From Patescibacteria group bacterium (GTDB lineage Bacteria > Patescibacteriota > WWE3 > UBA101185 > UBA10185): DNA of 64,000 nt. The notes beneath the pieces are model-generated. The model had not been told where the DNA came from. It saw only the letters and a program-made list of their open reading frames with translations, and did not search any database. The stretch's first letter is position 1. Every line of letters begins with the position of its first letter. This document shows positions 1 to 64,000 of this stretch, piece by piece. Position numbers and translations under genes: made by a program. The stretch spans positions 755-64,754 of the forward strand of contig JBMORU010000001.1 of assembly GCA_049322215.1 (NCBI GenBank). The letters run 5' to 3'.

Positions 1-3000
1 AAAAGCTGCGTCTAGCGAGGGTGCTTCTGCTCTTTTTGGAAAAGAAAGTAATGCTTTTTTAAATGATGGGCTAGGTGGATATTGGAAAATGGACGACAGC
101 AGCGTTGATGCCGAAGGTGAAATCAGTACGGATTCTTCAGGAAATGGCAACTCCGGTACGCTCTATGGAGACAACTCCACCGGAGATAACGGTACTGGGA
201 TGGATTGTACAGTATCCGGTAAATTTGGGACTGGGTGTGATTTTGACGGAACAGATGACGAAGTTGATGTCTCTGATAGCACATCACTGCATCTGCAATA
301 TGGGGGTGAGATCACACTAGCGGCTTGGATTAAAACATCTGACTCTTCAGGAAATATCATTGATAAAAGTGCAGGAAATGGAACCAATCGATACGGGTTA
401 GGACTTAACTCAGGCTTACTTAGAGCGGCTTTTGTAGCAACAGATTATTCAGGAGACAATAACATTACAGCTTATGGCAGTACAAGTGTAAATGATGGGA
501 ATTGGCATCACGTTGCCATTACATACGAATACGCAACACAAGCTGTTAAATTTTATGTTGACGGTAATTATGAAATTGAAGACACAGTAGCCCCAAGCGA
601 ATCTCTTGGGACTTCAATAGATGCTCTTACTATTGGTGAGAGCCTTCAAGGGCAAGTCGATGAAGCTCGTATATATAATAGAGCACTTTCCTCTAGTGAA
701 GTACAAAACCTCTACGCCTGGGCACCGGAACCCGCGGCTTACTACTCATTTGATGAAAACACAGGCACATCAACAATAAATGACAAGTCGGGCAACAGCT
801 ATAACGGTAGCTTCACAAGTATGAACGAATCATTGTGGACAACAGGTAAATATGGTGCGGGTTTAAGTTTTGATGGTTCTATGCGTATCGTTGGAACAGA
901 CCCGATAGTAAACAACTACCCATTTTCAGTTACAGGTTGGGTAAAGTACACCGCTTCAGGCGCAACCACAGTGTTATTCGGTATAGGAAATTCAGCAAGC
1001 ACAACAGGTTACTACGAAATTCAGGGTACAGGAGCTGGAGGTATTAGAGCTCTTTCTAATAACGGTTCTGATAACTACACAGGTTCTAATACAGCGTATA
1101 ACGATGGTCAATGGCACCATGTTGCTATGATATGGGCAAGTGCTACGGATAGAAAATTTTATATTGACGGCACACTGGATGGAACATCCACCTCAAGTGT
1201 GGCGTTTCAATCTTCGGTAAATCGGTGGAAAATAGGAGAACGTGCCAGTAATTCAACATGCTGCCGATGGAACGGATATGCGGATGAAATAAAAGTATAT
1301 AACTACGCGCTTACTCCAGGACAAATCATACGGGATATGAATGCAGGGCATCCGCTTGGGGGCTCACCAGTAGGATCTCAAATTGCATACTGGAGTTTTG
1401 ATGAAATGTACGGAGATACAGCAAACGATAGCGTTGGTGACATTGAAGGAGACTTAGGAAACACCGATACTACCTGTCCTGCAACTGGAGCAGACTGCCC
1501 AGTTTGGACACCTAATGGCAAAATCAATGGCGCATTAGACTTCAATGGTACTGATGACAATGTATATGTAAACACCCCTAACAATTCGGGTCCTTTATTT
1601 TTGGAAGAAAAACTAACCATTTCTGCCTGGATAAAAGCAGATGACTCGGAAATTGCCGGCACACAATTAGCTGTAGCGAAACAAGCGTCGTCATATCAAA
1701 TTCATTATGCACTTGGGATTGTAAATAATACTGCATATTTTCGTATAGGAGATGCAAGCACTAGTGTAACATTAAATGGCACCACAGATATTTCTAGTGG
1801 AGGAAGCACTTGGTATCATTTGGCAGGTACTTGGGATATAGACATCGATGGGGGTGCAGTTAATCTGTATGTAAACGGTAAGGTTGAAGACACAGACTAT
1901 CGCACAACAGAAATAAGTACGTGGCAAGATCTATACATAGGGGGTGCAGATGATGGTACCGTATCAAATTTTAATGGCTTAATTGATGAGGTTAAAATAT
2001 ATGGTACTTCTCTAACAGCAGAACAAATCCTCATCGACATGAATTCTAACGCAGCAGCCGACTTTGGCGCTAAAACAAACGAAGCTGCAAGCTTAGAAGA
2101 CGGCGCCGGAAACGACCCAGTTGGCCGTTGGAACTTTAACGAAAACACAGGCACAAGTGCAAACGACACCACAGGCAGTGGAAACTTAGGTACATTAAGT
2201 GGTGCCACATGGACTACAGGTGCTCCAGGAAAAAGCACAGCCCTAGTGTTTGATGGAAGTGATGATTATGTAGAAATAGGCACAGACAGTAAAGTAGATA
2301 ATAGCGCACAAGGTAGTATAACAGCATGGGTTTATCCACATGACATGACCGCCACAAACAGGGCCATATTTGGATTTGGTGGCGCAGCTACAGGATTTGC
2401 AGGTAGATTAGAGTTTTATACATATAACGGAGGTCTATTTATTTCACAAAATACTAATGGTGCAACACAAAACTGGATACGAACAAATTACAGCCAATTA
2501 ACCACCAACAATTGGCACCATGTTGCAGTAACAAGTGATGGGGCAGCTTGGAAACTTTACATAAACGGAGTAGAACAAACTACTCTATTGGGTGCAGGGT
2601 CAAATAATGGTAATTGGTTTAGTGATACCACCGCTACAGCACCCGTGCACACAACTATTGGCAGAATTTTTCATAACGGGACATGGAAAGAACCTTACTA
2701 CGGAAAAATAGATGAAGTAACCTTATACGATTACGAACTTTCCCCTGCTCAAGTAGCCTACAACTACAATAGAGGAGCTCCCATTGGCTGGTGGCAGTTT
2801 GATGAGTGTCAAGGTGCAGTAGCCTACGATGCAAGTGGTAACAGTAACAATGGTTCAATAACCATCGGAGCTACAGGAGATAACACTTCCACAGGTACTT
2901 GTTCATCGGGCACTAGTACCGAAGCTTGGAATAACGGTACCACAGGTAAATTTAACGGAAGCTTAGACTTTGATGGTACAGATGATGCTGTTAGTTCAAC

Positions 3001-3535
3001 TACTCTATCAGGCGATCTTGATGATTTATCCGAGTTAAGTGTTTGCATGTGGGTATACAACATTGGCTCAGATACAGACTATGGCTACTTTGATAATTTG
3101 AATGGCGGTGGTGGTGGTTTTGTACTCATGCGTGATGAGAGCGGAAGTACAAGTGGTAGAACTGATACCTACAAAGTGTATATCTCTGAAGCAAGTGGGG
3201 GTGACACAGTACATCTAGAAGGAAACAACAGTATTGCTCAAATCAACACATGGACACATATATGTGGTGTTTACAGAGAAAACAATGTGTCCGGTTTACG
3301 GTTGTATGTTAATGGGAAAGAAGATACGTTTAGCCCTGTTAGTACGGTTGGAGTTACTAACATAGACAGCAGTGGTACTACTGCCTACATTGGAAGAAGA
3401 CAGGGGGGAGACTATCATAGCGGACAAATTGACGACGTTCGAATATACAACTATGCCCTATCACAAACACAAATACAAAACATAATAAATAACGCAGCTG
3501 CTGCAAGATTTGGACCAAACACTGGCAGTCCATAA
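1..3535 (+). CDS. Giant secreted surface protein with at least 5 tandem Concanavalin A-like lectin/LamG (Laminin_G_3) repeats. It is 5'-partial: the reading frame is open from nt 2 to the window edge.
   Basis: Repeating module about 200 aa long carrying the motifs WxFDE..G(T/D)xxxDxSGNgN.G, FDGTDDYV, NWHHVA(V/I)T and IDEV(R/K)IYN(Y)AL(S/T). The in-frame translation upstream of the ATG at 89 (KAASSEGASALFGKESNAFLNDGLGGYWKMDD) matches an internal linker motif of the downstream paralog, so the true start is outside the window. Confidence 0.8.
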   Translation, partial: KAASSEGASALFGKESNAFLNDGLGGYWKMDDSSVDAEGEISTDSSGNGNSGTLYGDNSTGDNGTGMDCTVSGKFGTGCDFDGTDDEVDVSDSTSLHLQYGGEITLAAWIKTSDSSGNIIDKSAGNGTNRYGLGLNSGLLRAAFVATDYSGDNNITAYGSTSVNDGNWHHVAITYEYATQAVKFYVDGNYEIEDTVAPSESLGTSIDALTIGESLQGQVDEARIYNRALSSSEVQNLYAWAPEPAAYYSFDENTGTSTINDKSGNSYNGSFTSMNESLWTTGKYGAGLSFDGSMRIVGTDPIVNNYPFSVTGWVKYTASGATTVLFGIGNSASTTGYYEIQGTGAGGIRALSNNGSDNYTGSNTAYNDGQWHHVAMIWASATDRKFYIDGTLDGTSTSSVAFQSSVNRWKIGERASNSTCCRWNGYADEIKVYNYALTPGQIIRDMNAGHPLGGSPVGSQIAYWSFDEMYGDTANDSVGDIEGDLGNTDTTCPATGADCPVWTPNGKINGALDFNGTDDNVYVNTPNNSGPLFLEEKLTISAWIKADDSEIAGTQLAVAKQASSYQIHYALGIVNNTAYFRIGDASTSVTLNGTTDISSGGSTWYHLAGTWDIDIDGGAVNLYVNGKVEDTDYRTTEISTWQDLYIGGADDGTVSNFNGLIDEVKIYGTSLTAEQILIDMNSNAAADFGAKTNEAASLEDGAGNDPVGRWNFNENTGTSANDTTGSGNLGTLSGATWTTGAPGKSTALVFDGSDDYVEIGTDSKVDNSAQGSITAWVYPHDMTATNRAIFGFGGAATGFAGRLEFYTYNGGLFISQNTNGATQNWIRTNYSQLTTNNWHHVAVTSDGAAWKLYINGVEQTTLLGAGSNNGNWFSDTTATAPVHTTIGRIFHNGTWKEPYYGKIDEVTLYDYELSPAQVAYNYNRGAPIGWWQFDECQGAVAYDASGNSNNGSITIGATGDNTSTGTCSSGTSTEAWNNGTTGKFNGSLDFDGTDDAVSSTTLSGDLDDLSELSVCMWVYNIGSDTDYGYFDNLNGGGGGFVLMRDESGSTSGRTDTYKVYISEASGGDTVHLEGNNSIAQINTWTHICGVYRENNVSGLRLYVNGKEDTFSPVSTVGVTNIDSSGTTAYIGRRQGGDYHSGQIDDVRIYNYALSQTQIQNIINNAAAARFGPNTGSP

Positions 3536-3607
3536 AGAATGTATTTGTGTCATTCTTTCGCATATGGATGCATACAACAAATTTAACTAAAATAAACAAG
3601 TATCTCA

Positions 3608-6600
3608 ATGATTAAAAAAACTATCACCAAAATTAAAAAGACACTTAAAGTAAATAAAAAAAGAGTACTTCCTTTTTTTCTTGGTGCCCTGATAATACTA
3701 CTACCTTTAGTTTATTTGACGATTAAAAATCCAAAAGAAGCACAAGCACAGTGGTTTAATGATGGCTGGGCATACAGAATTAAACTTCCTGTTACTAACA
3801 ATACAACCACCGAATCTGATGTATATATATCCTTTACAGGTGCTGATGTATTAGACACCTCTGCAACTGGCAGATTTCAGGCAGACTGTGGTGACATACG
3901 TTTTACAAAAAGAAATGGGCAGTTACTTCCCTACTACATAAATTCTGGATGTGGCACCTCAAGTACAGATATTGATGTATATTTCGAAGAATTTCCTTCT
4001 GGAACACAAGACATTTACATGTATTATGGCAACCCAAGTGTACAAAATGGGTTTGAAGCATCTGCTTTTGCCTCTTCAGTAGACTCTATAGAAATCCAAA
4101 GAAACACGGCAGATGTAAGTGCTAGCAGCGAAACACAAACTGCTCCAACTAACTTTACAGCATTCGGATCTCTTACAAGTGCCTTTGTGCTTAACTTAAA
4201 CAATCGCCGTCAAAATGCGGGATCTACAACCTCTGCCACTAACGAAAGAGTAAATCAACTCTCCGGGCGAATTGAACTTACTGCCACAGATACAATAACT
4301 TTTTCAAGAAGTTTTGGTGACAACGATGATCATAGGTTTTCCTGGGAATCATGGGAATATACAGGTTCTTCAGGAAATAGTGAATTTATTGTTAGATCAA
4401 GAAATACAGTTACTTTAAGTGCAGTTGAGTCAGCCACTGCAACACTTGACACTACACCAACCGATATAAATAACGTAATCCCTTTTATCACTGGAATTGG
4501 TTGCGATTTAAGCGGAACAGCCTCTACTTGTGGTACAGCTGTAGCGTGGATTTCAGGAACTAATACACTAAACGTAGAGCGCGGTGACGGCACCGCTGAA
4601 AATGTAACTGTACAGGTTGTTTCAGTAGAATTCACAGGATCTGACTGGCAAGTAGCACATGGAGACTCAGGGGACGTTTCTGCAGACTCAGGAACAATTA
4701 CCATAGTAGATAATGCAGATGGCACTACTGCAGGCGGTGGAGATATAAGCGACTGGAGTACTGCTGTAATATTTCATCAAACAAAAGGAGACAGTAATGC
4801 AACTAATGTTGCAATTGCCGATACATCAGCAACCTATCGCCCAAACGCTAATACTAATCAAGTGGATTGGGCATTTAATACAGATCATGACTCGGCTGGA
4901 GATAATAGGCATTTTGTGCATGTCTTAAAAAACCCATACATGACGGTAACACGTTTTACTGACACCGGGGCACTTCAAGGAGCCAATAATGTAGACATAA
5001 CTTCTGCTGGAATAACGGATCTATCTACAACGGCTTCAGAAATTTCATGTACTAGCTCGGGAACAGGTACCGCGTTTGGGCGAGGGTGGAAAAATGGGCG
5101 TATAACAAGTACGACAAACTATGAACACTGGACACACCGGTCAGGAAATACAATTGACTGTGCTATTCAAATTATTGATTTGTCTGGAATAGTTGGAAGC
5201 GCAGGCCTTGGAAGTGCCGCGTCCAACTTTACCATGGGCACATCTGGCTCAGAAGAAAAAGGATCTGGCCCTGTTGGGTACTGGAGATTTAACGAAGGTG
5301 CGGACAATACTTGTCCTAATAATGGCAAAGACGCCTGTGATTCAACTTCAAGAAAAAATGATGCAGCCTTTGGTGCTAGTACAGCAGCGCCCACATGGCA
5401 ACTTCAAAATGCTTGTATATTTGGTAAATGTCTTTTATTTGATGGTAGTGATGATGTAGCCACAGTTACAAATACTAACCCAATAGATTTTGATATTGGC
5501 CTTGAGGGTGGGTTTAGTGTAGTTGCTTGGGTGAAAGCCAGCTCAGACGGAGAAAATGACGTAGGTCAAATTTTTCAAAAAGGCACGAATACATATTTGC
5601 GAATTGATTCCGAAGGGAGCGATGGTTTAGCTGATTTGGAATTTAACCTTGATCTTGCAACTACAGATGCCAACGTTAATATAGCAAACGGCATTACTTT
5701 GAACACATGGCATCATGTAACAGTAACCCACGATGGAACAAGTACCATAACTGTTTACATAGACGGGAAAAATTTGGGTTCAAATACAGGATCGGGCACT
5801 ATGGTCTCTGATGCAAATGACTTGCTTATTGGTGGAACAACTACTGCTAATTTTCATGGATTTATTGATGAATTTAAAATTTTTAACTATGAAAGAGCAG
5901 CTAACAAAGTTAAAACCGATGCTATTAGGGGTGCTTCTGCAGACGGCGCATCTGCTGCTTTTGGCAATGAAAACAAAAATTTTCTTAACGAAGGACTTGT
6001 TGGGTATTGGGACATGGATGAAACAACAGGTGGCATAAATGACTCGTCAGGAGGAAGTAATAATCTTGTTAACCACGGAGCTACATCCTTTGTTGCGGGA
6101 AAATTTGGCAATGGTGGTGACTTTGAATCAGGCAGTTCACAATTTTTTACAGAAGGAAGTACCTCAACGCCAGCGTATGTCAATTCTACACAAAGTGATA
6201 TAACAGCCAGTGGAAATAAAAACATACCTATTCCCAGTGGAACAAGCGTGGGAGATCGCCTTATAGTGAATGTTTCAGGAAACGGAGATGGTCTTGGAAG
6301 CTATTTGACACTTAATAGCGTACCTACAGGATGGACACAAATTGGTAGCACTCAAACATATGATGGAGCCAGCTATAGTGTGGGACAAATTGTATTAACA
6401 GGAATTTATGATGGCACAACCCCTACCATGAATGTATCAATACCTAATGATCCCGATGCGAATCTTATAGTAGGAGCATATTCAAATGCAGATAAAGTAG
6501 ACACTTATATTCAAAATATACAAACTACAGCAAGTACTGTTCATACTACCACTGCAATTACACCAAATGTTGGTGGTGGAGCTCTTCTTGTTGCTATGTG

Positions 6601-9600
6601 GTCTGGAGGTGCAAATATTATTACGGGTACTGCTACAGATGGGAGCTTTACAGAAAGACATGATTACGAGTATTGGGGGCATAACTTTTTATCTACATAC
6701 TACCAAAGCACAGCTGCTGCGGTTCAGGCACAAATGACAGATGACACTGGAGAAGAAACCGCATACACAGTGATGTCTATTTATCCTGCAGGTACAGCTT
6801 CGTCTGCTTTAAGTAATTCAGGAAGCACTACCGTTAGCGCATGGATAAAACCAGAATCGACTACAGCAAGTACTCAATATAATATTGCAGGCAAGTGGGA
6901 TAGTGGTAATGAAGGATATTTACTAGCCCAATATGGTGATGAAATTAGGATGTATATAGGATCAGCTTCTAATTACGTACAAACGTCGGCAACTAATCTC
7001 GCTACGGGCACATGGTATCACGTTGTCGGTTCTTATGACGCTTCTACACAAACAGTAGAAATATATGTTGATGGCGCAAAACAAACAAGCACTGTAACGG
7101 GCACAATACCCTCTTCACTAGCTAATACAGGAGGCCTGTTTCATATTGGGGCGGCTAATTCAGCCGGTACAGCAGATAACTTTTACGATGGTGTTATTGA
7201 TGAAGTGCGCGTATATAGTAGATCATTTTCTCTAGGAGAGGTAAAAGATGTATACAACTGGGCACCAGGACCGGTGGCGTATTGGACGTTGGATGAAAAT
7301 ACAGGAACTACTGCATACGATCAAAGCGGTAATGACTTTAAAGGAAATATGCCCGCAGCGCTTACAGCACCATCTTTTAGAAGCTATACGGAAGAGGTAG
7401 GAAGTTTTAATGACTTTATAACTATAAATAAACCAGCAGGAACTGTAGACGACGATATCATGATTGCAATTATTTATAAAGAAAATAGCGGTGATTTAAC
7501 AGTAGTACCATCTGGATGGACGCTACTTGATCGTGAAACCCCTGCCTCCGACCACGATACACATATTTATTGGAAGCGCGCCAGTTCAGAAGGAGCAAGC
7601 TACACATGGGAATGGGTCAGCAGCGACTGGACACTCGGAGTAATAATTTCATATAGCGGTGCTATTATGAGTGGAAGTCCCATAGATACATACTCTGCCA
7701 ACAGCTCTACCACAGGAACAACAATAACAGCAACAAGTGTTACAACAACTGTAGATAATACAACGGTTTTGGCAGTAGCAACACATTGGAGCGCAACTTC
7801 GGGGAGCTGGACTGGACCTTCAGGATACACAGCACGAGCAGATATAAATACTATCCGCCCCGCAGATAAAACTCAAGCGTCGGCAGGCGCAACTGGAGAT
7901 GCAGTTACCACAACCTCTTCTGGAAGTGAATCATGGACTGCGCATTTGATAGCACTTAAACCACCTGCTGCAGGAGCGCCTGCATGGGTACCTGGTAAGT
8001 TTGGGAGTGCCTTAAAATTTGACGGGTCGCAAGACTATATTGATGTTGGAACAGGCCCCTCTCAAACAAACACTGTAAGTTTTTGGGTAAACCCGACTAC
8101 CACAACAGAATATCCAATAGATTTAAATGGGACGGCCTATGTATGGTTTAACGCAGGCACAGTTACCGCCCAAGGATTTACTTCACCAACTATTTATGTA
8201 AACGGAATTGAGTCAAGTTCTATAGCCGCCAACACATGGAGTCATGTTGCTATAACCACTCAAACTGCCCTAAATGCATCAGATATGGATATTGGTCGGA
8301 TTGAAGGTGTTGGTTTCCATGAAGGCATCATAGACGATGTACGCATTTACGATTATGCTCGAACCTCAGGACAAATCATCGAAGACATGAACGGCGGACA
8401 CCCCTTGGGAGGGTCGCCTGTTGGCTCACAAATACATCGTTGGAAATTTGATGAAATGCAGGGAGATACAGCATACGATCCAATTGGAAATAACAATGGA
8501 AACCTCAGAGGAGCTTGCCCTGGAGCCTCAACATGCCCCACCTGGACATCCTCAGGTAAGATTAATGGCGCGCTTAATTTTAATCCAGCAGACGATGAAG
8601 ACGTAGTAATTACCACACCATCTAACATTGATACAACAGGAGATAGCAAAGGAACGATTACCTTTTGGATGCAGCCCGATTGGAACTCCAGCACAACTTC
8701 AACCGAATATATGATTCTGGGATCTTATGATGCAGTAACAACAGGAGATGGTCTTGCTCTTTTCTTTTGTGGGCCTAGCACTGGCTGCTCTACTGCGGGT
8801 GAATTAGTTTTTTATGCAGCTGACAGTGCAGCTAGACAATCAAATGTTTACATAAGTAATAGCAATCTTTCTTGGGCTGCAGACGACTGGGTGCATGTAG
8901 CCTTAGTTTGGGATGACACACTTACAACTGACAGCATGAGAATTTTTATTAACGGTGTAGAACCACCTCACGGCGCAAACACACCAGCGAATCTCGATTT
9001 ATCTGCCTTATCAATACCTTCAACAATGAATATTGGAAATATATTTACAGGCTATACAAACAGTTTTGATGGCTCAATTGATGACTTTAAAGTATATAAT
9101 GATACGCTAACTGAAGATCAAATAAGAATTGATATGAATGCTAATGCTGCAGTTAACTTTAGCGTTGGAAACAACGAAGAAGCAGATATAGTAGACGGCA
9201 CAGGAAACCCACCAATTGGTTGGTGGAAATTAGACGAAAATACGGGTACCACAACAGTTTTCGACTCTTCAGGAAACAACAATAATGGCACTATGCAAGA
9301 CCTCAATGAATCAGATTGGTTTCCAGGAGTGTACGGAAGTGCCTTATATTTTGATGGCATAAATACAGCAGGAAATGAAGATGTGGTAGATATTTATTCA
9401 AGCAACTTTGCGTCACAGTTTAATACATCTGCAGGTACATTGTCAGCATGGGTAAAAATGAAAGATGCCGCTACATGGACCGACGGCAACGAGTACAATG
9501 CAGTTACTATTAGAGCAGATTCAAGTAATTTAGTAGTTATAGATAAAGACAATGTATCAAGCTTATTGCGAGTTTCATACGAGGCAGGCGCTACTGCAGA

Positions 9601-10618
9601 AACAGTAACTTATTCAACCACAACTACAGATTGGATTCACCTAGCTATAACATGGGACACAACAGCTGACGAAGTAAGACACTATTTTAACGGCGTGCTG
9701 CAACAAACAGACACAGGATTAGGTACTTGGGTGGGAGCTTTAAGCTCATCAAACGTAGTAATAGGTGGAAACGATACTTCTGGAAATGAACCTTGGCAAG
9801 GCTGGATTGATGATGTGAAAGTATATGATTATGCAAGAACCCAAGCGCAAATTGTATACGATTACAATCGAGGAGAACCTGCAGGTTGGTGGAAGTTTGA
9901 TGAGTGTCAAGGAACCACAGTGCATGACGCCAGCGGTAATGGGAATGACGGAACAGTAACAATAGGCGCTACAGGAGGAAACACCTCGGCAGGAACTTGT
10001 TCTTCAGGAACCAGTACGGAGGCATGGAATAACGGCACCACAGGTAAACTAAACTCAAGCTTGGATTTTGATGGAACTGATGATTATGTATCTATTGCTA
10101 ATGGCGACACGCAGTTTGACCACGGCACTGGTGATTTTTCTCATATGGCTTGGGTAAAAACCACACAAGATTGTACCGGAAATAAAATCTATGTAAGCCA
10201 AAGACAAGATACAAGACCTAATATTTGGATTGGGTGTACTCAGTCTGGCGGTATTGGCGTAGCCGCAGCAGACACAGATTCCAGTAGTACAGGAGTTTCT
10301 AGTTTTCCTGGAACAATACAAATCAATGACGGTAATTGGCACCATATTGCTCTCACAAAACAAGGACACAGCAGCGCTACAGTAAAATTATATGTCGACG
10401 GCATTTTAGATGCCACTATAACCCCGGCGTTTTCAGGAACATTTGATTTTACAGAGAATAAGTTTTCTATAGGAAGATTTGAATTATCACCTTATTATTA
10501 TGCCGACGCACAAATTGACGATGTTAGAGTTTATAGATACGCACTCTCACCAGATCAAATACTTAAAGTAATGAACGAAGGGTCTGCCCGCTTTGGTCCC
10601 GAAACAGGGCCCCCATAG
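3608..10618 (+). CDS. Giant (2336 aa) secreted protein with a signal peptide/N-terminal anchor, a DUF2341 N-domain and about 9 LamG/ConA-like repeats. Paralog of the upstream gene.
   Basis: The N-terminus MIKK..FFLGALIILLPLVYL..AQAQW is signal-peptide-like. WAYRIKLPVTNNTT...DCGDIRFT...LLPYYI...YMYYGNP matches the DUF2341 pattern. Repeated FDG(S/T)DDY.., NWHHVA/TWHHV and IDE(V/F)(R/K)(V/I)(Y/F)N motifs follow. The C-terminus is near-identical to that of gene 1 (ARFGPETGPP vs ARFGPNTGSP). Confidence 0.8.
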   Translation: MIKKTITKIKKTLKVNKKRVLPFFLGALIILLPLVYLTIKNPKEAQAQWFNDGWAYRIKLPVTNNTTTESDVYISFTGADVLDTSATGRFQADCGDIRFTKRNGQLLPYYINSGCGTSSTDIDVYFEEFPSGTQDIYMYYGNPSVQNGFEASAFASSVDSIEIQRNTADVSASSETQTAPTNFTAFGSLTSAFVLNLNNRRQNAGSTTSATNERVNQLSGRIELTATDTITFSRSFGDNDDHRFSWESWEYTGSSGNSEFIVRSRNTVTLSAVESATATLDTTPTDINNVIPFITGIGCDLSGTASTCGTAVAWISGTNTLNVERGDGTAENVTVQVVSVEFTGSDWQVAHGDSGDVSADSGTITIVDNADGTTAGGGDISDWSTAVIFHQTKGDSNATNVAIADTSATYRPNANTNQVDWAFNTDHDSAGDNRHFVHVLKNPYMTVTRFTDTGALQGANNVDITSAGITDLSTTASEISCTSSGTGTAFGRGWKNGRITSTTNYEHWTHRSGNTIDCAIQIIDLSGIVGSAGLGSAASNFTMGTSGSEEKGSGPVGYWRFNEGADNTCPNNGKDACDSTSRKNDAAFGASTAAPTWQLQNACIFGKCLLFDGSDDVATVTNTNPIDFDIGLEGGFSVVAWVKASSDGENDVGQIFQKGTNTYLRIDSEGSDGLADLEFNLDLATTDANVNIANGITLNTWHHVTVTHDGTSTITVYIDGKNLGSNTGSGTMVSDANDLLIGGTTTANFHGFIDEFKIFNYERAANKVKTDAIRGASADGASAAFGNENKNFLNEGLVGYWDMDETTGGINDSSGGSNNLVNHGATSFVAGKFGNGGDFESGSSQFFTEGSTSTPAYVNSTQSDITASGNKNIPIPSGTSVGDRLIVNVSGNGDGLGSYLTLNSVPTGWTQIGSTQTYDGASYSVGQIVLTGIYDGTTPTMNVSIPNDPDANLIVGAYSNADKVDTYIQNIQTTASTVHTTTAITPNVGGGALLVAMWSGGANIITGTATDGSFTERHDYEYWGHNFLSTYYQSTAAAVQAQMTDDTGEETAYTVMSIYPAGTASSALSNSGSTTVSAWIKPESTTASTQYNIAGKWDSGNEGYLLAQYGDEIRMYIGSASNYVQTSATNLATGTWYHVVGSYDASTQTVEIYVDGAKQTSTVTGTIPSSLANTGGLFHIGAANSAGTADNFYDGVIDEVRVYSRSFSLGEVKDVYNWAPGPVAYWTLDENTGTTAYDQSGNDFKGNMPAALTAPSFRSYTEEVGSFNDFITINKPAGTVDDDIMIAIIYKENSGDLTVVPSGWTLLDRETPASDHDTHIYWKRASSEGASYTWEWVSSDWTLGVIISYSGAIMSGSPIDTYSANSSTTGTTITATSVTTTVDNTTVLAVATHWSATSGSWTGPSGYTARADINTIRPADKTQASAGATGDAVTTTSSGSESWTAHLIALKPPAAGAPAWVPGKFGSALKFDGSQDYIDVGTGPSQTNTVSFWVNPTTTTEYPIDLNGTAYVWFNAGTVTAQGFTSPTIYVNGIESSSIAANTWSHVAITTQTALNASDMDIGRIEGVGFHEGIIDDVRIYDYARTSGQIIEDMNGGHPLGGSPVGSQIHRWKFDEMQGDTAYDPIGNNNGNLRGACPGASTCPTWTSSGKINGALNFNPADDEDVVITTPSNIDTTGDSKGTITFWMQPDWNSSTTSTEYMILGSYDAVTTGDGLALFFCGPSTGCSTAGELVFYAADSAARQSNVYISNSNLSWAADDWVHVALVWDDTLTTDSMRIFINGVEPPHGANTPANLDLSALSIPSTMNIGNIFTGYTNSFDGSIDDFKVYNDTLTEDQIRIDMNANAAVNFSVGNNEEADIVDGTGNPPIGWWKLDENTGTTTVFDSSGNNNNGTMQDLNESDWFPGVYGSALYFDGINTAGNEDVVDIYSSNFASQFNTSAGTLSAWVKMKDAATWTDGNEYNAVTIRADSSNLVVIDKDNVSSLLRVSYEAGATAETVTYSTTTTDWIHLAITWDTTADEVRHYFNGVLQQTDTGLGTWVGALSSSNVVIGGNDTSGNEPWQGWIDDVKVYDYARTQAQIVYDYNRGEPAGWWKFDECQGTTVHDASGNGNDGTVTIGATGGNTSAGTCSSGTSTEAWNNGTTGKLNSSLDFDGTDDYVSIANGDTQFDHGTGDFSHMAWVKTTQDCTGNKIYVSQRQDTRPNIWIGCTQSGGIGVAAADTDSSSTGVSSFPGTIQINDGNWHHIALTKQGHSSATVKLYVDGILDATITPAFSGTFDFTENKFSIGRFELSPYYYADAQIDDVRVYRYALSPDQILKVMNEGSARFGPETGPP

Positions 10619-10694
10619 CCATACTTAGGAATACATTTTCATATTTTACTTGTAGAAATTACATAAATAAGTTTGTATACTCGGGTACGTAGCC

Positions 10695-11483
10695 ATGAGT
10701 AAAAGCATTTTAATATATACTTCATTAATAATTGTAATTGTCACTTCACTTTTTGGCGTTTATGCCTTTACTAATAAAGAATATTCACAAAAACTCACAT
10801 CAAAAATTATGCAAATAAACGACAATAATAAAGAAAAAGATATACCAAATATGATTGCATTAGACACTGAAGAAATGCCAATATATGCTACTGTATCTAT
10901 AATACCCGATTCAATTAATACGGAAAGCGTTTTTGGCAACCTAAACAAAAACTACCAAATACTCATTTTTGAGAAAAATTCCAAAATAGTTGTAGTAAAT
11001 CCAAAAGAAAACAAAATAGTAGACATAATAAATATAAGCTTTGAAAACACTAACGAAGAACAAAGTAAAACCATGCCAGAGGAAACAGCGGACACAAATT
11101 TACAAACTAACGAAGTCGTTAATCTAAGTGATGGGACTACTCAAAATGAAGAACAAACAGAAGCTGAAGAAACATATACAACTTCTATTACCATACTAAA
11201 TGGTACTAATACACCCGGTATGGCAGGAAAACTTAAAAACACCTTAGAAAATGAATTAAATCTCCCTTTAAATATCGAAAATATAGAATTAAACGATGCA
11301 AAAGGAAATTACGATGACACAGTTGTAATAGAAACAAATCCCAACTCAACCAAACAAAACATTGCTGCCGATTTAATAGCGCAATCATTAAATATATCTA
11401 TTGCTTCTGCCCTACCAGAGCTAGAAAACACTCCGGAGACACAGCTAGTCATAATAGTAGGAGAAGACTACGTTCAAAAATAA
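10695..11483 (+). CDS. Membrane-anchored LytR_C (LytR/CpsA/Psr C-terminal) domain protein
   Basis: N-terminal TM helix (LIYTSLIIVIVTSLFGVYAF). The C-terminal region ITILNGTNTPGMAGKLKNTLENELNL...DDTVVIE matches the LytR_C pattern v.VlNGtgv.GlA. Confidence 0.5.
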   Translation: MSKSILIYTSLIIVIVTSLFGVYAFTNKEYSQKLTSKIMQINDNNKEKDIPNMIALDTEEMPIYATVSIIPDSINTESVFGNLNKNYQILIFEKNSKIVVVNPKENKIVDIINISFENTNEEQSKTMPEETADTNLQTNEVVNLSDGTTQNEEQTEAEETYTTSITILNGTNTPGMAGKLKNTLENELNLPLNIENIELNDAKGNYDDTVVIETNPNSTKQNIAADLIAQSLNISIASALPELENTPETQLVIIVGEDYVQK

Positions 11484-11485
11484 TA

Positions 11486-11662
11486 TTGACATTACCCCGG
11501 TGCAAATATAATATGTTTAAGCATTATCCGAAGACAGCAAGTTTCGTTTGCATGAGCGAATTAAATACCTTGCCGAGGAATCTTTTATATTTATTTGCCA
11601 ATTAAGGTTTAATAACTTTAGATTCACTCACGTCTTCGTGAGTATTTTTTTAGGGAAATTTT
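11486..11662 (+). promoter_or_regulatory. rplJ promoter (TTGACA at 11486, -10 TAATAT/TATAAT about 17 nt downstream) plus L10 leader with a terminator-like attenuator hairpin at 11626-11651 (ACTCACG-tctt-CGTGAGT then T7) just upstream of the start codon
   Basis: Near-consensus sigma70 hexamers are read directly. A 7-bp GC-containing stem followed by a run of 7 T lies 12 nt before the rplJ ATG. This is typical of the autoregulated L10 leader. Confidence 0.45.
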
Positions 11663-12187
11663 ATGCCAAATAGTAAAAAAGTTGAACTAGTAGCACAACT
11701 AAAAGAAAAAGTAGCCCGCTCTAAGTCAATTATCTTTACCGAATATCAAGGTTTAAGTGTAAACCAAATAAATGAGCTAAGAGGTAAGGTGGAAGATAGC
11801 GGAGCTGAGATGGTAGTTGCTAAAAACACCTTGCTAAAAATTGCGCTAAAGGACGAAAAAGTAGGAGGTAAAGAATTAGATGAGCACTTAAAAGGCCCCA
11901 CTGCTAGCATTTTTGCTTATGAAGATGCAATTGCCCCTTTAAAAGCACTAGTAGAATTTGCTAAAACAGCAGAACTACCTACTTTAAAAGCAGGATACGT
12001 AGACGGTGTTTATTCAAAGGCAAGTGACTTAGAAGTACTAAGTAATTTACCTAGCCGAGAAGAATTATTGGCTCAAGTTGTGGGTACTATGAAAAGGCCA
12101 ATTAGCGGTTTAGTAACTGCACTAGGTGCAACTCAAAGAAATTTTGTGTATGCACTTTCAGCTATTGCTGAAAAAAAGGAAAATTAA
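11663..12187 (+). CDS. rplJ: 50S ribosomal protein L10
   Basis: The sequence MPNSKKVELVAQLKEKVARSKSIIFTEYQGLSVNQINELR is typical L10. It is followed immediately by rplL. Confidence 0.9.
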   Translation: MPNSKKVELVAQLKEKVARSKSIIFTEYQGLSVNQINELRGKVEDSGAEMVVAKNTLLKIALKDEKVGGKELDEHLKGPTASIFAYEDAIAPLKALVEFAKTAELPTLKAGYVDGVYSKASDLEVLSNLPSREELLAQVVGTMKRPISGLVTALGATQRNFVYALSAIAEKKEN

Positions 12188-12229
12188 GTTAAATTTAGGG
12201 CAATAAATTTGCCTAGGAGGTGTCAAAAA

Positions 12230-12670
12230 ATGGCAGACGATGTAAAAGAAACTACCGAAGATACCAAAGAAGAAATAAAACTTTCTGGCGATGCTAAGAA
12301 AGTAATGGATATGGTAGAAAAAATGACCGTACTAGAACTTAACGACTTAGTTAAAGCTCTAGAAGATAAATTTGGCGTAACCGCAGCAGCCCCTATGATG
12401 ATGGGAGCAATGCCTATGGCAGGTGCCGCAGATGCTGGTGCTGATGTTGAGGAACAAACCGAATTTGACGTTGTACTTGCTGATGCAGGAGCAACAAAAA
12501 TTGCAGTTATTAAAGCTGTAAGAGAACTAAACCAATCTTTAGGTTTAGTAGAAGCTAAAGGCTTAGTAGAATCTGCACCTAAAACTATTTTAGAAGGTGT
12601 GAAAAAAGAAGAAGCTGAAGCTGCTAAAAAGAAACTAGAAGACGCAGGTGCTAAAGTAGAACTTAAGTAA
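12230..12670 (+). CDS. rplL: 50S ribosomal protein L7/L12. The start is placed at the ATG after the AGGAGG RBS rather than the upstream ATG of the ORF track.
   Basis: MADDVKE... with an alanine-rich hinge, then [54 protein letters not shown] lies 8 nt upstream of ATG 12230. Confidence 0.9.
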
Positions 12671-12687
12671 GCTGTCCTGCTTCTAAA

Positions 12688-12720
12688 CAAAAAAGCGACC
12701 CAAACGGGTCGCTTTTTTTA
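12688..12720. terminator. Bidirectional intrinsic terminator between rplL (+) and glgA (-)
   Basis: A-run, then hairpin GCGACCC-aaac-GGGTCGC, then T7. Confidence 0.7.
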
Positions 12721-12740
12721 CATTAAGCGCATTTAATAAA

Positions 12741-14180
12741 TTACTCTTCAAGATCTTCAGCTAAATCTAAAGCACGCTGACGTAATTCTATAACTTCTTT
12801 ATACAAAGCTTTATATTGAATTGCACTTGCATCCCAACTAAAGTCAGCAACCATTGCGTTTTTTACCATTTCAGAGTGTAATTTTTTATCTTTAAAAGCT
12901 TTTAACGAATTTTCTATTGCTTGCTGTAAAGCATTAGCACTATAAACATTAAACAAAAAGCCTGTTTTTCTTTCTGCTACAGTGTCTTTTAAACCACCAG
13001 TGGCATGCACTACAGGTAAAGCACCATACCACATACCTATCATTTGAATTAGTCCACAAGGCTCAAAACGAGAAGGCACTATAATAAAATCGCTAGCTGC
13101 ATATATTTCTTGAGCAAGTTCTACATCAAATATGATATTTATAGACAACTTACCTTTATATTTGGCAATATCTGTTAAGCTACGTAATTTTGCCTCCCAA
13201 ACAGGATCCCCTGTTCCTAAAATTACAAGTTGGGCATTACTATTTATAATGTCAGGAATTGTTTCGTATAAAATATCAAGCCCTTTTTGATTAGGATCTA
13301 ATCTACCTATGTAGCAATACATAGGGTCATCAGTAACATTTAACTTAAACTTCTTTTGCAATAATTCTTTTGCAGAAGCTTTAGCTTCTTTCCAATTATT
13401 TAAATCATAAGAGCGCGGAAACTGCGAATAATCTATACCATTTAAAATACCGTCAAGGCGTCCCCTCCTGCCTTGCAAATACTCCGACAATGGTCCACCT
13501 AAATCATTAAACAATATTTCTTTAGCATATGTAGGAGACACCGTACTTATAAAATCAGCGGCCAGTATACCCTGTTGCATCATATTAATATCACCATCAG
13601 CAATATCAAGGTCAACAATAGGATCAGTGCCAGGCACAATGCCTATTTCTTCTACTAAATCTAAATCACCTAAACCCTGATATGACAAATTATGAATGGT
13701 GAGTACAGTTGCAGGCCGAGTGCTTCCTATTTCTTCTTTTAGTAAATGCGTAATTAATCCTGTATGCCAATCATTGCAGTGAACAACATCGTAAGTGTTA
13801 AACTTAGCCTTTATAAATTCGACAACGGCCACATCAAAAAACGCAAACATTTCAGTTTCTGTCACATTATTTGCAAACGCATTAGAACCACCAGTTGCAA
13901 AGTAATTAGCATTTTTTAACATTATTACATCTACATTAGAATTTGGAAGTTTAGTTTTATAAACATTCACAACGTGATTTTGACCATCAAAGGGCACCTC
14001 TAAATCTACACCTTTATAAACTTTTAAATTTTCTACCTTGGCATTTGGATAAAATGGAACAATAACATCGGCATCTACACCGGCTTTTTCTAACGCTTTA
14101 GGCAGTGAGCCTATTACATCACCTAAACCACCTAGTTTAACTATGGGGGCAACTTCTGAGGCAGCAATTAATACTTTCAT
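12741..14180 (-). CDS. glgA: Glycogen/starch synthase (GT5 family)
   Basis: N-terminal MKVLIAASEVAPIVKLGGLGDVIGSLPKAL is the KxGGL motif of bacterial glycogen synthases. A C-terminal GT-B domain with PSRFEPCGL is present. Confidence 0.8.
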   Translation of the reverse strand: MKVLIAASEVAPIVKLGGLGDVIGSLPKALEKAGVDADVIVPFYPNAKVENLKVYKGVDLEVPFDGQNHVVNVYKTKLPNSNVDVIMLKNANYFATGGSNAFANNVTETEMFAFFDVAVVEFIKAKFNTYDVVHCNDWHTGLITHLLKEEIGSTRPATVLTIHNLSYQGLGDLDLVEEIGIVPGTDPIVDLDIADGDINMMQQGILAADFISTVSPTYAKEILFNDLGGPLSEYLQGRRGRLDGILNGIDYSQFPRSYDLNNWKEAKASAKELLQKKFKLNVTDDPMYCYIGRLDPNQKGLDILYETIPDIINSNAQLVILGTGDPVWEAKLRSLTDIAKYKGKLSINIIFDVELAQEIYAASDFIIVPSRFEPCGLIQMIGMWYGALPVVHATGGLKDTVAERKTGFLFNVYSANALQQAIENSLKAFKDKKLHSEMVKNAMVADFSWDASAIQYKALYKEVIELRQRALDLAEDLEE

Positions 14181-14202
14181 TGTTAAAGATTAACAGATAT
14201 TG

Positions 14203-15756
14203 TTATTTAGAGGAAGGTTGTTTAGAGTTTTCTTTTTTCCACTCTTCAAAGGCCTCTTTAGTTGGAACTCCTGCAAAATACTCTTTTGCAAAAGAGCTAA
14301 GTTCTTCCCATTTGTGTTGTAAAAATGGCTTAACTTCAGGAATATTTCTTGCAGACCATAACTCGTCTACTACATGCAAAACATCATAAATATCTGTTCC
14401 TTGTTTGAGCTTTATTAAAGCATCACGCCATTTAATTGCTTCTTCAAAGTTATTTTTTTCAGCAGCTTTACGCATTTGATCTTCAAATTCTAATACAATT
14501 TGGTTGTACCATTCAGTAGGGGTTCTTTCTTTAAAAGGCTTTTTCATATACGTTGACGAATTAATCAAATGCTTTTCTCTAATGTAACCACTTCGTTGCC
14601 ACTCAAATGCTTGATCTAAAATTTGTCTATAAAAAGATAGGGCTTTTTTGTAAGAATCACTACTCTCAGAATTCAACAATTTAAGAACCTCCTTAAGTGT
14701 AAATGCTCCTTGCTCAAGCATTTCTAAACTCCACCAAGGCTTTACACTTGCCCACCAATACTGATCTGAAGCAATTGCCTTATTTAGCAGCTGCCTGGCT
14801 TTTTTCCAACTATCAAGGGATTTATTTGAGTAATTATTAACCTCGTTAATGACGGAATTTGTTAAATCCCACTGCAATTTATGAATAGGATTCTCAGGGT
14901 CACTCCACAAAATAAAAGATTTAGCATCGGTTGCAGTTTTTTTCTCTTTGTCTAACCAAAAATCTTGCTCTTGATTAGTCCAAGTGCTAGCGCGTAAGTT
15001 TACCTTTTCTACAGGCATTTCCAAAGATAGTAAGTCAGAAACTGTCAAAGACTGAATTTCGCCGTTTGACAACACATCAAAAAACACCTTATCTAATCCT
15101 ACCCTGTGATGACCAAAAGTTTCTGCATCCATTACCACAAACCAGTAAGAATCAGTTTTTTGCAAATCAACTGTTTCTTTTAGTAATTGTTTGGAATTTC
15201 GAACAACTCCTGATAGTAACAAAGAACTTACCCTTTTATTTCTAAACATTATGTACAAATTTGATTCGTTTTCTTGAAAAATCTTATCAGGAATGGGTCT
15301 GTCAGAACCATAGGCAACCTGTGGTGCAGCTAACCACTTATAATTTAGCGATGATATTACTTCTAAAACTTTGCTACTAACAGCCATTTCAGGTGAAAAA
15401 AATCCAACAGGACTAAAAGATGAAAAATGCTTTTTTAGTGTTTTTTCATTCAACTGTATTTGATTTATAATTTCTTCTTTTGGAAGTAATGGCAAAAAAG
15501 CATGATACATAGCACTGCCGGTAAACTCTATTTGATTTCGAGTGTGCAATGTGTTTAAACCTTCAATTACATCACTATAAGAGTTTTCTAAAAGCAAGTC
15601 TACTAAAGCTCCAGAAATATTAACAACTATTTTAGTATTACTATTTTCTAACAAACCACGTACTAAAGGTCTATAACACTCATTAACAATTCTATCCAAA
15701 ATATCTTTTTGTTGATTGTAAGGCTGATAAAAATGTAGTAAAGGTATTAATTTCAT
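14203..15756 (-). CDS. Glycoside hydrolase family 57 protein (GH57 alpha-glucan branching enzyme / 4-alpha-glucanotransferase-like)
   Basis: LHFYQP at the N-terminus is the GH57 region-1 HxHQP motif. VVMDAETFGHH is the catalytic-nucleophile region. Length is 517 aa. Confidence 0.7.
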   Translation of the reverse strand: MKLIPLLHFYQPYNQQKDILDRIVNECYRPLVRGLLENSNTKIVVNISGALVDLLLENSYSDVIEGLNTLHTRNQIEFTGSAMYHAFLPLLPKEEIINQIQLNEKTLKKHFSSFSPVGFFSPEMAVSSKVLEVISSLNYKWLAAPQVAYGSDRPIPDKIFQENESNLYIMFRNKRVSSLLLSGVVRNSKQLLKETVDLQKTDSYWFVVMDAETFGHHRVGLDKVFFDVLSNGEIQSLTVSDLLSLEMPVEKVNLRASTWTNQEQDFWLDKEKKTATDAKSFILWSDPENPIHKLQWDLTNSVINEVNNYSNKSLDSWKKARQLLNKAIASDQYWWASVKPWWSLEMLEQGAFTLKEVLKLLNSESSDSYKKALSFYRQILDQAFEWQRSGYIREKHLINSSTYMKKPFKERTPTEWYNQIVLEFEDQMRKAAEKNNFEEAIKWRDALIKLKQGTDIYDVLHVVDELWSARNIPEVKPFLQHKWEELSSFAKEYFAGVPTKEAFEEWKKENSKQPSSK

Positions 15757-15785
15757 AATTATTCAATATTAGTCTTTTTTTGAGG

Positions 15786-17000
15786 CTATATTTCTTTGCT
15801 AATGATATCACAGCTATCGCTAACTAATTTTTCCAGTTCAGCATCTCCCAAAAGCCGGGCAGTCTCTTTGTACAGCTCTAACCCACGCTCAATCATCCAA
15901 GGCACTTTAACACTTTCAGACGATGCCCACCAAAAAGGATCGCTGTGTAACGCTTGTAGCATTTTTATGTCTAATGTTAGTTTAGAATCATTTATTGCAG
16001 AAAGTATGCTATCTTGCCAAATTGGCTTAGCTTCAAATCCTTCTATTTTTTTATAAGAATCATCTTTGTAAGAAGACATAAGGTTTTTAACTATTTTCCA
16101 TAAATTCTTATGAACTTCATTACCTTTTACATCCCAGCGAGGATAGGCGTTTGCCTCTACCATGTCGGCATCACTTGCCGCCCAACTTGATTCTAAAATA
16201 GAGTCATGCAATTTAACAGGACGCTCACTGTACACATAATCACCAACACTTATTATTTGTACTTTTTTATCTAAAAGCTCCTCTAAAAAAATATCTAGCA
16301 AATAAATGCCCTCTTTATAATGATGTCCAAAAAATTCTCCATCTAAAGCTATAATGCTTGATGAGGTAAAAACATCATGTAAGTTTTTGGTATCTAAATC
16401 ACGCTTAAAAGACAAAACATTACTTAATGTTCTGTTGCGTACTGCCAAAAGCAACTCGGTATCTTTATCTAAATAAACGCCATACCTAGTACCATCTTTC
16501 CCATTAAAAGATGTGGGTATAGCAGATTCATCAAGTAATACCCAAGAATAAGAAAGTTCTTTTAGCTGCTTTAAAACTTTTTTATTAATTGCAAGTTCAG
16601 GAGGAAAAAATCCGTTTAAATCTCTTACAAGTATTGAAGGGTCTCCTTCAAAATCAGTATCCCTACCAAAATAGTAACCCAAGCCATATTCGTTTAAAAT
16701 AATCTCCTTTGTAACTAAAGGTGCTGTTAATTTAGAAAGTAAAGGATGGTAAGCTCCCGAACCTACAAGTTCTAATCTACCTGCTTCTAATAATTCTTTT
16801 ACTTGGCTGATCCATTCGTTATAACCATAAGCATTCAACTGCTGAACTAAACTTAAGGGAATATTAAAAGTGAATTTTACATTTTTTTTTGATTTAAGTA
16901 GCTTTAATAAAGGCGCGTAAGATTCTTCCATTACTTTTCGCACAACAAGTTCATCTTGAGTAATAGGCTGATACAAATGAAATAAGAACGCAATATTCAC
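15786..17000 (-). CDS. Second GH57 family protein (shorter, 404 aa)
   Basis: FLFHLYQP at the N-terminus and ALDGEFFGHH nucleophile region. Paralog of the adjacent GH57 gene. Confidence 0.65.
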   Translation of the reverse strand: MNIAFLFHLYQPITQDELVVRKVMEESYAPLLKLLKSKKNVKFTFNIPLSLVQQLNAYGYNEWISQVKELLEAGRLELVGSGAYHPLLSKLTAPLVTKEIILNEYGLGYYFGRDTDFEGDPSILVRDLNGFFPPELAINKKVLKQLKELSYSWVLLDESAIPTSFNGKDGTRYGVYLDKDTELLLAVRNRTLSNVLSFKRDLDTKNLHDVFTSSSIIALDGEFFGHHYKEGIYLLDIFLEELLDKKVQIISVGDYVYSERPVKLHDSILESSWAASDADMVEANAYPRWDVKGNEVHKNLWKIVKNLMSSYKDDSYKKIEGFEAKPIWQDSILSAINDSKLTLDIKMLQALHSDPFWWASSESVKVPWMIERGLELYKETARLLGDAELEKLVSDSCDIISKEI

Positions 17001-17161
17001 AAAAGGATTATAACGGTCAAAAAAAAATTGTACAACCCAATCCGGGAAAGAACCTATCTTATTCTCCTGCCCACAGAATAAGAGTTTCTTTCCCGAATTG
17101 CATCATACAATTCTTAACGGCAAAATAATAGCAAATTAATATAGGACTGTCAATAAACGAC

Positions 17162-18790
17162 TTAGTAGGAACCTTCTCTGGGGTGCTTTTCGTGTTTCAA
17201 AGAAAATGTTTTTTTATACAAGCGCTCATATTCTCCTGCACTGTATTCCCAGCTAAAGTCCTGGGACATTGCGTTAATTTGAATTTTCTGCCAGACTTCT
17301 TTGTTTCTATAAAGTTCAATTGCCCTAACTATTTGACCAAATAAAGAAAACTCATTGAAGTCAGTAAAAACAAAACCAGTACCTTCTCCAGTAGATACAT
17401 CAAAGTTTTGTACAGTATCAGCCAAACCCCCAACCTTACGAACAAGAGGCAGTGCACCATAACGCATGGCTTCTATTTGAACTATACCGCAAGGCTCAAA
17501 ACGAGATGGGAATAAAATTACATCACTCCCACCAAAAACTAAACGAGGTAGTGTGAAATTAGGATAAGGATGAATACCTACTTTGTCAGGAAATTTACGT
17601 TGAAGACCTCGAAGCATTTCTAATAAACCACCATCTCCGCCACCCACATGCACAAACTGAACTTCAAAATCTTTCATGACGTGTTCTAACGTGCGCGCAA
17701 TTAGGTCTACACCTTTTTGCCACTCTACCCTGCCAACGAAACCAAGCAGAGGAATATCTTTACTGACACGCAAGTCAAATTCTTCTTGTAGCGCTGTTTT
17801 ATTTTCTATACGATCTTCAATAGATTTAGCGGTGAAGTTTTTCTCTAAAAGTGGATCTGTGGCAGGGTTTAACGTTTCATAATTAATACCATTTATAATG
17901 CCAAACAGTTTACTTCTAACTTCTAAAAGAAGTTTATCTAAACCCTGACCAAAATCAGGAGTTAGTATTTCTTTGGAATACGTTTTAGAAACAGCATTAA
18001 CTGCATCTGCATATATTATTCCTCTTTTCATAAAATTTTGTTTATTAATTCTTGGAGAAAAAAAAGATGCTATTGGAGAACGGCCATCATCGTAATCAAG
18101 CTCTGACATGTTCATATGATCCAAATTCATGCCCTGAATAGATAAATTATGAATTGTAAACAAACAAGGAAGTAAACTTAAAGAATCATCTTTACTGTAA
18201 ACAGTCTTCAAATAATTTGGTACGCATCCTGTATGCCAATCATGTGCATGAATTACATCGGGTACAAATACCTTCGGGTCTTTAATAAACTCCAACACCC
18301 CTCTAGATAAAAGAGCCCATCTTGTAGGGTCATCACTATAGCCATACACATTAGCTCTTTTTTCATAATATTCGTGATTTTCTAAAAAATAAGTTGGTAC
18401 AGCGTTTTTGACGCTAAGTTTTACATTGCATATTAGTTCAGGATTTTTTTCATCATCAGTTGGAACAATTAGTCCCTCATGTATTAACTCAAGTTCATGC
18501 TTTTCTTCATCAATAAAGCCAAATTTAGGCATAAAAATACGAACATCATGCCCTCTTTTAATTAAAGCTCTCGACAATGCCTCAATAACCATGGCAATGC
18601 CACCAACAGAAGCATAAGGTGTTGCCTCAGCAGCCACCATTAAAATCTTCAGTTTTTGTTCAGGAGTTTCTTTAGAAGAATCAGTAATTAAATCTTCTAA
18701 TACTTTTTTTATTATGTGCTTGTGTTTATTTTGTACAACCATATATCTAAGCAGCAAAGTAAGTATATAACAAATTGCTTTTTTTCGCAC
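17162..18790 (-). CDS. Second glycogen-synthase-like GT5/GT-B glycosyltransferase
   Basis: KILMVAAEATPYASVGGIAMVIEALSRALIKRGHDVRIFMP has the GlgA-type N-terminal motif. HDWHTG, GGGDGG and PSRFEPCGIVQIEAMRYG are also present. Confidence 0.7.
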   Translation of the reverse strand: MRKKAICYILTLLLRYMVVQNKHKHIIKKVLEDLITDSSKETPEQKLKILMVAAEATPYASVGGIAMVIEALSRALIKRGHDVRIFMPKFGFIDEEKHELELIHEGLIVPTDDEKNPELICNVKLSVKNAVPTYFLENHEYYEKRANVYGYSDDPTRWALLSRGVLEFIKDPKVFVPDVIHAHDWHTGCVPNYLKTVYSKDDSLSLLPCLFTIHNLSIQGMNLDHMNMSELDYDDGRSPIASFFSPRINKQNFMKRGIIYADAVNAVSKTYSKEILTPDFGQGLDKLLLEVRSKLFGIINGINYETLNPATDPLLEKNFTAKSIEDRIENKTALQEEFDLRVSKDIPLLGFVGRVEWQKGVDLIARTLEHVMKDFEVQFVHVGGGDGGLLEMLRGLQRKFPDKVGIHPYPNFTLPRLVFGGSDVILFPSRFEPCGIVQIEAMRYGALPLVRKVGGLADTVQNFDVSTGEGTGFVFTDFNEFSLFGQIVRAIELYRNKEVWQKIQINAMSQDFSWEYSAGEYERLYKKTFSLKHEKHPREGSY

Positions 18791-19481
18791 TATTAGAGCT
18801 AAATGTACACCTACGATTGAAAACTAGAACAAACTGTTGACAAACCACCTAATATTACAAATAATGATTACAGCATAGTGAGTAAATAGATAACTCAGAA
18901 GAACCTCGCAGTTGCATGCCAAATCCGGCATTAAAGGATAAGCGGGCAAACCGCACAAGCAAAGTAAAAACCCGGGTACAGTATTAGTACATTGAAAATT
19001 GAAAAAGAAGTTACGATCTCCTAAATATTTCATATTAAAATTACTTATTAAAAGATAAATAGATATATAAAGATACATTGGGATAAAAAATGAGTAAAAA
19101 CTGCAATAAAGATAAAAAGAGGAAAACTGATAGTTAGATATAAACCAGTTACGTATATATGAAATGTTTATGAAAAAAAAGATTGTTAATATAAATGATG
19201 TTAATAAATCTTTTATACCTAGCATTACTATAAATAGATGCTCTACATATGAAAATTTGATAATTAAAGAGAAATTGATAATAAGTAGAAATTAGATAAA
19301 TAGAAAAGCTAAGTAATGAATTACAAAGTAAAAAAGCGGAGAGATGTTCGTAACGCCCCTCTAGGGCACAGCTTCTACCATTATCATGCATTTACCCTAC
19401 CCCTGTTTAGGATTAAATAGAGATATAGAGCAAATTGAGCTAAAGAAAGATATTAAAATCCTAACCTCTATGCCGCAAGAA

Positions 19482-19510
19482 GCCCCCTGAAGGGGCGTTT
19501 TTTTGTTTTT
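19482..19510 (+). terminator. Orphan plus-strand intrinsic terminator with no annotated plus-strand gene upstream
   Basis: GCCCC-ctgaa-GGGGC followed by TTTTTTTGTTTTT. Confidence 0.6.
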
Positions 19511-19550
19511 ATAAGGTATAATCTTCAAAAATTAACTAGTATAACAAGTA

Positions 19551-19585
19551 AAAAAAAGGCCGCACTAAATGCGGCCTTTAATTTT
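19551..19585 (-). terminator. Intrinsic terminator of the minus-strand HTH gene
   Basis: Hairpin GGCCGCA-ctaaa-TGCGGCC with an A7 run upstream on the plus strand, which is a T-run on the minus strand. Confidence 0.6.
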
Positions 19586-19597
19586 CTCAATAATTGC

Positions 19598-20686
19598 TTA
19601 ACTTGCAATTGATTCAAATTCTTTTGCTAATTCTTCTTCCCCATTGTCCAGCAAATCTTTTTTCAACTGAATATCTGAAACAACATTTAAGCCGTGCATT
19701 TCTTTTTTATTGCTATAAAGTGAAGCACTATCAGAAATTAGCAAGCATAGTTGCGCATTGTTTTGATCAACTTCAGTAAGTTGAAGAGATTTCTCAAAGA
19801 AAGCGCGATCCCCGGAACGTACATATGCATGAAGTAATGAAAATGGTTTTATTGGCTTGTGCAAAGACAATCCGGCATTCATAGTAAACGCATACTCTAC
19901 AGATGCCTTAGAAGCACTTTTGTCTAATTGCTGCGCAATGTCTTTTAAACCACCTACACCACTCTTGTAGTAGTAAACACTTTTGCTAGGATCAGCAGAT
20001 TCTGTAGAATCTTGAGCTAAACCACTAACCTGCTCTGTTGGCATTGCTTGCTCAACTGGAGTGCTAGGCTGCTGCTGTGTTTGTTGAGGCTGTGCAGTTA
20101 CAGTTGCTGCTTCCACAGTTGTATTTTGTTGGCTAACAACTTGACCTTCTTGCTCGACTTTATATTTTTCGGCAGCTGCTCTAAATTTAGCTAACCAATC
20201 AACTTCAGCATCATTATCAGCTGTAGAAGATGTAGACTCTACAGGGGTAGAAACTTCTTCAGAAGGCTGTGGCTGAACGACAGGTGCAACTTCCTCTGTT
20301 ACCCTAGTAGGAATTTCAGTACTTTGCTCAACAGTTTGTGAAACTTGTTGAGACTGTTCACCAGAATCTGCAGATGCAATAGGAGCCTCAGTATCTTTTT
20401 CAGCGACAGGTGCTGAATTTTGTACTTGGGTTGATACTGGCGACGAAGCGCCTACTTCAACTTGCTGAGCAGGTTGAACTTTAGGAGAAGACTCTTTTGT
20501 ATCATTTTTTTCTGGGTATAAAAAGTCTAAAATGTTTTGTTTTGTAAATCTATGTCTGCCAGTTACAGTTTTTACTTCGGCATCAATTTTTCCCTCTTCT
20601 AAATACCTGTAAATGGATCTTAGACTTACGCCGAGTATGTCGGCAACTTCAGTAGATGTATAAAATCTGTCTTCTATTTCTATCAT
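19598..20686 (-). CDS. HTH_17 (MerR-superfamily/excisionase-like helix-turn-helix) DNA-binding protein with a long Q/P/S/E-rich linker and an uncharacterised C-terminal domain
   Basis: N-terminal YTSTEVADILGVSLRSIYRYLEEGKIDAEV is HTH-like. Residues 60-230 are a low-complexity linker. The conserved C-terminal domain is unrecognised. Confidence 0.5.
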   Translation of the reverse strand: MIEIEDRFYTSTEVADILGVSLRSIYRYLEEGKIDAEVKTVTGRHRFTKQNILDFLYPEKNDTKESSPKVQPAQQVEVGASSPVSTQVQNSAPVAEKDTEAPIASADSGEQSQQVSQTVEQSTEIPTRVTEEVAPVVQPQPSEEVSTPVESTSSTADNDAEVDWLAKFRAAAEKYKVEQEGQVVSQQNTTVEAATVTAQPQQTQQQPSTPVEQAMPTEQVSGLAQDSTESADPSKSVYYYKSGVGGLKDIAQQLDKSASKASVEYAFTMNAGLSLHKPIKPFSLLHAYVRSGDRAFFEKSLQLTEVDQNNAQLCLLISDSASLYSNKKEMHGLNVVSDIQLKKDLLDNGEEELAKEFESIAS

Positions 20687-21465
20687 ATAAACATGTTGGC
20701 ATTGATGAAATTGTTTGTCAATAAGTTATGTAAGTTGGTTAAGCTTTTTTATGAAAGAAGAAGAAAAAACAGCTTTCTTAATTACAAGACGAGAGAAAAT
20801 AACAACAGCTCAAAATATGTATTTGAAGGAAACAAGGATAACTCTTGGTAAATAATTGAAGGCATTATTTAATTCAATAGGTAGCTTAGAATCAAAAAAA
20901 ATAATTACGTATTATGTGTCCTATATACTTGTTAACATGTTTTTAAGTGACTAAAATTAGATCAATACTGCACAATCATCTTCTTCCAACTTTTCGAATA
21001 GTCGTAGCAATCACGACGTTTTTCTCATTTAATAACTTATTAGAACGACTTTAGTTCTTATTACATGGCAAAGTTGCTTTTATAAAGTAAGTACATATTT
21101 AAAGCTTTTTTTTGCTTATATAACCTACTAGAAGCGGTTTTAGTATTTAAACCACTTATGCACGTAATGCCAAGAATTGACATACTTGTAAGAATATTAT
21201 TGTGACTTTCCAACTTTAGGGGATTACTCAACATCTTTTTCTTGAAATACGACTTCTAGGCAGTACTTGCGTTACATAAAACACCTGACCAACATTAGTT
21301 ACAATTGCGATAAAAGGGTATTTTTAAAAAGATTTACGGGCAAGTTAGAGATCAAAGACACATATAACCCTAACTTTCAGTATTTGACGATTTAGAGTTT
21401 TCAAACATACATGAATCTTTAGCATATTTTTTACTGAAATAAACTCATTAGACGTAACTTTTCTG

Positions 21466-22572
21466 CTATTTTCGTCTGTTTTGATTTAACTCCGTGAAAA
21501 GTTTGTCGATTTGTAAAGCGGTATTTAACCAACTAAATGAGGCACTACGAGAATAACCCAACTCTATCAAGCTGTCCCTCAATAATGAGTTATTAAACAT
21601 CTCAGTATAAGCAACTTTTAACTCTTTCATACTTAAAGGGCTGACAAAGTAGGCAGCTTTACCTGCAATTTCTGGCATTGAGGATATGTTCGAAGTTATG
21701 ACAGGGGTGCCTATACTCATTGCTTCTAAAATTGGTAGCCCAAACCCTTCATAAGTAGATGCATAAGTAAGACATATAGACCCTGTAATTAAAGCCAACA
21801 ACTCAGCATCGCTAACAGAACCTAAGTATTTTATATTATCTCTATGAGGAGAAGAATTAATGTAATGCATTACTTCGTCAAAGCTGTTGCCTTTTCTTCC
21901 TACCAGAACGAATAAAGAATCTGTGGGTACAGTTTTATTCTTTAATACTTCCTCAAAAGCGATAAGCTGGTTAATTATATTTTTTCGAGTATTAAGCGTA
22001 CCAACATGCAACACATATTCAGAGTTTATATCATACTTATTTAATACATTACCTGTAATTTCTTCCCCTTGTTTTTTAAATAATGAGGTATTAACTCCCT
22101 CATAAATAACACTAATCGGAATATTTTTTGTATTTACCTTGCTTTTTAAATCGCTTTTAACACTTTCTGAAACTACAATTATATGGGAAGACAAACGACA
22201 AGCTGCTGTAGTCCAAAATAAACTCCCCGACATGTCGTGAACTAAGGTGACAAACTTTGTAGAAAGTCTACCTAACAATGGAGCTGTATGCCAAGGGCAA
22301 AACAAAACATCAGGAGAAAACCTAAGTAGCTCTAAAGCTAGCGATCCTTGTGTCCATGAACTGTGTTTTTTTGGAACAAATTTAAACTCAATATTCCCTT
22401 TTTTTCCAATAAGATCATTAATAAAATCGTCACTAAGTAAATTTTTGAAATATAAAATATACTTATTTTCAGTTGAAATATTGCTAAGCTCTTTAACTAA
22501 ATTGTAAAGATAATTTTCTGTACCGGTTCTATTAAATTCTGTTAATCTTGATGCATCTATACCTATACGCAT
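21466..22572 (-). CDS. Glycosyltransferase family 1 (GT4-type)
   Basis: EGFGLPILEAMSIGTPVITSNISSMPEIAG is the GT1 E-x7-E motif. Directly downstream of mreB on the same strand. Confidence 0.75.
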   Translation of the reverse strand: MRIGIDASRLTEFNRTGTENYLYNLVKELSNISTENKYILYFKNLLSDDFINDLIGKKGNIEFKFVPKKHSSWTQGSLALELLRFSPDVLFCPWHTAPLLGRLSTKFVTLVHDMSGSLFWTTAACRLSSHIIVVSESVKSDLKSKVNTKNIPISVIYEGVNTSLFKKQGEEITGNVLNKYDINSEYVLHVGTLNTRKNIINQLIAFEEVLKNKTVPTDSLFVLVGRKGNSFDEVMHYINSSPHRDNIKYLGSVSDAELLALITGSICLTYASTYEGFGLPILEAMSIGTPVITSNISSMPEIAGKAAYFVSPLSMKELKVAYTEMFNNSLLRDSLIELGYSRSASFSWLNTALQIDKLFTELNQNRRK

Positions 22573-22575
22573 ATT

Positions 22576-23595
22576 TTACTTTTTGATAACACTTTTACTG
22601 AAATAATCTAACTTTTCTACTGCTTGACTGACACCTTTAACTACGCAAAGTAATGGGTCATCTGCTAAATGCGCAGGAACCCCTATGTAATGAGTTATAT
22701 ACTTATCTAAATTCTTAAGTAAAGAAGTACCCCCGCTTAAAACAATACCTTTATCCATTATGTCAGAAGCCAACTCAGGGGGTGTACGTTCTAAAACACT
22801 CTTAATAGCGGCCGCTATCTGAGATAAAGGGGCTGCAAGTGCTTGAACTATTTCATTTGATGTAATATTAATAGTTTTTGGCAAACCACTTATAGAATCA
22901 CGCCCCTTAACATCTAAATGTAGTTCTTTTGATAAGGGAAAAGCTGCGCCTATATTTAATTTAACAAATTCGGCAGTATTTTCACCTATTAGTAGGCTGT
23001 ACTTTCTGCGAACATACTGCGAAATAGCATCGTCTAAAGCGTTACCACCAATACGAACACTCCCGGAAACTACCATACCATACAAAGAAACTACAGCAAT
23101 CTCAGTGGTACCACCACCAATATTTACTATCATGTTACCCACTGGTTCATTTATTGGCATTCCTGTACCTATAGCAGCTGCCAAAGGTTCTGGAATCAAA
23201 TAAGCATTTTTTGCACCTGCAGAATATGTTGCATCTAAAACAGCACGAGCTTCTACAGAGGTGGCACCTGCGGGGACAGAAACCATTACATCAGGCTTAA
23301 AAAAACGAGTTCGCCCTATTACTTTGTTAATAAAATAACGTAAAAGGGCTTCAGTTACTAAATAGTCAGCAATAACTCCATTTTTAAGAGGTTTTGTAGC
23401 AGTAATGCTTTCTGGAGTACGCCCTAACATTTCCCTAGCAGCTAAGCCTACTGCAACTACTTTTTCGTCATCTATTGTAACGGCAACTACGGTGGGTTCA
23501 CGTAACACAATACCTTTACCTGAAAGGTAAACCAGAGAGTTAGCAGTACCTAAATCTATAGCAATTTTCTTTGACACCATGCAGAAATTATACAT
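22576..23595 (-). CDS. mreB: Rod-shape determining protein MreB (actin homolog). The true start may be the internal Met at about 23580.
   Basis: IAIDLGTANSLVY, NGVIADY, LIPEPLAAAIGTG and VNIGGGTTEIAVVSLYG. Confidence 0.85.
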   Translation of the reverse strand: MYNFCMVSKKIAIDLGTANSLVYLSGKGIVLREPTVVAVTIDDEKVVAVGLAAREMLGRTPESITATKPLKNGVIADYLVTEALLRYFINKVIGRTRFFKPDVMVSVPAGATSVEARAVLDATYSAGAKNAYLIPEPLAAAIGTGMPINEPVGNMIVNIGGGTTEIAVVSLYGMVVSGSVRIGGNALDDAISQYVRRKYSLLIGENTAEFVKLNIGAAFPLSKELHLDVKGRDSISGLPKTINITSNEIVQALAAPLSQIAAAIKSVLERTPPELASDIMDKGIVLSGGTSLLKNLDKYITHYIGVPAHLADDPLLCVVKGVSQAVEKLDYFSKSVIKK

Positions 23596-23615
23596 TATGA
23601 TAGAATAAATTTGAT

Positions 23616-24767
23616 ATGAAACGCAGTTGGATTCAAACTATACTTACAATAGTAATTTTGCTCGGTATAACCACAGCTTTATACCTTTACACCGCAGGAT
23701 ATAGGGTAAATAGAGAGCAAGATTCTCCTATTGATATAAAAATTACCGGAATGATTGGTGCAAAATCTTTACCTGATGGGGCTAGCGTTTATGTAGATGG
23801 AAATCTAGTTACTGCAACAGACGACACAATAGCAGGACTAACACCAGGTGAATATAATTTAAGAATTGTGAAAAATGGTTTTGTTGAATGGGAAAAAACA
23901 GTTCAAGTTTTTCCAGAGTTAGTTACTGACATTACTGCTATTTTAGTGTCAAAGTCCCCACGGTTAGAACCTCTTACTAACACAGGAGCTACTTCACCAA
24001 CAATGTCACCTTCATTAACAAAACTAGCTTACTTCTCAGAGGATGAGACTTCTCCTGGAATTTGGGTAATACCTTTATCCACTGAAGGTTTAAGCCTTTT
24101 TAGGTCAAATCCGTACATTGTGTTACAAGACACACCATTCAGATTTTACTCAAGAGGAAAAAATATGACATGGTCCCCAGACGAAACAGAACTTTTAGTT
24201 GAAACCGACGGGGGTATTTTCTTTTTAGTAGATTTAACTACCAATACAGCACAAGCTTCAGCAGCACCTGATTTAATATTAGAAGAGTGGCAAAAAGAAA
24301 TTACAAAAAAAAGACAGGATTTTATAGAAGGTTTCGCAATACCTGAAGAATTAGCAAAAATTGCAATTTCCCCTGAAACTGTATGGGCACCCGATGAAAA
24401 GAAATTTTTATATAAAGTAGAAACAGATACCACAATTGAATATAAGGTATATAACATGGAAAAACCTATACCAATTGGCGAAAGAGTAGAAACCACAGTA
24501 CTTGTACTAAACAAAGACCAACCCCAACCCGAGTTAAATTGGTACTCTGATAGTTTTCACTTAGTGATGACAGAACTAGACCCTGAAAACACAACACGAG
24601 GAACAATTAGCCTAATAAGAATTGACGGAACAAACAAAACAGAAGTTTATAACAACACCCTATACAGTAATAATGTAGTAAGCTCCCCAAACGGAGACAA
24701 GCTAATAATTCTCACCTCTTTTAAATCTGGCGACCAAACAGACTTGTATACAGTAAGCATTCGCTAA
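23616..24767 (+). CDS. Membrane-anchored PEGA-domain protein with a C-terminal beta-rich (propeller-like) region
   Basis: N-terminal TM helix. ASVYVDGNLVTATDDTIAGLTPGEYNLRIVKNGFVEWEKTVQV matches the PEGA pattern. Confidence 0.5.
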   Translation: MKRSWIQTILTIVILLGITTALYLYTAGYRVNREQDSPIDIKITGMIGAKSLPDGASVYVDGNLVTATDDTIAGLTPGEYNLRIVKNGFVEWEKTVQVFPELVTDITAILVSKSPRLEPLTNTGATSPTMSPSLTKLAYFSEDETSPGIWVIPLSTEGLSLFRSNPYIVLQDTPFRFYSRGKNMTWSPDETELLVETDGGIFFLVDLTTNTAQASAAPDLILEEWQKEITKKRQDFIEGFAIPEELAKIAISPETVWAPDEKKFLYKVETDTTIEYKVYNMEKPIPIGERVETTVLVLNKDQPQPELNWYSDSFHLVMTELDPENTTRGTISLIRIDGTNKTEVYNNTLYSNNVVSSPNGDKLIILTSFKSGDQTDLYTVSIR

Positions 24768-24816
24768 ACAAATTAATACAGCGATTAAAAATACATAAAA
24801 TAAAAGGAGTACAGAC

Positions 24817-25017
24817 ATGAAAACACCAACTGGTGTGACACGTAAAAGACCCAGAATGGTTGTAGGCACTACACAAGTACAAGTGGTTGAACCAAAAGAA
24901 GCGCAGATTTCTTGCAAAGGTTGTGGTGAAACCTACAAAACAAAAGAGCGAATTGAACAAATTTTTTGCAAGCACTGTGCTACCCGATTAAGCACAAGGT
25001 GGATTACGTACTTGTAA
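24817..25017 (+). CDS. Small zinc-ribbon protein (66 aa)
   Basis: CKGCGET...CKHCATRL pair of CxxC. A good RBS AAGGAG lies 7 nt upstream of the ATG, and a hairpin follows at 25040-25065. Confidence 0.45.
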   Translation: MKTPTGVTRKRPRMVVGTTQVQVVEPKEAQISCKGCGETYKTKERIEQIFCKHCATRLSTRWITYL

Positions 25018-25067
25018 AAAAATTAAATTTAATAGGTAGATAGAAGTTTAAGGCCTCTGTCTATCTA

Positions 25068-25775
25068 TTATTCTTTTCCTTCAACTACTTCAAGTAAAGT
25101 GGCTGTAACAACAAGTCTATTTAAAGTTGTTCCTGGTGGATCACATGTTTGCAAAGTAAGAGTAGGTTCAATTACCGGGCGTGTCAAAGGATAGGTATTC
25201 CAACCTTTAAGAGTTTCCTTATTTACTACTTCATAAATATAGTCATCCCCTTCATAAAAAACATGAACTCTGTCGCCCAAATCCAACTTACGAAGCAAAT
25301 TAAACACTTTGGCATAATGACCCAATTCCCAAAAATTAATTGAAGAATGCGCAAACAAGTAAACGTTACCTGCATCTTCAGAAGGATATGGAGAAGTAAC
25401 TGCATGCGCTACACCCTCTTTAAGAGCTTCAAAGTAAGCCTCCTCATCTACAACTGAAACATCGGCTTTTACAGGAGCATTGACTCCAATTTTTTCTATA
25501 ACAACAGAAAAATCTTTATTTACAGGATCAATAGTGATTGGAGAAGTTGTTAAGAATCTGGCGAAGGGGCTATCTTCAACACCATTTGGATTATTTATTG
25601 AGATGTCTTGATTTTTTGTACTTTTCCAAAAGTACCACACTTCATCATAAATTATAGGCCCATATGCCAAAATAAGAAAAAACAAACCAAGAATAATAAG
25701 AATGTTTGGAACAATTTTGAAAAATTTGACTCTAAAAGTAGTTAAGCTCATATGTATAAATGATACTATGCCCAC
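25068..25775 (-). CDS. Sortase family transpeptidase (membrane-anchored)
   Basis: N-terminal TM helix. LTLQTCDPPG is the TLxTC active-site Cys motif. The downstream NRLVV has the Arg and LFAHSS has the His. Paralogous to the sortase at 48062-48718. Confidence 0.65.
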   Translation of the reverse strand: MGIVSFIHMSLTTFRVKFFKIVPNILIILGLFFLILAYGPIIYDEVWYFWKSTKNQDISINNPNGVEDSPFARFLTTSPITIDPVNKDFSVVIEKIGVNAPVKADVSVVDEEAYFEALKEGVAHAVTSPYPSEDAGNVYLFAHSSINFWELGHYAKVFNLLRKLDLGDRVHVFYEGDDYIYEVVNKETLKGWNTYPLTRPVIEPTLTLQTCDPPGTTLNRLVVTATLLEVVEGKE

Positions 25776-25815
25776 GCTAGACTGTGAAGAAAATCATGCT
25801 ATAAAAGTTTTTTAG

Positions 25816-25890
25816 TGGTACCCTTGGAGGGAATTGAACCCACATCTCACCCTTAGGAGGGGTGTGTTCTATCCGTTGAACTACAAGGGC
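25816..25890 (-). tRNA. tRNA-Arg (anticodon CCU)
   Basis: Hand-folded. Acceptor GCCCTTG/CAAGGGT with G1-U72 wobble. D-arm GTTC/GAAC with A20. Anticodon stem CACCC/GGGTG with loop CUCCUAA. T-arm GTGGG-TTCAATT-CCCTC with one U-U mismatch. Discriminator A and CCA are encoded. Confidence 0.8.
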
Positions 25891-25975
25891 TAAGGTCAAT
25901 ACATTATATAGTACTAAATGTAAAAAAGCATCGATAGTATACTAATTTGTTGTGATATACTTACAAAAGTTTTAT

Positions 25976-26065
25976 GGAGGAGTCGCATAGTGGTCTAGTG
26001 CGGCGGTCTTGAAAACCGCTATACCTGCAAGGGTATCGTGGGTTCGAATCCCACCTCCTCCGCCA
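25976..26065 (+). tRNA. tRNA-Ser (anticodon UGA), type II with a long variable arm
   Basis: Acceptor GGAGGAG/CTCCTCC. Anticodon stem GCGGT/ACCGC with loop CUUGAAA. Long variable arm. T-arm GTGGG-TTCGAAT-CCCAC. Discriminator G and CCA. Confidence 0.85.
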
Positions 26066-26090
26066 GTTGCTTAAATAGCTTTTTCTCATG

Positions 26091-27017
26091 CTATCCATTT
26101 ACAGTTTCAAAATTTGGACTAGTTCCAGAAGCAGTGTTTAACTGAGAAAAATCTCGTTCAATACCTTCTTTTATAGCATTCCCAAACTCGGAATATATTT
26201 GTAATTCTTCCATAGCACCACGACCTGTCATTAGAATATGAGCGCTACGTAACCTTTCTATGTTAATAGGTTTGGTAGGATCACCTCCAAGTTCTTGCGA
26301 TAATTCTCCAACAAATTTTGAAAATGAAAATGTGCCGTCGAGCCCCATTGAACCGGGTCTCTGTTTCATAAGTTGTTGCAATTCCCTTCTGAATGTTAGC
26401 TTTGCTTCCTCTCTATTAATAAATTTTGATCTCGAGAGTTCTTGTACCTGTTTTAACTCTGCCTCATTAGGTACAAAAGGTATTTCATAAGGTTCTGGTT
26501 TTATTCCAAGCACTTCCCTTAATCTTTCTGTAACTGCTTTTTCTCTAGTAAATTCTGAGGAATAGTAATGGGATGCAGTTTGTGCAGTTTTACTAATATG
26601 CTGGTTTAACTTATATTTTAATGTATTTGCACATCCCAAAAAATCAGCGCGGGCCTCAGGTGTAAGTACTGCTTGCCCATCACTAATCATTTCAGGAGTA
26701 GTTTGTTGTGCATCAATCAATACCGGTAATCCCCCCTGCTCTACGGCTTGAGGATCAAATATACCAGCTTCCAATAAGCTAAGCTCTTTATCCAAACAAC
26801 AGGATTTTGAAAACATATTCATATATTCCGCTGAACCAGGGCGACCCTCATTAATTAGATGTTCTGCAATACTTTCTGTAAGTTCCGGAGTTTTTAAGGC
26901 ACTAAACCCCGCCAAAACCTCAGCATCTCTTTTAAAAACCTCAGTTCCAATTTTTATAGCACTTTCAGACTCAAGCAATGCTTTTCCTGCTTCACCTATA
27001 ATTGATTCTATTCCCAT
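26091..27017 (-). CDS. Hypothetical protein (308 aa, no recognisable domain)
   Basis: Long ORF with coding-like composition. No motif was recognised. Confidence 0.45.
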   Translation of the reverse strand: MGIESIIGEAGKALLESESAIKIGTEVFKRDAEVLAGFSALKTPELTESIAEHLINEGRPGSAEYMNMFSKSCCLDKELSLLEAGIFDPQAVEQGGLPVLIDAQQTTPEMISDGQAVLTPEARADFLGCANTLKYKLNQHISKTAQTASHYYSSEFTREKAVTERLREVLGIKPEPYEIPFVPNEAELKQVQELSRSKFINREEAKLTFRRELQQLMKQRPGSMGLDGTFSFSKFVGELSQELGGDPTKPINIERLRSAHILMTGRGAMEELQIYSEFGNAIKEGIERDFSQLNTASGTSPNFETVNG

Positions 27018-27118
27018 ATTCTAAGTATACTAGATAACAATTTTTTTTAATAGCACTCGTATGCTATGGAAATAAATATTTTATAAGAACATCATGAGAT
27101 AGCTACAAATAACCATTT

Positions 27119-28189
27119 TTATTTATCTATTAAAATTTTATGAAGTTGTGTAACTAGAGAAACTACCATGGGAGCTGCTAACAAACTATTTGAATCTGCA
27201 CCTTCGTCATCTTTAAACATCAATGGGCGTTCTTTAATACATACTTTCTCACCTGCTTGCTCGTAATAAAACTCTGGTGTAAGTTCGTAAGGTTCTGCAT
27301 AACCTAAAGCGTCATTAACTGGCACCGCATTTCTTAACAATATTTTTGGTATATTTTGCAAAGTTCCAGCCATACTTATTAAATCACCGTCTGAAGTAAG
27401 TCTGTCCCTTATTGACTCTATACCGGCAGAGTCTCCTTCTTTTCCAACTAAACGGGCTTTTCCATAACCTTCGCAATTGGAATTGTCACATGCTAAATAA
27501 AATACGTTGTCTTCATTTGAATAAAACGCAAACTTTGTAGGTAATGTCCTGATATTTCTTGAAGTATTGCATAGTGGGCATATAACGCGACTTTTCATAC
27601 GCAATTCAATTAAAGATTCAGGGACATCTATCAAAATAAAAAAATCTGGATCATAACGGAAATTTATTAAATCTCTAAAGTAAAGTGAATAAGAAATTTG
27701 ATCAAGCTTTCTGGGCATACCATCAATAAACAATGCTTTCCGCCCTAGTTTTTCTATTTCTCTTTTTATTAACGTTAAAATAAGTTCTGTTGGAATTAAG
27801 GTTGATTGGTTTCTATTTAGCAATGCTGCTATTGCCTCATCAATAGAAATAAATCCTCTGTAGTTCTTTTTCATATAATTTCGTAAGTCATTCATTTCAG
27901 CAGGATTTTCAATTGCAGCATGTACATCGCGCACAATATCTCCAACTGAGATGTGTGCAAAGTGATCAGCACCTACAATTTCTTCAAACATTTTAGAGTA
28001 AGTACCCTTACCTGCACTTTTTTTTGCTAACATAAAACCTACAAAGGTGTTGTTTTCTAAATAGGTTTTAATATCTTCAATTTTAGTACCAAGTTTGGAA
28101 TGAAAGTATAAATGGCGATCGGCGGGATCACTTAAATTATATTCATTTCCATCAGATAAAGATTTTGTGTCAAATATTGGAAATTCCAC
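27119..28189 (-). CDS. Adenylate kinase family protein, unusually long (356 aa), with a zinc-binding LID
   Basis: AKKSAGKGTYS is P-loop-like. LFIDGMPRKLDQ matches the (F)LxDGFPR NMP-binding motif. CPLC...CDNSNCEG is a Zn LID. GKEGDSAGIESIRDRL matches the R..DD...R LID pattern. Confidence 0.5.
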   Translation of the reverse strand: MEFPIFDTKSLSDGNEYNLSDPADRHLYFHSKLGTKIEDIKTYLENNTFVGFMLAKKSAGKGTYSKMFEEIVGADHFAHISVGDIVRDVHAAIENPAEMNDLRNYMKKNYRGFISIDEAIAALLNRNQSTLIPTELILTLIKREIEKLGRKALFIDGMPRKLDQISYSLYFRDLINFRYDPDFFILIDVPESLIELRMKSRVICPLCNTSRNIRTLPTKFAFYSNEDNVFYLACDNSNCEGYGKARLVGKEGDSAGIESIRDRLTSDGDLISMAGTLQNIPKILLRNAVPVNDALGYAEPYELTPEFYYEQAGEKVCIKERPLMFKDDEGADSNSLLAAPMVVSLVTQLHKILIDK

Positions 28190-28210
28190 CGTTATATTTT
28201 AATAAATAAT

Positions 28211-28792
28211 TCAATAAGAGTATAGGTCTTCGTGAGTTCTTCTGTATTTAAGAGTTTCCTCGTTCCCAAACCATAGTTTTATTTCTTCTTTGGCTTCAGC
28301 TACTTCACCTGACGCATGAATAAGATTATAAATGGTTCTTTTTCGTCGATTAGCTCCAATTGCAGAATCTAACGAGTAATCCCCTCTTATAGTTCCAGCG
28401 GCAGCTTTTGATGGCACAGTGTGACCCACTAAGCTTCTTACACGCTCTACTGCATTTAATCCTTCAAAAACTATAGCAAGCACAGGACCTGATGTAAGAA
28501 AATCTACATTCCATTGTTTAACAATACTACCCACCTCTATTGGATCCTCTGTACCCATATTTTCCATTAGGTCTATTCCGTATTTTTCGCAGTCATCAAT
28601 TGTTCTTTCTCCTACTTTTCTTTTCCAGTCATCAGAATCAGGATAATGCTTTTGAGCAAGTGCTTCATCTGCCTGCATTAGTTTAACTGCAACCATTTTC
28701 AAGCCAACTTTTTCAAAACGAGCTAGTATTTCACCAACAATGCCTCTTTGTACAGCATCGGGTTTCATTAAAACTAAGGATTGTTCAATCAT
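28211..28792 (-). CDS. ndk: Nucleoside diphosphate kinase. The start is placed at the internal Met (MIEQSLVLMKPDAV); the ORF track starts 12 codons upstream.
   Basis: ERTLVLIKPDAVQRGIVGEI-like N-terminus and the NLIHASG histidine motif. Confidence 0.8.
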   Translation of the reverse strand: MIEQSLVLMKPDAVQRGIVGEILARFEKVGLKMVAVKLMQADEALAQKHYPDSDDWKRKVGERTIDDCEKYGIDLMENMGTEDPIEVGSIVKQWNVDFLTSGPVLAIVFEGLNAVERVRSLVGHTVPSKAAAGTIRGDYSLDSAIGANRRKRTIYNLIHASGEVAEAKEEIKLWFGNEETLKYRRTHEDLYSY

Positions 28793-28837
28793 AATAAGCA
28801 GGATAGCAAAAAGTATAAAAATAGACAACTGGCTTTG

Positions 28838-29902
28838 TTATAAAATAACTTGCTCAACTGCAAAAGAACCATCTTGATAAATTTTTAAAAGACTAAATCG
28901 GGGCGTTTGCAAATTACGAGCTTTAGTTATGGCACCATTTACATAATGCAATAGCTCTCTTTTTTGTGGATCTGTGGACTCACTATAAAAATGATGTTCT
29001 GCTGCAATTATGGCCTTAACATCCGAATCACGAATTAAAGAAAGTAACTCTTCACGCTGGGAAACTAATTCGTCGGTTACTTCATCTGACGTTACCCCCA
29101 TTACTCTAGTATTAGTAGGATGATACAAAGGCGTTGCTAGCAGTACAAAATCTGCAGACGAAACATCTCGTTCAAAGTTTTTCATAGAAACATTATCAAT
29201 AGGAGTGTAATTGGGACTATTATCTAAAAGAATAAAATTTGTATTCTCTATATTTACTTTATGATAATTTTTACCAAATACGTCAGTGAAATTCCTTTGA
29301 CCAACAGCTTCGTATAGATCACGATCGCCAGGAATAGAATAATAAGGTATAGAGCTTGCATCCATTAATTCCTTAGCAGCTACTAAATCGGAAATTTCAC
29401 CAAAAGAAGTATAATCTCCTATAAATAGCATTGCAGAAACATTTAATGTTTTAGCTTTAGAAATAGCTGCAGACAACTGTTGCCAATCATTTTCAGAATC
29501 TGACATTATGGCCACACTAACTGCTGGTTTTGTGTCATCAGCAGAAACCGTTCTATTAGTGCTAGAGCTGGCAGTATCTTCTGTGATTACGGAATTTGTG
29601 GTTGAAACTGGAGGCAAAAGCGAATCACGCTCGTTTGATTCTTTATTTAAACCTGTATCAGAAACTCTTTGTACAAACTTACCTGCAACTTCACCAACTT
29701 CATCCTCATCTAACCCAACTCTAGACAAGTAAGGACTAGAAAAGCTAGCAATTTTTTTAGGATCCAGGCTAGAGACTTCTTTAACAAAATAGGTTAGACC
29801 TAAAACTAGTGAGGACAATAAAACAATTGCGATCAAAGATCGCACTGTACGTCTAAAAAAATTTACACGCGGAGTGCGCTTGTTTTTTTTTCTTCTAAAC
29901 AC
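28838..29902 (-). CDS. Membrane-anchored calcineurin-like metallophosphoesterase (putative)
   Basis: N-terminal TM helix. Dispersed MPP-like motifs IMSDSEN, FIGDYTS, IPGDRDL and AAEHHF. Low-complexity S/T linker. Confidence 0.4.
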   Translation of the reverse strand: MFRRKKNKRTPRVNFFRRTVRSLIAIVLLSSLVLGLTYFVKEVSSLDPKKIASFSSPYLSRVGLDEDEVGEVAGKFVQRVSDTGLNKESNERDSLLPPVSTTNSVITEDTASSSTNRTVSADDTKPAVSVAIMSDSENDWQQLSAAISKAKTLNVSAMLFIGDYTSFGEISDLVAAKELMDASSIPYYSIPGDRDLYEAVGQRNFTDVFGKNYHKVNIENTNFILLDNSPNYTPIDNVSMKNFERDVSSADFVLLATPLYHPTNTRVMGVTSDEVTDELVSQREELLSLIRDSDVKAIIAAEHHFYSESTDPQKRELLHYVNGAITKARNLQTPRFSLLKIYQDGSFAVEQVIL

Positions 29903-29931
29903 AGGAATATTATAACATCACAGAATAATTC

Positions 29932-31872
29932 TTACATTGCGTTTGGAGCTTTTATTCCCAACAAAAACAACCCATTATGCAATACTTGTTTAACTGAAGA
30001 AGTTAACAAAAGCCTAAAATACTTAACATTATCATCTGTTTCTTTTAACACGGGTAACTCATTATAAAAAGTATTGTAACGCTGTGACAACTCGAATAAA
30101 TAATTGCATAGCAAGTTGGGTGCAAACTCATCTGCAGATCTAATAACTACTTCAGGAAATCTATAAATGTACGATAATATTTCCTTTTCGGACATATGCA
30201 AGTTTTGAGATGTAAATTTGTCTAAGTGATAGTCGAAAAGATTATTGTCCAAATCAAAATCTGATTTTTCCAAAAGTGAGAAACACCGAGCATGCGTATA
30301 TTGAATATAGGGTCCGGAGTAACCCTTTATACTAGTTGCGTTTTCTAAATCAAAAACTAAATCTTGATAAGTATTGTACTTTAACATTTCAAATTTTATA
30401 GCACCGTTTCTAACATCTTTCTTTGATTCAAAATCCCCATAGTTCAAAATTAGAGCATCATCGATAATATTTATAAAGTCATCTATTTTTATACCCCACC
30501 CTTTTCTACCGCTCATACCATACCTTGATTTCCCGTCTGAAGTATCGATACCTAATTGTGACGCAGTCAGTGCCGATAAATAAACAAAGCCATAATTAAT
30601 ATGTGTCATTTTAGATGCAGCAGATTCGTAACCCAGAAATTCTAGCGATTTGCGCACAGTATTTATTGCATATGATTGTCTCCCATCAATAACATTAAAG
30701 ACATACTCAACGCCCTTGAAAGATCTAGCAACATTAATAGGATTACTGTTAGAACTAGTAGAATAAAGTGCCTTTTCTTGGGTTGGAACATCAACTTTGT
30801 GGTAATAAAAATCTTTGTCTAGTAAACCGTATTTCCACATATGATAAGCTATGTCTTTGCCTGTATATGTAGGAACACCGTTAGCACGTACAATAATTTT
30901 GTCTTCTTCTATATCTTCATTACTAGTAGTTTTAGACACATCTGAAAGTTTGACTAACCAACAACCAGCAGATTTGCCTTCTTTAGCATAATAAACCCTC
31001 TCGTTACCTTTTAATATTTCAAATACATCTTCCCAAAACTGTAAATATAAAATATCACGCTCATGTATTAAAATATCATAATCAATGTCTAATTTTGAAA
31101 AAGTATGTAATTGGTCTAGCAATATGCGATCTGCCAAAGATGCTTGATTCTTTGCTATCTGATTATTTTGATCCTCAATCGAAACCATAATATTGGCTAA
31201 TTCCTCTTTTAAATTAGCATTGACTTCTAAATCTTTAGAAATTTTAGAATAAACATCCCAGGCATAATGGTCATATTTTTCATAATTTTCAGGACTTATG
31301 CTAGAAACATGCTTGGTGCCTAACAGTGATGTGGCCACCTGCAACCCAACGTCATTTACATAGTACTGCACTTCAACATCGTAATTTATGAATTCATATA
31401 CACGCTCGATGAATTGCCCTATGCAAGCATTTCGTAAGTGACCAATATGTGCAGCTTTATTTGGATTAACATTAGAATGCTCAAGTGCAATTCTATTCAT
31501 AGCACCCACTCTAGTTGAACCAAACGTAGCCCCTTCAACATTAATTGTATATAAAATATGCTGTAACCAGGCTTGAGATAACTTAAAGTTTATAAATCCA
31601 GGAGCTGCAAAACTAATAGATTCTAAAAGATCATAGTTGGTACCTTCGAAACTAAACTTCATACTTTTATCATTTAGTCCATATGTTAGCTTTTCAGCAA
31701 TTTTAAGAGGAGAATCTTTTAACAAAGGCGCTAATTTAAAACAAACGTTGGTAGAATAATCTCCCCATTCCCCATTTTCAGGATGTTCAATAAAAATATC
31801 AGGCAATTCTATATTAAATGAATTTTTAATAGAAGATTCGAGACTTTTCTTAAGCATAAATACTGGATCCAT
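29932..31872 (-). CDS. argS: Arginyl-tRNA synthetase
   Basis: N-terminal add-1 domain pattern (..GDYSTN..). NPNKAAHIGHLRN is the class I HIGH motif. GMSGRKG is the ArgRS MSxR motif. Confidence 0.7.
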   Translation of the reverse strand: MDPVFMLKKSLESSIKNSFNIELPDIFIEHPENGEWGDYSTNVCFKLAPLLKDSPLKIAEKLTYGLNDKSMKFSFEGTNYDLLESISFAAPGFINFKLSQAWLQHILYTINVEGATFGSTRVGAMNRIALEHSNVNPNKAAHIGHLRNACIGQFIERVYEFINYDVEVQYYVNDVGLQVATSLLGTKHVSSISPENYEKYDHYAWDVYSKISKDLEVNANLKEELANIMVSIEDQNNQIAKNQASLADRILLDQLHTFSKLDIDYDILIHERDILYLQFWEDVFEILKGNERVYYAKEGKSAGCWLVKLSDVSKTTSNEDIEEDKIIVRANGVPTYTGKDIAYHMWKYGLLDKDFYYHKVDVPTQEKALYSTSSNSNPINVARSFKGVEYVFNVIDGRQSYAINTVRKSLEFLGYESAASKMTHINYGFVYLSALTASQLGIDTSDGKSRYGMSGRKGWGIKIDDFINIIDDALILNYGDFESKKDVRNGAIKFEMLKYNTYQDLVFDLENATSIKGYSGPYIQYTHARCFSLLEKSDFDLDNNLFDYHLDKFTSQNLHMSEKEILSYIYRFPEVVIRSADEFAPNLLCNYLFELSQRYNTFYNELPVLKETDDNVKYFRLLLTSSVKQVLHNGLFLLGIKAPNAM

Positions 31873-31920
31873 GGGGTTATGTTAGGTTAATTGTTAAAAC
31901 AACGCAAGGATATTTGGTTT

Positions 31921-32721
31921 CTATAAAGGAAAAACTACATTTCCTAAATAGGTCAAAAAGTACTTGTAGTCATAGCTTCTTAAATAAGTAATCACCTCTT
32001 TATCAGGGTGCCCAAAGGCATTTTCTTTCCCCACAGGAATAACAATATAATCAGGTTTATAAGCTTTAAATATATTAGTATTTAAACTTGCAAGCGAGCC
32101 ATGATGAGGAAACTTATATATAAGCAAGGGTTTTTGAGCCCAAGTGGGAGCAACTTCCCCTACTATATTATCTAAAACAGTGCTAGCCACGTCACCCGTC
32201 ATTAATATTGTAGTATTTGGAGATTCAATAAGCATAACTAGAGATAAACTATTTAAATCTTCAGAAAAATACCCGTTTGGAGGCCATAGTACTTTTATAA
32301 AAATCTCATCTATAGATAAAACATCGCCTCTTTGTAAAATGAATGTTTCGGTGGTTGCAGATGAAATAGCACGCAAATAATCGTCAGCTGCCACATAAAA
32401 ATTAGCAACATAAATGTTTTTAACATTACAATAGTTAACTAAACGACTTAATCCAAAATAATGGTCTTTATGAGGATGTGTGATAAAAACTGAATCTAGA
32501 CGACACTCATTAAACAAAAATAACTCAGATATATAATTAGAAACCTCAAAATTAGGCCCTGCATCTATTAATATTAATTTCCCTTTGCTGGTTTTAATAA
32601 GAGTGGCGTCGCCTTGTCCAACATTCAAAAAACTAACAAAAGGCTTTTTGTTTATTTGAGAGCAGTAAAACAGCAACTGAACAATAAAACCCATCAAAAG
32701 AAGTCCTAGTAATTTACGCAT
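31921..32721 (-). CDS. comEC: ComEC C-terminal metallo-beta-lactamase domain protein, encoded as a separate ORF
   Basis: FLNVGQGDATLI, ITHPHKDH and FPHHGS are MBL-fold motifs of the ComEC/Rec2 C-terminal domain. It overlaps the upstream competence-domain ORF by 8 nt in another frame. Confidence 0.65.
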   Translation of the reverse strand: MRKLLGLLLMGFIVQLLFYCSQINKKPFVSFLNVGQGDATLIKTSKGKLILIDAGPNFEVSNYISELFLFNECRLDSVFITHPHKDHYFGLSRLVNYCNVKNIYVANFYVAADDYLRAISSATTETFILQRGDVLSIDEIFIKVLWPPNGYFSEDLNSLSLVMLIESPNTTILMTGDVASTVLDNIVGEVAPTWAQKPLLIYKFPHHGSLASLNTNIFKAYKPDYIVIPVGKENAFGHPDKEVITYLRSYDYKYFLTYLGNVVFPL

Positions 32722-33745
32722 ATAGCCTATTTATTTTTTTGAATAAAATGATAATACCAAGTAAAGCTAAGTAATAAAGACAAAAAACAGGTTTAGAAAT
32801 GGTGAAGTCTAAATTCATATATGAAAGCCGACTAAAAAACTCATTTATTAAAACAAATGAGTTTACAGGTATAAATAGCAAACTACTAAACAATACTGCT
32901 AAGGCATTACTAACCCTGATAGAAACAAGAAATAAAATTCCAAGCAAAGTTGCAATCGAAATTGACCAAAGAGAAAAAAAATTTACTAAAGGACTTATTA
33001 TGCTAATTCTACCAAAAGTAATAGATATAAGTGGCCATACAAGTAACTGTGCGGCTATAGAACTTACTAAGTCCTCTCTCAACCACGACAAAGGAATGAA
33101 ATTAATTTTTGGCAGTGATTTTCCTATAGGGTCGGTAAGTAAGAATAGACCTAGTGTAGATAAAAAGCTTAATTGAAAACTTAAGCTGAACAAACTGCTA
33201 GGAGAATGAATCAACATTAGTAAAGCCACAATAAGCAATGAGTACAAACTTCCAACTGACCTCCCATATACCTTACCTGTTAAGGCAAATACTATCATTA
33301 GCCACGCACGCACTACGGGTGCCTCAAACCCAACTAGCCAAACATAAAGAATTAGTATGACATTTATAAAAAGGAAATTCCTTGGTAAATATATAGACCC
33401 AAATATGCTTAATAAAAGTTGCACCAATAACTGCACGTTGTAGCCAGATACCACAGCAACATGTATTGTTCCGTTTTCTATTAGCTGTTCTTTAAAAATT
33501 GGTACATTGTAAAAAAAGTCTGACCCTACAAGTAAACCAACTATTAATTCACTTTCAGGGCTTGGAAAGTAGTTTTTAATTTCATCGTAAATTTCGCTCT
33601 TAATAGAGTCTTGCTTAAAAATGGTATCTGTCTCAAGCTCAACAGACTTACATGAAAATTCATGAAAAATGGTCGGACAAAAAGTAAGCAATCTAAATAT
33701 AAGAATAATCATTAATGGAAGTATTACTTTTAAAACTCTACTCAA
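32714..33745 (-). CDS. comEC: ComEC/Rec2 competence-domain polytopic membrane protein (N-terminal part of a split ComEC)
   Basis: Polytopic membrane protein of 343 aa immediately between comEA and the MBL-domain ORF. This matches the canonical comEA-comEC arrangement. Confidence 0.5.
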   Translation of the reverse strand: MSRVLKVILPLMIILIFRLLTFCPTIFHEFSCKSVELETDTIFKQDSIKSEIYDEIKNYFPSPESELIVGLLVGSDFFYNVPIFKEQLIENGTIHVAVVSGYNVQLLVQLLLSIFGSIYLPRNFLFINVILILYVWLVGFEAPVVRAWLMIVFALTGKVYGRSVGSLYSLLIVALLMLIHSPSSLFSLSFQLSFLSTLGLFLLTDPIGKSLPKINFIPLSWLREDLVSSIAAQLLVWPLISITFGRISIISPLVNFFSLWSISIATLLGILFLVSIRVSNALAVLFSSLLFIPVNSFVLINEFFSRLSYMNLDFTISKPVFCLYYLALLGIIILFKKINRLYA

Positions 33746-34364
33746 AGCTAACTTCCTTGCTTATAGAATGTGCAGTATTTGAGGGCAAACCACTTCTTTC
33801 CAGAAAGTCATCTACAGAACCATAAGGTCGATTTTGTATAATTAAAGCTGCGTATTTTGGGCCTATACCCTTAAGTTCATCTAACTCAGCGGCAGAAGCA
33901 GTATTTATTGAAATTCTTGAATTCTGAGATACCTCACTAGTCCCTTCAAAAATGGACTCAGGCATAGAGTCTGAAATATTTACAGTGGCTTCAGTTAGCC
34001 AACTATCACTTAGCAGTGGAATATATACCTTACTACCAGAGGTAACTTTAGAAGCAAGAGACAAGTTTTTTTCTATCCAGGATAAGTCAGCATCAGGACT
34101 AAAACCCCCTGCAGTGCTAATTAGGTCAGACAATATAGTATTAGAAGGAACCCAATAAACGCTTGGTAAATTTATTCCACCTGATATATCAACAGGTATT
34201 AAATCTACAGAGGCTGTGGAATTTAAATTGGTATCAATTTCACTTGTGTTAGGATTTATTTTTTCGGTATATGATTCATTTCTTTTTTCTACAGCAAAGT
34301 AAATAAATAAAACGACGACTATACAAAACAACACACTACTAATAAGACTGAAAACTTTTAGCAT
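33738..34364 (-). CDS. comEA: ComEA competence protein (helix-hairpin-helix DNA-binding), membrane anchored
   Basis: INTASAAELDELKGIGPKYAALIIQNRPYGSVDDFLERSGL is the C-terminal HhH motif. N-terminal TM helix. Confidence 0.7.
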   Translation of the reverse strand: MLKVFSLISSVLFCIVVVLFIYFAVEKRNESYTEKINPNTSEIDTNLNSTASVDLIPVDISGGINLPSVYWVPSNTILSDLISTAGGFSPDADLSWIEKNLSLASKVTSGSKVYIPLLSDSWLTEATVNISDSMPESIFEGTSEVSQNSRISINTASAAELDELKGIGPKYAALIIQNRPYGSVDDFLERSGLPSNTAHSISKEVSFE

Positions 34365-34592
34365 TATTACAATTTACACATATTTAGTTGTACTAAAATG
34401 CTTATTATTCTATTTAAATTAGAGAATAATTACCGCACAAATATGTGCGGGGAATTTACCACTTATGTATTAATAACAAAATATCATTATTTTTCCCCGC
34501 AAAAATACCGCATTGTTATGCTGAATAAATGCGACACATTGCTACAAAACATTGAGCACTTATTTATAAAAACTTTTAATTGTTATGGAATA

Positions 34593-34931
34593 TTAGTTAG
34601 ATTCTTCTAAAGCTTCCTGCATAATCTCTTTAAAGGCATCATTCTTATTTAAGTCACGAAGCAATGAAACAATTTTGGTCTTATTTAGAGTATAAAAAAC
34701 TTCTCTTCCCTTTTTGTCACTTCTTAAAAACCCCAAAGAGGCTAAAACACGCAAATGATGAGAAGCTAGATTTTCCTCTACATTAAGATTTTCAGCAACA
34801 TCGCCTACATTTTTCCTACCGTCACTCAGCATGCTTAAAATCTTAAGTCTGTTTTTGTCTGATAGCGCTTTAGAAAGCTTTATTATATTAACCATTGTGT
34901 GTAATATACAATGAACATTAGAATATTTCAA
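34593..34931 (-). CDS. ArsR/SmtB family transcriptional regulator
   Basis: LSDKNRLKILSMLSDGRKNVGDVAENLNVEENLASHHLRVLASLGFL is a winged-HTH ArsR signature. Confidence 0.7.
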   Translation of the reverse strand: MKYSNVHCILHTMVNIIKLSKALSDKNRLKILSMLSDGRKNVGDVAENLNVEENLASHHLRVLASLGFLRSDKKGREVFYTLNKTKIVSLLRDLNKNDAFKEIMQEALEESN

Positions 34932-34941
34932 ACAATAAACA

Positions 34942-36543
34942 TTAGAATGTTTTTGCCCTAAACTGCCAAGCTTCTAATATGTGTTTGTCTACAATTGTTT
35001 TTGAATCCTCTAAATCAGCAATAGTTTGACCCAACTTAATTAATTTAAAATAAATACGCATTGAGAATTGATACTTCTTTTTTAATTCATTTAAAACATC
35101 ATAAGCCTCAGAAGAAACACTTAATAGGTCAGTAATCAAATTAAAAGGAAGCTTAGCGTTAGTAGAAAATGAATAGTTTTTATAACGATCCTTTTGCTTA
35201 TAGCGGGCATTGCTAATTTTATTTAGCAGTTCTTGAAAATTTACAGCAGACGGAAGCCTCTTAGTACTTAAATCTACTGGAGTTAAGTGCACTAACATAT
35301 CAAATCTATCTAAAATTGGTCCGGAAATTTTCTTAGTGTACCTAGTACGCTCAGAAACACTACATTTGCAGTCTATGCTTGGATGTGTTGAATACCCACA
35401 GGGACAAGGATTCATGGCAGCAACAAGCAGAAAGTTACAAGGAAAAACAGATGTTCCGCTAGCGCGGGCAAGGCGTACTGTTCCAGACTCTATAGGTTCT
35501 CTTAGAGATTCTATTACACTTCTAGAAAATTCTGGGAGCTCATCGAGAAATAAAACACCATTATGTGCTTTAGTAACTTCACCCGGCTTAAGCGCAGCTC
35601 CACCCCCTATTATACTGATATGAGAACTTGTATGATGTGGTGATCTAAAAAGCTCTTTAGAATTAAAAATAGGCCTTGTATTTTGTAGCGAAGAAATTTT
35701 CATTACTTCAAGCTTTTCTTCACTAGATAGTGGAGGTAACAGATCCAGTAGGGATTTAGCTAATAAAGTTTTTCCTACCCCCGGAGAACCGTACAGTAAA
35801 AGATTGTGATTACCTGCAGCTGCAATATGTAGAGCATGTTTAGCCTTATATTGCCCTATAATGCTAGTATATGCGGAAGCGGTAAAATTTAACGGAACTT
35901 TTTTGTCTGTTACATCAAACTCTGTGGGTTTAGTCGACAATCCAATACACTTGGATAATTTATAAGTGCCCTGCAAATGCGCATGTAGAGCAGTCAAAGA
36001 TTCTACTATATATACTTCACTAAATATATTAAAAAACTCTTGATATAGTTGCGCATTTTTTGGTAACAACAACCCAGTCGCATGCTGGTTTTTTGCAAAT
36101 TCAAAGAAAATAGGAATACCCTTTATATGACGTACAGTTCCATCTAGTGAAAGTTCTCCAAGTACTAATATTTCTTTGGGAAATTCTACTTTTAGTAAAC
36201 AACATATGATCCCCAGAGCAATTGGTAAATCGTAATAGGAACCGTTTTTTGGTACATCTGCTGGAGCCAAATTAATAGTAATTCTAGCTGGCGGAAAATT
36301 GATTCCAGAATTAAGCAAAGCAGTTCTAATGCGTTGTTTGCTTTCTGCAATTGCCTTATTAGGTAAACCTACAATATCAAAAGTTGGAAAACCTCTACTA
36401 GCAACATCTACTTCTACAGTAATAGGAATCGCACTTAATCCCACCAAGGCCGCAGAAGAAACTTTAACTAGCATAAAAAACCCCAGAAGACTCAAATACA
36501 ACACCTGCGACACATAAACTTGTTGTTTCAATAGATAAAACAC
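34942..36543 (-). CDS. comM: YifB/ComM family Mg-chelatase-like AAA+ ATPase. The real start is probably an internal Met near 36474; the ORF start overlaps dprA.
   Basis: ALVGLSAIPITVEVDVASRGFPTFDIVGLPNKAIAESKQRIRTAL is the Lon-like N-domain. GSPGVGKTLLAKSL is Walker A. Confidence 0.8.
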   Translation of the reverse strand: MFYLLKQQVYVSQVLYLSLLGFFMLVKVSSAALVGLSAIPITVEVDVASRGFPTFDIVGLPNKAIAESKQRIRTALLNSGINFPPARITINLAPADVPKNGSYYDLPIALGIICCLLKVEFPKEILVLGELSLDGTVRHIKGIPIFFEFAKNQHATGLLLPKNAQLYQEFFNIFSEVYIVESLTALHAHLQGTYKLSKCIGLSTKPTEFDVTDKKVPLNFTASAYTSIIGQYKAKHALHIAAAGNHNLLLYGSPGVGKTLLAKSLLDLLPPLSSEEKLEVMKISSLQNTRPIFNSKELFRSPHHTSSHISIIGGGAALKPGEVTKAHNGVLFLDELPEFSRSVIESLREPIESGTVRLARASGTSVFPCNFLLVAAMNPCPCGYSTHPSIDCKCSVSERTRYTKKISGPILDRFDMLVHLTPVDLSTKRLPSAVNFQELLNKISNARYKQKDRYKNYSFSTNAKLPFNLITDLLSVSSEAYDVLNELKKKYQFSMRIYFKLIKLGQTIADLEDSKTIVDKHILEAWQFRAKTF

Positions 36544-37318
36544 TAGGAGATAAGTTAGTTGCTTCTAGTAAAGTATCAAAATGCATTGGGTTATCTTTTA
36601 ATGCATTTAGTATTAATTTTTGATCCTTACTGAAATTATTTATCAAATTTTTGTGCGTTTCGGAAACCTTTATGTTTAGTAAAGCGAGCATATCTTTTCC
36701 TGTAGTTATAGGTAATGCGCCAGACTTTAGTAAAAAATTATTCCCACTATAACTAACATTAAAAACATCGCCAGGTATAGTCATTAGAATACGACTTAAA
36801 TTTTTACAATACTTGGCTGTAATTAATGATCCACTGTTTTTTCGCGCTTCTACAACTAAAACTCCCAAAGATAATCCGGCTACAATGCGGTTTCTTTTTG
36901 GAAACGACCATTTTCGTGGAGCTATATTGCCTGGGTGCTCAGATAAAACTAAAGACTCAGATTCTATAATTTTGTTATACAACTCAAAGTTTTCAGAAGG
37001 AACTATATAGTCAATACCTCCTGGTAGTACTGCAATAGTTTTCAAATTGTACTCTAAAGCTAATTTGTGCGCTTCAGTATCAATACCGCGCATAAACCCA
37101 GATACAATTGTCACATTTGTACCCACTAGGTCTTTGAATATCACATTTAATAATACTTTCCCATATGCGGTAACTTCTCTACTACCAACTACTGCAATAC
37201 ATTCATTGAACAAATCGTTGTTCCAAAATCCTTTGTAATACAGATTTTTAGGGGGATTACGTAAGCTTTTTAGTTGTTTGGGATAATCTACTGTATCTAG
37301 CAAAACACAATTTGACAT
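36464..37318 (-). CDS. dprA: DNA processing protein DprA (Smf)
   Basis: IAVVGSREVTAYGK...VSGFMRGIDTEAHKLAL...AVLPGGIDYIVP...IVAGLSLGVLVVEARKNSGSLITAKY. Confidence 0.8.
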   Translation of the reverse strand: MSNCVLLDTVDYPKQLKSLRNPPKNLYYKGFWNNDLFNECIAVVGSREVTAYGKVLLNVIFKDLVGTNVTIVSGFMRGIDTEAHKLALEYNLKTIAVLPGGIDYIVPSENFELYNKIIESESLVLSEHPGNIAPRKWSFPKRNRIVAGLSLGVLVVEARKNSGSLITAKYCKNLSRILMTIPGDVFNVSYSGNNFLLKSGALPITTGKDMLALLNIKVSETHKNLINNFSKDQKLILNALKDNPMHFDTLLEATNLSPSVLSIETTSLCVAGVVFESSGVFYAS

Positions 37319-37412
37319 ATTGAAAGACTATTCGAGGTTCAAGTTTCATACAAATACATTATTTCTAGTTAAAATAGATTGTTCATATGTAAATTTAAGA
37401 TATAATCACCGT

Positions 37413-38072
37413 ATGGATAAATTAATATCGGTAGATGCAATTATAAAGCACGCAAAAAAAGAAGGTATAGACTTTGGTAAAGGCAATCCTTATAACAGGT
37501 TGAGATATTATACAAAAATAGGTTGGTTACCCCACATGGTACGCAAAAAAAGCAAAGATGGCAGCACTAAAGGACACTACCCAACTTGGGTAGTTGAACG
37601 ACTACTCTTAATAGAAGACTTTAAAAAGCAAGGATTAAACAACGACCAAATAACTGAAAAACTCAAAACTAAAACTAAAGTTCAGACTTTGTTTAATGTA
37701 TTTGCTACACCCGAAATGAAAAATAGGCTTTTTATTTATCTATTAATAATAGGATTTGTATTTTTAATTGCGGCAGAGTTGGAAATAATAAATATAGGAA
37801 CATCTAAAAGAAATATAATTAATGTTAACGAAATTAGCACAACACAAATAATTGACTCGGGATCCGCCTACATACCTTTTGAAAAAAATGAGGTGTTCAT
37901 TCCAAACACAAAAGTGCAAATAACCTCAAAAATACATGTGACATTCAATGATGATTATTCACCTGCATCAAGATACTGGATAAAGGATGTAAAACCAGGA
38001 CAAGGCTTTATAGTAACTTTAGATACAGCAACAAGTAGAGATGCTGGCTTTAATTGGTGGATTTCTAATTAA
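37413..38072 (+). CDS. MerR-family-like HTH regulator fused to a membrane/extracytoplasmic region. The start is placed at the internal Met (MDKLIS); the ORF-track start is 37320.
   Basis: RLRYYTKIGWLPHMVRKKSKDGSTKGHYPTWVVERLLLIEDFKKQGLNNDQI matches the MerR lRyYe.iGLl.P....g.R.Y motif. A TM helix LFIYLLIIGFVFLIAA is present. TATAAT lies 7 nt upstream of the ATG, so the mRNA may be leaderless. Confidence 0.45.
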   Translation: MDKLISVDAIIKHAKKEGIDFGKGNPYNRLRYYTKIGWLPHMVRKKSKDGSTKGHYPTWVVERLLLIEDFKKQGLNNDQITEKLKTKTKVQTLFNVFATPEMKNRLFIYLLIIGFVFLIAAELEIINIGTSKRNIINVNEISTTQIIDSGSAYIPFEKNEVFIPNTKVQITSKIHVTFNDDYSPASRYWIKDVKPGQGFIVTLDTATSRDAGFNWWISN

Positions 38073-38223
38073 AACCTATCAAAACAGCGTATTCTCCATC
38101 TTCTCCCGTTAAGGGAATATACATTATTGACATTAAATACGTAAACCCTTTATGCTTTTAGTAGTTCAAATTTTCACCTGCCTGGGATAATTTAATCCTG
38201 TGGTTGGTTATTAGGGGTAATGT

Positions 38224-40575
38224 ATGGAATCAACCAAGATACAACAAAATAGAGAGACATTCATAGAAATGCTTTTAAATGTATTGCCTACAATACTTGC
38301 ATTTCTTGTGCCAATATTCTTTCTACCATTAACTTCAGAGTTTTTTGAGTTTAATAAATTAATGTTAATAACAGTATCAACAATTTTTATGCTTTTTGTA
38401 TGGGCATTAAAAATGTTATTTAACAAAAAAGTATATATGGCAAAATCAAGTATAGATTTGCCCTTAATGTTACTTACTGTAGTGTTTATACTGGCTACAG
38501 TTTTTTCTATAGATAAAACATCAAGTATTTATGGAAAGTACGGCAGATGGTTTCCTAGTGTTTCCGGTATTATCACACTGGTGTCATTTTATTATGTAGT
38601 TGCATCTAATACCGTAAGTGAAAAAATAATAAAAAATACAGTGTTTGCCTTTATATTTGGTGCAACTATCGCCTCAATTGTTGCTCTACTAAGATATTTT
38701 GGAGTTACATTAGGAAGTGCCGCCTTTTTACAGGCGCCTAATTTTACCCTAACTGGATCTGCCACAAGCACAGTAATACTTGCAGCCTTAGGTGCAGTTT
38801 TATCTGTAGTATTCTTGACTTACGAAAAATCAATAGCAGTTAAAATTCTTCTTGTTCAAACAGCTGCTGTTAACTTTATGGCAGTAGCTTTACTTAACTT
38901 ATTACCCGGCTGGGCAGTGCTAAGCGCTGGTTTATTAGGCTTTTTAATATTTGTTCCTATAAACAAAGCATTAGAAAATAAACAACATTTAACTGCACTG
39001 TTAGGCGTTGGCGTTGCCTTGGTTTTGGCATTACTTTTACCCACTTCAAGAGATTTAGTTGTAAATAATAATTATCCAAAGGAAATAACGTTAGGTGCAA
39101 GAGAATCATGGGTTGTAGCATTATCAACAGTTAGAGACTTCCCTGTGTTAGGATCTGGCCCTTCTACATTTTACTTGAATTTCCCTAGATACAGACCATT
39201 AACGTTAAATACAACAGAATTATGGAATATCAGATTCGATAAACCATTTAACGAAGTATTTGGGATAATGGCTTCTATAGGAATTTTAGGGTTATTAGCT
39301 ACAGCATTCTTTGTTTACAAAACCATTAAATTCTTACTTAATCACAGAGAATTTGAAGACGAAACAGGAACAACAGCAGCATTGAATATAGGAATAATGG
39401 CATTACTAGTTTCGTACGTATTCACCTATGCAACAGTAGTATCTACATTTACACTCTTCCTGTTTTTGGCCATGGCGGTAGCTAAATCAGCTGTTAATGC
39501 TAAATCAAAACATGCTGAAATAGTATTGTTAAGTTTAAGCGCTTCCAGTTTTTCAAGTATGTCAATAATTGGAAGTTTTCAAGACGGAAACAAAAGGGAA
39601 AGCTTACAATACGTTATAGCCTTACCTATGCTATTAGCCTTACTCGCAGGGGGATACTTATCATTTAAGGTATACGCAAGTGAGTACTACACACGTAAAG
39701 CTATTAAATCTTTACAAGCTAATAATGGAACCGCAACATACGATTTCCAAAGCAAAGCTATTAAATATAACCCAAGAAGAGATGTGTATAGAAATGCATA
39801 TGTTCAAACAAACATAGCCCTAGCCAATACATTGGCAGCAAACGAAAACTTGTCAGATAGCGACAAAGCTACAATTCAACAATTAATAGCTCAAGCTATA
39901 CAAGAGACAAGAACTTCAACAGAGGTACTAAACCCACTAAACGTTGGTGCTTGGGAATCAAGAGGTCAAGTTTATAGAGCCTTGATCGGAGTTGCTCAAG
40001 AATCAGATACCTGGGCAATAAGATCATACAGCACGGCAGTGCAGCTAGATCCAACAAACCCAAGGCTAAGAGTTGACCTGGGCGGGATATATTACCTAAA
40101 AGGTGATTACTTATCTGCAGCAAACCTATTCAGAGAAGCAACTAGACTAAAACCTGATTATGCGAATGGCTACTATAACCTAGCTAATGCCTTAAAGCAG
40201 CTTAATGCCCCTCAGGATGCGCTTAAGCAACTTGAGATAGCTCAAAGACTTGTAGAAGCAGGAAGCCCTGATGCTGAAAGAATAGCCGCTGAAATAGAAG
40301 CGTTAAAAGCTAATCCAACAGTTGCTGGAGTAACTACTCAAACTGGCCCAACAGTAGAAGAACTTGCACAACAAGGTTTACCCGAAGAACAAAAAGAAGA
40401 AACCGCACCGCAGGAACCTTTATCTATACCCAGAGAAAATAATTTATTAGAGGCGCAAGACCTTCAAACAAACACTGAAAATAACAGTACTGAGACCGAA
40501 ACAAAATCAGAGGGCACACAGCCTAACGAACAAGAAAACCAACCAATTGAAGTAGTAAACAACGAAAATCAATAA
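38224..40575 (+). CDS. O-antigen ligase-like (Wzy_C) polytopic membrane protein with C-terminal TPR repeats
   Basis: About 12 TM helices with the periplasmic-loop motif RDFPVLGSGPSTF typical of O-antigen ligases. The C-terminal 300 aa carry TPR-like repeats (..YYNLANALKQLNAPQDALKQLEIAQRL..). Confidence 0.55.
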   Translation: MESTKIQQNRETFIEMLLNVLPTILAFLVPIFFLPLTSEFFEFNKLMLITVSTIFMLFVWALKMLFNKKVYMAKSSIDLPLMLLTVVFILATVFSIDKTSSIYGKYGRWFPSVSGIITLVSFYYVVASNTVSEKIIKNTVFAFIFGATIASIVALLRYFGVTLGSAAFLQAPNFTLTGSATSTVILAALGAVLSVVFLTYEKSIAVKILLVQTAAVNFMAVALLNLLPGWAVLSAGLLGFLIFVPINKALENKQHLTALLGVGVALVLALLLPTSRDLVVNNNYPKEITLGARESWVVALSTVRDFPVLGSGPSTFYLNFPRYRPLTLNTTELWNIRFDKPFNEVFGIMASIGILGLLATAFFVYKTIKFLLNHREFEDETGTTAALNIGIMALLVSYVFTYATVVSTFTLFLFLAMAVAKSAVNAKSKHAEIVLLSLSASSFSSMSIIGSFQDGNKRESLQYVIALPMLLALLAGGYLSFKVYASEYYTRKAIKSLQANNGTATYDFQSKAIKYNPRRDVYRNAYVQTNIALANTLAANENLSDSDKATIQQLIAQAIQETRTSTEVLNPLNVGAWESRGQVYRALIGVAQESDTWAIRSYSTAVQLDPTNPRLRVDLGGIYYLKGDYLSAANLFREATRLKPDYANGYYNLANALKQLNAPQDALKQLEIAQRLVEAGSPDAERIAAEIEALKANPTVAGVTTQTGPTVEELAQQGLPEEQKEETAPQEPLSIPRENNLLEAQDLQTNTENNSTETETKSEGTQPNEQENQPIEVVNNENQ

Positions 40576-40593
40576 CAATAACGTAAAACTAAA

Positions 40594-40632
40594 ACCCCCA
40601 AGCATAAAACAAGTTTGGGGGTTTTTTGTTGC
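40594..40632 (+). terminator. Intrinsic terminator
   Basis: CCCCCAA-gcataaaacaag-TTTGGGGG followed by TTTTTTG. Confidence 0.65.
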
Positions 40633-40709
40633 CTCACAAATTTTTAATAAAAAGCCCCCGACTGAAAATATAAATAATCAACCGAGAGCCTATAAAATAA
40701 AAGCGCCTC

Positions 40710-40853
40710 TTAGCTTTTGGTATTGAGTGCTATAACTAACGGGCACTTAGTGCATCCCTTAGCGCAAGTGGGCAATTTCTTTTTTTTCTCTTCTTTCTTT
40801 TCCCCTTTTTCCTCTACAAGGGTACCGTTTGTCATACTTACCTTTGAACTCAT
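40710..40853 (-). CDS. Small (47 aa) Lys/Glu-rich peptide with a C-terminal Cys cluster, possibly a metal-binding miniprotein or RiPP-like precursor
   Basis: MSSKVSMTNGTLVEEKGEKKEEKKKKLPTCAKGCTKCPLVIALNTKS. RBS AAGGAG lies 7 nt upstream of the ATG. It is shorter than the ORF-track M1 start. Confidence 0.35.
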   Translation of the reverse strand: MSSKVSMTNGTLVEEKGEKKEEKKKKLPTCAKGCTKCPLVIALNTKS

Positions 40854-40986
40854 AGCTATCTCCTTTTTTGTGTAGAAAGTAAAATAATTATATAGACGAA
40901 TGTCTATGTGTAAAGGTTTTAAAAATAAAAAAAGCCAACCTTTGAAATCACAATGTATGAATTCAAAAGTTGGCAATAAGTGGTTA

Positions 40987-41247
40987 CTAACGAAGGAGTT
41001 CAATGTCTTCAGCACCAACTTTGGCACCGTAGGCAATTGCTTCCTTCAACGCATACTCAGAAGTTATGGGCTTGTTAGATACTACATCTACCCACCCATC
41101 GTCACCTTTTGTTGCTGTAAAATGCTTTTTTTGCTCAGGATTGAAGGTTACAGTAATACTTGGCCAGCCTTTTTCCCGAGAAAAACAGTCAACGAAGGCA
41201 GCGTCAGTTGAAACTTCAAAGCTTTGTTGCCCAATAAAATATTTCAT
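40987..41247 (-). CDS. Hypothetical protein (86 aa)
   Basis: Strong RBS AAGAGGA 5 nt upstream of the ATG. The third gene of a three-gene minus-strand operon. Confidence 0.5.
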   Translation of the reverse strand: MKYFIGQQSFEVSTDAAFVDCFSREKGWPSITVTFNPEQKKHFTATKGDDGWVDVVSNKPITSEYALKEAIAYGAKVGAEDIELLR

Positions 41248-41256
41248 TTGATCCTC

Positions 41257-41412
41257 TTTACTTTGGTTTTTTTGTTAAATCGCCACCGCAGTTGGGACAA
41301 AATTTCTTCTTTTTGGGAACGTTGAACAGCCTTCTGCAATGAGGACAACGCTTAGCACCCTTACGTACAATGGGTACAGGTCTAATTGGAGCGCCGGGTA
41401 TTTCAAGTGGCA
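41257..41412 (-). CDS. Zinc-ribbon miniprotein (51 aa), not in the ORF track because it is under 60 aa
   Basis: Own translation: MPLEIPGAPIRPVPIVRKGAKRCPHCRRLFNVPKKKKFCPNCGGDLTKKPK with CPHC...CPNC. GAGAGG lies 5 nt upstream of the ATG. Start and stop are coupled to the upstream gene (TAAaaATG). GC-rich. Confidence 0.4.
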
Positions 41413-41414
41413 TT

Positions 41415-41891
41415 TTAACCTCTCAAGTTTTTGATCCAGGCCATCAGGGCTTGGGGAGCGCTTGTTAAAGGTAATCTGTACAGGAAAATTCCCGCAGGTT
41501 CCTCGTAGCGCTCAAAAACCATATTGTACAAAGGCATACCGTTTTTACCCCACCTAGCTACCCAGTCGGGACTGTTGAATTCGGTCTCAAGCCAAAGTCG
41601 ATGTGTAGGGTACCGTCGCGTTTCGGTTAGAAAAATGTGTACCTTATCCGCTTGGGTCATAATTTTGACTTTTGCAGGACGGCCAAAAACAGCATGAAAA
41701 GAACCTTGCTGCTTGTCAACCCAGGCAATTGTGGCAGAACGACCATCTATTACTAACAAATGGCGGTTCTTAGCTACATGAAGGATAGGATATCCCGAAG
41801 GGGATCTTTCATCTGCCAATACCGCACCGCGTGTCCCTGCAAGCAAAGGCAAGGCAACCGTTTCGGCTACAGTTTTTGCAAGTCTGCTCAT
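41415..41891 (-). CDS. Hypothetical protein (158 aa), GC-rich (about 55%) relative to the neighbourhood
   Basis: Long ORF with strongly different base composition from flanking genes. No domain recognised. Confidence 0.5.
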   Translation of the reverse strand: MSRLAKTVAETVALPLLAGTRGAVLADERSPSGYPILHVAKNRHLLVIDGRSATIAWVDKQQGSFHAVFGRPAKVKIMTQADKVHIFLTETRRYPTHRLWLETEFNSPDWVARWGKNGMPLYNMVFERYEEPAGIFLYRLPLTSAPQALMAWIKNLRG

Positions 41892-42211
41892 TTTTATCTC
41901 CTTATTTATTGATTTAGGGCTATATTTAAACCCATTCTTTAGTGATATTTATGACAAATTATACATGAAATTGCATATTAAAGCAACCTATAGTGTTAGA
42001 ACCCACCACTGTTTTTAATAATAAGTAGAAAACAAACACACAAATAAGAATTTTGTTGAAGAACTTAAAAAACTCTAAATGAATATAAGAAAATATAAAA
42101 CCTTGGTGAACCGCAATGTGGAATATTTTTATCTTAAGTTCATATTGGCAACAATTGTAGACAACCCTGATGCTATAGGGTATACTACAATCATATTCTG
42201 GAGGTAAAAAA

Positions 42212-42559
42212 ATGAAAGATGACAAAGGCTGGAACAAATATGGACCAAAAACCTTTAACGGGATAGAGGTACGTATGGCGCTTTTAAACGAAATTTGTGG
42301 GTTTGTTATTATAGAGGTATCCCAAAACAGAGACCCTAAAATAACTGATTTTGAAGGATCAATGAGAGAAGCAGTAACCGAGATGGAACTGGAAGCTTTA
42401 ATTGATGCTTTTAAAACCTTCGCAAAGCACTGGTTGTCATTTGAAGCGCCTAGACCAAAGATTGTTGGAAACTTCAAGAAACTTTTTGAACCTTTGGCAC
42501 TGCTTGATTTTGAGAACTTGCCTGCACAAATTAAAGCTTTTGACTTTTCAACACTGTAA
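42212..42559 (+). CDS. Hypothetical protein (115 aa)
   Basis: RBS GGAGGT 8 nt upstream of the ATG. Coding-like composition. Confidence 0.5.
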   Translation: MKDDKGWNKYGPKTFNGIEVRMALLNEICGFVIIEVSQNRDPKITDFEGSMREAVTEMELEALIDAFKTFAKHWLSFEAPRPKIVGNFKKLFEPLALLDFENLPAQIKAFDFSTL

Positions 42560-42766
42560 TATTTATACCTGTAAAGTTTTCTTTAAAAACCTAGGAGAAC
42601 TTTGCAGGTATTTTTTTTTAATTGGAAGGAAGTATAGAAAAACCTCAAACTTTGAGGGCAATTCATCACTATAAGTTAGGCTATACATTAATGCAATGTC
42701 ACATATCCTAGCAAAACTAGAAATCCCTTTAGTGCATAAATACTAAGCATATGAGATCATTGCACT

Positions 42767-43018
42767 GTGTATTACAAAGTAAAAATTAAAACTATGAAGT
42801 ATATAGTGCTTACCTACTGTGTTTTGACGAAAAATATAGCGGGAGCTATGAAAATGTATGAGAAACTTTTCAATAAATACCTATCTAAAGTAGACACACC
42901 TGAAGCATTTGATATATGGAAGGATATACAAGAAACAAACCTCGGAAAAACTTTTAATAATAGGTTAGGAAACCAGAATGCCAGTGAGAATTTTGTAGAA
43001 AAACTTAAAAAACTATAA
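42767..43018 (+). CDS. Hypothetical small protein (start uncertain)
   Basis: ORF only. Possibly starts at the internal Met (MKMYEKL). Confidence 0.3.
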   Translation: MYYKVKIKTMKYIVLTYCVLTKNIAGAMKMYEKLFNKYLSKVDTPEAFDIWKDIQETNLGKTFNNRLGNQNASENFVEKLKKL

Positions 43019-43020
43019 CT

Positions 43021-43320
43021 TTACAGTTTTATTGACTCCAAGTCCCCAGATTCCAAATGGAACAAAATATCACACAGTGGATATACAGAGGTTTTTAGCA
43101 TGTGGTGAATTGGCTCGGCTTCAAAAATGTTACCAATTTCATAGGCAACCATATCAGGCAACTCCCCCGCGTACCACTCCTTATAAACATTCGTAAGAAA
43201 CGTATCGGTCTTGGAAACGTTTTCAGCAGACAAGTTGGTAAGATCAAGATTGCTCTTCTTAATATAATTAAGGGCATCTTCAGAAAACTTTTCTATTTGT
43301 GCATCGGTAAATAAATTCAT
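43021..43320 (-). CDS. Hypothetical protein (99 aa)
   Basis: ORF with coding-like composition adjacent to the tRNA-Ala 3' end. Confidence 0.4.
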   Translation of the reverse strand: MNLFTDAQIEKFSEDALNYIKKSNLDLTNLSAENVSKTDTFLTNVYKEWYAGELPDMVAYEIGNIFEAEPIHHMLKTSVYPLCDILFHLESGDLESIKL

Positions 43321-43389
43321 AGTAATTCAATAATATACTACTAAATAAGTAAAAAGAAATGTTAAAAACTCTAAGGAAATGTAAGAAAA

Positions 43390-43465
43390 CATGAGGTCAT
43401 GGTGGACCGTACCGGGTTCGAACCGGTGACCTCTACTATGCCATAGTAGCGCTCTACCAACTGAG
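43390..43465 (-). tRNA. tRNA-Ala (anticodon GGC)
   Basis: Acceptor GGGCCGT/ACGGTCC with the diagnostic G3-U70 pair. D-arm GCTC-AGTTGGTA-GAGC. Anticodon stem CTACT/AGTAG with loop AUGGCAU. T-arm ACCGG-TTCGAAC-CCGGT. Discriminator A and CCA are encoded. Confidence 0.85.
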
Positions 43466-43538
43466 CTAACGGCCCTCACCTTAATTTAACTTTGCGCTAC
43501 GACTGCCTACGGCAGTCTAATGCGCTCTACCAACTGAG
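43466..43538 (-). pseudogene. tRNA-Ala 5'-half pseudo-copy: acceptor 5' strand plus complete D-arm (27 nt identical to the functional gene), followed by an unrelated 7-bp hairpin instead of anticodon and T arms
   Basis: GGGCCGTTAGCTCAGTTGGTAGAGCGC is repeated exactly at 43512-43538. Downstream there is no TpsiC loop and no 3' acceptor strand. It contains the hairpin GACTGCC-gta-GGCAGTC. Confidence 0.5.
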
Positions 43539-43561
43539 CTAACGGCCCACAAGTAAAAACA

Positions 43562-44722
43562 CTAAGATCCTGGAGCCTCATCACCTTTATACATATCTTC
43601 TACCTCGTCACTAAAAACCATGCGTTTATTAGGTAGGTTTTCAATGGTATACATTTTAACAGGTTTCTCTGCTTCAAAGGTAACTACTTCAGGTAAAGTA
43701 TCAATTATTGATAAAACTTCTTCTTCAAGTTTTTCTAAACCAACTCCAGCCACTGCGGAAATGCCAAATACCGTAACACCTAGTTTTTCAAACTCTTTCC
43801 CTATTTGTTCAAAACTTTCATTAATTTCGGTAATATCTATTTTATTAATTACAACTATTTCCTTCTTTTTTTGCAAATCTGCATCATAATCTCCAAGTTC
43901 TTTTCTTATTATTCTGTAAGATTCTAATGCATTCATCACTAAGTCTTTTTCACTGATAGCTAACGGATCAATCATATGTATCAGCATTCGAGTTCGTTCT
44001 ATATGGCGTAAGAAATCATCCCCTAAACCTTTTCCTTCAGAAGCCCCTTCAATTAAACCAGGAATATCAGCGACAATTACTGACTTACCGCTTTTAAGCT
44101 TCCACAAGCCTAAGTTTGGATGAATAGTTGTAAACGGATAACTGGCAGTTTTCGCATTAGAGGATGTTAAATGGTTTACTAATGTACTCTTTCCAGCATT
44201 AGGCATTCCAACTAAACCAATATCAGCAATTAGTTTTATTTCAAGTCTAATTGTCTTTCTTTGTCCTTCTTTGCCTTTTGTAAATTGTGTGGGAGTTCTA
44301 TTTGTAGAACTTTTAAAACGCTCATTTCCTTTACCACCACGCCCACCTTCGGCAATGAGTAAAGTTTGCTCATGCATAACTAAATCGCCAACTAATACTT
44401 CTTCACCGTTTTCACGTACTTCATAAATTAAAGTGCCCACAGGAAGTTTAATTATTAAGTCATCACCTGACTTTCCATGACGTTTCTTTTTTCCGCCTTC
44501 TCCACCTTCTTCAGCTTTATATTTAGGCTTTGCTCTAAAATCCATTAACGTGGCCATGTTATGGTCAGCTACAAAATAAACATTGCCCCCGTTACCCCCG
44601 TCACCTCCATCGGGGCCACCACGAGGTATGTATTTTTCTCTACGAAAAGACACTTTGCCATCACCACCCTTACCGGCAGTTACTTCTATTATAGCTGTAT
44701 CAATTAGCTTATTTTGTTTCAT
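43562..44722 (-). CDS. obg: GTPase Obg/CgtA
   Basis: Gly-rich Obg fold TAGKGGDGKVSFRREKYIPRGGPDGGDGGNGGNVYF. G1 motif GMPNAGKST. Confidence 0.85.
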   Translation of the reverse strand: MKQNKLIDTAIIEVTAGKGGDGKVSFRREKYIPRGGPDGGDGGNGGNVYFVADHNMATLMDFRAKPKYKAEEGGEGGKKKRHGKSGDDLIIKLPVGTLIYEVRENGEEVLVGDLVMHEQTLLIAEGGRGGKGNERFKSSTNRTPTQFTKGKEGQRKTIRLEIKLIADIGLVGMPNAGKSTLVNHLTSSNAKTASYPFTTIHPNLGLWKLKSGKSVIVADIPGLIEGASEGKGLGDDFLRHIERTRMLIHMIDPLAISEKDLVMNALESYRIIRKELGDYDADLQKKKEIVVINKIDITEINESFEQIGKEFEKLGVTVFGISAVAGVGLEKLEEEVLSIIDTLPEVVTFEAEKPVKMYTIENLPNKRMVFSDEVEDMYKGDEAPGS

Positions 44723-44737
44723 AAATGGATTTTAGCA

Positions 44738-45934
44738 TTAATTTGTATAATTTAATGGATTCTGAGCTACACCATTATACTTAATTATATAGTGAACGTG
44801 AGGACCAGTAGAACGCCCGGTATTACCCATTAAGCCTAAAACAGACCCTCTACCTACTTCTTGACCATAACCAACATCAACACGGCTCATATGCCCATAC
44901 ACTGTGCTATAACCGTTTCCATGATCTACTTCTACATGAAGCCCCAACCCCCAAGGATCCCAACCAGATCTTGTAACAACACCACCTGTACAAGAATAAA
45001 TAGGAGGCATACCTTGACCCCAAGGAACAGCAATATCCACCCCATTGTGATACCAAGAAAAATACTGAGTAATAATTCTTGTAGTTGTTGGCCATACACA
45101 ACCAAATGATCCACTTGGAGGCGTAAACGAAGGCGCTGTAAATTGTGCAGGAATTGTTGGTACTATAACCGGCTGCGGAACCTTAGCATCTGGAATAACT
45201 AATTCGGTACCTAACGCAAGACTAGATGTATCTATAATATAGTTAAAGTCAGCAATAGCTTGCTCGGCAACAGAGTATTTTTTAGCAATTGACGCTAAGG
45301 AATCACCTTTTTCAACCGTGTGTATTAATCCCGAAACAGGAGGAATAGTTAATTCCTGCCCTACTTTTAGTATAGTGTTATCAGATAAACCATTAACATA
45401 CTCTAAAGCCGCTACCGATATTTTATATCGATTACCAATAGAAGATAAGGTATCACCTGCCGCTACAGTATATGTAAAAGGTTGATTACGTTTTCTACTT
45501 TCTGGTACTACGGTAGTAGCCATGTTTGATGGAGGAATTATATCTGATACTGTAGACAAATAGTCGGGATTGATTTCTTGACTAACAACAAACTTAGAAC
45601 TGTTAAAAACTTCTCCAAACATAAAAACAATAAGTGCCACCACCATTACAATAAAGTTTGCAATTGGTCTGCCCAATCTTCCTCTCGACCAAATAAGCTT
45701 TCGTACTAAATATCTTTTTGCTTCTCTAGAATACTTGTTACTTAAGTAAACTGAATTTCCAAACAAGTAAAAAACCCCTCGTGTGCGTTTAGCAATGTAA
45801 CTTGCAAAGGCATTAAAAAAACGGGCTACTAAGTGCAAAAAATATGGAATTTTATCAGGTCTTTTCGGTTTCAACCCTTCAAAGGTTAGCTTAACGGTAC
45901 GTTGCGAAATAGACCGTCTAATTATTCGAATCAT
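44738..45934 (-). CDS. LysM-domain M23 family metallopeptidase (cell-wall endopeptidase), membrane anchored
   Basis: Two LysM repeats (YTVAAGDTLSSIGNRY.., HTVEKGDSLASIAKKY..). The M23 motifs HNGVDIA and GNTGRSTGPHVHY are present. Confidence 0.8.
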   Translation of the reverse strand: MIRIIRRSISQRTVKLTFEGLKPKRPDKIPYFLHLVARFFNAFASYIAKRTRGVFYLFGNSVYLSNKYSREAKRYLVRKLIWSRGRLGRPIANFIVMVVALIVFMFGEVFNSSKFVVSQEINPDYLSTVSDIIPPSNMATTVVPESRKRNQPFTYTVAAGDTLSSIGNRYKISVAALEYVNGLSDNTILKVGQELTIPPVSGLIHTVEKGDSLASIAKKYSVAEQAIADFNYIIDTSSLALGTELVIPDAKVPQPVIVPTIPAQFTAPSFTPPSGSFGCVWPTTTRIITQYFSWYHNGVDIAVPWGQGMPPIYSCTGGVVTRSGWDPWGLGLHVEVDHGNGYSTVYGHMSRVDVGYGQEVGRGSVLGLMGNTGRSTGPHVHYIIKYNGVAQNPLNYTN

Positions 45935-46033
45935 AATAACACTGAGAGATGTGCAATGAATATTTTAACAGTTTATACAAGCATCCACAACTTAAACAAA
46001 CGTTATTACTGTAGGGTAAAGTTAAAGCGAAGA

Positions 46034-46573
46034 CTAGTTAAGGTCGCAGCGAACTTTTTCTTCAAAAGTAGCTAAAGCAGGTTTTCGATACTTAAGCAAA
46101 TAAATTCCGTAAGAAATTAAAGATAAAGAAACTATATATAAAACTATTTGGCTAGAGCCCGTGTCAGGTACAGGAGTTGTACTTTCAGATGTTTCTTCCG
46201 TAACAGTTGTAGTTTCTGTAGTATCAGGTAAAGATTGACCTGTATGCAGTGTAAAAGCAATAGTTTCGCCACCTGAAGATAAAAAGCTTACTGAGTGATC
46301 ACCTGTTTCTAATGTAGAGGCGTATGCCCATATACCAGAGCTGTCTGCTGAAGTAGTAGAAGACTCACCATTTATAGTAACTGTTATTGTAGATCCAGGG
46401 TCTGCTATTCCTGTGAATAATGGATTTATTCCGGTATACCACCAATCGGTGTAATTCGCTCCATTTGTATTTAAAGATCCAATAGTTAAAAGCTCAAAAT
46501 CGGCAGCAAAAACCGGAAAGGCAGTACTTAATAAAAACAATATAACAATCAGTGTAGCGCAAATTCTCTTCAT
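46034..46573 (-). CDS. Secreted S/T-rich surface protein with a C-terminal sortase sorting signal variant (VPDTG, hydrophobic helix, KYRK, then a 15-aa tail)
   Basis: N-terminal signal peptide ending at AFPVFA. The C-terminus reads TPVPDTGSSQIVLYIVSLSLISYGIYLLKYRK. Confidence 0.5.
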   Translation of the reverse strand: MKRICATLIVILFLLSTAFPVFAADFELLTIGSLNTNGANYTDWWYTGINPLFTGIADPGSTITVTINGESSTTSADSSGIWAYASTLETGDHSVSFLSSGGETIAFTLHTGQSLPDTTETTTVTEETSESTTPVPDTGSSQIVLYIVSLSLISYGIYLLKYRKPALATFEEKVRCDLN

Positions 46574-46619
46574 ACTTACATAAGTCTAGTAACTTAAAAT
46601 CACGGTGTCAATTAGTATT

Positions 46620-47882
46620 TTAACTAGCTTGATGTAAAGTTTGTAAGAATTCGGCGTTTGTCTTAGTTTTTCTTAATCTTTGAACAACTAAATCAGTACT
46701 TTCTCTATCGTCTAACAAGTCGATCATGCGACGTAGTTTGTACACACTTTCTAATTGAACCTCGCTGTATAATTTTTCTTCATGTCTAGTACCACTAGCT
46801 TTAATATTAATTGCGGGATATATACGACGCTCCGCTAATCCTCTGTCTAAACGCAACTCCATATTTCCAGTTCCTTTAAACTCTTCAAAAATCACATCAT
46901 CCATTCTAGAACCTGTTTCAACCAAAGCTGTAGCAATAATAGTTAAACTGCCTCCTTCTTCAAAGTTACGTGCAGCACCAAAAAAATGCTTTGGCGGATA
47001 TAAAGCAGAAGGATCAAAACCACCGGTTAAGGTTCTACCTGAAGGAGGAACTACCATATTGTATGCACGGGCTAATCTTGTTAAAGAGTCCATTAAAATA
47101 ACAACATCCCTTCCGCTTTCAGCTAATCTTTTTGCTCTTTCAAGTGTTATTTCTGCTATGCGTGTTTGCTGTTCTGCAGATTCGTCAAAGTTACTGGCAT
47201 AAACTTCTCCCTGTACGTTTCTTTTCATATCGGTAACCTCTTCAGGACGTTCCCCAATTAATGCCACCATTAACGCTACGTCTGGGTAATTATTTGTTAT
47301 ACCATTAGCTATATCTTTTAATAGCCAGGTTTTACCTGCTTTTGGAGGAGCTACTATCATAGCACGTTGCCCTTTACCTATTGGGGCAACTAAATCTATA
47401 AGGCGTGTAGAAAGAATATTTGACTTAGTTTCAAGCTTCATCCATACATTTGGGAATATTGGAGTTAATCTTGAAAATAAAGGCCTCTTTTTTGCCTCTT
47501 CAAGAGGCATACCATCAACTTCAACAACTTTTAGCATAGATAAATAGCGTTCGCCTTCTTTTGGAGGACGCGCAACACCTTTTACATGGTCGCCCATACG
47601 TAAACCGCAACTTTTAATTTGAGATTGACTCACATACACATCTTTAGGAAGGTCTTCCTCTACTTTCTCTTCTTGTCTTAAAACACCATAATCAGGCAAT
47701 ATTTCTAAAACACCCATTACTTCAACGGTATCCCCCTCAAAACGGTTACCTCCATTATTAGAGCCATTTCTCGTTGTAGAAGAACGGGTCGAAACAACAC
47801 GTTTTACGGCAGAAGATCTACCGTTACTAGAATTATTCGAATTTCTGGAATTATCTGAATTTGTCTTTGTAGTTCTTGGCAT
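46620..47882 (-). CDS. rho: Transcription termination factor Rho with an N-terminal Asn/Ser-rich insertion
   Basis: RNA-binding N-domain. Walker A GQRAMIVAPPKAGKT. The C-terminal RecA-like domain carries Rho Q/R loops. Confidence 0.85.
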   Translation of the reverse strand: MPRTTKTNSDNSRNSNNSSNGRSSAVKRVVSTRSSTTRNGSNNGGNRFEGDTVEVMGVLEILPDYGVLRQEEKVEEDLPKDVYVSQSQIKSCGLRMGDHVKGVARPPKEGERYLSMLKVVEVDGMPLEEAKKRPLFSRLTPIFPNVWMKLETKSNILSTRLIDLVAPIGKGQRAMIVAPPKAGKTWLLKDIANGITNNYPDVALMVALIGERPEEVTDMKRNVQGEVYASNFDESAEQQTRIAEITLERAKRLAESGRDVVILMDSLTRLARAYNMVVPPSGRTLTGGFDPSALYPPKHFFGAARNFEEGGSLTIIATALVETGSRMDDVIFEEFKGTGNMELRLDRGLAERRIYPAINIKASGTRHEEKLYSEVQLESVYKLRRMIDLLDDRESTDLVVQRLRKTKTNAEFLQTLHQAS

Positions 47883-48061
47883 AACTAACCTCTCATAAAA
47901 AAATAAACATCTTCTATTGTGGAAACATTCTTGGATATCTAGCTAATGCTTGATAGTTGGCGCAAACGCCAAAAGTTTCTACTAAACTAATTTCACGCTG
48001 AAGACGGGAGATAGCCACTGCCCCGAGCTACCTCCCAACTTCAACGAGAAATCTACAGCAC

Positions 48062-48718
48062 TTAATTGGTAAGCAGACCTTTCACGACAAGGCGTTTATT
48101 ATACCCTTGCCCTGGAAGCCAAACCCCACCGCAAGTTATTAAAGTCACAGTAGGTGCTTCAGTAGTTTCAAAGATTTCTAATCTGTTAGGATCCTGGATG
48201 TCAACATAAAATGAATCGGTTATTTTATAAGTGTATTCTCTACCGTATTCATCAACTACCGATACTGTATCATCTACTTTTATATTTTTCAATTGCCAAA
48301 ATGCAGCAGGACTTCCTGTGTTTGTATCATAATGTGCAGCAATAATTAAATTACCATTTTGCCCTGGCATAGCACCATCTTCATACCAACCGGCATCTCC
48401 CCAATTAGCGGGCACACCTAAAGCACCATCTTCTTCTACATTTATATGTACAATATTTAAACTTAAGTCAAAGGTATTTAAATAAAGCTTTTTTGGCTCT
48501 GAATACAAACCCATTCTAAAAGAATCAAAAGGAGACTCTGGTTGAGAAGTAGCTGACTCTAAATTTTTATCTATATTTTCCGTAGGCGAAGCTCCCTCAG
48601 ATATTCTATTAGAAGGTAAAAGATTAATAATACTTAAGCGGTTAGCATACAAAAAGTAACCCAATAGGGGCAAAATTACTCCAATTATTAAAATTTGTAG
48701 AAGTTTTCTTTTAGACAT
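48062..48718 (-). CDS. Sortase family transpeptidase
   Basis: N-terminal TM helix. IIAAHYD has the His. VTLITCGG is the TLxTC Cys motif. KRLVV has the Arg. It lies immediately downstream of the LPDTG-protein gene. Confidence 0.7.
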   Translation of the reverse strand: MSKRKLLQILIIGVILPLLGYFLYANRLSIINLLPSNRISEGASPTENIDKNLESATSQPESPFDSFRMGLYSEPKKLYLNTFDLSLNIVHINVEEDGALGVPANWGDAGWYEDGAMPGQNGNLIIAAHYDTNTGSPAAFWQLKNIKVDDTVSVVDEYGREYTYKITDSFYVDIQDPNRLEIFETTEAPTVTLITCGGVWLPGQGYNKRLVVKGLLTN

Positions 48719-48860
48719 ATTGAAAGTATACCTTTTTAAAGAGAAGGACTAGCTTTCGCTAGTCCAGTCTCAAAAGGTTTGCTTCCTTAGAGGAAGAATA
48801 GATGGGCCGCGTAAGTTGAACGAACCCAACCCATCTATTCTGCCTCCAAGGGCTAGTTAT
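48719..48860 (-). promoter_or_regulatory. Structured intercistronic region between the LPDTG-substrate gene and the sortase gene, with three consecutive stem-loops
   Basis: The stem-loops are GAATAGATGGG-(23 nt)-CCCATCTATTC, CTTCC-tctaa-GGAAG and GACTAGC-ttt-CGCTAGTC. It may be an attenuator or terminator-readthrough element tuning sortase relative to substrate. Confidence 0.3.
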
Positions 48861-49526
48861 TTATTTACTTTTTCTTTTTAAAGCTGTTCCACCTGTAAGC
48901 ATGCTTACACCTAATAAGGTTAAAGCTACAGTAGAACTAGCACCAGTGTCAGGCAATTCAGAAATACCTAATACATCACCTTCACTGCCTTCAAAACATA
49001 CGGTAGCTGTGTCAGAAGCTTCTTCGTTGTCATCGTATTCAACTACAGCCTCATTAACTACACAAATGTATTTATCGTCTTCTACATAATCCTCATCGAT
49101 TTTTACCTTTATTTTGAACTCTTTTTCATCACCAGGCTCAAAATCATCCCAATCTTCTGTTAAATCACCAGATATTAATTTTAAACCATCAGGTAAGTAG
49201 TCATGCATGCGCATATTATCAAAAGATACATCGTCTACACCACCGTCATCGGTTTCATTTTTTACGGTTATTATAAATACGATTTCTTCATCTATATCTT
49301 CATATTTAACAATAAGCTTATCTTTATCGGTGTTATCGTCTTCAAAACGAACTTTCTTTTCTATATCAAAAGACTTATTGATAATGCAAGGTTCACCACC
49401 ACCATATGACTGATCTTCACAGTCAGCTGCATGTGCAGTGTTAGGCACCAAAAGTACTACGCTAAAAATAGCAAGTATAATGCCCAAAAGTATTAAATTT
49501 ATTTTAAATAATTTTGTAGTATTCAT
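48861..49526 (-). CDS. LPXTG-anchored acidic surface protein (LPDTG sorting signal) with a DUF11/CARDB-like domain. The start is placed at the internal Met (MNTTKLF.., signal peptide).
   Basis: The C-terminus reads ISELPDTGASSTVALTLLGVSMLTGGTALKRKSK, the canonical LPXTG + hydrophobic + basic tail. A signal peptide with AHA cleavage site is present. The protein is very D/E-rich. Confidence 0.7.
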   Translation of the reverse strand: MNTTKLFKINLILLGIILAIFSVVLLVPNTAHAADCEDQSYGGGEPCIINKSFDIEKKVRFEDDNTDKDKLIVKYEDIDEEIVFIITVKNETDDGGVDDVSFDNMRMHDYLPDGLKLISGDLTEDWDDFEPGDEKEFKIKVKIDEDYVEDDKYICVVNEAVVEYDDNEEASDTATVCFEGSEGDVLGISELPDTGASSTVALTLLGVSMLTGGTALKRKSK

Positions 49527-49593
49527 AGTTTTTTTATTTTTTAGGCAAGAAAATTTAACAGAATATCTGCTAGTAAATGGGTAACTTTGAAAA

Positions 49594-49622
49594 ATATTAA
49601 CCCAGTTTTGCAAGTTTGTCAA
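49594..49622 (-). promoter_or_regulatory. Sigma70-like promoter for the LPDTG-protein/sortase operon
   Basis: On the minus strand: TTGACA-17 nt-TAATAT, about 65 nt upstream of the MNTTK start. Confidence 0.45.
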
Positions 49623-49705
49623 GGCTATAGGGTTGACAAATTTATAAAGCATACATAAAACATACCATTATTTATGAAGAAAGCAAAGTAGGGGTTTTTG
49701 CTAAT

Positions 49706-49735
49706 TTGACGGCAATGACTACCCCATAGTATAAT
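49706..49735 (+). promoter_or_regulatory. Sigma70-like promoter for the secreted-protein gene at 49793
   Basis: TTGACG-18 nt-TATAAT. RBS AAGGAG lies 8 nt before the ATG. Confidence 0.45.
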
Positions 49736-49792
49736 TAGGGTGTTACAATATGTAACTGTGCGTTGAAAACTAAATAATAAGGAGAATGATAA

Positions 49793-51241
49793 ATGAAAAC
49801 GCAAAAGAAAGGTTTATTGGCTTTGTTAGCCACGATCGCGGCGCCTTTAATGCTGATTGGTGCTTTTTTGACCTTAGGCAGTGAAGCAAACGCGCAAGTT
49901 CAGGCCTCAGCAGCTCTGGTTATCCCCCTTTCTACTGACGCCCCGGTAGCAGATGCAAATCCTGTCACCGGAACCGGCGAACAGTGTTGGGACGATGCCC
50001 CACGGATTGTTGATGGAAAACTGTACGATATCTGCGTTGGCTGGAACTACGCCTCTGGTGGAGCATTGAGTACGCACACCATTTGGGCCCCACAATGGCA
50101 AACGGATGCTTTCACAAGAACAATGTGGGGAGGAAATGTTGAAATGGTTGTACAATACAACGACGGCTATACATGCAGCGGACAGTCAGCGAAAGTTGAA
50201 ACTGGGCTAACTCATGCAGTTGTAGCTGTAGGCACTGGCGGCGGTAATATTGGATTTGGACCTGGCGAAGGAGCAGTTTGCGAGCACGAGGTGACGGACT
50301 TTAACACGTACGTTTTTCTTCTCACAAACGTGATTTCTGGCACCGAATTCCAAGTTCTTTCTGACGGCTTCCCTGTGTATGAGGAAACGCTACATGGTGG
50401 TTTGGCCTTTACAGTTACTGCTTCAATTCCCACCTACGCGGAATGGTCTTTGATTCAAACAAACTTGACCCCTCCTGGAGGTGAAGCTGTTCAATCTAGC
50501 CAAGGGTATACATATAATCCCAATCCATCAGAACCTCCTGTGGTACCCGAACTGAATGTCTCTTTGATCACGCCGGTGTTACTCACACAACCTATCACTG
50601 ACACAAGCACGACAGTTGCAGACAACAACGACATTTGCTACAGCGCGCCCGCGGTAGGCTACCTAAGCAACGCATCTCTTCCTGAATGTGTACGGTTCGA
50701 AACTTCGGCACCTACCTCTACGATCGAACTGTTCTACACACCGGAAATGGTAGAGACCAACGGAGATCAAACACTGTGGACCTTTGACCCGGCCAATATG
50801 GATCTCATTGTTACTTACGCTGATGGCACCCAGATGATCTGCGATAGTATCTACATCGTGCCTGGCCCCATGAAAATCGAAGTTATCGGCCAAGGCAGTA
50901 TCGGTCAAGGTGGTGGTGTTTCTGATTCGTGCAACTACGTGCCCGCCTTCCCCATGAAGAAATTCGGCATCAACGTAGCAAACGTCTCGGAACCCACATC
51001 TGTTGTGATGGCCTATGGAGAAAGCAATCCAGAAATCCTGACAAGCCAAACCATCACTACCGATACAGAAATCGTCGTAGAAGTTCCAACCTACCAATGG
51101 ACGTACGTGAGCACCTGGACCTGCGACGCAAACACGGCGCTTATCGGTGGCTTATGTGCACCTTCGCAAGCAGAAGTATCCGGCTGGATGTACTTGCCCC
51201 CGCAACTTACATTCATGCCTGTCGTGTTCAACAACCAGTAA
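49793..51241 (+). CDS. Secreted hypothetical protein (482 aa), GC-rich (about 50%)
   Basis: Signal peptide MKTQKKGLLALLATIAAPLMLIGAFLTLGSEANA. No sorting signal. Composition is distinct from its neighbours. Confidence 0.5.
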   Translation: MKTQKKGLLALLATIAAPLMLIGAFLTLGSEANAQVQASAALVIPLSTDAPVADANPVTGTGEQCWDDAPRIVDGKLYDICVGWNYASGGALSTHTIWAPQWQTDAFTRTMWGGNVEMVVQYNDGYTCSGQSAKVETGLTHAVVAVGTGGGNIGFGPGEGAVCEHEVTDFNTYVFLLTNVISGTEFQVLSDGFPVYEETLHGGLAFTVTASIPTYAEWSLIQTNLTPPGGEAVQSSQGYTYNPNPSEPPVVPELNVSLITPVLLTQPITDTSTTVADNNDICYSAPAVGYLSNASLPECVRFETSAPTSTIELFYTPEMVETNGDQTLWTFDPANMDLIVTYADGTQMICDSIYIVPGPMKIEVIGQGSIGQGGGVSDSCNYVPAFPMKKFGINVANVSEPTSVVMAYGESNPEILTSQTITTDTEIVVEVPTYQWTYVSTWTCDANTALIGGLCAPSQAEVSGWMYLPPQLTFMPVVFNNQ

Positions 51242-51381
51242 ACCAACCTTAAACGCACACAGCTATGCCTCATAAAGTATAGCTAGATATCAAGGGCGAG
51301 CATTAGTGATTGTAAACTTAAAAATTTACTCTCATTAATGACTCGCCTTTCTTTTTTCCCTCAATTCTCTATAATTTTCAC

Positions 51382-52581
51382 ATGCAAGACAAAGAGTTAA
51401 AAGTACTATTAACAATACCTTTCTTTTACCCACATAGAGGTGGCAGTCAAAAATACGCAGAAGAAGTTTTAGCACCAATGGTAGAAAAACATAAAAATGT
51501 AAAAGTTGACGTACTTTGTTACAACACAGATCATGTTTCTGAAAAAGAAGAATACCGAGGTTTTACTGTTTATAGAGTTCCTTGTTGGAACATAATTCCC
51601 GCACGTTTCGCTTTAGCTAAACCATTGGCATTAAATAAAAAATTAAAAGAACTTTCGCATGAAAAATACGACTATGTAATTACACATATAAGATTTTTTG
51701 ATCCTACATGGTGGGCATGGCGTTATGCTAAGAAAATAGGCGCTAAAAGTATATTTACCGGCCATGTACCCTCGCATCCTGCACATCAAAGTAAAATTGT
51801 TGAATTTGTGGCGAAAACGGTAGATTTAACTATTGCAACCTTATCTTTGAAAAAGTATGACTATTTGGTCTTTGTAAATAAGGCTTCTCAAAAGTTTTTT
51901 AAAGAAAAGCTAGGAGTAAAAAAAGAGTCCTTTCTTGTATATATAGGTGTTAATACTAAAGAATTTAAACATGCGAACATAGATAGTGAACGAAAAATTC
52001 CTACAACAAATAAAATACTGAATAAAGATGACATTCTGGTGCTATTTTTAGGTAGAGTTATTTGGACCAAAGGCCCGCAGTTTGTTATTGAGTCTGCTAA
52101 AGAACTAGTTAAATCAGGTTATAGCAATGTTTACTTTGTAATAGCTGGCCCAGGAGAATTAGAAAACGAACTTAAACAAAAAATAAAAGAATACGGATTA
52201 GAAGAAAAAGTGTTTATGACAGGGTCTTTAGAGTACGACAAAGTAAAACATTTATACTCTATAAGTGACATTTTTGTTAATCCCTCACATCATAACGAAG
52301 GGCTCCCTAACACATTGCTTGAAGCAGGAAGTTCAGAACTGTTAGTTATAGCTTCAGATAATGGTGGTACAACAGAGTTAGTAATAAATAATGAAACCGG
52401 AATAGTTATTCCACAAAAAGATCAGCAAGCACTAACCAATGCCTTAACATGGGCACTAAATAACCCACAAGAAGCAAAAAAACTCGCACAAAATATAAGA
52501 CAAAAAACTGTTAACGAGTTTGACTGGGATGCTCTATCAGAGCAATTTTATAATTTACTTGTAAATGACTTTAATAATTAA
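51382..52581 (+). CDS. Glycosyltransferase family 1 (GT4-type)
   Basis: EGLPNTLLEAGSSELLVIASDNGGTTELV is the E-x7-E motif. N-terminal GT-B domain. Confidence 0.75.
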   Translation: MQDKELKVLLTIPFFYPHRGGSQKYAEEVLAPMVEKHKNVKVDVLCYNTDHVSEKEEYRGFTVYRVPCWNIIPARFALAKPLALNKKLKELSHEKYDYVITHIRFFDPTWWAWRYAKKIGAKSIFTGHVPSHPAHQSKIVEFVAKTVDLTIATLSLKKYDYLVFVNKASQKFFKEKLGVKKESFLVYIGVNTKEFKHANIDSERKIPTTNKILNKDDILVLFLGRVIWTKGPQFVIESAKELVKSGYSNVYFVIAGPGELENELKQKIKEYGLEEKVFMTGSLEYDKVKHLYSISDIFVNPSHHNEGLPNTLLEAGSSELLVIASDNGGTTELVINNETGIVIPQKDQQALTNALTWALNNPQEAKKLAQNIRQKTVNEFDWDALSEQFYNLLVNDFNN

Positions 52582-52679
52582 ATTGAGATTAGATTGCAGG
52601 CCTGCAAAATTCTTTAATTTGTTACACTGTTAGCTCAATTTATTTATTTTTTAACGTTGTGATAGTTTATTATTTCTAG

Positions 52680-53462
52680 TTACTTACCTCCTTGTACTGC
52701 GTGTTGCGGTTTTCGTAAGCTAGATTGATTTGGCTTAGAAACCTCTCCTCGCAAAAAATTTAATATTTTACAATCATCAGTAAATCTTCTTTTTAATATA
52801 TATAAAAAGTGACTCGTACCCGTTTTCCATATTTGTTGTTTACTTGGTTCTTTATCACGTACAGCGTGATCTATTGGGAATTGTCCAAATTTAACATTTT
52901 TGTTTACCATTGCAGCTATCTTAATCTCTGGCGATAAATTCCAGTCACCCATTTTTAAATTTAGTAAAGGTACTGCTTCTTTTTTCACGCCCCACATACC
53001 AGACAAACTGTCTTTTATATATCGTCCATACAAGAAAAGTATCTCAATATTTAAAATGTAAATTCCTAAACGGCGCACGGGCTTTATAGCCTCCGGGGTT
53101 TTTAAGGGTAATCGGTGCCCTACAACAAAATCAAAGTCATTATTTAGCATATATTCAAACATGTCTTTAATTTGATATGCAGGATAAGTGTCATCACCGT
53201 CCATCGCAAATATGTAATCACCTGTAGCATTCGCAAAACCAGTGATATGTGCATAGCCATACCCGATGCCATTTAACTTACGGTTTTCTGTTACAACTTT
53301 TGCACCGGCATTTTTAGCCACTTCTGCTGTATTATCGCTAGAACCGTTATCTACAACAATAATTTCATCTACATAGTCGGGAACGTGACTAATTGTAGTA
53401 GCTATGCCTTTCTCCTCATTTTTACACGGTATTATTAAACTAATTCTCTTGTCTTTTATCAT
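52680..53462 (-). CDS. Glycosyltransferase family 2 (polyprenyl-phosphate sugar synthase/DPM1-like)
   Basis: ISLIIPCKNEE..VDEIIVVDNGSSDNT...FAMDGDDTYP carries the DxD and GT2 signature motifs. Confidence 0.8.
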   Translation of the reverse strand: MIKDKRISLIIPCKNEEKGIATTISHVPDYVDEIIVVDNGSSDNTAEVAKNAGAKVVTENRKLNGIGYGYAHITGFANATGDYIFAMDGDDTYPAYQIKDMFEYMLNNDFDFVVGHRLPLKTPEAIKPVRRLGIYILNIEILFLYGRYIKDSLSGMWGVKKEAVPLLNLKMGDWNLSPEIKIAAMVNKNVKFGQFPIDHAVRDKEPSKQQIWKTGTSHFLYILKRRFTDDCKILNFLRGEVSKPNQSSLRKPQHAVQGGK

Positions 53463-53576
53463 TCTAGTTTAATGCTCCTCCAAGCATAAATTAATAGTTT
53501 ATTACTATGAGTTATATATAACCAAAAACTATGAGTTATGTCAACACTTATTTTGAGAAAGTTTTTTCTATTATAT

Positions 53577-54170
53577 TCATTTGTTGAGATGAGAGCCTTT
53601 TAAGCGGAAATTTCTTTTTATGAAGTTATAAATTACTGAGTTACTCATTAGTGGCCATTTAATAAATTCCAAAAAAGCTAGTTTAAAGTATGTGGCAATA
53701 CTTATATAAGGACGATCCTCTACTGATATAAAGCTAATATTTATATTTTCTAACCTTTTAAGCTCTTTTGCTTTATTAAAAGCAATTTTAGCTCTACGCA
53801 TTTGAAGGGTGGAAGTTATTACAATTAGTTCATTTGGGAGCTTTTCATTGGCTATAAAATTAAAAGTGTAAAAAGCGTTGGTAATTAAGTCGTCTGAAAA
53901 GTTTTCTACTATTATAGAATCTTCGGGAACATCCAAGCTTTGTGCTAAAGACTTCATTGCCAGAGATTCACTAAACCCGTAATTGTTTAAGTAAAAACTG
54001 CTGTTCCCTGAGAAAATTATTTTTTCTACGGCATTTGCTTTGTATAGTTCTACAGATTTTTTAACACGATTTTGCGACAATATAGGTAAACTGCCGTCAT
54101 TAAGTATGCCATAGCCCAGTACCACTGCATATTTAGTTTTTACTTTATTTTGCTTCGAAGACATAGACAC
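53577..54170 (-). CDS. DUF218 (YdcF/ElyC/SanA-like) domain protein
   Basis: AVVLGYGILNDGSLPILSQNRVKKSVELYK..IIFSGNS...SESLAMKSLA...IIVENFSDDLITNA...LIVITSTLQMRRAKIAF matches the DUF218 pattern. Confidence 0.6.
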   Translation of the reverse strand: MSMSSKQNKVKTKYAVVLGYGILNDGSLPILSQNRVKKSVELYKANAVEKIIFSGNSSFYLNNYGFSESLAMKSLAQSLDVPEDSIIVENFSDDLITNAFYTFNFIANEKLPNELIVITSTLQMRRAKIAFNKAKELKRLENINISFISVEDRPYISIATYFKLAFLEFIKWPLMSNSVIYNFIKRNFRLKGSHLNK

Positions 54171-54273
54171 ACGGACTTTATTATAACAAGAAAAAAACCC
54201 TTACATTAATTTCTGTAGTAGAAACTAACGTAAGGGTTTATGCCCAAAACAACAAACTGGCTAGACTTTTAAG

Positions 54274-54714
54274 TTAGGGGCGCTCGGGATCCGGTATTTT
54301 AAAGAGCAAAACAGCAAAAGGGCCGATTTCTTCATGGGAAACTATAAAACGATACCCTCGTGGGAACTCGCCTTGGGTTTCATAAGAGAAAACAACCTCA
54401 TCACCCTCCACACCATGAAAAATCAACGTAATCACAGCATCCTCTACACGTAACGTATACTCGTTATCGTTCATTGGGGCTTCTGCGGTAAACTCCCTCT
54501 TGTCAGTGGCCTGGATCGACTCAATTCTACTGTTTAACTCAGCCGGCGAAGCTTGCTGCAAAGTAAATTCGGTGCCTTCATGCGTGGCCTCAACATAAAC
54601 TTCAGGGGTTGTTTCGGTGGGTAAACACGCTGCCAGCAGACCCAACAGCACAATGCTTAGCAAAAAAACTATTCGTCTCATTTCTTTTTCCTTTTTATTT
54701 GGATTTGTGACCAA
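54274..54714 (-). CDS. Small lipoprotein (lipobox LLAAC), GC-rich
   Basis: MRRIVFLLSIVLLGLLAACLP is a signal peptide plus lipobox. GC is about 47% against an AT-rich flank. Confidence 0.5.
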   Translation of the reverse strand: MVTNPNKKEKEMRRIVFLLSIVLLGLLAACLPTETTPEVYVEATHEGTEFTLQQASPAELNSRIESIQATDKREFTAEAPMNDNEYTLRVEDAVITLIFHGVEGDEVVFSYETQGEFPRGYRFIVSHEEIGPFAVLLFKIPDPERP

Positions 54715-54783
54715 TATAATCTACTTACAGGATCTTATTATAACAGTACAAAAGCCTCTTATCAATACTATAGGTTTGCAAGT

Positions 54784-55701
54784 GTGTTGCCAAGCATTAA
54801 GCAATTATTTGAGATATACTTAAATAGTATTATGAAAAGAAAAGAACTAAATCAGTTACTTCCACAAATAATAGGCTTAGTAGTAGTTATTGCCACAGTA
54901 TTAATATCGATAGGTGGAAAAGAAATTCCAATTGGAACTAATGTAGCAAAAAAAGTAGGTAGATATAGTGTTAAAACCTATAAATACGGTGTATTTTTAA
55001 ATCAAACCCCATCTAGAGTTTTTTATAATTTTTCTCCATACGATGCGTATTATATAAATGATGACAACGACCAAATAAGATTACTATTTTGGGAGAATCT
55101 TATTGTCAGTAGCGAATTAAGTCAACCCATTGGATCGTTCAAATCACGACTCATTGCATTACTAAGCATATTTAATCAAATTCAACCTAAAGCTACATTT
55201 TTAACACAAGATGGGCCTTTAGTATTGGAAACTGCTGTAAACAACCATATGTTAAATGTTAAGCTCGCACAAAGCCCATACGAAGGCTGGGGACATCACA
55301 CTGTATTAACTATGTCATTTGATGACAACGATTACATTTTTACCCAGCAAGGTAACCTTTTAACCGAGAAAGATTCTGAAGAAGTAAAGGAGTTTGAAAA
55401 GTTTTTTAACTATAGTCTAAATCCACTAAACACAGAAATAGAAGAATTTAGTGAAAACCTAGAAGAAACAGAAATGGTAAAAAAAACACCAACTCCTGAA
55501 GATTTGAAAGTTAAAGAAGCTATATACATTGTGAATCCAAAAACAGAAGGTGTTTTAAGGATTAAACAGGAATTCAATCAAGACGCCGTTATTGAGGTTA
55601 ATTTAGAAAAAGAACTGATAGAATTTGTACAACCCAGCTGGAAAAAAGCAGAGGCAACTATAGAACTATTTGATTCGTTAGAGGAGGCACTTAATAAATG
55701 A
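54784..55701 (+). CDS. Hypothetical membrane-anchored protein. Its stop overlaps the next gene's start (ATGA), so the two are translationally coupled.
   Basis: TM helix near the N-terminus (LLPQIIGLVVVIATVLISIGG). Coding-like composition. Confidence 0.45.
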   Translation: MLPSIKQLFEIYLNSIMKRKELNQLLPQIIGLVVVIATVLISIGGKEIPIGTNVAKKVGRYSVKTYKYGVFLNQTPSRVFYNFSPYDAYYINDDNDQIRLLFWENLIVSSELSQPIGSFKSRLIALLSIFNQIQPKATFLTQDGPLVLETAVNNHMLNVKLAQSPYEGWGHHTVLTMSFDDNDYIFTQQGNLLTEKDSEEVKEFEKFFNYSLNPLNTEIEEFSENLEETEMVKKTPTPEDLKVKEAIYIVNPKTEGVLRIKQEFNQDAVIEVNLEKELIEFVQPSWKKAEATIELFDSLEEALNK

Positions 55702-57665
55702 GCTACACTCAATACTTAATACCAATGGTTGCCGCTTCAATGTTTTATATTAGTCCAATTCTAATAGGGCGGGCTTTTATAATTTTAAAAAAGCTAGCGT
55801 ACAAAAGTAGAACATTAATTGAACTCGAAAGCGATGATAACGTTGCCTTTGCCATTACCGAACTAGTAATGAGTTTTGTGTACGGCGCCATAATAACGTT
55901 TGGCTTGGCATTTTTAACTTTTTCAGAAAAATTTAGCAGTCTTTTGAACAAAACATTTGCTCAGGGCTTCAGAAATGCAATGATCACGGCACTTACAGTT
56001 TCGACAGTAATTGTTTTAACAAACACAATTTTTAATTTACTTAAAAAACCTCAAATAAAACTAGCTAAACTCGCAGTGCCAATTTATATAATTGCACTGT
56101 CCTTAGGAGCATACGCAATTTGGCGATGGGATGCAGGCTTAAACACAACCTTAAATTGGGATTTATACGAACACCAAACCATAGTTAACGAAATGCAAAA
56201 GGGCAACTTTGATATAACACCGTTAAACCTTAGCGACACCTTTCAGTTTAATAGTTACTCAACCTTATTTCACGTTTTAATATTTCAGGCACAGTTGCTT
56301 GTTAAAAGCGATATATTAGGATTTTGGTGGTTTGTTGAATACTTTCACTTGCTAGGAACTATTGCCGTCTCATACGTTGTAGGATATGCCCTAACACGAA
56401 ACAAATGGATAGGTATAACAAGTGCGCTATTTGGAGCATTTATTTTTGAGTCATTCATTGCTTATACTTCTTTATTTTTAATTCCGCAAAACTTGGCAGC
56501 AACTGTTATAGCCGCATTTTTAGCTAGAACAGTGATTAGAAACCAAAGAGGAGATACAACGCACGAAATAAGTACAGGGATAGTAATAATATACTTACTT
56601 TTAAATCATTTAATAATTGGGGCAGCCGGCGTAGCTGTGGTGCTTTTTGCAAACTCTTACCTAAATATTTTCAAAAAAACAAAAAGAATACCTTTGCAAC
56701 AAATTTTGGTGTTGTTAGCCGCTTTAGTTGTGGTACTAAGTCCTTTAGTAACAAGCAAAATAGAAACATACGATGATCTAAATAGAGGAGAAGCAGAACA
56801 TTTTAATTTATCTATAGAAAGAAAACTTGGCCTAGTAACCGAATTCTACGGATTCACTTTTTTCATTTTACTCCCTCTAGGATTAATGTATGTAATAAAT
56901 CGTAAAAGAACTGATTTGTATTTACTTTTGCTAATTACACTTGGAACTTTAGGTGTTGTAGGAGCTACACTGCCTTATACGCTAAAGTTTTACACTACAG
57001 GCAGGTATCTTGTGCATGCGGTAATGGCAATCGGGTTCTGGGACATTGTGAAGCGTTTCAACGTTTTCTTTAAAAGCTTAAGCTTTTTGCTACTAACAGC
57101 TGCGCTATTAATTATCTACACCTTAAATATTAGCGGCTTCAAACAAACACCTGTATATAAAACAACATCTACACACGTAACAGATTACGAAATAGAAGCT
57201 GCAAAATTTATAAAAGATAACTATTATGGACAAAACGTGTGGATAGTAAGTGAGCCAGCAACAATGTACATTTTAGAAGGGCTTTCTGGAGTAAATTCCC
57301 CAGGCGGAGTATTTACTGAAATATCAAATAGAGAAGTACTATCTCAAATATATTTCACACGTGATTCAGTTGAAATGGCAAAGCAAATTTACAATATTGA
57401 TGATTTGTTGCTAAAAGAAAAACCCGACAAAATTTTATTTACAGTAAGCGGAAGGTTTTCACGCTGGCAAGGTTTTAAGGACAAATATAAGTTTGGGATT
57501 TTTTGGAACGTTTGGACACCAGAGGATTTAACATTGGTAGATTACGATTTTATTAACTTTATGGAAGAATACGCTAAGTTTAAGCTAGTTTTTAAAAATA
57601 ATGGTCTTGCTATATTTGAGGTTCCTAATCCTGAAAGAGTTGAGGGGTTTTCGAATGCACGCTGA
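55698..57665 (+). CDS. Polytopic membrane protein (655 aa) with a C-terminal soluble domain. Possibly a GT-C-type glycosyltransferase, given the neighbouring GT1/GT2 genes (inference).
   Basis: About 12 predicted TM helices and then roughly a 220-aa hydrophilic C-domain. No specific motif recognised. Confidence 0.45.
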   Translation: MSYTQYLIPMVAASMFYISPILIGRAFIILKKLAYKSRTLIELESDDNVAFAITELVMSFVYGAIITFGLAFLTFSEKFSSLLNKTFAQGFRNAMITALTVSTVIVLTNTIFNLLKKPQIKLAKLAVPIYIIALSLGAYAIWRWDAGLNTTLNWDLYEHQTIVNEMQKGNFDITPLNLSDTFQFNSYSTLFHVLIFQAQLLVKSDILGFWWFVEYFHLLGTIAVSYVVGYALTRNKWIGITSALFGAFIFESFIAYTSLFLIPQNLAATVIAAFLARTVIRNQRGDTTHEISTGIVIIYLLLNHLIIGAAGVAVVLFANSYLNIFKKTKRIPLQQILVLLAALVVVLSPLVTSKIETYDDLNRGEAEHFNLSIERKLGLVTEFYGFTFFILLPLGLMYVINRKRTDLYLLLLITLGTLGVVGATLPYTLKFYTTGRYLVHAVMAIGFWDIVKRFNVFFKSLSFLLLTAALLIIYTLNISGFKQTPVYKTTSTHVTDYEIEAAKFIKDNYYGQNVWIVSEPATMYILEGLSGVNSPGGVFTEISNREVLSQIYFTRDSVEMAKQIYNIDDLLLKEKPDKILFTVSGRFSRWQGFKDKYKFGIFWNVWTPEDLTLVDYDFINFMEEYAKFKLVFKNNGLAIFEVPNPERVEGFSNAR

Positions 57666-57827
57666 ATGACACTCTTTTCGCGCTTGAATGTTCTATAACT
57701 TAAGCCTGTGACTTTCTCAACAGTAAAAAAAATGGCGTAGAAAATACAATGCAGGTTTTATCCTTTATTGTACTTACTACGCCATGTGTCGCGTTAGTTA
57801 GTAGAACTAGCTAACTTTTGGTTTTGA

Positions 57828-58898
57828 TTAATCGTCCGTGCTAACAGTTGCATCAATGTGAGTAGGATCCAACGTAATGCCGCGCTCTTCGCAATAGGTT
57901 ACAGCGAATTCAGGATCCAAGTTGGCCGGAATACCTTTGTCTTCAATGCGTTCGCAATATTCCACCCGAAGCTGTTCAGCCCACAACATCTCAGCTTGTT
58001 CATAGAAGGCTTGTGTGCTGGGGCGACATACAGGAATTTTGGTTCCTTGATCGTTGATATCACCCCACGGTCCAATCGTGAACTTGGCAGCGGTCTGTCC
58101 AGGGCTGTTGTGAAAACCCAGTTTGATATCGATGCCGGGCAAAAGTTCAACACTACCACAGTTGGTTTGCATTGGCTCACCCGGATACTGAACGTTAATC
58201 CAGCTACCAGCGACTGCCCATGCAGACAAACCATCATTTGAAGGTAAGCCCATACCTTGCGGATCACCCTCAAAGTATAGTTGCTGCAAATAGGTAGAAT
58301 GTGTCACCTCTTGCTCCAAATCGCCATTGAAGTAGTCAAAACGACCATAGTGCAGTGTAACCGTGTAAGAGGCGCCACCACTCACTTCAAACTGGTAACA
58401 GTCCGTGAACAATACACCGGGTGCCGCATCAGGAGCATTACCCTCAACTACATGCGGGGTACCCCACTGACAGACAACATTTTCGGTGCTTTCCCAAATT
58501 TCGGGTTCTTCAAACGTGGCATCCATACCGGCAACCAAACCAGGTACAGCACGACCATATTGAAGAGCAGCATCGAATTCTTCTTGCCTAAAGGTACCTT
58601 CCACAGGGACTTCAACTTCGACCTCTACCGGAACTTCAACGATCCGCGTGGCTTCAACTTCAACCTCAATGCGTTCTACAATGGTTGTAGCAGTCGCAGC
58701 AGGCATAGCTTCGGCCTCGGCGGTTTCAGCTTCCGGACGGTTGTTCAAAGCGTTCTGAACAGATTCCCCATCAATCGTCGCAATGGCCGTAGGCTCACCG
58801 AGATCCAGGGGGACTTCAGTGTTTTCCTCGCCACAAGCAACAACAAACAGAGCGAAAACCAATACCAATACAAGTAAGATCCAATTCTTTTTAGACAT
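57828..58898 (-). CDS. Lipoprotein (lipobox FVVAC), GC-rich, acidic
   Basis: MSKKNWILLVLVLVFALFVVACGEEN. A repetitive VEVEVPVEVEVEV segment. GC is about 50%. Confidence 0.55.
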   Translation of the reverse strand: MSKKNWILLVLVLVFALFVVACGEENTEVPLDLGEPTAIATIDGESVQNALNNRPEAETAEAEAMPAATATTIVERIEVEVEATRIVEVPVEVEVEVPVEGTFRQEEFDAALQYGRAVPGLVAGMDATFEEPEIWESTENVVCQWGTPHVVEGNAPDAAPGVLFTDCYQFEVSGGASYTVTLHYGRFDYFNGDLEQEVTHSTYLQQLYFEGDPQGMGLPSNDGLSAWAVAGSWINVQYPGEPMQTNCGSVELLPGIDIKLGFHNSPGQTAAKFTIGPWGDINDQGTKIPVCRPSTQAFYEQAEMLWAEQLRVEYCERIEDKGIPANLDPEFAVTYCEERGITLDPTHIDATVSTDD

Positions 58899-59202
58899 GT
58901 CTATTCTCCTTATTAAGATTTTGTGGATCTGGCTTACAAAAAAGCAAAAATTTGACTATTTTGTGCCTTGAAAAGGTACTAAATTTAATACCCTTACAAG
59001 GCTCAAAATATTTAGTTCATAATGAATTCTGCATATATTATACCCTATAGTTAGAGTTGCGACAATAACATTTAAGTTAAATACAGAGTGTAAGGTGAGT
59101 GTATGGGGATTTCAATTTTGATTTGTGATCAATTTTGAATTTACACACTCACTAAACTAATTACAAGTTGCGTTTCGTTGTAATTAGGGCTCCCACTAAA
59201 AC

Positions 59203-59739
59203 CTATTCGTAAATGCTTACAAACTTATAGGTTTCTTCGCAATCGCCGCCGGGGTCATAGGTGAAAGTCGAGCCATACTGCGCATCGGCTGGAATTTCGA
59301 AGGTAACAAGACCACAGGCTTGGTTGGGCACTGTAGCTTGATCTCCGGGTTTCCATCCATGAACAGCAGCGGTATCTTCTTTGGCTGCGACGTCTGGGGC
59401 TGGGTAAGCGGTTTCGGTCGGTTCTTCGTTTGCGCCCAGGTCAAGGTCAACAGAAGATTCGTCGTTGCCAATGGCGGTAACGAATTCTTGCTGCATAACC
59501 CAGTTGTATGCCCTTTGGCCATAAAGCAAACTGACCGCACCGCAGATACACAGAACTAGGATCAAGGGAATGATCCACAACAAGCGACGTGAGTTTCCAT
59601 TCGAACCGGAAGCAGCAACTTGATTGAAATCATGGCCGCAATTGGGGCAAGTAGCTTCGGTGTCCTGTACCATGTTGTGGCAGTCAGGGCACTCTTTCTC
59701 GTTAAGGTTGGGAAGATTTACATTTGGTACTTGATTCAT
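59203..59739 (-). CDS. Zinc-ribbon / single-TM / extracytoplasmic-domain membrane protein
   Basis: N-terminal CPDCHN...CPNCGHDF zinc ribbon, then the TM helix LLWIIPLILVLCICGAVSLLY, then a 110-aa C-domain. It lies 40 nt downstream of the tubulin-like gene on the same strand. Confidence 0.55.
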   Translation of the reverse strand: MNQVPNVNLPNLNEKECPDCHNMVQDTEATCPNCGHDFNQVAASGSNGNSRRLLWIIPLILVLCICGAVSLLYGQRAYNWVMQQEFVTAIGNDESSVDLDLGANEEPTETAYPAPDVAAKEDTAAVHGWKPGDQATVPNQACGLVTFEIPADAQYGSTFTYDPGGDCEETYKFVSIYE

Positions 59740-59778
59740 CGTTATTCTCCTTATCTAATAGTTTTTTTGACATTGTTC

Positions 59779-61422
59779 CTACTTCAAAAGAGTCGTTCGG
59801 CGGGCACGAGCCTTACGCAACGCTTGCTTTTTTTCGAGTTGACGCATTTCATCATAGGTTAAGGCGTTGAAACCAGGCTCTTCAATGGGATATCCCGCAG
59901 GTCCTGTAATTACATTGCCTTCCTCATCCCTCAGCAAACTCATATGCTCGTAAATTAAAGTGGACGGACCAAAGGGACGCTCATCACTATGGTGAGGAAC
60001 ACCGTCAGGAACAGTGGTCGGGACAAAGGCACGGCGTGCATTTATGAAAGCCACACCGTTTTGGACGGCATGCAATCTCTCCATTCGCACAGCATCAAGC
60101 AGCTCAGGGCCTTCTTCAGGAAGAAGATAGGGGCCACTTGCACGACTCTGCAAACGCAAATTCTGTACAATACCATCAATTTCGCGCAAAATTCCAGCAA
60201 CCAAGCCCGGAATGTGCGTCCAATTGGTAACACCTCCCTCATCAATTGGTTTATCCAAACCCTGTTCGTTGTAAATACGACGTAGTTGGGTTTCGGCATA
60301 ACCACTTGCAAAGAAGGCTTTCATGCGTGCTAGATCGCCAACTGTGCGCGCCTGAGAAGCAGAAACTTTCAACGAAGCCACGAAGCCAGAGGACTTACGG
60401 AATCCGTTTTTCTGTAGTTCCCAAACATCATCATATAGAGCCCAATCAAAGGAATCCCCATTGTTGATGATGGCAGAAGCAATACGCTTGATGTCCAGAA
60501 CAGTAAGCTCATCAGAAATGAGCATTACGTTGGGGGCCATCCGGTCTGCAACCCTATTGTTAAGATGCGCCATAATGTCCGGCAGCATCATCAACAGAGC
60601 CATAATACCGTAGGTACCCAAACGACTGGAAACAAAAATCGAATCTTCTTCGGTTTCCCACATGTGGCGAGAGCGATCCCAGGCATCTTGCGCTTTAGGA
60701 TTTAACACACCGTCGTGACGACGAATCATGTTATCGTAAGCACGCCATCCCAAAAACACTTTTGGAATGCCGGCAAATCCATTAAGGCCACGCTCTTTTG
60801 CGATACTTTCTGCAATGGCCAAGGCAAGTTTGTAAATACCTGCTCCTGTGCCACCCGCAGTGCCGATAAAGGCTACGGGAAGAATGTTCTTCACAATGCC
60901 CGAGCCTACCATAGCATCGGCAAACTCAAACATATAGTCTTCCAGGGCATCCTGCGTGAGATACATGATGTACTTACCTACAAGAGGCAGCGCACCAGCA
61001 CCCCAACGAACCGATCTGTTGCCAAACTCAGGATGTTGCACCAACTCTGCAAATTCAGCTCGCTCTTGTTCGTTGTCAAACGCTTCAAGAGGCACGCCGT
61101 GTTGAGCAACAGCTTCTTGCAAGGTCAGGTCCATATGCTCACCAAGGCGAACGATACCCCAATTTTGAGCTTGGGGGTTAGTTTTTTGGTCTTCAAAATC
61201 CCCAGCCTTGAAGTGGGTGTCAACTTTGATGACTTTGATAAGCGTTCGAAGATCAGGGTATTTTTGGAACAGACGCACAAATTCGTGGCCTAAACCGCCA
61301 ACACCGCCCAATAAGAATACAACGATAAGATCAACGTCTTTGATCTCCTCATGGGCGAAGAAATCCTTCAGAATAGGATCTTTACCCAGACGAGAGCGAA
61401 CATATTCCATGATTTTAGACAT
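59779..61422 (-). CDS. Divergent tubulin/FtsZ-superfamily GTPase (TubZ/FtsZ-like, not canonical FtsZ), 547 aa
   Basis: T1-like Gly loop LIVVFLLGGVGGLG. IGTAGGTGAGI matches the tubulin/FtsZ signature [SAG]GGTG[SA]G. An acidic ISDELTVLD segment sits at the expected T7 spacing. The long C-terminal extension ends in a basic tail (RKARARRTTLLK). Confidence 0.5.
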   Translation of the reverse strand: MSKIMEYVRSRLGKDPILKDFFAHEEIKDVDLIVVFLLGGVGGLGHEFVRLFQKYPDLRTLIKVIKVDTHFKAGDFEDQKTNPQAQNWGIVRLGEHMDLTLQEAVAQHGVPLEAFDNEQERAEFAELVQHPEFGNRSVRWGAGALPLVGKYIMYLTQDALEDYMFEFADAMVGSGIVKNILPVAFIGTAGGTGAGIYKLALAIAESIAKERGLNGFAGIPKVFLGWRAYDNMIRRHDGVLNPKAQDAWDRSRHMWETEEDSIFVSSRLGTYGIMALLMMLPDIMAHLNNRVADRMAPNVMLISDELTVLDIKRIASAIINNGDSFDWALYDDVWELQKNGFRKSSGFVASLKVSASQARTVGDLARMKAFFASGYAETQLRRIYNEQGLDKPIDEGGVTNWTHIPGLVAGILREIDGIVQNLRLQSRASGPYLLPEEGPELLDAVRMERLHAVQNGVAFINARRAFVPTTVPDGVPHHSDERPFGPSTLIYEHMSLLRDEEGNVITGPAGYPIEEPGFNALTYDEMRQLEKKQALRKARARRTTLLK

Positions 61423-61869
61423 TTGTAAAAACCTCCGTGTTTTTGTTTTTTTGTTTTCTAGAAAAAGTTGTGATCACAACCCAGATAACCCATAAAAGGG
61501 GTTCAACACATAAAGTGCACTTCATGTATTGCTGAGTAACCAAAGTATCTAAACTAAAGCAAAAAAAAGGGAAGTAGAATTGTCATACAAATCCCCTAAC
61601 TTCCTTAATTTTTTTTATATTACGCATTAAATTACGACTTCTATCAGGTACTCTAGTTGCTCAGCAACACACAAAAACTAATCCGGGAAAAATTAAACAC
61701 AAAGATTTTAAGTTTTGATCAATAAATTGATCATCCCCATACACATTGCCTACGAAAATTTAAAATTTTCATAAGCACCTTACACTCTGCATTTTATAAA
61801 ATTTTCAAAGTTCTTTGTGATAACAAAAAATTGACCGTAACAAACAAGTCAGGTCAATGTGTGACAAAG

Positions 61870-61895
61870 ACAAAAAACGACCCACAAGAGGGTCA
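61870..61895 (-). terminator. Orphan minus-strand intrinsic terminator in an ORF-free region
   Basis: On the minus strand: GACCC-tcttgt-GGGTC + GTTTTTTG. It is preceded about 30-60 nt upstream on the minus strand by a TTGACA-17 nt-TACACT promoter-like pair (61937-61965). Confidence 0.4.
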
Positions 61896-62243
61896 GTAGT
61901 CTTCCCTTCTCGCATAAGTTTTTGTCTTGCGACAGTGTACCAAGAAACCCCATTAATGTCAACCTATAGCATCTGAGTTTTGAGCAGCCAGCTAAATAAG
62001 CAAAGACGCGTCCTACAGCATAACGAATTAATGGCGTTTAAAGCAATAATGCATATGATATTATTTTCTTTTTGTTGCTTATTTTACGAGAAATTTTCAG
62101 CAATACACCAACATGCATAGCTTGTTAAAATTTTTAAAGTTAGCTAATCTGTATTTGTTAAGCCTGCTTCTCCTGTCCAGAAGCAAATTGGCCTTAATTC
62201 TAAAAAACGTCTTCTGCGGTTGTCGCATATACGTCGCTCCCTC

Positions 62244-62272
62244 GCGGGGGGCGTTTTTTTTCATTTACCAAT
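62244..62272 (+). terminator. Plus-strand intrinsic terminator with no annotated plus-strand gene upstream
   Basis: CGCTCCC-tcgcg-GGGGGCG (one mismatch) followed by T8. Confidence 0.5.
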
Positions 62273-63253
62273 TTATTCAAGCATAGTGGCAAAAATCATT
62301 TTACCTGCAGAAGTTTGTATTACTTTATCTACCTTTGCGTTAACTTCTTCCCCCACTGAAAACTTCGCACCTTCTATAACTACCATGGTTCCATCGCTCA
62401 TATAACCCACACCTTGCTTTTTTTCTTTTCCTTCTTGCACAACTTTAAGCTCAAGCTCCTCTCCGGGAATCACAGGAGTTTTAACTGCATTAGCTAAATC
62501 GTTTATGTTTAAGGTTTTAACACCTCCAGCTTCTGCTACCTTGTTTAAATTAAAGTCCAAGGTCATAAGTAAAGCTTTATATCTTTTGCTAAATATAACT
62601 AACCCCTTATCTACACCCTCTTTAAAGGTTCTTTCAGATTTCACAGCTTTATATATTTCAATTTTGGTTTCTTTTTTTAGGGCGTTTAATATATCTAAGC
62701 CGCGACGCCCTTTTTGACGCTTTAACTTGTCATCATTATCAGAAATTAGATGCAACTCATCTATAACTGCTTGCGGAACTATTAGTAAATTATTTAAAAA
62801 CCCAGTTTTGACTATATCGAGTATGCGCCCGTCAATTAAAACAGATGTATCAAGCACGATACCACCTGTATATAAGTCTTTAGTCTTTCTTTCCTGAACT
62901 TTTTTTTGCTTTTTTGCACGTGTCCTACGTGCATCTGACATACGTTTACTTTGTTGATCCCAAAAATCATAAACAATATTAGTAACAGTCTTAGTTATTG
63001 AACTTTCAAGCCAATTTCTAGCATGAGTAAACAGTATGGGTACGGTATGAAACCCAAATATAGCAGCAGAAAAAGATATTAATGTTTCTGCCAAAAAAGG
63101 TATACCAAATAAGGGTGTTTCCTGAAAAAATGCTGTATTTGAAAAGTTAAAGCCTGCAATAAAAAATAAGGCGCCTAATGTTATGCGCCCTAATGCAGGA
63201 GCTATTTTTGCTAAATAAGGAGATATCTCCTTCTTCTGATTCTTGTTAGCCAT
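62273..63253 (-). CDS. yacL: PIN and TRAM domain membrane protein (YacL family)
   Basis: N-terminal TM helices. PIN domain GIVLDTSVLIDGRILDIVKTGFL..VPQAVIDEL. C-terminal TRAM-like EELELKVVQEGKEKKQGVGYMSDGTMVVIEGAKFSVGEEVNAKV. Adjacent to radA as in Firmicutes. Confidence 0.7.
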   Translation of the reverse strand: MANKNQKKEISPYLAKIAPALGRITLGALFFIAGFNFSNTAFFQETPLFGIPFLAETLISFSAAIFGFHTVPILFTHARNWLESSITKTVTNIVYDFWDQQSKRMSDARRTRAKKQKKVQERKTKDLYTGGIVLDTSVLIDGRILDIVKTGFLNNLLIVPQAVIDELHLISDNDDKLKRQKGRRGLDILNALKKETKIEIYKAVKSERTFKEGVDKGLVIFSKRYKALLMTLDFNLNKVAEAGGVKTLNINDLANAVKTPVIPGEELELKVVQEGKEKKQGVGYMSDGTMVVIEGAKFSVGEEVNAKVDKVIQTSAGKMIFATMLE

Positions 63254-63284
63254 AAAAGCCTTTATGCATGGTACTTAGTTTAGA

Positions 63285-64000
63285 TCAAAGAATTTGATCA
63301 AGAGCCTTCTTTAAAGTTTTGACACTCTTTGGGCTAATTATATCACCGTATCCTAACTTTTTTGCTTCTTTAATTCGCTTCTCTTCATGTGGAATTTGCC
63401 TTATTTCGCCTGATAAACCACATTCACCAAATGCAGCAATTGTTGCTTTAATAGGTTTATCTTTTATAGCTGACGCTATAGCTAAACAAACGGCTAAATC
63501 TCCGGCATACTCCTCTACTTTGAAACCCCCTGCAACATTTATATAAACATCATGGTTAGATAAATTTATCCCAGCTCGTTTTTCTAAAATAGCAATTAAA
63601 AGCTGTAAACGGTTTACATTGAACCCATTTGCAGTTCGTTTTGGGTATCCAAACGATGATCGCGCGGTTAAGGCCTGTATTTCAAATATTATAGGGCGTT
63701 GTCCCTCCATTAAAACCGTTAAACATGATCCAGATGTTGTACTCAAACGCTGACTTAAAAACATTTTGGAAGGGTTTTTTACTTCTTCCATACCTTGTTG
63801 AGTCATTTCAAAAACTCCAACTTCTGAAATAGGCCCAAATCTATTTTTTGTGGTTTTCAATATTCTGTACATATGCTGATTGTCACCTTCAAGATATAAC
63901 ACAGTATCTACTAGATGCTCTAAAACTTTAGGGCCTGCTACAGCACCTTCTTTTGTCACATGTCCAACTAATATTGTTGGTATAGAAGACTTTTTTGCCG
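63285..64000 (-). CDS. radA: DNA repair protein RadA/Sms, C-terminal part. The gene continues beyond the window end. The ORF-track start is a GTG inside the gene.
   Basis: The frame is open to nt 64000 and reads ..LVGHVTKEGAVAGPKVLEHLVDTVLYLEGD...RILKTTKNRFGPISEVGVFEM, which is the RadA RecA-like domain end (KNRFG) and Lon-like C-domain. Confidence 0.8.
   Translation of the reverse strand, partial: AKKSSIPTILVGHVTKEGAVAGPKVLEHLVDTVLYLEGDNQHMYRILKTTKNRFGPISEVGVFEMTQQGMEEVKNPSKMFLSQRLSTTSGSCLTVLMEGQRPIIFEIQALTARSSFGYPKRTANGFNVNRLQLLIAILEKRAGINLSNHDVYINVAGGFKVEEYAGDLAVCLAIASAIKDKPIKATIAAFGECGLSGEIRQIPHEEKRIKEAKKLGYGDIISPKSVKTLKKALDQIL

Follow-up and report, generated by a model that had tools for sequence, protein, structure and literature searches.

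Patescibacteria rely on attachment to other microbes, and for most of their lineages the adhesin-receptor pair is not known. So could the two giant genes at the start of the 64-kb stretch of Patescibacteria DNA analysed here (the window), P1 and P2, encode such adhesins, and are they mosaics of shuffled modules, as the original prediction had it? The best explanation, to which we assign a probability of about 0.6, is that both are exported paralogues consisting of a DUF2341 domain and six LamG domains, with phage-type modules added in P2, and that they have an adhesive role at the cell surface. The adhesin or host-interaction part of the prediction agrees with the roles in adhesion and host interaction that have been proposed for Patescibacteria giant proteins of the concanavalin-like and DUF2341 types (PMC11809585, PMC12911398); PMC4858521 likewise proposes adhesion.

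The two genes are indeed adjacent and on the same strand (Table 1). Of P1, the window contains 1177 codons; the source contig (L001) extends this to 1396, which still start inside LamG-1, the 5' end being lost where that contig ends; P2 is complete, and its product is identical to the NCBI protein 'MAG: DUF2341 domain-containing protein [Patescibacteria group bacterium]'. The spacer between them lacks a terminator-like site on the + strand, which makes co-transcription plausible. Regional GC across the pair is 41-43%, whereas third-position GC (GC3) is 0.28-0.31 compared to 0.26 in ArgRS; thus, the raised GC content is an effect of amino acid composition, and a foreign origin is ruled out by the host-like GC3. 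The gene order in the vicinity (MreB-PEGA-sortase, ArgRS, ComEC) is partly common to two other Patescibacteria loci, L080 and L081, the downstream flank of P2 consists of housekeeping genes, and the locus is by all appearances chromosomal rather than mobile.

Table 1. Positions of the P1/P2 genes and of their parts within the window.
Feature	Position	Strand	Remarks
P1	2..3535	+	3' part of a DUF2341-family multi-LamG gene, open at window start; protein ends ...AAARFGPNTGSP, then stop
P1 LamG-2'	77..721	+	limits approximate; GYWKMDD is the first strand, VDEARIY the last
P1 LamG-3'	737..1345	+	short loop, no insert, where insert B sits in P2
P1 linker GHPLGGSP	1346..1369	+	family signature; part of RDMNAGHPLGGSPVGSQ
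P1 LamG-4'	1385..2047	+	
P1 LamG-5'	2123..2773	+	
P1 LamG-6'	2786..3496	+	carries the conserved FDECQG...GTC Cys loop
P1 C-terminal tail ARFGPNTGSP	3503..3532	+	extreme C-terminus
P1-P2 spacer	3536..3607	+	72 nt
P2	3608..10618	+	complete gene, 2336 aa
P2 export signal	3608..3748	+	aa 1-47: basic n-region, hydrophobic LPFFLGALIILLPLVYLTI, then AQA/Q
P2 DUF2341-containing N-domain	3749..4057	+	aa 48-150
P2 module M	4058..5275	+	aa 151-556; all-beta, after DUF2341
P2 LamG-1	5276..5932	+	four Cys; 56% identity to P1 LamG-1'
P2 LamG-2	6002..7264	+	interrupted by insert A
Insert A	6167..6772	+	aa ~854-1055; between the FDG and AWIK strands of P2 LamG-2
P2 LamG-3	7277..8395	+	interrupted by insert B
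Insert B	7391..7990	+	aa 1262-1461; beta-sandwich in the P2 LamG-3 loop that follows the first strands
P2 linker GHPLGGSP	8396..8419	+	family signature
P2 LamG-4	8435..9145	+	
P2 LamG-5	9218..9874	+	
P2 LamG-6	9884..10582	+	conserved Cys loop (TIGATGGNTSAGTCSSGTSTEAWNNGTTGK)
P2 C-terminal tail ARFGPETGPP	10586..10615	+	extreme C-terminus

Homologues carry the labels Woese-, Davies-, Roizman-, Ames- and Blackburn-bacteria and WWE3. The canonical members, of about 1450-1600 aa, start with an export signal and DUF2341 followed by approximately six Laminin_G_3 jelly-rolls joined by short linkers, to which the plan adds a single linker that does not vary, EDMN[AG]GHPxxGSPVGS, and, optionally, a tail that ends in ...RFGPxTGSP-COOH. 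P1 fits this plan from its visible start in LamG-1 to the stop codon, and P2 is the canonical plan plus three beta-rich modules of types known otherwise from phage tail-type proteins. Operationally, we define the family by a single GHPxxGSP linker inside the protein, about 740 aa from the C-terminus, where GHPLGGSP indeed occurs once per protein in most homologues, and by an RFG(PxTGSP) end right after the last LamG domain; P1 and P2 both belong to the family so defined. The full tail ends 40 of the 120 matches to the last LamG domain and a short form about 30 of the 120. The tail is not a generic linker between LamG domains: in 29 homologues the full motif was found 19 times, 18 of them at the end of the protein, and it is likewise terminal in each of the 15 motif-ending ORFs out of the 1754 scanned; the related HPxxGSP form has one internal occurrence.

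Among the 17 loci that we parsed, two or three adjacent DUF2341-LamG genes are found in L004, L005, L008, L012, L018, L020, L022 and L081 (L014 may be a further such locus), and most complete tandem copies start with a DUF2341 motif of their own. The claim that only the second gene possesses DUF2341 and a signal peptide is therefore probably an artefact of truncation, because P1 is cut at the contig end and nearly every complete copy in the relatives carries both. In relatives, a conserved cluster consists of a membrane-anchored giant fibre gene, here called gene X, with one to three DUF2341-LamG genes behind it. The gene X product combines an N-terminal MerR-type HTH, one transmembrane segment and a T/G/S-rich extracellular part; its link to P1 and P2 comes from the order of genes elsewhere, in other genomes, the contig at hand ending within P1. 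Apart from the modules of P2, the two proteins are typical of a surface-protein family that is widespread in Patescibacteria, and the tandem arrangement itself is ordinary for the phylum.

What do the domains suggest about function? The LamG and DUF2341 assignments are confirmed by Pfam: Laminin_G_3 (PF13385, gathering cut-off 27.6) matches P1 in five stretches (E=2e-110, 366 bits) and P2 in six (E=1e-102, 341 bits), in both cases in repeated copies, our own LamG profile recovers the same domains, and DUF2341 (PF10102) is detected at residues 93-147 of P2 with 33.9 bits against a cut-off of 23.4. The DUF2341-containing N-domain shares 45-65% identity with the N-termini of homologues. The notion that both genes consist almost entirely of LamG repeats does not hold for P2, in which the LamG share is about 55-60%, with some 950 of the 2336 residues falling into the signal and DUF2341 (1-150), module M (151-556) and the nested inserts (~854-1055 and 1262-1460). 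The other Pfam matches, Laminin_G_1 and Laminin_G_2, Toxin_R_bind_N, the Sialidase N-terminal domain and Pentaxin, are likewise lectin-like jelly-rolls, and P2 LamG-1 matches PDB entry 4qvs, an S-layer domain-containing protein (E=7e-8). Judging from these domain types, P1 and P2 are lectin-type rather than catalytic proteins, the likeliest function of which would be lectin-like adhesion or glycan binding.

The expected export signal is present at the N-terminus of P2, with a hydrophobic stretch of 19 residues, the sole TM-like segment of the protein, and AQA preceding Q48; it could act as a Sec signal peptide that is cleaved off or stay in place as an anchor. Neither P1 nor P2 showed a TM segment at the C-terminus, an LPXTG signal, or an SLH, T9SS or RTX element, so that, if the signal peptide is cleaved, both proteins could be simply secreted. 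The proteins are not sortase substrates, given that GPxTGxP lies at the very C-terminus without a following TM segment or basic tail and that its T position varies, being replaced by E, A, S or F in homologues; canonical sortase-type proteins (LPDTG/VPDTG, TM and basic tail) are encoded elsewhere in the window. Nor are they T9SS cargo: Por_Secre_tail (PF18962), which many Flavobacteriia homologues sharing module M possess, is absent from the Pfam matches of both.

The lack of a recognisable cell-anchoring element is one of several facts that would be compatible with P1 and P2 being secreted CBM-like arrays for glycan capture or polymer processing, employed in nutrient scavenging rather than cell-cell attachment. 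Laminin_G_3 falls within the ConA-like lectin/glucanase superfamily, a chain of an extracellular arabinanase (5hon) is among the matches to P2 LamG-2, one of the PHROG families matched by insert B bears the label 'hydrolase', and glycogen and glycosyl-transferase genes are located nearby. However, Pfam and NCBIfam searches detected no catalytic glycoside hydrolase, lyase or esterase family in P1 or P2, which rejects membership in a ConA-like glycoside hydrolase family such as GH16 and leaves only lectin or binding modules, and the fact that relatives consistently pair such genes with one for a membrane-anchored fibre points to a structure bound to the cell. We consider scavenging unlikely.

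A pilus connection deserves consideration as well, because large DUF2341 proteins are encoded in archaeal type IV pilus loci, for which display on the pilus has been proposed (PMC4858521). Under such a scenario, P1 and P2 would be tip or accessory adhesins, similar to PilY1 or MshQ, delivered and displayed by the pilus machinery, and this would be in line with the presence of N_methyl (prepilin)-LamG fusions and of a protein named MshQ among the distant homologues of LamG-6 and with the competence genes of the window, which encode a ComEA-like protein, ComEC and DprA. Yet, the signal of P2 is of the Sec type rather than a class III prepilin signal, PF07963 does not match, which disposes of a type IV pilin or pseudopilin-LamG fusion, no pilin, PilB/T/C or prepilin peptidase is encoded among the 30 window ORFs scanned or in the flanks of L080 and L081, and what is conserved next to the LamG genes is gene X, for the giant fibre, rather than a pilus gene. 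We regard pilus display as unlikely as well.

The three modules that distinguish P2 add another dimension to the problem. Module M (~400 aa) has no Pfam, NCBIfam or PHROG match; queries with module M, with the inserts or with the DUF2341 region alone gave no significant match in Pfam, NCBIfam or PDB sequences, the DUF2341 match given above coming from the P2 search. The AF2 model of module M has a pLDDT of 81 and a pTM of 0.84, and an internal three-fold repeat is weakly supported (hhalign E=1e-4, for one pair only). Altogether, 875 representative clusters match this module, which turns up in phage and prophage proteins and, N-terminally, in proteins of Flavobacteriia; among the top 150 matches, 86 begin at Met without a signal peptide, including two large proteins with an N-terminal module M in phage or prophage contexts, and 25 IMG/VR contigs encode it at identities up to 50%. 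Insert B matches PHROGs 6813, 13624 and 3329 and is itself matched, at E=4.5e-69, by a profile built solely from stand-alone homologues. Comparison with BFVD predicted Caudovirales proteins, mycobacteriophage minor tail proteins included, gave TM scores of 0.7-0.86 at probability 1.0, the predicted fold of insert B clearly matching one that is seen in minor tail proteins of phages. Insert A shows a weak resemblance to the insert-B family (domain E 0.02-0.12); a single-sequence scan of viral contigs returned one contig, the A2 alignment being too divergent for a pattern scan.

Module M and insert B are candidate host-recognition determinants, the former representing an unannotated family of ~400 aa (875 representative clusters) and the latter a family of ~200 aa that lacks a close solved structure. 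A bolder scenario would be that an adhesin scaffold of cellular origin acquired receptor-binding modules from phages, giving rise to P2. If so, module M and the minor-tail-type insert would recognise the envelope of the bacterial host of an episymbiont in much the same way as a phage does, and the ...GHPxxGSP/VGS... linker together with the ...FGPxTGSP-COOH tail would be an undescribed processing or assembly signal for docking onto the gene X fibre. We regard this chain of events as improbable, about on a par with pilus display.

How, then, should the blocks shared by P1 and P2 be interpreted? Identities of 70-80% had been claimed; this is true of the cores (78% over 41 aa and 77% over 78 aa), and over the full 91 aa the values are 59% and 69%. 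The final 10 residues, described as near-identical, match at 8 of 10 positions. The blocks do not occur in different positions of the two proteins: the offset is constant, and a global alignment, with 42% identity, places P1 colinearly on residues 556-2336 of P2 through the whole series of six LamG domains. The two proteins are mutually best or near-best matches among family members and are anciently duplicated, colinear paralogues, the LamG cores of which retain 20-35% identity. The conserved blocks correspond to two inter-domain linkers, the Cys loop and the C-terminal tail, all kept across 19 family members from other genomes, and reflect purifying selection on family signatures.

These observations leave very little room for the scenario in which P1 and P2 are mosaics of shuffled modules, with the shared blocks serving as recombination substrates for size and antigenic variation. 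Repetitive domains in tandem genes are, to be sure, a classic substrate for variation, and the self-comparison by blastn does recover two blocks, 2684-2986 versus 9781-10084 at 72% and 1317-1429 versus 8367-8479 at 76% nucleotide identity. Against this, the domain order is colinear and the same blocks are conserved in the 19 homologues, dS is saturated in every block, the conserved ones included (1.0-2.8), the longest exact DNA word common to the two genes is 19 nt, and blastn, a repeat search and TRF revealed no tandem repeats or other long direct repeats in the region. Recombination-driven size variation is accordingly unsupported, and the difference in size between P1 and P2 is due to three extra domains in P2 rather than to a change in repeat number. 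Gene conversion between P1 and P2 is ruled out by the saturated dS in the conserved blocks. In the entire window, the P1/P2 paralogous block is the sole direct repeat of at least 50 nt, and inverted repeats were not found; nor is the locus a DGR target, which would combine a variable repeat in the gene with a nearby template repeat and a reverse transcriptase (RT), and the ORFs scanned include no RT. Equally remote is the idea that the locus is what is left of a prophage or tailocin, with P1 and P2 encoding its tail fibres: the phage and prophage relatives of module M and insert B and a Peptidase_S74 tail-spike chaperone domain on gene X of one relative would speak for it, in the face of export signals on P2 and its homologues, the housekeeping genes downstream and the shared neighbouring gene order, host-like GC3, the lack of phage genes among the window ORFs scanned and canonical family members that do without phage-type modules.

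For the reading of P1 and P2 as exported adhesive paralogues, a mechanism can be outlined. Both proteins would be exported via Sec, as indicated by the signal sequence of P2 and, for P1, by analogy with its relatives, and outside the cell each might form an elongated string of lectin-type domains. The fast-diverging LamG cores and the phage-type modules could bind glycans or proteins on the surface of a partner or host cell, or of particles, with the conserved linkers, LamG-1, DUF2341 and the C-terminal tail providing scaffold, assembly or retention. Because the DUF2341-LamG genes of relatives follow gene X, the LamG proteins may be accessory or adhesive parts of a single surface appendage that would include the gene X product. 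In more general terms, the locus allows one of the commonest giant-protein families of Patescibacteria to be parsed cleanly, giving the limits of its domains, the linkers that do not vary, a motif at the C-terminal end and a partner gene that is conserved.

Comparison with known systems places P1 and P2 in a broader context. Giant1-5 of Apilactobacillus kunkeei are also encoded by consecutive, very large genes for extracellular proteins of glycan-binding type that take up a big share of a small genome (PMC12863079), but their beta-solenoid/SRRP-like folds are unrelated to LamG, and the recombination tracts documented there are not detectable in P1/P2. TafC, the tip subunit of haloarchaeal Tat-fimbriae (NF052521; PMC11821415), exposes a laminin-G-like lectin domain at the outer end of a filament. 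P1 matches the TafC model through its LamG repeats (E=4e-46), although at 157.7 bits against a cut-off of 410 this does not amount to membership, and P2 does not match; furthermore, P1 and P2 possess neither a TafA-like donor-strand domain nor a Tat signal and differ from TafC in size and domain number. Phage receptor-binding or minor tail proteins, represented by the mycobacteriophage minor tail proteins and the three PHROG families, share predicted fold and sequence homology with insert B, whereas in P2 the phage-type modules are part of an exported chromosomal protein and insert B is nested within a LamG domain. The best structural matches to module M are the C-terminal (V) domain of PCSK9 and the APC-beta domain of apicomplexan perforin-like proteins (Foldseek probability 0.97-0.99); with TM scores of 0.3-0.45 and identity of about 10%, the modelled likeness is at most a resemblance at the level of the fold. 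The closest counterparts are the DUF2341/concanavalin-A-like giants of Patescibacteria/CPR (PMC11809585, PMC12911398), from which P2 is set apart by module M and the two nested domains, found in P2 alone among the 17 parsed loci and in none of the other 16, and with which P1 and P2 share Pfam families, phylum, architecture, linker, tail and tandem layout.

The two giant genes at the start of the window, P1 and P2, lie 72 nt apart within its first 10.6 kb and encode two exported-type, colinear, anciently duplicated proteins with multiple LamG (Laminin_G_3 jelly-roll) domains and no signal of recombination. The assignment of LamG and DUF2341 domains in the original prediction is borne out by Pfam, which detects Laminin_G_3 in P1 (E=2e-110, five stretches) and in P2 (E=1e-102, six stretches), along with overlapping, weaker matches to further lectin-type jelly-roll families, and DUF2341 near the N-terminus of P2. 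The LamG domains of both proteins are recovered equally by a profile made from the repeats themselves. The description of the proteins as consisting almost entirely of LamG repeats has to be relaxed, given that in the domain parse these repeats make up only roughly 55-60% of P2.

Coordinates of features of P1 and P2, other genes of the window (window positions) and related loci
Feature	Location	Strand	Remarks
P1 ORF	2..3535	+	open at window start
P2 ORF	3608..10618	+	2336 aa
P2 export signal	residues 1-47		sole TM-like segment of P2; AQA then Q48
P2 DUF2341 domain	residues 48-150		Pfam match at 93-147
P2 module M	residues 151-556; 4058-5275		without annotation
P2 LamG domains (six)	start residues 557, 799, 1224, 1610, 1871, 2093
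P2 insert A	residues ~854-1055; 6167-6772		~200 aa, nested in LamG-2
P2 insert B	residues ~1262-1461; 7391-7990		~200 aa, nested in LamG-3
Internal linker GHPxxGSP	P2 8396-8419; P1 1346-1369		part of EDMN[AG]GHPxxGSPVGS
Terminal tail RFGPxTGSP (last ten residues)	P2 10586-10615; P1 3503-3532		extreme C-terminus
LytR_C-domain protein	10695-11483		262 aa, membrane-anchored; directly 5' of L10 leader
L10 leader	11510-11659		precedes rplJ-rplL
First sortase	25068-25775	-
Second sortase	48062-48718	-
LPDTG protein	48861-49652	-	263 aa; hydrophobic segment, KRKSK end; adjoins second sortase
VPDTG ORF	46034-46573	-	with TM
Competence-type cluster	31921-37318	-
ORF with weak MerR_1 match	37320-38072		250 aa
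TPR protein	38224-40575		783 aa; 28 kb from LamG genes
High-GC ORFs	49793-51241; 57828-58898; 59779-61422	+; -; -	48-50% GC
X in relatives	L024:1194-7937; L015:2-5887; L080:3-9974; L081:3-5264		also L004, L008, L013, L014, L018
TPR proteins in relatives	L024:13504-15561; L022:12952-15495		directly 3' of LamG genes

So could the modules shared by the two genes have been shuffled, and do they allow recombination and size variation, as originally proposed? The shared blocks do exist, with 59% and 69% identity over two 91-residue spans and 77-78% in their cores, and the last ten residues are indeed near-identical (8/10 match). In a global alignment, the visible 1396 residues of P1 run colinear with P2 556-2336 at 42% identity, from the first LamG domain to the sixth, and the sole large gaps are inserts A and B, which are present in P2 and absent from P1; the offset between the shared blocks is constant and, therefore, nothing has been shuffled. 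The proposed recombination fares no better: dS between P1 and P2 is saturated (1.0-2.8) in all segments, conserved ones included, no exact DNA match between the two genes exceeds 19 nt, TRF finds no tandem repeats, and a 300-nt paralogous block with 71% identity is the sole repeat in the 64 kb that reaches 50 nt. When 19 family members from other genomes are aligned, the same stretches stand out as conserved: the LamG-3/LamG-4 linker, the LamG-5/LamG-6 linker, which includes an FDECQG...GTC loop, and the C-terminus. We have to conclude that the shared blocks are family signatures under purifying selection, not recombination substrates. Furthermore, the apparent restriction of the signal peptide and DUF2341 to P2 is probably a truncation artefact, since in relatives most complete tandem copies have a DUF2341 start motif of their own. 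By exact-sequence look-up, the window starts 657 nt from the end of a 69.6 kb Logan contig (L001), in which P1 is still 5'-truncated and begins within a LamG domain; very probably, P1 lacks only ~170 N-terminal residues.

P1 and P2 belong to a family of Patescibacteria that often forms tandem arrays, the architecture of which was read from 17 parsed loci. The canonical member is a protein of 1450-1600 aa that consists of a signal, the DUF2341 start motif (W[FW]D..W.YR, at residues ~40-90), five to seven LamG domains and one GHPxxGSP linker, and ends directly after the last LamG. Full-length homologues are ~30-35% identical to P2 across residues 1458-2336 and 45-65% across the signal and DUF2341. 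In L004, L005, L008, L012, L018, L020, L022 and L081, two or three DUF2341-LamG genes adjoin one another on the same strand, with a possible further array in L014, and paralogues of the same genome tend to be mutual best matches, on very long branches. Module M and the inserts are absent from all 16 other parsed loci, so that P2 is the canonical scaffold in a decorated form.

The extra modules of P2 belong to kinds that occur in phage tail-type proteins. Module M has no sequence match in Pfam, NCBIfam, PHROG or PDB and shares 40-55% identity with parts of proteins from other phyla; an exhaustive profile search recovers 875 representative clusters at E<=1e-3 (712 at E<=1e-10). Among the best 150 matches, 86 lack a signal peptide and begin with the module at the initiator Met, 38 contain it at an internal position, and in 24 it follows a signal peptide; the examples shown of these last are of the Flavobacteriia type, the homologues of which often carry a T9SS C-terminal sorting domain (PF18962). 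Two of the signal-less proteins lie in phage or prophage gene blocks, and the module occurs on 25 contigs of the viral database IMG/VR, at up to 50% identity. The AF2 model (pLDDT 81, pTM 0.84) is all-beta with a weak internal-repeat signal, and its best PDB structure matches, the PCSK9 C-terminal domain and the APC-beta domain of perforin-like proteins, are low (TM 0.3-0.45). Insert B has stand-alone homologues (213-350 aa, 32-46% identity, no Pfam domain), a profile of which alone matches P2 1250-1528 at E=4.5e-69; of the three contexts examined, two are phage-like in appearance and one is ambiguous. It matches PHROGs 6813, 13624 and 3329, and its modelled beta-sandwich (pLDDT 91), for which PDB yields no convincing analogue (best E 0.025), superposes on many predicted Caudovirales proteins in BFVD, mycobacteriophage minor tail proteins included (TM 0.7-0.86). 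Insert A aligns full-length to the insert-B profile, only weakly (domain E 0.02-0.12), and is at most a tentative member of that family. An insert-B-type domain is located upstream of module M in four other proteins, directly adjacent in three of these.

Two related motifs are specific to the family. The HPxxGSP element, which resembles the tail, occurs once per protein, inside an invariant linker. In 18 of 29 long homologues the tail is at the extreme C-terminus, and internal copies of the full motif are otherwise almost absent; among 120 last-LamG matches, 40 have the full tail and ~30 end six residues earlier, at ...AVRFG(x). Overall, roughly one homologue in two has the tail and roughly one in three ends before it. 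All 15 motif-ending ORFs among the 1754 ORFs of the sampled loci are family members. A role of the tail as a sortase signal was considered and rejected: no sequence follows it and its 'T' position is variable. The window encodes two sortases, as well as proteins with canonical LPDTG or VPDTG, TM and basic-tail signals. L081 shares the MreB-PEGA-sortase group to which the first sortase belongs.

P2 is identical to the NCBI protein 'MAG: DUF2341 domain-containing protein [Patescibacteria group bacterium]' on a 1.11 Mb contig and, therefore, P1 and P2 account for ~1% of the genome. Downstream of P2 are the LytR_C-domain protein, the L10 leader, rplJ and rplL; the leader is thus adjoined on the 5' side by the LytR_C gene instead of rplK-rplA, so that the giant genes occupy the place of the usual ribosomal-protein neighbours. 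The GC content of the P1/P2 region is 41-43% vs ~35%, because of codon positions 1 and 2 in Gly/Thr/Ser/Ala-rich proteins (GC3 0.28-0.31; ArgRS, 0.26). Elsewhere in the window, three high-GC ORFs may be foreign DNA or compositionally odd surface proteins; Pfam has no match for the two that were scanned, and two of the three start with signal- or lipoprotein-like sequence. The competence-type cluster consists of a Lactamase_B protein, ComEC, a ComEA-like SLBB/HHH protein, a Mg-chelatase-like (ComM-type) ATPase and DprA.

In the relatives L080 and L081, a gene of 5754 or 6844 aa precedes the LamG genes, and ArgRS is found in both, with MreB-PEGA-sortase downstream of the LamG genes in L081 and a Lactamase_B protein, ComEC and a ComEA-like protein in L080. 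Both gene sets recur in the window in unchanged order, which indicates that the P1/P2 locus is chromosomal and partly syntenic. The preceding gene, X, which encodes a giant membrane-anchored fibre of up to 6844 aa, was found in 9 of the 17 loci; the protein characteristically ends in ...GF.V....F.WWIVD. In L024, it comprises an N-terminal MerR-type HTH, one TM segment (~138-176) and a T/G/S-rich extracellular remainder, an odd fusion of a cytoplasmic HTH with a giant extracellular fibre; in L015, it contains Peptidase_S74, the chaperone domain of phage tail spikes. TPR proteins adjoin the LamG genes in two relatives, the one in L024 with a weak, below-cut-off match to Wzy_C (O-antigen-ligase-like), and a link to glycosylation is possible; the window encodes a TPR protein beside the ORF with the MerR_1 match.

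In functional terms, P1 and P2 would bind surface structures of a partner cell extracellularly, in a lectin-like manner, and might assemble with the membrane-anchored fibre X. That they are pilus-associated adhesins, or serve secreted glycan capture, is less well supported, and so is derivation from a prophage relic, given a chromosomal, partly syntenic locus and despite the phage-type modules in P2. Lectin-like binding has been proposed for such proteins (PMC11809585, PMC12911398, PMC4858521); P1 and P2 are members of this known, uncharacterised kind, and their interest lies in a module set and motifs without annotation.

Follow-up and report, generated by a model that had tools for sequence, protein, structure and literature searches.

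A probably composite, lineage-specific islet of small genes at the 3' end of tRNA-Ala(GGC) in a Patescibacteria genome

The window analyzed here is a 64-kb stretch of the 1.11-Mb genome of an uncultured Patescibacteria bacterium, in which seven small ORFs occupy 2.8 kb (positions 40640-43399) on the 3' side of a tRNA-Ala(GGC) gene. The tRNA (43400-43475, minus strand; ARAGORN; 65 bits with the Rfam tRNA model) is the only Rfam match above threshold, a sub-threshold antisense-RNA match being disregarded. Its 3' end (43400) faces the islet, which begins right there and extends from 43399 downward. The original prediction had placed a series of short genes on this flank, and they are indeed found: the ORFs of 99, 115, 158, 51, 86, and 47 aa stand as listed, and the one given as 83 aa most likely has 54 aa. 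On the other side of the tRNA, 11 nt past the Obg stop codon, a repeat search (family D6) recovered the pseudo-copy of the tRNA 5' half that had also been predicted (43522-43551, minus strand); it is 97% identical to 43449-43478, and 27 of 27 nt match tRNA positions 1-27 in local alignment. Since an independent sample (Logan ERR15087771, hereafter L002) contains the entire islet at 99.2% identity, the islet is not an assembly artefact.

The tRNA-proximal part (module A, 42114-43399) has a backbone-like GC content of 33.6% (37.1% in the window) and hosts p99, p54, and p115. The acidic p99 (43021-43320, minus strand; pI 4.45) has a codon score of 0.19, with every other frame negative, and imperfect 14-nt repeats, TTAAAAA(A)CTMTAA, flank its cassette (43019-43360) at 43004-43018 and 43361-43374. 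Convergent with it is p54 (42854-43018, plus strand), which carries a GGGAG Shine-Dalgarno sequence 9 nt upstream. This is the ORF predicted at 83 aa; the reading frame (42767-43018, plus strand) was correct and the length probably was not, with ATG 42854 as the most likely start and the NCBI/Logan annotation also calling 54 aa. Further along, p115 (42212-42559, plus strand; codon score 0.30) is preceded by a GGAGG ribosome-binding site, and its promoter-like site lies at 42158-42186.

The tRNA-distal part (module B, 41-45% GC) comprises a p158-p51-p86 operon and p47. The first operon gene encodes the basic p158 (41415-41891, minus strand; pI 10.1) behind an AAGGAG ribosome-binding site and a putative promoter located by eye, TTGCTT-17-TGTATAAT, at 41958-41986. 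Its GC content, once estimated at about 55%, was measured as 47.4%, with a GC3 of 0.43 versus 0.27 ± 0.07 in the reference ORFs. The second gene encodes p51 (41258-41413, minus strand; GAGAGG upstream), a basic miniprotein (pI 10.5) with two CxxC knuckles; the CPHC...CPNC zinc ribbon recognized in it from the start is confirmed by scores above the Pfam gathering threshold for DZR (PF12773; 30.2 bits, cut-off 27.3) and the cut-off for Zn_Ribbon_1 (PF13240; 26.0 bits, cut-off 25). It starts 1 nt past the upstream stop (TAA-A-ATG), not 3 nt as first stated, and it lacks annotation in the public record and is absent from the protein collection. The acidic p86 (40987-41247, minus strand; pI 5.0; codon score 0.35) follows after 10 nt, its AGAGGA ribosome-binding site overlapping the p51 stop region, and all three genes lie behind one predicted promoter. 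The K/E-rich p47 (40710-40853, minus strand), annotated in the NCBI record, has an AAGGAGA ribosome-binding site and its own promoter-like site (TTTACA-16-TATAAT, 40887-40914); its PTCAKGCTKCP stretch had been taken for the C-terminal end, and the peptide in fact runs on (...KCPLVIALNTKS). At the distal edge of the islet, a hairpin with T-runs on both sides (40591-40627), near which a scan flagged a terminator-like site (40618-40635), is a probable bidirectional terminator of the convergent TPR783 and p47 genes. The composition shift predicted within the islet is thus present, from 33.6% GC in module A to 45.1% in the p158-p86 operon, a value reached by 6% of equal-sized windows.

Homologue searches for p115, p99, p86, p54, and p47 covered family libraries, PDB sequences, viral contigs, and the fetched loci. 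Neither p115 nor p86 matched any family in PADLOC, Pfam, NCBIfam, or PHROGs, PDB sequence searches with the islet proteins (p115 and p86 among them) gave nothing credible, and viral contig scans gave nothing for p115, p99, and p86. For p158, one true remote homologue was found among 1.84 billion representatives, namely the 144-aa P0005 (30% identical along its full length; library E = 1.5e-6, pairwise E = 5e-17), which stands alone, without zinc-ribbon or p86 partners. Metagenome and viral scans and tblastn against phage genomes returned nothing for p158, and the HMMER scores that it obtained with NHL/Big, DUF11, WD40, and other such repeat proteins were discarded as artefacts of summing over repeats. 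At 90% identity, the clusters of islet proteins contain own-lineage sequences only, save P0016, a 603-aa CheA whose kinship with p54 was rejected as a clustering artefact.

The two modules are separated by a 101-nt ghost (42013-42113), a degenerate collinear copy, ~78% identical, that was recovered by repeat search (D1/D2) and alignment. It copies the 3' end of p54 (42952-43018), the spacer (43375-43399), and the 3'-terminal 10 nt of the tRNA (43400-43409), and it lacks the p99 cassette. Its Smith-Waterman score is 50, compared with a null mean of 10.2 (SD 1.8, maximum 17, n = 820). The tRNA core reads TGGTGAACCG at 42104-42113 versus TGGTGGACCG in the tRNA (9/10 nt); as 4.4% of random 200-nt windows score equally, these 10 nt are not significant by themselves, and the tRNA-end copy is significant solely as part of the 101-nt collinear match. 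The original prediction, which had seen no repeat of the tRNA 3' end by eye, missed this copy; around 40.6-40.7 kb, where it proposed to look, there is none (distal boundary searched, 40560-40760). Beyond the ghost, no further similarity between modules A and B was found. Module A sits between the tRNA end and this copy, and we infer that it is the younger part of the islet and module B, beyond the ghost, the older. At ~78% identity, the ghost is probably no longer functional. Independently, the related lineage L090 repeats the 3' end of its tRNA, matching at 14/15 nt, 105 nt downstream.

In agreement with the original prediction, the islet ORFs contain no detectable integrase or recombinase, and none was found in 20 further window ORFs that were scanned, in the precomputed Pfam annotation of the neighbours, or in the cargo of the four cargo-bearing relatives. 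Profiles for defence, toxin, and phage functions yielded no PADLOC match, and Pfam, NCBIfam, and PHROGs yielded only the generic zinc ribbon of p51, which argues against the suggested defence or toxin islet. The suggested likeness to an integrative element holds for location, with a degenerate att-like scar present and part of the islet atypical in composition, but not for a classical element, given the lack of an integrase at all the places just named and of a distal repeat.

With the aim of comparing the same site elsewhere, we examined eight related lineages, all distant (Obg 60-66% identical). A genome contig scan with the single Obg protein found no relative, and a scan with an Obg alignment gave mostly distant phyla among the matches listed, L010 being the one useful. 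The backbone Rho-LysM/M23-Obg-tRNA-Ala-TPR protein-MerR-DprA is kept in all eight, with the orthologous tRNA-Ala between Obg and TPR/MerR. As the synteny comparison had been predicted to show, three lineages have an empty tRNA 3' flank (L010, 12 nt; L094, 89 nt; L098, 8 nt) and others have one filled with unrelated genes, which bears out a lineage-specific islet at the tRNA 3' end. More specifically, five lineages, including that of the window, carry 0.6-4.6 kb of cargo: one 101-aa ORF in L092, a MazE+PIN pair (a standard mobile toxin-antitoxin module) in L090, a VanW-like gene plus a 432-aa ORF in L009, and five ORFs over 4.6 kb in L097. The tRNA of L009 and L097 points the other way, and there the cargo is found between its 3' end and Obg; the cargo is on the 3' side of the tRNA in both orientations. 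The cargo sets are mutually unrelated (tblastx), none of the window's islet proteins has a match in any relative's cargo, and cargo GC exceeds locus GC in all five. Because the relatives are distant (Obg at most 66% identical), these differences in content could stem from any process over a long time. Moreover, the tRNA is not the only variable point, since small accessory genes are inserted elsewhere in the neighbourhood: in the window, p179 separates Rho from M23; L090 and L097 have PIN pairs and EamA upstream of Obg; and L097 has AAA_14/DUF4143 on the tRNA 5' side. The comparison is mildly useful for Patescibacteria, in that a tRNA 3' flank turns over on a conserved backbone with an integrase found in none of the five cargo sets.

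At the strain level, of the 23 differences that separate the window from L002, 22 fall within a patch at 43144-43399 (8.6% divergence), which ends in or at tRNA-Ala. Outside it, there is one difference in 40627-43143 and one in the 2,721 nt of flank at 37131-39851. An 8.6%-divergent patch in an otherwise 99.96%-identical sister strain demonstrates that homologous recombination is active at the locus, and that it can end at tRNA-Ala. Recent movement of the islet between diverged strains was rejected because the flank is also 99.96% identical and the divergence is a local patch; a diversity-generating retroelement was rejected as the source of the patch in p99 because the substitutions are not adenine-specific. 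Between the strains, p99 shows a pN/pS of 0.29 and an excess of third-position changes.

Collectively, these data describe a genuine, if rather ordinary, hot spot of variable insertion, in which no known defence or toxin system was recognized. Variable islets linked to tRNA genes are textbook material in bacterial genomics, and the islet as such is therefore ordinary. We consider it rather probable that it is a composite, lineage-specific, now immobile accessory islet at the 3' flank of tRNA-Ala(GGC), a recurrent insertion point in this clade of Patescibacteria. Its history would have involved at least two or three steps. Module B (p158-p51-p86 and p47) may have arrived first, behind an older junction of tRNA end, spacer, and a p54-like sequence. 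A second recombination in or at the tRNA 3' end would then have put module A (spacer, p54, and p115) beside the tRNA, pushing the old junction 1.3 kb away, where it would have decayed into the ghost. Finally, module A may have acquired the p99 cassette between the 14-nt repeats, or the ghost may have lost it. The steps could reflect site-specific tandem accretion, driven in trans by an integrase that has since disappeared, or tRNA-anchored homologous or illegitimate recombination of incoming DNA. Our best guess, held with low confidence, is that the cargo provides strain-level accessory or conflict functions; if it is functional, orphan small proteins, including an unannotated zinc-ribbon miniprotein, would join the poorly known accessory repertoire of these episymbionts.

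Site-specific accretion at tRNA or tmRNA 3' ends gives rise to tandem genomic islands and cis-mobilizable elements (CIMEs), with ICESt1-related elements and the ssrA islands of Dehalococcoides as examples (PMC5704250, PMC3146451). The islet resembles them in lying directly 3' of an RNA gene at a site that varies among relatives, in having an internal direct repeat of the RNA-gene 3' end that parts two modules, and in that neither module has integration or transfer genes. It differs in that the repeat is short (10 nt of tRNA) and degenerate, with similarity running ~90 nt into non-tRNA DNA, that neither an outer-boundary repeat at the islet nor a cognate integrase in the scanned 64-kb window or the relatives' cargo was found, and that the modules measure ~1.3 kb each rather than the many kilobases of those elements.

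Other tRNA-linked islets and integration scars are what prophages or integrative elements have left behind at tRNA genes. The islet shares with these its position beside the tRNA 3' end, the partial copies of the tRNA in its vicinity, a partly atypical composition, and its absence from the site in relatives, but it has no phage- or integrase-like gene or pseudogene detectable with PHROGs or Pfam, and its cargo looks intact and expressed instead of decayed. In homology-facilitated illegitimate recombination during natural transformation, a conserved gene serves as a one-sided anchor and no integrase is needed. The conserved tRNA could be such an anchor; the strain-level patch ends in or at it, and DprA, ComM, ComEA, and ComEC are encoded right beside the locus. 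For the islet this route is an inference; neither a donor sequence nor junction microhomology was found.

That the locus is an ordinary fast-evolving spacer without horizontal insertion, with young or orphan ORFs arising in situ as is typical of Patescibacteria, appears unlikely to us, although several observations fit it. The ghost and the 5'-half copy would then have been left by tandem duplication in the immediate surroundings of the tRNA, through slippage or unequal crossing-over; L090 has a clear ~102-nt tandem duplication of the upstream region plus the tRNA 5' half that is slippage-like and not site-specific. The lack of mobility genes in the islet and scanned window ORFs, the single p158 homologue, the own-lineage clusters (apart from the P0016 artefact), and the small insertions scattered along the backbone in relatives point the same way. 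However, a tandem segmental duplication should have left similarity between modules A and B past the ghost, and none was found; in all five lineages, the GC content of the cargo exceeds that of the backbone (with a high GC3 in p158); the cargo tracks the tRNA 3' end in both orientations, and at the equivalent site L090 has a standard mobile toxin-antitoxin module.

We also regard a functional defence or toxin-antitoxin islet as rather improbable. In that case, p158-p51-p86 would form a novel conflict system of three genes in which p51, a basic zinc-ribbon protein that binds nucleic acid, stands between basic p158 and acidic p86, and p47 would be a cysteine-rich toxin or RiPP-like peptide. The tight coupling of the genes behind one promoter (1-nt and 10-nt gaps), their complementary charges, the strong predicted promoter of p47, and the MazE-PIN pair at the equivalent L090 site are consistent with this. 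Type II toxin-antitoxin cassettes such as that MazE/AbrB-PIN pair likewise consist of small coupled genes with their own promoter on a tRNA 3' flank and of oppositely charged partners. However, no islet protein matches a toxin, antitoxin, or defence family, the generic zinc ribbon of p51 being the one profile match; the p158 homologue P0005 lacks the partner genes; and p47 has no modifying enzyme such as a radical SAM, LanM/LanBC, or YcaO protein in the islet or flanks and no family match. AlphaFold models of p158 (pLDDT 37, from a two-sequence alignment) and p86 (pLDDT 50, from a single sequence) were of too low quality for fold tests.

That most of the small ORFs are chance reading frames in a non-coding spacer is highly implausible: weak codon scores for p51 (-0.04) and p47 (0.08), the uncalled p51, and the lack of homologues for most would fit, but 6 of the 7 have canonical, correctly spaced Shine-Dalgarno sites, the coding frame outscores all five alternative frames for every ORF but p51, p99 shows the third-position excess and low pN/pS, p158 has a full-length homologue, p51 exceeds the DZR threshold, and ORF density is high for a 37% GC genome. 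The islet genes thus look expressed and coding, judging from their promoters, strong ribosome-binding sites, and coding-like codon usage; the earlier description of the islet as decayed is apt for the absent mobility functions and not for the cargo, which appears intact.

To a bolder combination of ideas we give little credence. In it, the tRNA-Ala(GGC) 3' flank in this clade would be loaded with unrelated, GC-richer ORFan cassettes without an element-encoded integrase, competence-driven, tRNA-anchored recombination being one candidate route; p158-p51-p86, perhaps together with p47, might constitute a conflict system not described before; and the pseudo 5' half and its hairpin, which one distant lineage has as well, might act as an RNA element instead of being a scar. 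Directly after the pseudo 5' half (43494-43521, minus strand) come ATTAG, a perfect 7-bp hairpin (43501-43517), and GTAGCGC, and the predicted RNA fold pairs GCGC....hairpin...GCGC (z = -2.1). Two metagenome matches to the pseudo-half junction, AGTTGGTAGAGCGCATTAG, lie inside unrelated coding DNA and were rejected as chance. The pseudo 5'-half architecture is also present in L090/L091, and at the equivalent place L090 carries ATTAG, a 4-bp hairpin, and GCAGCGC.

We found that the tRNA-Ala(GGC) gene in the window (43400-43475, minus strand; called by both ARAGORN and Rfam) lies 86 nt downstream of the end of the Obg gene, at 43562, on a 1.11-Mb contig of an uncultured Patescibacteria, an NCBI metagenome-assembled genome (MAG) with ACOZAO_ locus tags. 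Beyond the 3' end of the tRNA lies a 2.76-kb interval (40640-43399) whose distal limit is the probable terminator of a convergent gene encoding a 783-aa TPR/O-antigen-ligase-like protein. This interval, hereafter the islet, hosts seven ORFs, which we named by their length in amino acids: p99 (43021-43320, minus strand), p54 (42854-43018, plus strand; the same ORF as an 83-aa version opened from a GTG at 42767), p115 (42212-42559, plus strand), the minus-strand coupled operon p158 (41415-41891, first gene), p51 (41258-41413), and p86 (40987-41247), and p47 (40710-40853, minus strand). The original prediction of small unknown ORFs directly 3' of this tRNA thus holds in its layout, with some details corrected: p158 has a GC content of 47.4% rather than ~55%, the p51 ATG lies 1 nt and not 3 nt past the p158 stop, and p47 runs on beyond the KCP with which it was said to end. 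Since the whole islet is also present, at 99.2% identity, in an independent assembly of a sister strain from another sample (L002, ERR15087771), it is not an assembly artefact.

Several lines of evidence indicate that these ORFs are coding. Canonical Shine-Dalgarno sequences with proper spacing precede 6 of the 7, a promoter scan revealed good sigma-70-like promoters for p47 and p115, and a promoter for the p158 operon, TTGCTT-17-TGTATAAT, was read by eye. In every ORF except p51, the codon score of the annotated frame exceeded that of all five alternative frames. The 15 substitutions in p99 between the two strains fall in excess at third positions (pN/pS, 0.29). Neither the public annotation nor a collection of 15 billion proteins includes the zinc-ribbon ORF p51; nevertheless, it scores above threshold for Pfam DZR, has a ribosome-binding site, and is coupled to p158.

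The original prediction called for a synteny comparison of the Obg-tRNA-Ala interval. The best Obg match in 5.8 billion proteins shares no more than 66% identity with that of the window, so all comparisons are with distant relatives. They share a conserved backbone (sortase-Rho-LysM/M23-Obg ... TPR protein-MerR-DprA-ComM), and the gap between Obg and TPR/MerR always holds a tRNA-Ala(GGC), as it does in the window. The tRNA 3' flank is empty in L010 (Obg, tRNA, and an opposing MerR; 12 nt), L094 (Obg, tRNA, and TPR in one direction; 89 nt), and L098 (Obg, then tRNA, TPR, and MerR inverted, then a forward DprA; 8 nt). Unrelated cargo occupies the gap in L092 (a 101-aa ORF between the tRNA and an inverted TPR), L090/L091 (a MazE and PIN pair after the tRNA, followed by the contig end), L009 (genes for a VanW-like 616-aa and a 432-aa protein between Obg and an inverted tRNA and TPR), and L097 (five ORFs, 4.6 kb, between Obg and an inverted tRNA, with an AAA_14/DUF4143 gene between that tRNA and an inverted TPR). 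The window follows the order Obg, tRNA, cargo (the seven islet ORFs), inverted TPR and MerR, and forward DprA. In all five cargo-bearing lineages, including the two with an inverted tRNA, the main cargo is on the tRNA 3' side. No similarity was detectable among these five cargos, the islet proteins included, and the GC content of each cargo exceeds that of its own locus. Such a result is what the original prediction had specified in favor of an islet.

Further small insertions are scattered along the same Obg backbone in the relatives. PIN-type toxin-antitoxin (TA) pairs immediately precede Obg in L090 (9243-9921) and L097 (7347-7997), and the AAA_14/DUF4143 ATPase of L097 (13951-15237) lies on the 5' side of the tRNA; therefore, the whole Obg neighbourhood, beyond the tRNA flank, takes small insertions.

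Within the islet, we identified a degenerate copy, or ghost, at 42013-42113. It is collinear with, and ~78% identical to, the p54 3' end (42952-43018) together with the spacer and tRNA 3'-terminal 10 nt (43375-43409), and it omits the p99 cassette. Its Smith-Waterman score was 50, as against a null mean of 10.2 (SD, 1.8; maximum, 17) over 820 window segments; either half is significant taken alone, and the 10-nt tRNA core alone is not. The ghost splits the islet into a tRNA-proximal module A (42114-43399; p99, p54, and p115; 33.6% GC) and a distal module B (40640-42012; the p158-p51-p86 operon and p47; 40.7% GC overall, 45.1% in the operon), with a p158 GC3 of 0.43 versus 0.27 ± 0.07 in reference ORFs. 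Beyond the ghost, the two modules displayed no further similarity, and a search of the distal edge for an att-like copy found none. In addition, imperfect 14-nt repeats (43004-18 and 43361-74) flank the p99 cassette; a single copy is present in the ghost. Independently, L090 carries a 14/15 copy of its own tRNA 3' end; it lies 105 nt downstream of that gene and ahead of the TA pair.

Comparison with the sister strain revealed one difference in 2,721 nt of flank (L007), one in 2,517 nt at 40627-43143, and 22 in the 256 nt at 43144-43399 (8.6% divergent; elsewhere 99.96% identical). This sharp-edged patch begins inside p99 and covers the p99 N-terminal half and the spacer up to the tRNA. It is a homologous-recombination patch from a lineage ~9-20% diverged at neutral sites; therefore, a more diverged, as yet unsampled lineage also carries p99 beside tRNA-Ala. 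The patch also shows that this locus undergoes recombination with an endpoint at or in the tRNA. A recent transfer of the islet itself between diverged strains is disproved, the divergence being confined to this patch.

Collectively, the islet is a tRNA-flank genomic islet of a known kind that carries a probable accretion scar. The most economical history would be that it accreted in steps at the tRNA 3' end: an older junction of tRNA end, spacer, and p54-like gene, with module B behind it, would have been displaced by a second event that set module A beside the tRNA, the old junction then decaying into the ghost, and the p99 cassette would have been gained or lost between the short repeats. 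Formally, such a history matches how integrative elements and CIMEs accrete in tandem (PMC5704250) and what is seen in the Dehalococcoides ssrA island arrays (PMC3146451). An integrase-free route, i.e., DNA uptake with tRNA-anchored homologous or illegitimate recombination, is equally compatible, and genes for DprA, ComM, ComEA, and ComEC are found immediately next to the locus. This competence block (31900-37320; DprA, a ComM-like Mg-chelatase, a ComEA-like HHH/SLBB protein, and ComEC with a metallo-beta-lactamase domain) directly adjoins the islet backbone and is conserved in L010 and L098. The main rival to accretion is that the islet arose entirely in place, through duplication by slippage and the turnover of orphan genes; in its favor, L090 has tandem units of 102 nt around the tRNA 5' half that look like products of slippage. 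The original prediction had proposed a tRNA-linked integrative or defence islet lacking an integrase. The absence of an integrase was confirmed in the islet and extended to the 20 further ORFs scanned in the 64-kb window and the cargos of all four cargo-bearing relatives. A variable, tRNA-linked islet is therefore what stands; because the defining integrase was sought and not found, we do not class it as an integrative element, nor was a defence islet borne out.

As for function, the only match of any islet ORF in Pfam, NCBIfam, PHROGs, and PADLOC was the generic zinc ribbon in p51; PDB sequence searches yielded no credible match, and AlphaFold models of p158 and p86 were unusable (pLDDT, 37 and 50, respectively). 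A single genuine remote homologue of p158, P0005 (144 aa), emerged from 1.84 billion representatives. It aligns over the full length at 30% identity, with an E-value of 1.5e-6 across the library and 5e-17 in pairwise comparison, and is encoded on another AT-rich contig from the same sample, with neither a zinc-ribbon nor a p86 partner. We set aside the other HMMER matches to p158, which were long proteins with repeats that inflate the score. Within the operon, p158 is basic, the zinc-ribbon miniprotein p51 very basic, and p86 acidic; outside it, p99 is strongly acidic. Apart from an analogy to the L090 TA pair at the equivalent site, nothing supports the suggested defence or toxin role, and we consider it improbable that the cargo would be a conflict system.

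The duplicated tRNA 5' half noted in the original prediction is real, with a 27-nt exact copy at 43522-43548. In the window (43494-43551, minus strand), this pseudo 5'-half is followed by ATTAG, a hairpin, and G(T/C)AGCGC, and the same order occurs in L090 (11406-11507) and L091 (about 2196-2297), whose Obg is about 60% identical to that of the window. The hairpin has the same position and a different sequence (7 bp in the window versus 4 bp in L090/L091). In L090, the pseudo 5'-half belongs to the ~102-nt tandem unit, which comprises upstream region and 5' half. Six other relatives lack the element. It could be a scar common to both lineages whose similarity gene conversion has maintained, or it could function in processing or terminating the obg-tRNA transcript.

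Elsewhere in the window, two ORFs without a Pfam match (49793-51241, plus strand, 482 aa; 57828-58898, minus strand, 356 aa) coincide with its most GC-rich patches (about 0.49-0.50 versus 0.37) and are candidates for additional atypical genes or genes of surface proteins. A 308-aa ORF (26091-27017, minus strand), also without a Pfam match and by that measure not an integrase, adjoins a divergent tRNA-Ser (25976-26065) and tRNA-Arg (25816-25890) pair. An ordinary feature is the ribosomal protein L10 leader (11510-11659, plus strand; Rfam RF00557, 54 bits) that precedes the L10/L12 genes.

Follow-up and report, generated by a model that had tools for sequence, protein, structure and literature searches.

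The window, by which we mean the whole 64,000-nt stretch of DNA analyzed here from a 1.11 Mb source genome, raises the question of why a few GC-rich genes stand within an AT-rich backbone and whether they were recently acquired. Overall GC content is 37.1%, and third-position GC content (GC3) in 37 backbone genes has a mean of 0.241 (SD 0.020, range 0.211–0.293), while the six flagged genes, which define islands A to F, have GC3 values of 0.43–0.50 (z = 9.4–12.9 relative to the backbone) and are also raised at GC1 (0.53–0.61) and GC2 (0.37–0.47). In a leave-one-out codon-usage log-likelihood test, scores were positive for 6/6 island genes (+0.10 to +0.27 bits per codon) and negative for 39/39 non-island genes, comprising the backbone genes and two giant ORFs (−0.19 to −0.48). 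An earlier note had described a mosaic of ~50% GC genes with G/C-ending codon usage, nearly all of them for proteins without known function that are secreted, lipo- or membrane-associated; this holds for most of the products, the codon usage is common to the genes and looks foreign, and the quantitative profiles of GC, GC3 and codon usage are bimodal rather than uniform.

One dialect is common to all six GC-rich genes. A-ending codons are depleted, NNC and NNT are used over NNA, and ATA, AGA, and TTA are avoided; at 4-fold sites, coding-strand A is depleted whichever DNA strand encodes the gene. The GC shift begins and ends at the ORF ends, and spacers within and around the islands have 0.28–0.36 GC (for example, 0.31 at 58899–59202). 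The two giant ORFs, the first in the window (89–10618), reach 42% GC but have a native GC3 of 0.28–0.31; they therefore reflect an amino-acid composition effect and were rejected as instances of the same phenomenon.

The GC-rich genes are also led by a strong AAGGAG Shine-Dalgarno (SD) sequence, the backbone being mostly SD-less or leaderless. Across four genomes, strong SDs precede 13/16 GC3-high genes vs 16/89 others (Fisher p = 1.6e-6), and inside the window SD strength differs between GC-rich and other genes (Mann-Whitney p = 2e-4 to 4e-4), a best-of-all-starts control giving p = 4e-4, although backbone starts are uncurated and backbone SD content is possibly understated. This tight link between SD and GC3 could mean that the genes form a distinct translational or mRNA-stability class, such as abundant or conditional envelope proteins, whose codons and leaders are selected rather than donor-derived. 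At their 5′ ends, D, C, and F have a higher AT content than in the rest of the gene, and such codon preferences resemble the optimal-codon sets of other bacteria. However, the L10 and L7/L12 ribosomal protein genes use backbone A-ending codons (GTA, GCA, CTA, TTA; GC3 0.21), so the island dialect is not the high-expression class of this genome. Synonymous selection also does not explain the shift in GC1 and GC2, hence in amino-acid composition, and other exported or accessory genes (46034–46573, 48861–49652, and the giant ORFs) have native composition. We consider selection on expression distinctly unlikely.

Mis-joining of reads from a GC-richer organism into this metagenome-assembled genome, a chimerism that the earlier note had left open, has nothing in its favor besides the compositional contrast and is of negligible probability. 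The Logan assembly of SRR32167788, made with a second assembler, agrees at 100% identity over a 21,449-bp span that includes every island, and a 1,736-bp contig from another run (L002, ERR15087771) is 99.08% identical over 49705–51440, spanning both junctions of island B in a strain from an independent sample. Compositional breakpoints fall at ORF ends, an SD and a promoter-like site accompany every gene, and six other assemblies from different projects have the same architecture. As to the local AT-rich promoters and terminators that the note reported, spacers are AT-rich, consensus promoter-like sites lie 5′ of islands B, C, and D, and C is followed by a terminator; the regional total of such matches does not exceed shuffled expectation.

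Islands B to F occupy three slots. Slot S1 lies between an LPXTG/CLIPPER-type protein gene and a GT4 gene and contains island B (49793–51241, + strand; GC 0.498, GC3 0.493), which encodes a secreted ORFan of 482 aa bearing a Sec signal peptide and has an SD of ATAAGGAGAAT and a promoter-like site at 49706–49735. Between the window and L002, the gene differs at 13 sites in 1449 bp (7 synonymous, 6 non-synonymous) and the flanks at 3 in 287 bp, an equal density and thus no sign of enhanced exchange at the two-strain scale. In relatives, slot S1 holds a GC-rich 416-aa secreted ORFan (L091) or an AbiEii pair (L093). Slot S2, between a GT2/DUF218 gene and a 305-aa gene, contains island C (54274–54681, − strand), a 135-aa lipoprotein (lipobox LLAAC; GC 0.468, GC3 0.456) that most likely starts at ATG 54681 in place of 54714, with a promoter-like site at 54765–54737 and a strong 20-bp hairpin terminator at 54239–54195. 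Slot S2 in L006 and L088 encodes orthologous GC-rich secreted ORFans of 537 and 555 aa.

Slot S3 is bounded by two backbone genes, one for a 655-aa multi-pass membrane protein (55698–57665, + strand; GC3 0.293), named RgtA/B/C/D-like glycosyltransferase by one source, and one for a YacL-like PIN/TRAM protein (62273–63253, − strand; GC3 0.260), with RadA next. Island D (57828–58898, − strand) encodes a 356-aa lipoprotein (lipobox VVAC; GC 0.490, GC3 0.440) with an acidic VEVEV linker and a conserved C-terminal domain, and has its own promoter-like site (59065–59037) and the same SD as island B. Homologues by position occur in L007 (L007_294, 34% over 210 aa, E 3e-28), L091 (L091_317, 34%, E 3e-16), and L093 (L093_376, 26%, E 2e-9), each GC-rich relative to its own backbone. 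The D family is found at the same site in four lineages whose 655-aa marker proteins are 37–45% identical and whose D proteins are 26–35% identical, the ratio that a faster-evolving protein would show under vertical descent.

Upstream of D, island F (59779–61422, − strand; GC 0.479, GC3 0.447) encodes a divergent 547-aa GTPase of the FtsZ/tubulin superfamily. It belongs to a new family of four, with only three remote homologues found in an exhaustive HMMER search of 1.84 billion clusters; one of the three has readable flanks, and it lies at this same locus between AT-rich Patescibacteria genes. The family has invariant GG, GAGA, and GG-T-G-x-G motifs; Pfam Tubulin_2 matches 3/4 members (best E 1.3e-7) but falls below threshold for the window protein (E = 0.07), and PF00091 matches one member. 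An AF2 model is confident in the N-domain, and its top 48 Foldseek matches in the PDB are all FtsZ or CetZ (best E 4e-5), the top viral match being a phage tubulin. It is probably not the FtsZ of cell division. Island E (59203–59739, − strand; GC and GC3 both 0.497) starts 39 nt downstream of F, and the two probably share an operon. Its 178-aa product (Pfam Zn_Ribbon_1/DZR) combines a cytoplasmic Zn-ribbon at the N-terminus with a single TM helix and a C-terminal domain outside the cytoplasm, and a protein of the same architecture is encoded after the F homologue in L004 (138 aa, 27% identity, E 4e-5) and in L003. The FtsZ-like/Zn-ribbon module is new.

Syntenic relatives were fetched with the 655-aa protein as query, and the comparison covers seven genomes with one region each. 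Marker proteins in the six relatives are 38–45% identical to that of the window (37–50% in pairs among lineages), except that L004 lacks the marker and has a PIN/TRAM identity of 61%. The same three slots between conserved operons hold GC-rich ORFans in relatives too, with GC3 values, against those of their flanks, of 0.53–0.66 vs 0.28–0.31 (L004), 0.39–0.49 vs 0.26–0.30 (L006), 0.61–0.69 vs 0.36–0.46 (L088), 0.56–0.78 vs 0.31–0.44 (L091), and 0.72–0.77 vs 0.34–0.46 (L093), and GC of 0.54–0.57 vs 0.40–0.43 (L007); spacers between slot genes are AT-rich (0.27–0.39). In the sister pair L006/L088, backbone orthologues are 60–82% identical and slot proteins 29–44%, and slot GC3 has risen in parallel with the backbone, keeping the offset. 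Dialect, slots, and positional homology are demonstrated here, as is an offset that persists over deep divergence.

These comparisons bear on the earlier note's own reading, multiple independent acquisitions from a higher-GC donor, taken here as recent, from a ~50% GC source, and still un-ameliorated. Atypical composition at every codon position, uniform over the islands, fits that reading, as does the empty slot S1 of L006 and L088, which makes island B a gain or loss relative to both. However, GC-rich slot genes and the D family are conserved in place across deep lineages and are thus far too old for un-ameliorated DNA, an F-E-lipoprotein arrangement occupies the same locus in L004, and the offset is the same in every relative. 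Four insertions within 20 kb, all trimmed exactly to ORF ends, would also be improbable. Multiple acquisitions from a higher-GC donor are therefore largely not borne out, and we rate this reading very unlikely, island A alone fitting integration.

No donor of the GC-rich genes was found in 1.84 billion protein clusters or in the phage and plasmid collections IMG/VR, INPHARED, and PLSDB; this search covered the F and B proteins plus pattern scans. Among 5.8 billion sequences, the 547-aa and 482-aa proteins have no match other than themselves or a strain variant at 99%, and no integrase, transposase, or repeats flank islands B to F. The slots might instead be refilled repeatedly from an unsampled GC-rich pool of these ORFan families, such as Katanobacteria phages or plasmids or a GC-rich sister lineage, so that copies are young in each genome and families old. 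The foreign look, namely a common dialect and the use of SD leaders where the genome otherwise has few, agrees with such import, as does patchiness among close relatives: the window and L004 have F-E and L007 lacks it, though L007 is the closest relative of L004 (79% PIN/TRAM identity), and D, present in the window, L007, L091, and L093, is absent from L004. F is just 24% identical between the window and L004, against 61% for PIN/TRAM, and higher-GC backbones occur among relatives (L005, GC3 0.46–0.49). A 21-nt hairpin or palindrome, TGCTTCTGGACAGGAGAAGCA (62165–62185, − strand), at the PIN/TRAM-side edge of slot S3 could be a recombination site; it is unique in the window, matches no Rfam family, and recurs in L006 and L088 (both 100% identical) and in L004 (95%). 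The commonest route of horizontal transfer is reported to be from Patescibacteria to Patescibacteria (PMC12455944), which also favors such import. However, no pool member appears in a native GC-rich context in the collections above, mobility genes and repeats are missing around B to F, slot GC3 of up to 0.72–0.78 (L091, L093) is far over any clade backbone seen, D/marker identity ratios are consistent with vertical descent, and the L006/L088 slot orthologues follow their respective backbones. Recurrent import is unlikely overall, with a minor but appreciable chance of being right.

Island A (41.0–41.9 kb) is a separate case, probably a decayed element integrated at a tRNA-Ala gene. Its core is a 158-aa cytoplasmic ORFan (41415–41891, − strand; GC 0.474, GC3 0.428; SD ATAAGGAGA) with no family match in Pfam, PHROG, PADLOC, or NCBIfam and no relative in IMG/VR. 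The block begins with an SD-led 86-aa ORFan of intermediate composition (40987–41247, − strand; GC 0.418, GC3 0.345), likewise unmatched in those four family databases, followed by a 51-aa zinc-ribbon miniprotein (CxxC...CxxC; 41258–41413, − strand; Pfam DZR E=5e-7, Zn_Ribbon_1). The earlier note had counted the latter as high-GC; its list stands for the six ORFs, but the miniprotein is merely intermediate (GC3 0.365). A 46-nt direct repeat (2 matches vs 0 expected by chance) encloses a 1.25-kb ORFan segment, with a distal copy at 42068–42113 and a partner at 43364–43409 that comprises the last 10 nt of tRNA-Ala(GGC) (43400–43475, − strand; the probable integration target) and 36 nt further downstream. 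The pair looks like an att-type scar, and a 30-nt, 97% identical copy of the tRNA 5′ half lies at 43522–43551. Island A may thus be a true integrative remnant, the only island to fit classical integration, although the repeat lies mostly outside the tRNA, which makes local duplication an alternative.

With about even confidence, we favor the reading that islands B to F represent a resident WWE3/Katanobacteria-like accessory gene class in replacement-type slots, island A standing apart. Three fixed slots between conserved operons (S1, LPXTG-type gene/GT4; S2, GT2/305-aa gene; S3, 655-aa gene/PIN/TRAM-RadA) hold GC-rich accessory genes, mostly for exported, lipo- or membrane-anchored proteins, their position constant and their content very divergent or unrelated. 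Slot genes use a second genome dialect, GC-rich at all three codon positions, depleted in A-ending codons, and AAGGAG-led. We infer that a continuing GC-ward force linked to slot evolution, and not amelioration lag after recent import, maintains the offset; the most likely form of this force would be homologous exchange that occurs often between related strains or species via conserved flanks, with GC-biased conversion and/or selection. F and its Zn-ribbon/TM partner, in the window and in L004, would probably form a membrane-tethered filament system tied to the neighboring lipoprotein. The GC-rich envelope genes would then be a long-lived feature of the lineage, neither an assembly error nor a recent import.

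Among known systems, FtsZl1 resembles island F: an FtsZ-like GTPase has diverged strongly, carries a long C-terminal region that is not FtsZ, and is encoded beside genes for membrane or exported proteins. Unlike FtsZl1 operons, which typically hold vWA, OmpA-like, kinase, or GTPase genes, island F has none of these; its partners are a Zn-ribbon single-pass membrane protein and a lipoprotein, and its family has just four known members, the window protein matching Tubulin_2 below threshold. Island A alone resembles tRNA-targeted integrative elements, in a direct repeat that takes in the 3′ end of tRNA-Ala, a partial tRNA copy, and bracketed or adjacent small ORFans of intermediate GC3, but has no remaining integrase or excisionase. 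In the model attributed to Lawrence & Ochman, acquired genomic islands reportedly arrive with atypical GC and then ameliorate. The genes here share atypical base composition and codon usage and accessory functions that are unknown, and island A adjoins a tRNA with direct repeats; B to F, however, have no mobility genes, flanking repeats, or donor, and their conservation in place in deep relatives with an undecayed offset contradicts the amelioration expectation.

Recombination-associated GC enrichment by GC-biased gene conversion, said to have been described in bacteria by Lassalle et al. 2015 and to amount to a few GC3 points, offers a persistent, locus-specific GC-ward force at all codon positions that is stronger with frequent recombination. 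Offsets here, read from composition, reach 10–40 points with sharp ORF-level boundaries. An offset of 20–40 GC3 points is large beside the few reported for bacterial recombination bias, and conversion tracts would be expected to span the AT-rich slot spacers as well.

The replacement flexible genomic islands of Lopez-Perez, Martin-Cuadrado & Rodriguez-Valera 2014 (PMC4033161), a concept linked to homologous recombination at conserved flanks, likewise have a constant location in all relatives, a content that is unrelated or extremely divergent yet functionally similar, products that are exposed cell-envelope structures, and no integrases or hallmarks of illegitimate recombination. Exchange via conserved flanks was proposed for them and may operate here. 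Their islands were described among strains of one species (>98% ANI), usually as clusters of several genes for glycosylation or S-layers, whereas the slots described here span ~40% marker identity, hold one to three ORFan genes, and have a constant GC-rich, SD-led dialect.

GC content per codon position, calculated for 50 ORFs of the window (overall GC 37.1%), separates two groups of genes. The 37 AT-rich backbone genes have a third-position GC content (GC3) of 0.241 ± 0.020 (range 0.211–0.293), whereas six ORFs reach 0.428–0.497 (z = 9.4–12.9): the core of island A (A158, 41415–41891), a gene for a Sec-secreted protein (B, 49793–51241), two lipoprotein genes (C, 54274–54681, and D, 57828–58898), the latter assignments read directly from the N-termini, a zinc-ribbon/transmembrane protein gene (E, 59203–59739), and a gene for a 547-aa FtsZ-like protein (F, 59779–61422). 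GC1 (0.53–0.61) and GC2 (0.37–0.47) are also raised in these six ORFs. In the GC, GC3, and codon profile that an earlier note had proposed, steps both up and down coincide with ORF ends (150-nt sliding profile), spacers lie at 0.28–0.36 GC, including the 304-nt spacer within the last island, and leave-one-out synonymous-codon likelihoods place 39/39 non-island genes (the backbone and two giant ORFs) and 6/6 island genes on opposite sides. The island genes have one codon dialect in common, with ATA at 5% of isoleucine codons versus 45% in the backbone, ATC at 41% versus 6%, TTA at 12% versus 45%, and AGA at 12% versus 46%. The mosaic of genes of about 50% GC in an AT-rich backbone is thus real, as the note had it, although the block placed at 41257–41891 stands for 41415–41891 (GC3 0.428) and not for the zinc-ribbon miniprotein at 41258–41413, which, like the 86-aa ORF at 40987–41247, is only intermediate in GC3 (0.35–0.37).

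Amino-acid composition alone is ruled out as the source of the offset, since GC3 and 4-fold degenerate sites are themselves shifted. At 4-fold sites, coding-strand A drops from 0.46 in the backbone to 0.25 in the plus-strand gene B, and from 0.31 to 0.13–0.24 in the minus-strand island genes, with T nearly unchanged; because A is depleted on the coding strand in both orientations, a replication-strand effect is also ruled out. The same holds for a rule that secreted proteins are GC-rich, as the exported proteins encoded at 46034–46573 and 48861–49652 (an LPXTG protein) do not depart from native composition, nor do the giant ORFs. The first of these is a 179-aa secreted ORFan located between the LysM/M23 and Rho genes, with a GC3 of 0.22; it is missing at the same position in two relatives (L006 and L088) and is therefore an accessory exported gene without the GC-rich dialect. 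The giant ORFs at 89–3535 (1148 aa) and 3608–10618 (2336 aa) have a GC content of 42% and a native GC3 of 0.28–0.31, an effect of amino-acid composition and a phenomenon separate from the islands. Both are rich in Gly, Thr, Ser, and Asp and terminate in ARFGP(N/E)TG(S/P)P, which, judging from sequence, may serve both proteins as a C-terminal signal for sorting or processing; a sortase is encoded at 48062–48718.

Backbone 4-fold sites show that the plus DNA strand is A-rich (plus-strand genes, A 0.46 and T 0.33; minus-strand genes, coding-strand T 0.48 and A 0.31), and the cumulative GC skew declines from ~12.5 kb onwards as far as the window's end, which fits one replichore covering most of the window. 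Long antisense ORFs (127–198 aa) on the plus strand inside the GC-rich genes (57858–58877 and 60715–61293) are by-products expected of low stop-codon density in GC-richer sequence, not genes.

The two groups also differ in translation initiation. A Shine-Dalgarno (SD) sequence precedes 8/8 island ORFs, with anti-SD duplex energies of -5.6 to -10.2 kcal/mol and the motif ATAAGGAGA common to A158, B, D, and E, while the backbone median is -0.2 kcal/mol with uncurated start codons; this contrast persists even if the best SD among all candidate starts is used for every backbone gene (Mann-Whitney p = 4e-4). Strong SDs recur with high GC3 in three relatives (L088, L091, and L093); in the pooled data, a strong SD precedes 13/16 GC3-high genes versus 16/89 others (Fisher p = 1.6e-6). 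Most backbone genes have no SD, and many carry a TATAAT box 6–10 nt ahead of their uncurated starts (for example, 51382, 17000, 29902, and 54170), a sequence pattern that suggests widespread leaderless mRNAs in this lineage. The recurrence of strong SDs could be read as selection on expression class setting the offset, a reading that we hold to be distinctly improbable: the L10 and L7/L12 genes use the backbone codons GTA, GCA, CTA, and TTA (GC3 0.21), which speaks against it and rules out the codon bias of highly expressed genes. Upstream of L10-L7/L12, an ordinary ribosomal protein L10 leader is found at 11510–11659 (RF00557, 54 bits).

Chimeric assembly, left open by the earlier note, is rejected. 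The source is an NCBI metagenome-assembled genome (MAG; locus-tag prefix ACOZAO_) with a contig of 1,112,869 bp, and in the Logan assembly of SRR32167788 a 69.6-kb contig matches the window at 100% identity across the 21,449 bp fetched (39793–61241). In addition, a separate run, ERR15087771, contains a 1,736-bp contig with 99.08% identity to window 49705–51440. It extends through island B into the AT-rich flank on either side and shows 13 differences in the B gene (7 synonymous and 6 non-synonymous) and 3 in the flanks.

Database searches revealed neither a donor nor a vehicle. Pfam, PHROGs, PADLOC, and NCBIfam gave no match to the island proteins other than generic zinc ribbons and a sub-threshold Tubulin_2 hit, and pattern scans of IMG/VR returned none, nor did tblastn searches of phages in INPHARED and plasmids in PLSDB, leaving a phage, plasmid, or defence-system origin unsupported. 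In a word-indexed search of 5.8 billion sequences, F retrieved only itself and the 482-aa B protein only its 99% strain variant; exhaustive HMMER against 1.84 billion cluster representatives yielded three remote homologues of F (27–28% identity). For these two proteins, then, no donor homologue with a matching native composition was found across both collections. A metagenome scan with the D alignment recovered only the L091 organism (WWE3 RIFCSPHIGHO2_01_FULL_40_23) again, and a genome-contig scan with an alignment of the neighbouring PIN/TRAM protein relied on peptide patterns shared across Firmicutes, with L008 the only relevant locus and its signal weak. No integrase, transposase, flanking direct repeats, or tRNA target accompanies B–F. 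Integron cassettes are rejected on the lack of a repeat family common to the island flanks, of attC-like repeats, and of an integrase, and targets of diversity-generating retroelements (DGRs) on the lack of direct repeats of at least 25 nt (no TR/VR) touching island genes at 40–64 kb; no ORF in 40–62 kb was identified as a reverse transcriptase, the Pfam scan there covering island proteins only.

Island A differs from the others in its surroundings. The block at 40987–43320 consists of small ORFans of intermediate GC3 (0.30–0.43) and adjoins a tRNA-Ala(GGC) gene. The last 10 nt of the tRNA and the 36 nt downstream form a 46-nt direct repeat (42068–42113 and 43364–43409, 1,296 bp apart; two matches observed against a chance expectation of none). 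At 43522–43551, 73 nt upstream, the 5′ half of the tRNA recurs as a 30-nt copy of 97% identity, and the 3′ end of an 83-aa ORF is duplicated over 53 nt (42026–42078 and 42966–43018). No integrase is encoded at this locus (42026–43551), whose sequence has the look of a scar left by integration or local duplication, on one occasion or more, and a classical acquisition of island A is plausible.

One region was compared in each of seven genomes, including the window. A 655-aa multi-pass membrane protein (marker, 55698–57665), whose homologues, where named, belong to "candidate division WWE3" (best non-self match 50% identical), was used to fetch the syntenic loci L006, L007, L088, L091, and L093; the 4.6-kb contig L004 is the locus of one of the three remote F homologues. 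The backbone reads Obg, LysM/M23, Rho, sortase, CLIPPER/LPXTG, slot S1, GT4, GT2, slot S2, small membrane protein, marker (with or without a PMT-like gene), slot S3, PIN/TRAM, RadA, and ClpC. This synteny is kept across L006, L088, L091, and L093 and partly in L007, except that L091 has a release-factor gene and small ORFans instead of Obg-LysM/M23-Rho, and PIN/TRAM is not seen at the L093 locus. Islands B, C, and D-E-F map exactly onto S1, S2, and S3, respectively.

In every genome examined, the slot ORFans are GC-rich relative to their own backbone. Slot versus backbone GC3 is 0.39–0.49 versus 0.26–0.30 in L006, 0.61–0.69 versus 0.36–0.46 in L088, 0.56–0.78 versus 0.31–0.44 in L091, and 0.72–0.77 versus 0.34–0.46 in L093; in L007, the values for overall GC rather than GC3 are 0.54–0.57 versus 0.40–0.43. 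L004 matches the window downstream of PIN/TRAM, with PIN/TRAM (GC3 0.28), a spacer, an FtsZ-like gene (0.58), a Zn-ribbon/TM gene (0.53), a lipoprotein gene (0.66), and an AT-rich membrane protein gene (0.31), and its PIN/TRAM is 61% identical to that of the window while its FtsZ-like protein is only 24% identical. A3 is likewise depleted in the slot genes of L004, L006, L088, and L091. The closest relative by marker (50% identity; L005, Logan SRR22808039, 1–4158) has a backbone GC3 of 0.46–0.49, and therefore backbone composition varies widely in the clade (GC3 0.24–0.49).

The composition of the six island genes is as atypical as that expected of a recently acquired island (GC3 z = 9–13, with a perfect split of codon log-likelihoods). 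Such an island would be absent from the same site in relatives, and S3 is filled with GC-rich genes in 6/6 of them. The slot genes also show considerable age. Positional homologues of D occur in L007 (34% over 210 aa, E 3e-28), L091 (34%), and L093 (26%), with the three mutually 31–35% identical, and the marker proteins of these genomes and the window are 37–45% identical pairwise; D is therefore about as old as the divergence of the four lineages, and its rate of evolution exceeds that of the marker only modestly. In the sister loci L006 and L088 (marker 68% and PIN/TRAM 82% identical), the slot genes are orthologous and fast-diverging (identities of 44%, at full length, 29%, and 29%), and backbone GC3 differs by ~0.15 and slot GC3 by 0.20–0.25 in the same direction. 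At these distances synonymous sites have been saturated many times, so un-ameliorated import cannot explain the GC offset; the slot genes either have a higher equilibrium GC or are continually renewed. For B–F, the earlier note's proposal of multiple independent acquisitions from a higher-GC donor is not supported: the searches gave no donor for F and B, and both the slots and positional homologues of D are present in relatives.

Slot contents do turn over. The F-E pair is present in the window and L004 and absent from L007, although the PIN/TRAM proteins of L007 and L004 are 79% identical, whereas D is found in the window, L007, L091, and L093 and is undetectable in L004. L006 and L088 have nothing in S1; the slot contains a GC-rich secreted ORFan in L091 and an AbiEii pair in L093. 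S2 is occupied only in the window, L006, and L088. Slot proteins are 24–44% identical or unrelated, compared with 52–82% for the flanking PIN/TRAM. Recurrent import into the slots from an unsampled GC-rich pool would be one source of such variable content; set beside the positional persistence of D and the donor searches for F and B, it is an unlikely explanation.

Together these results indicate that behind the mosaic stands a two-compartment architecture that has been conserved, rather than a series of recent imports. More tentatively, and short of calling it probable, we propose that one chromosome carries two stable dialects, an AT-rich, largely SD-less or leaderless core and SD-led, fast-evolving, lineage-restricted envelope and cytoskeletal genes 10–40 GC3 points higher, whose residence in these slots predates the deep radiation of the clade. 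The slot offset would most likely be maintained by a recombination-linked GC-ward force. Effects of GC-biased conversion in bacteria are much smaller than this offset, and its size, the AT-rich spacers, and the lack of extra divergence between the two B strains all count against such a force. If the two-dialect reading is true, a bacterium would have a gene-class-specific equilibrium base composition, held by recombination-linked conversion or selection acting locally as an unusually strong GC-ward force, and would provide a clear counter-example to the amelioration rule for dating horizontal transfers; if recombination-linked GC bias or selection keeps the offset, comparing orthologous slots across genomes that differ in backbone GC offers a tractable natural system to measure those forces in bacteria.

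Atypical GC is routinely taken as a sign of recent horizontal transfer and is also used for purging "contaminant" genes from MAGs. The atypical genes described here are real, old, and lineage-specific, and would be mislabelled by composition-based HGT callers, while MAG-cleaning tools would strip the genes likeliest to underlie the surface biology of these ultra-small, episymbiotic cells. Previous work on Patescibacteria reports many islands, transferred mostly within the phylum, and assumes that amelioration makes ancient transfers invisible (PMC12455944); the present islands would be an exception to this assumption.

From a reading of their sequences, B, C, D, E, and the slot proteins of relatives have predicted signal peptides, lipoboxes, or TM anchors, while F and A158 look cytoplasmic. 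F is a predicted member of the FtsZ/tubulin superfamily. A four-member alignment contains invariant GG, GAGA(N)P, and GG-T-G-x-G motifs (invariant residues G187, G190, G191, T192, G193, G195, and G141-A142-G143-A144; AGGTGAG in the window protein and GGGTGxG in the other three), which we take to be the canonical FtsZ/tubulin loops (the glycine-rich, nucleotide-binding T4 loop of the GGGTG[ST]G type and the GAGxNP-type loop). Pfam Tubulin_2 matches three of the four members (best E 1.3e-7) and PF00091 one (E 0.0018), with the window protein itself below the Tubulin_2 cutoff (E 0.07, 12.8 bits vs 27); a PDB sequence-profile search with the family gave no match. The AF2 model from this alignment has a pLDDT of 73–89 over residues ~30–220 except ~71–90, 43–73 up to ~290, and a low-confidence C-terminal half (<50 at residues 422–522). 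The top 48 PDB matches of this predicted model in Foldseek are all FtsZ or CetZ (probability 0.97–1.0, best E 4e-5, TM only 0.31–0.43), in agreement with a tubulin/FtsZ GTPase fold, and its best match in the BFVD viral library is a phage tubulin. This FtsZ/tubulin-like family had not been seen before and has only four members in 1.84 billion protein clusters (the window protein and P0003–P0005, with L003 and L004 as further loci of the family).

F is followed by a gene for a small cytoplasmic Zn-ribbon plus one-TM protein in 3/3 loci with readable downstream DNA (window, L003, and L004), and on the P0003 contig by a small ORF of unreadable sequence. In the window and L004, the next gene after F-E encodes a lipoprotein. 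The AF2 prediction for D from its sequence alone reached a pLDDT of just 38 and could not be used. FtsZl1 systems are associated with membrane proteins (PMC2875224), and we therefore infer a membrane-tethered filament for F, which would be anchored to the membrane via E, with the E ectodomain facing D. Paired in this way, F and the Zn-ribbon single-pass membrane protein form a candidate new membrane-tethered cytoskeletal module of Patescibacteria/CPR.

Immediately downstream of the PIN/TRAM gene that borders S3, the minus strand carries a 21-nt hairpin or palindrome, TGCTTCTGGACAGGAGAAGCA (62165–62185; flanking stretch 62200–62260), with a conserved bidirectional terminator ahead of it and the motif AAACAAGC after it. 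L006 and L088 carry the hairpin unchanged (100% identity) and L004 carries it at 95% identity, although the neighbouring protein is just 55–60% identical; the hairpin has no second copy in the window and no Rfam family match. Possible roles are those of an operator, a small RNA, or a recombination site bordering the variable slot.

The closest known concept to the slots is the replacement flexible genomic island, in which the same site holds unrelated or very divergent content for exposed structures, without mobility genes, and exchange is proposed to proceed through homologous recombination in the flanks (PMC4033161). Like these islands, the window slots occupy the same location between conserved core genes and combine divergent content with conserved flanks. 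New relative to known replacement islands are how deeply the slots are conserved and that the genes within them constantly use one GC-rich, A3-poor, SD-led dialect.
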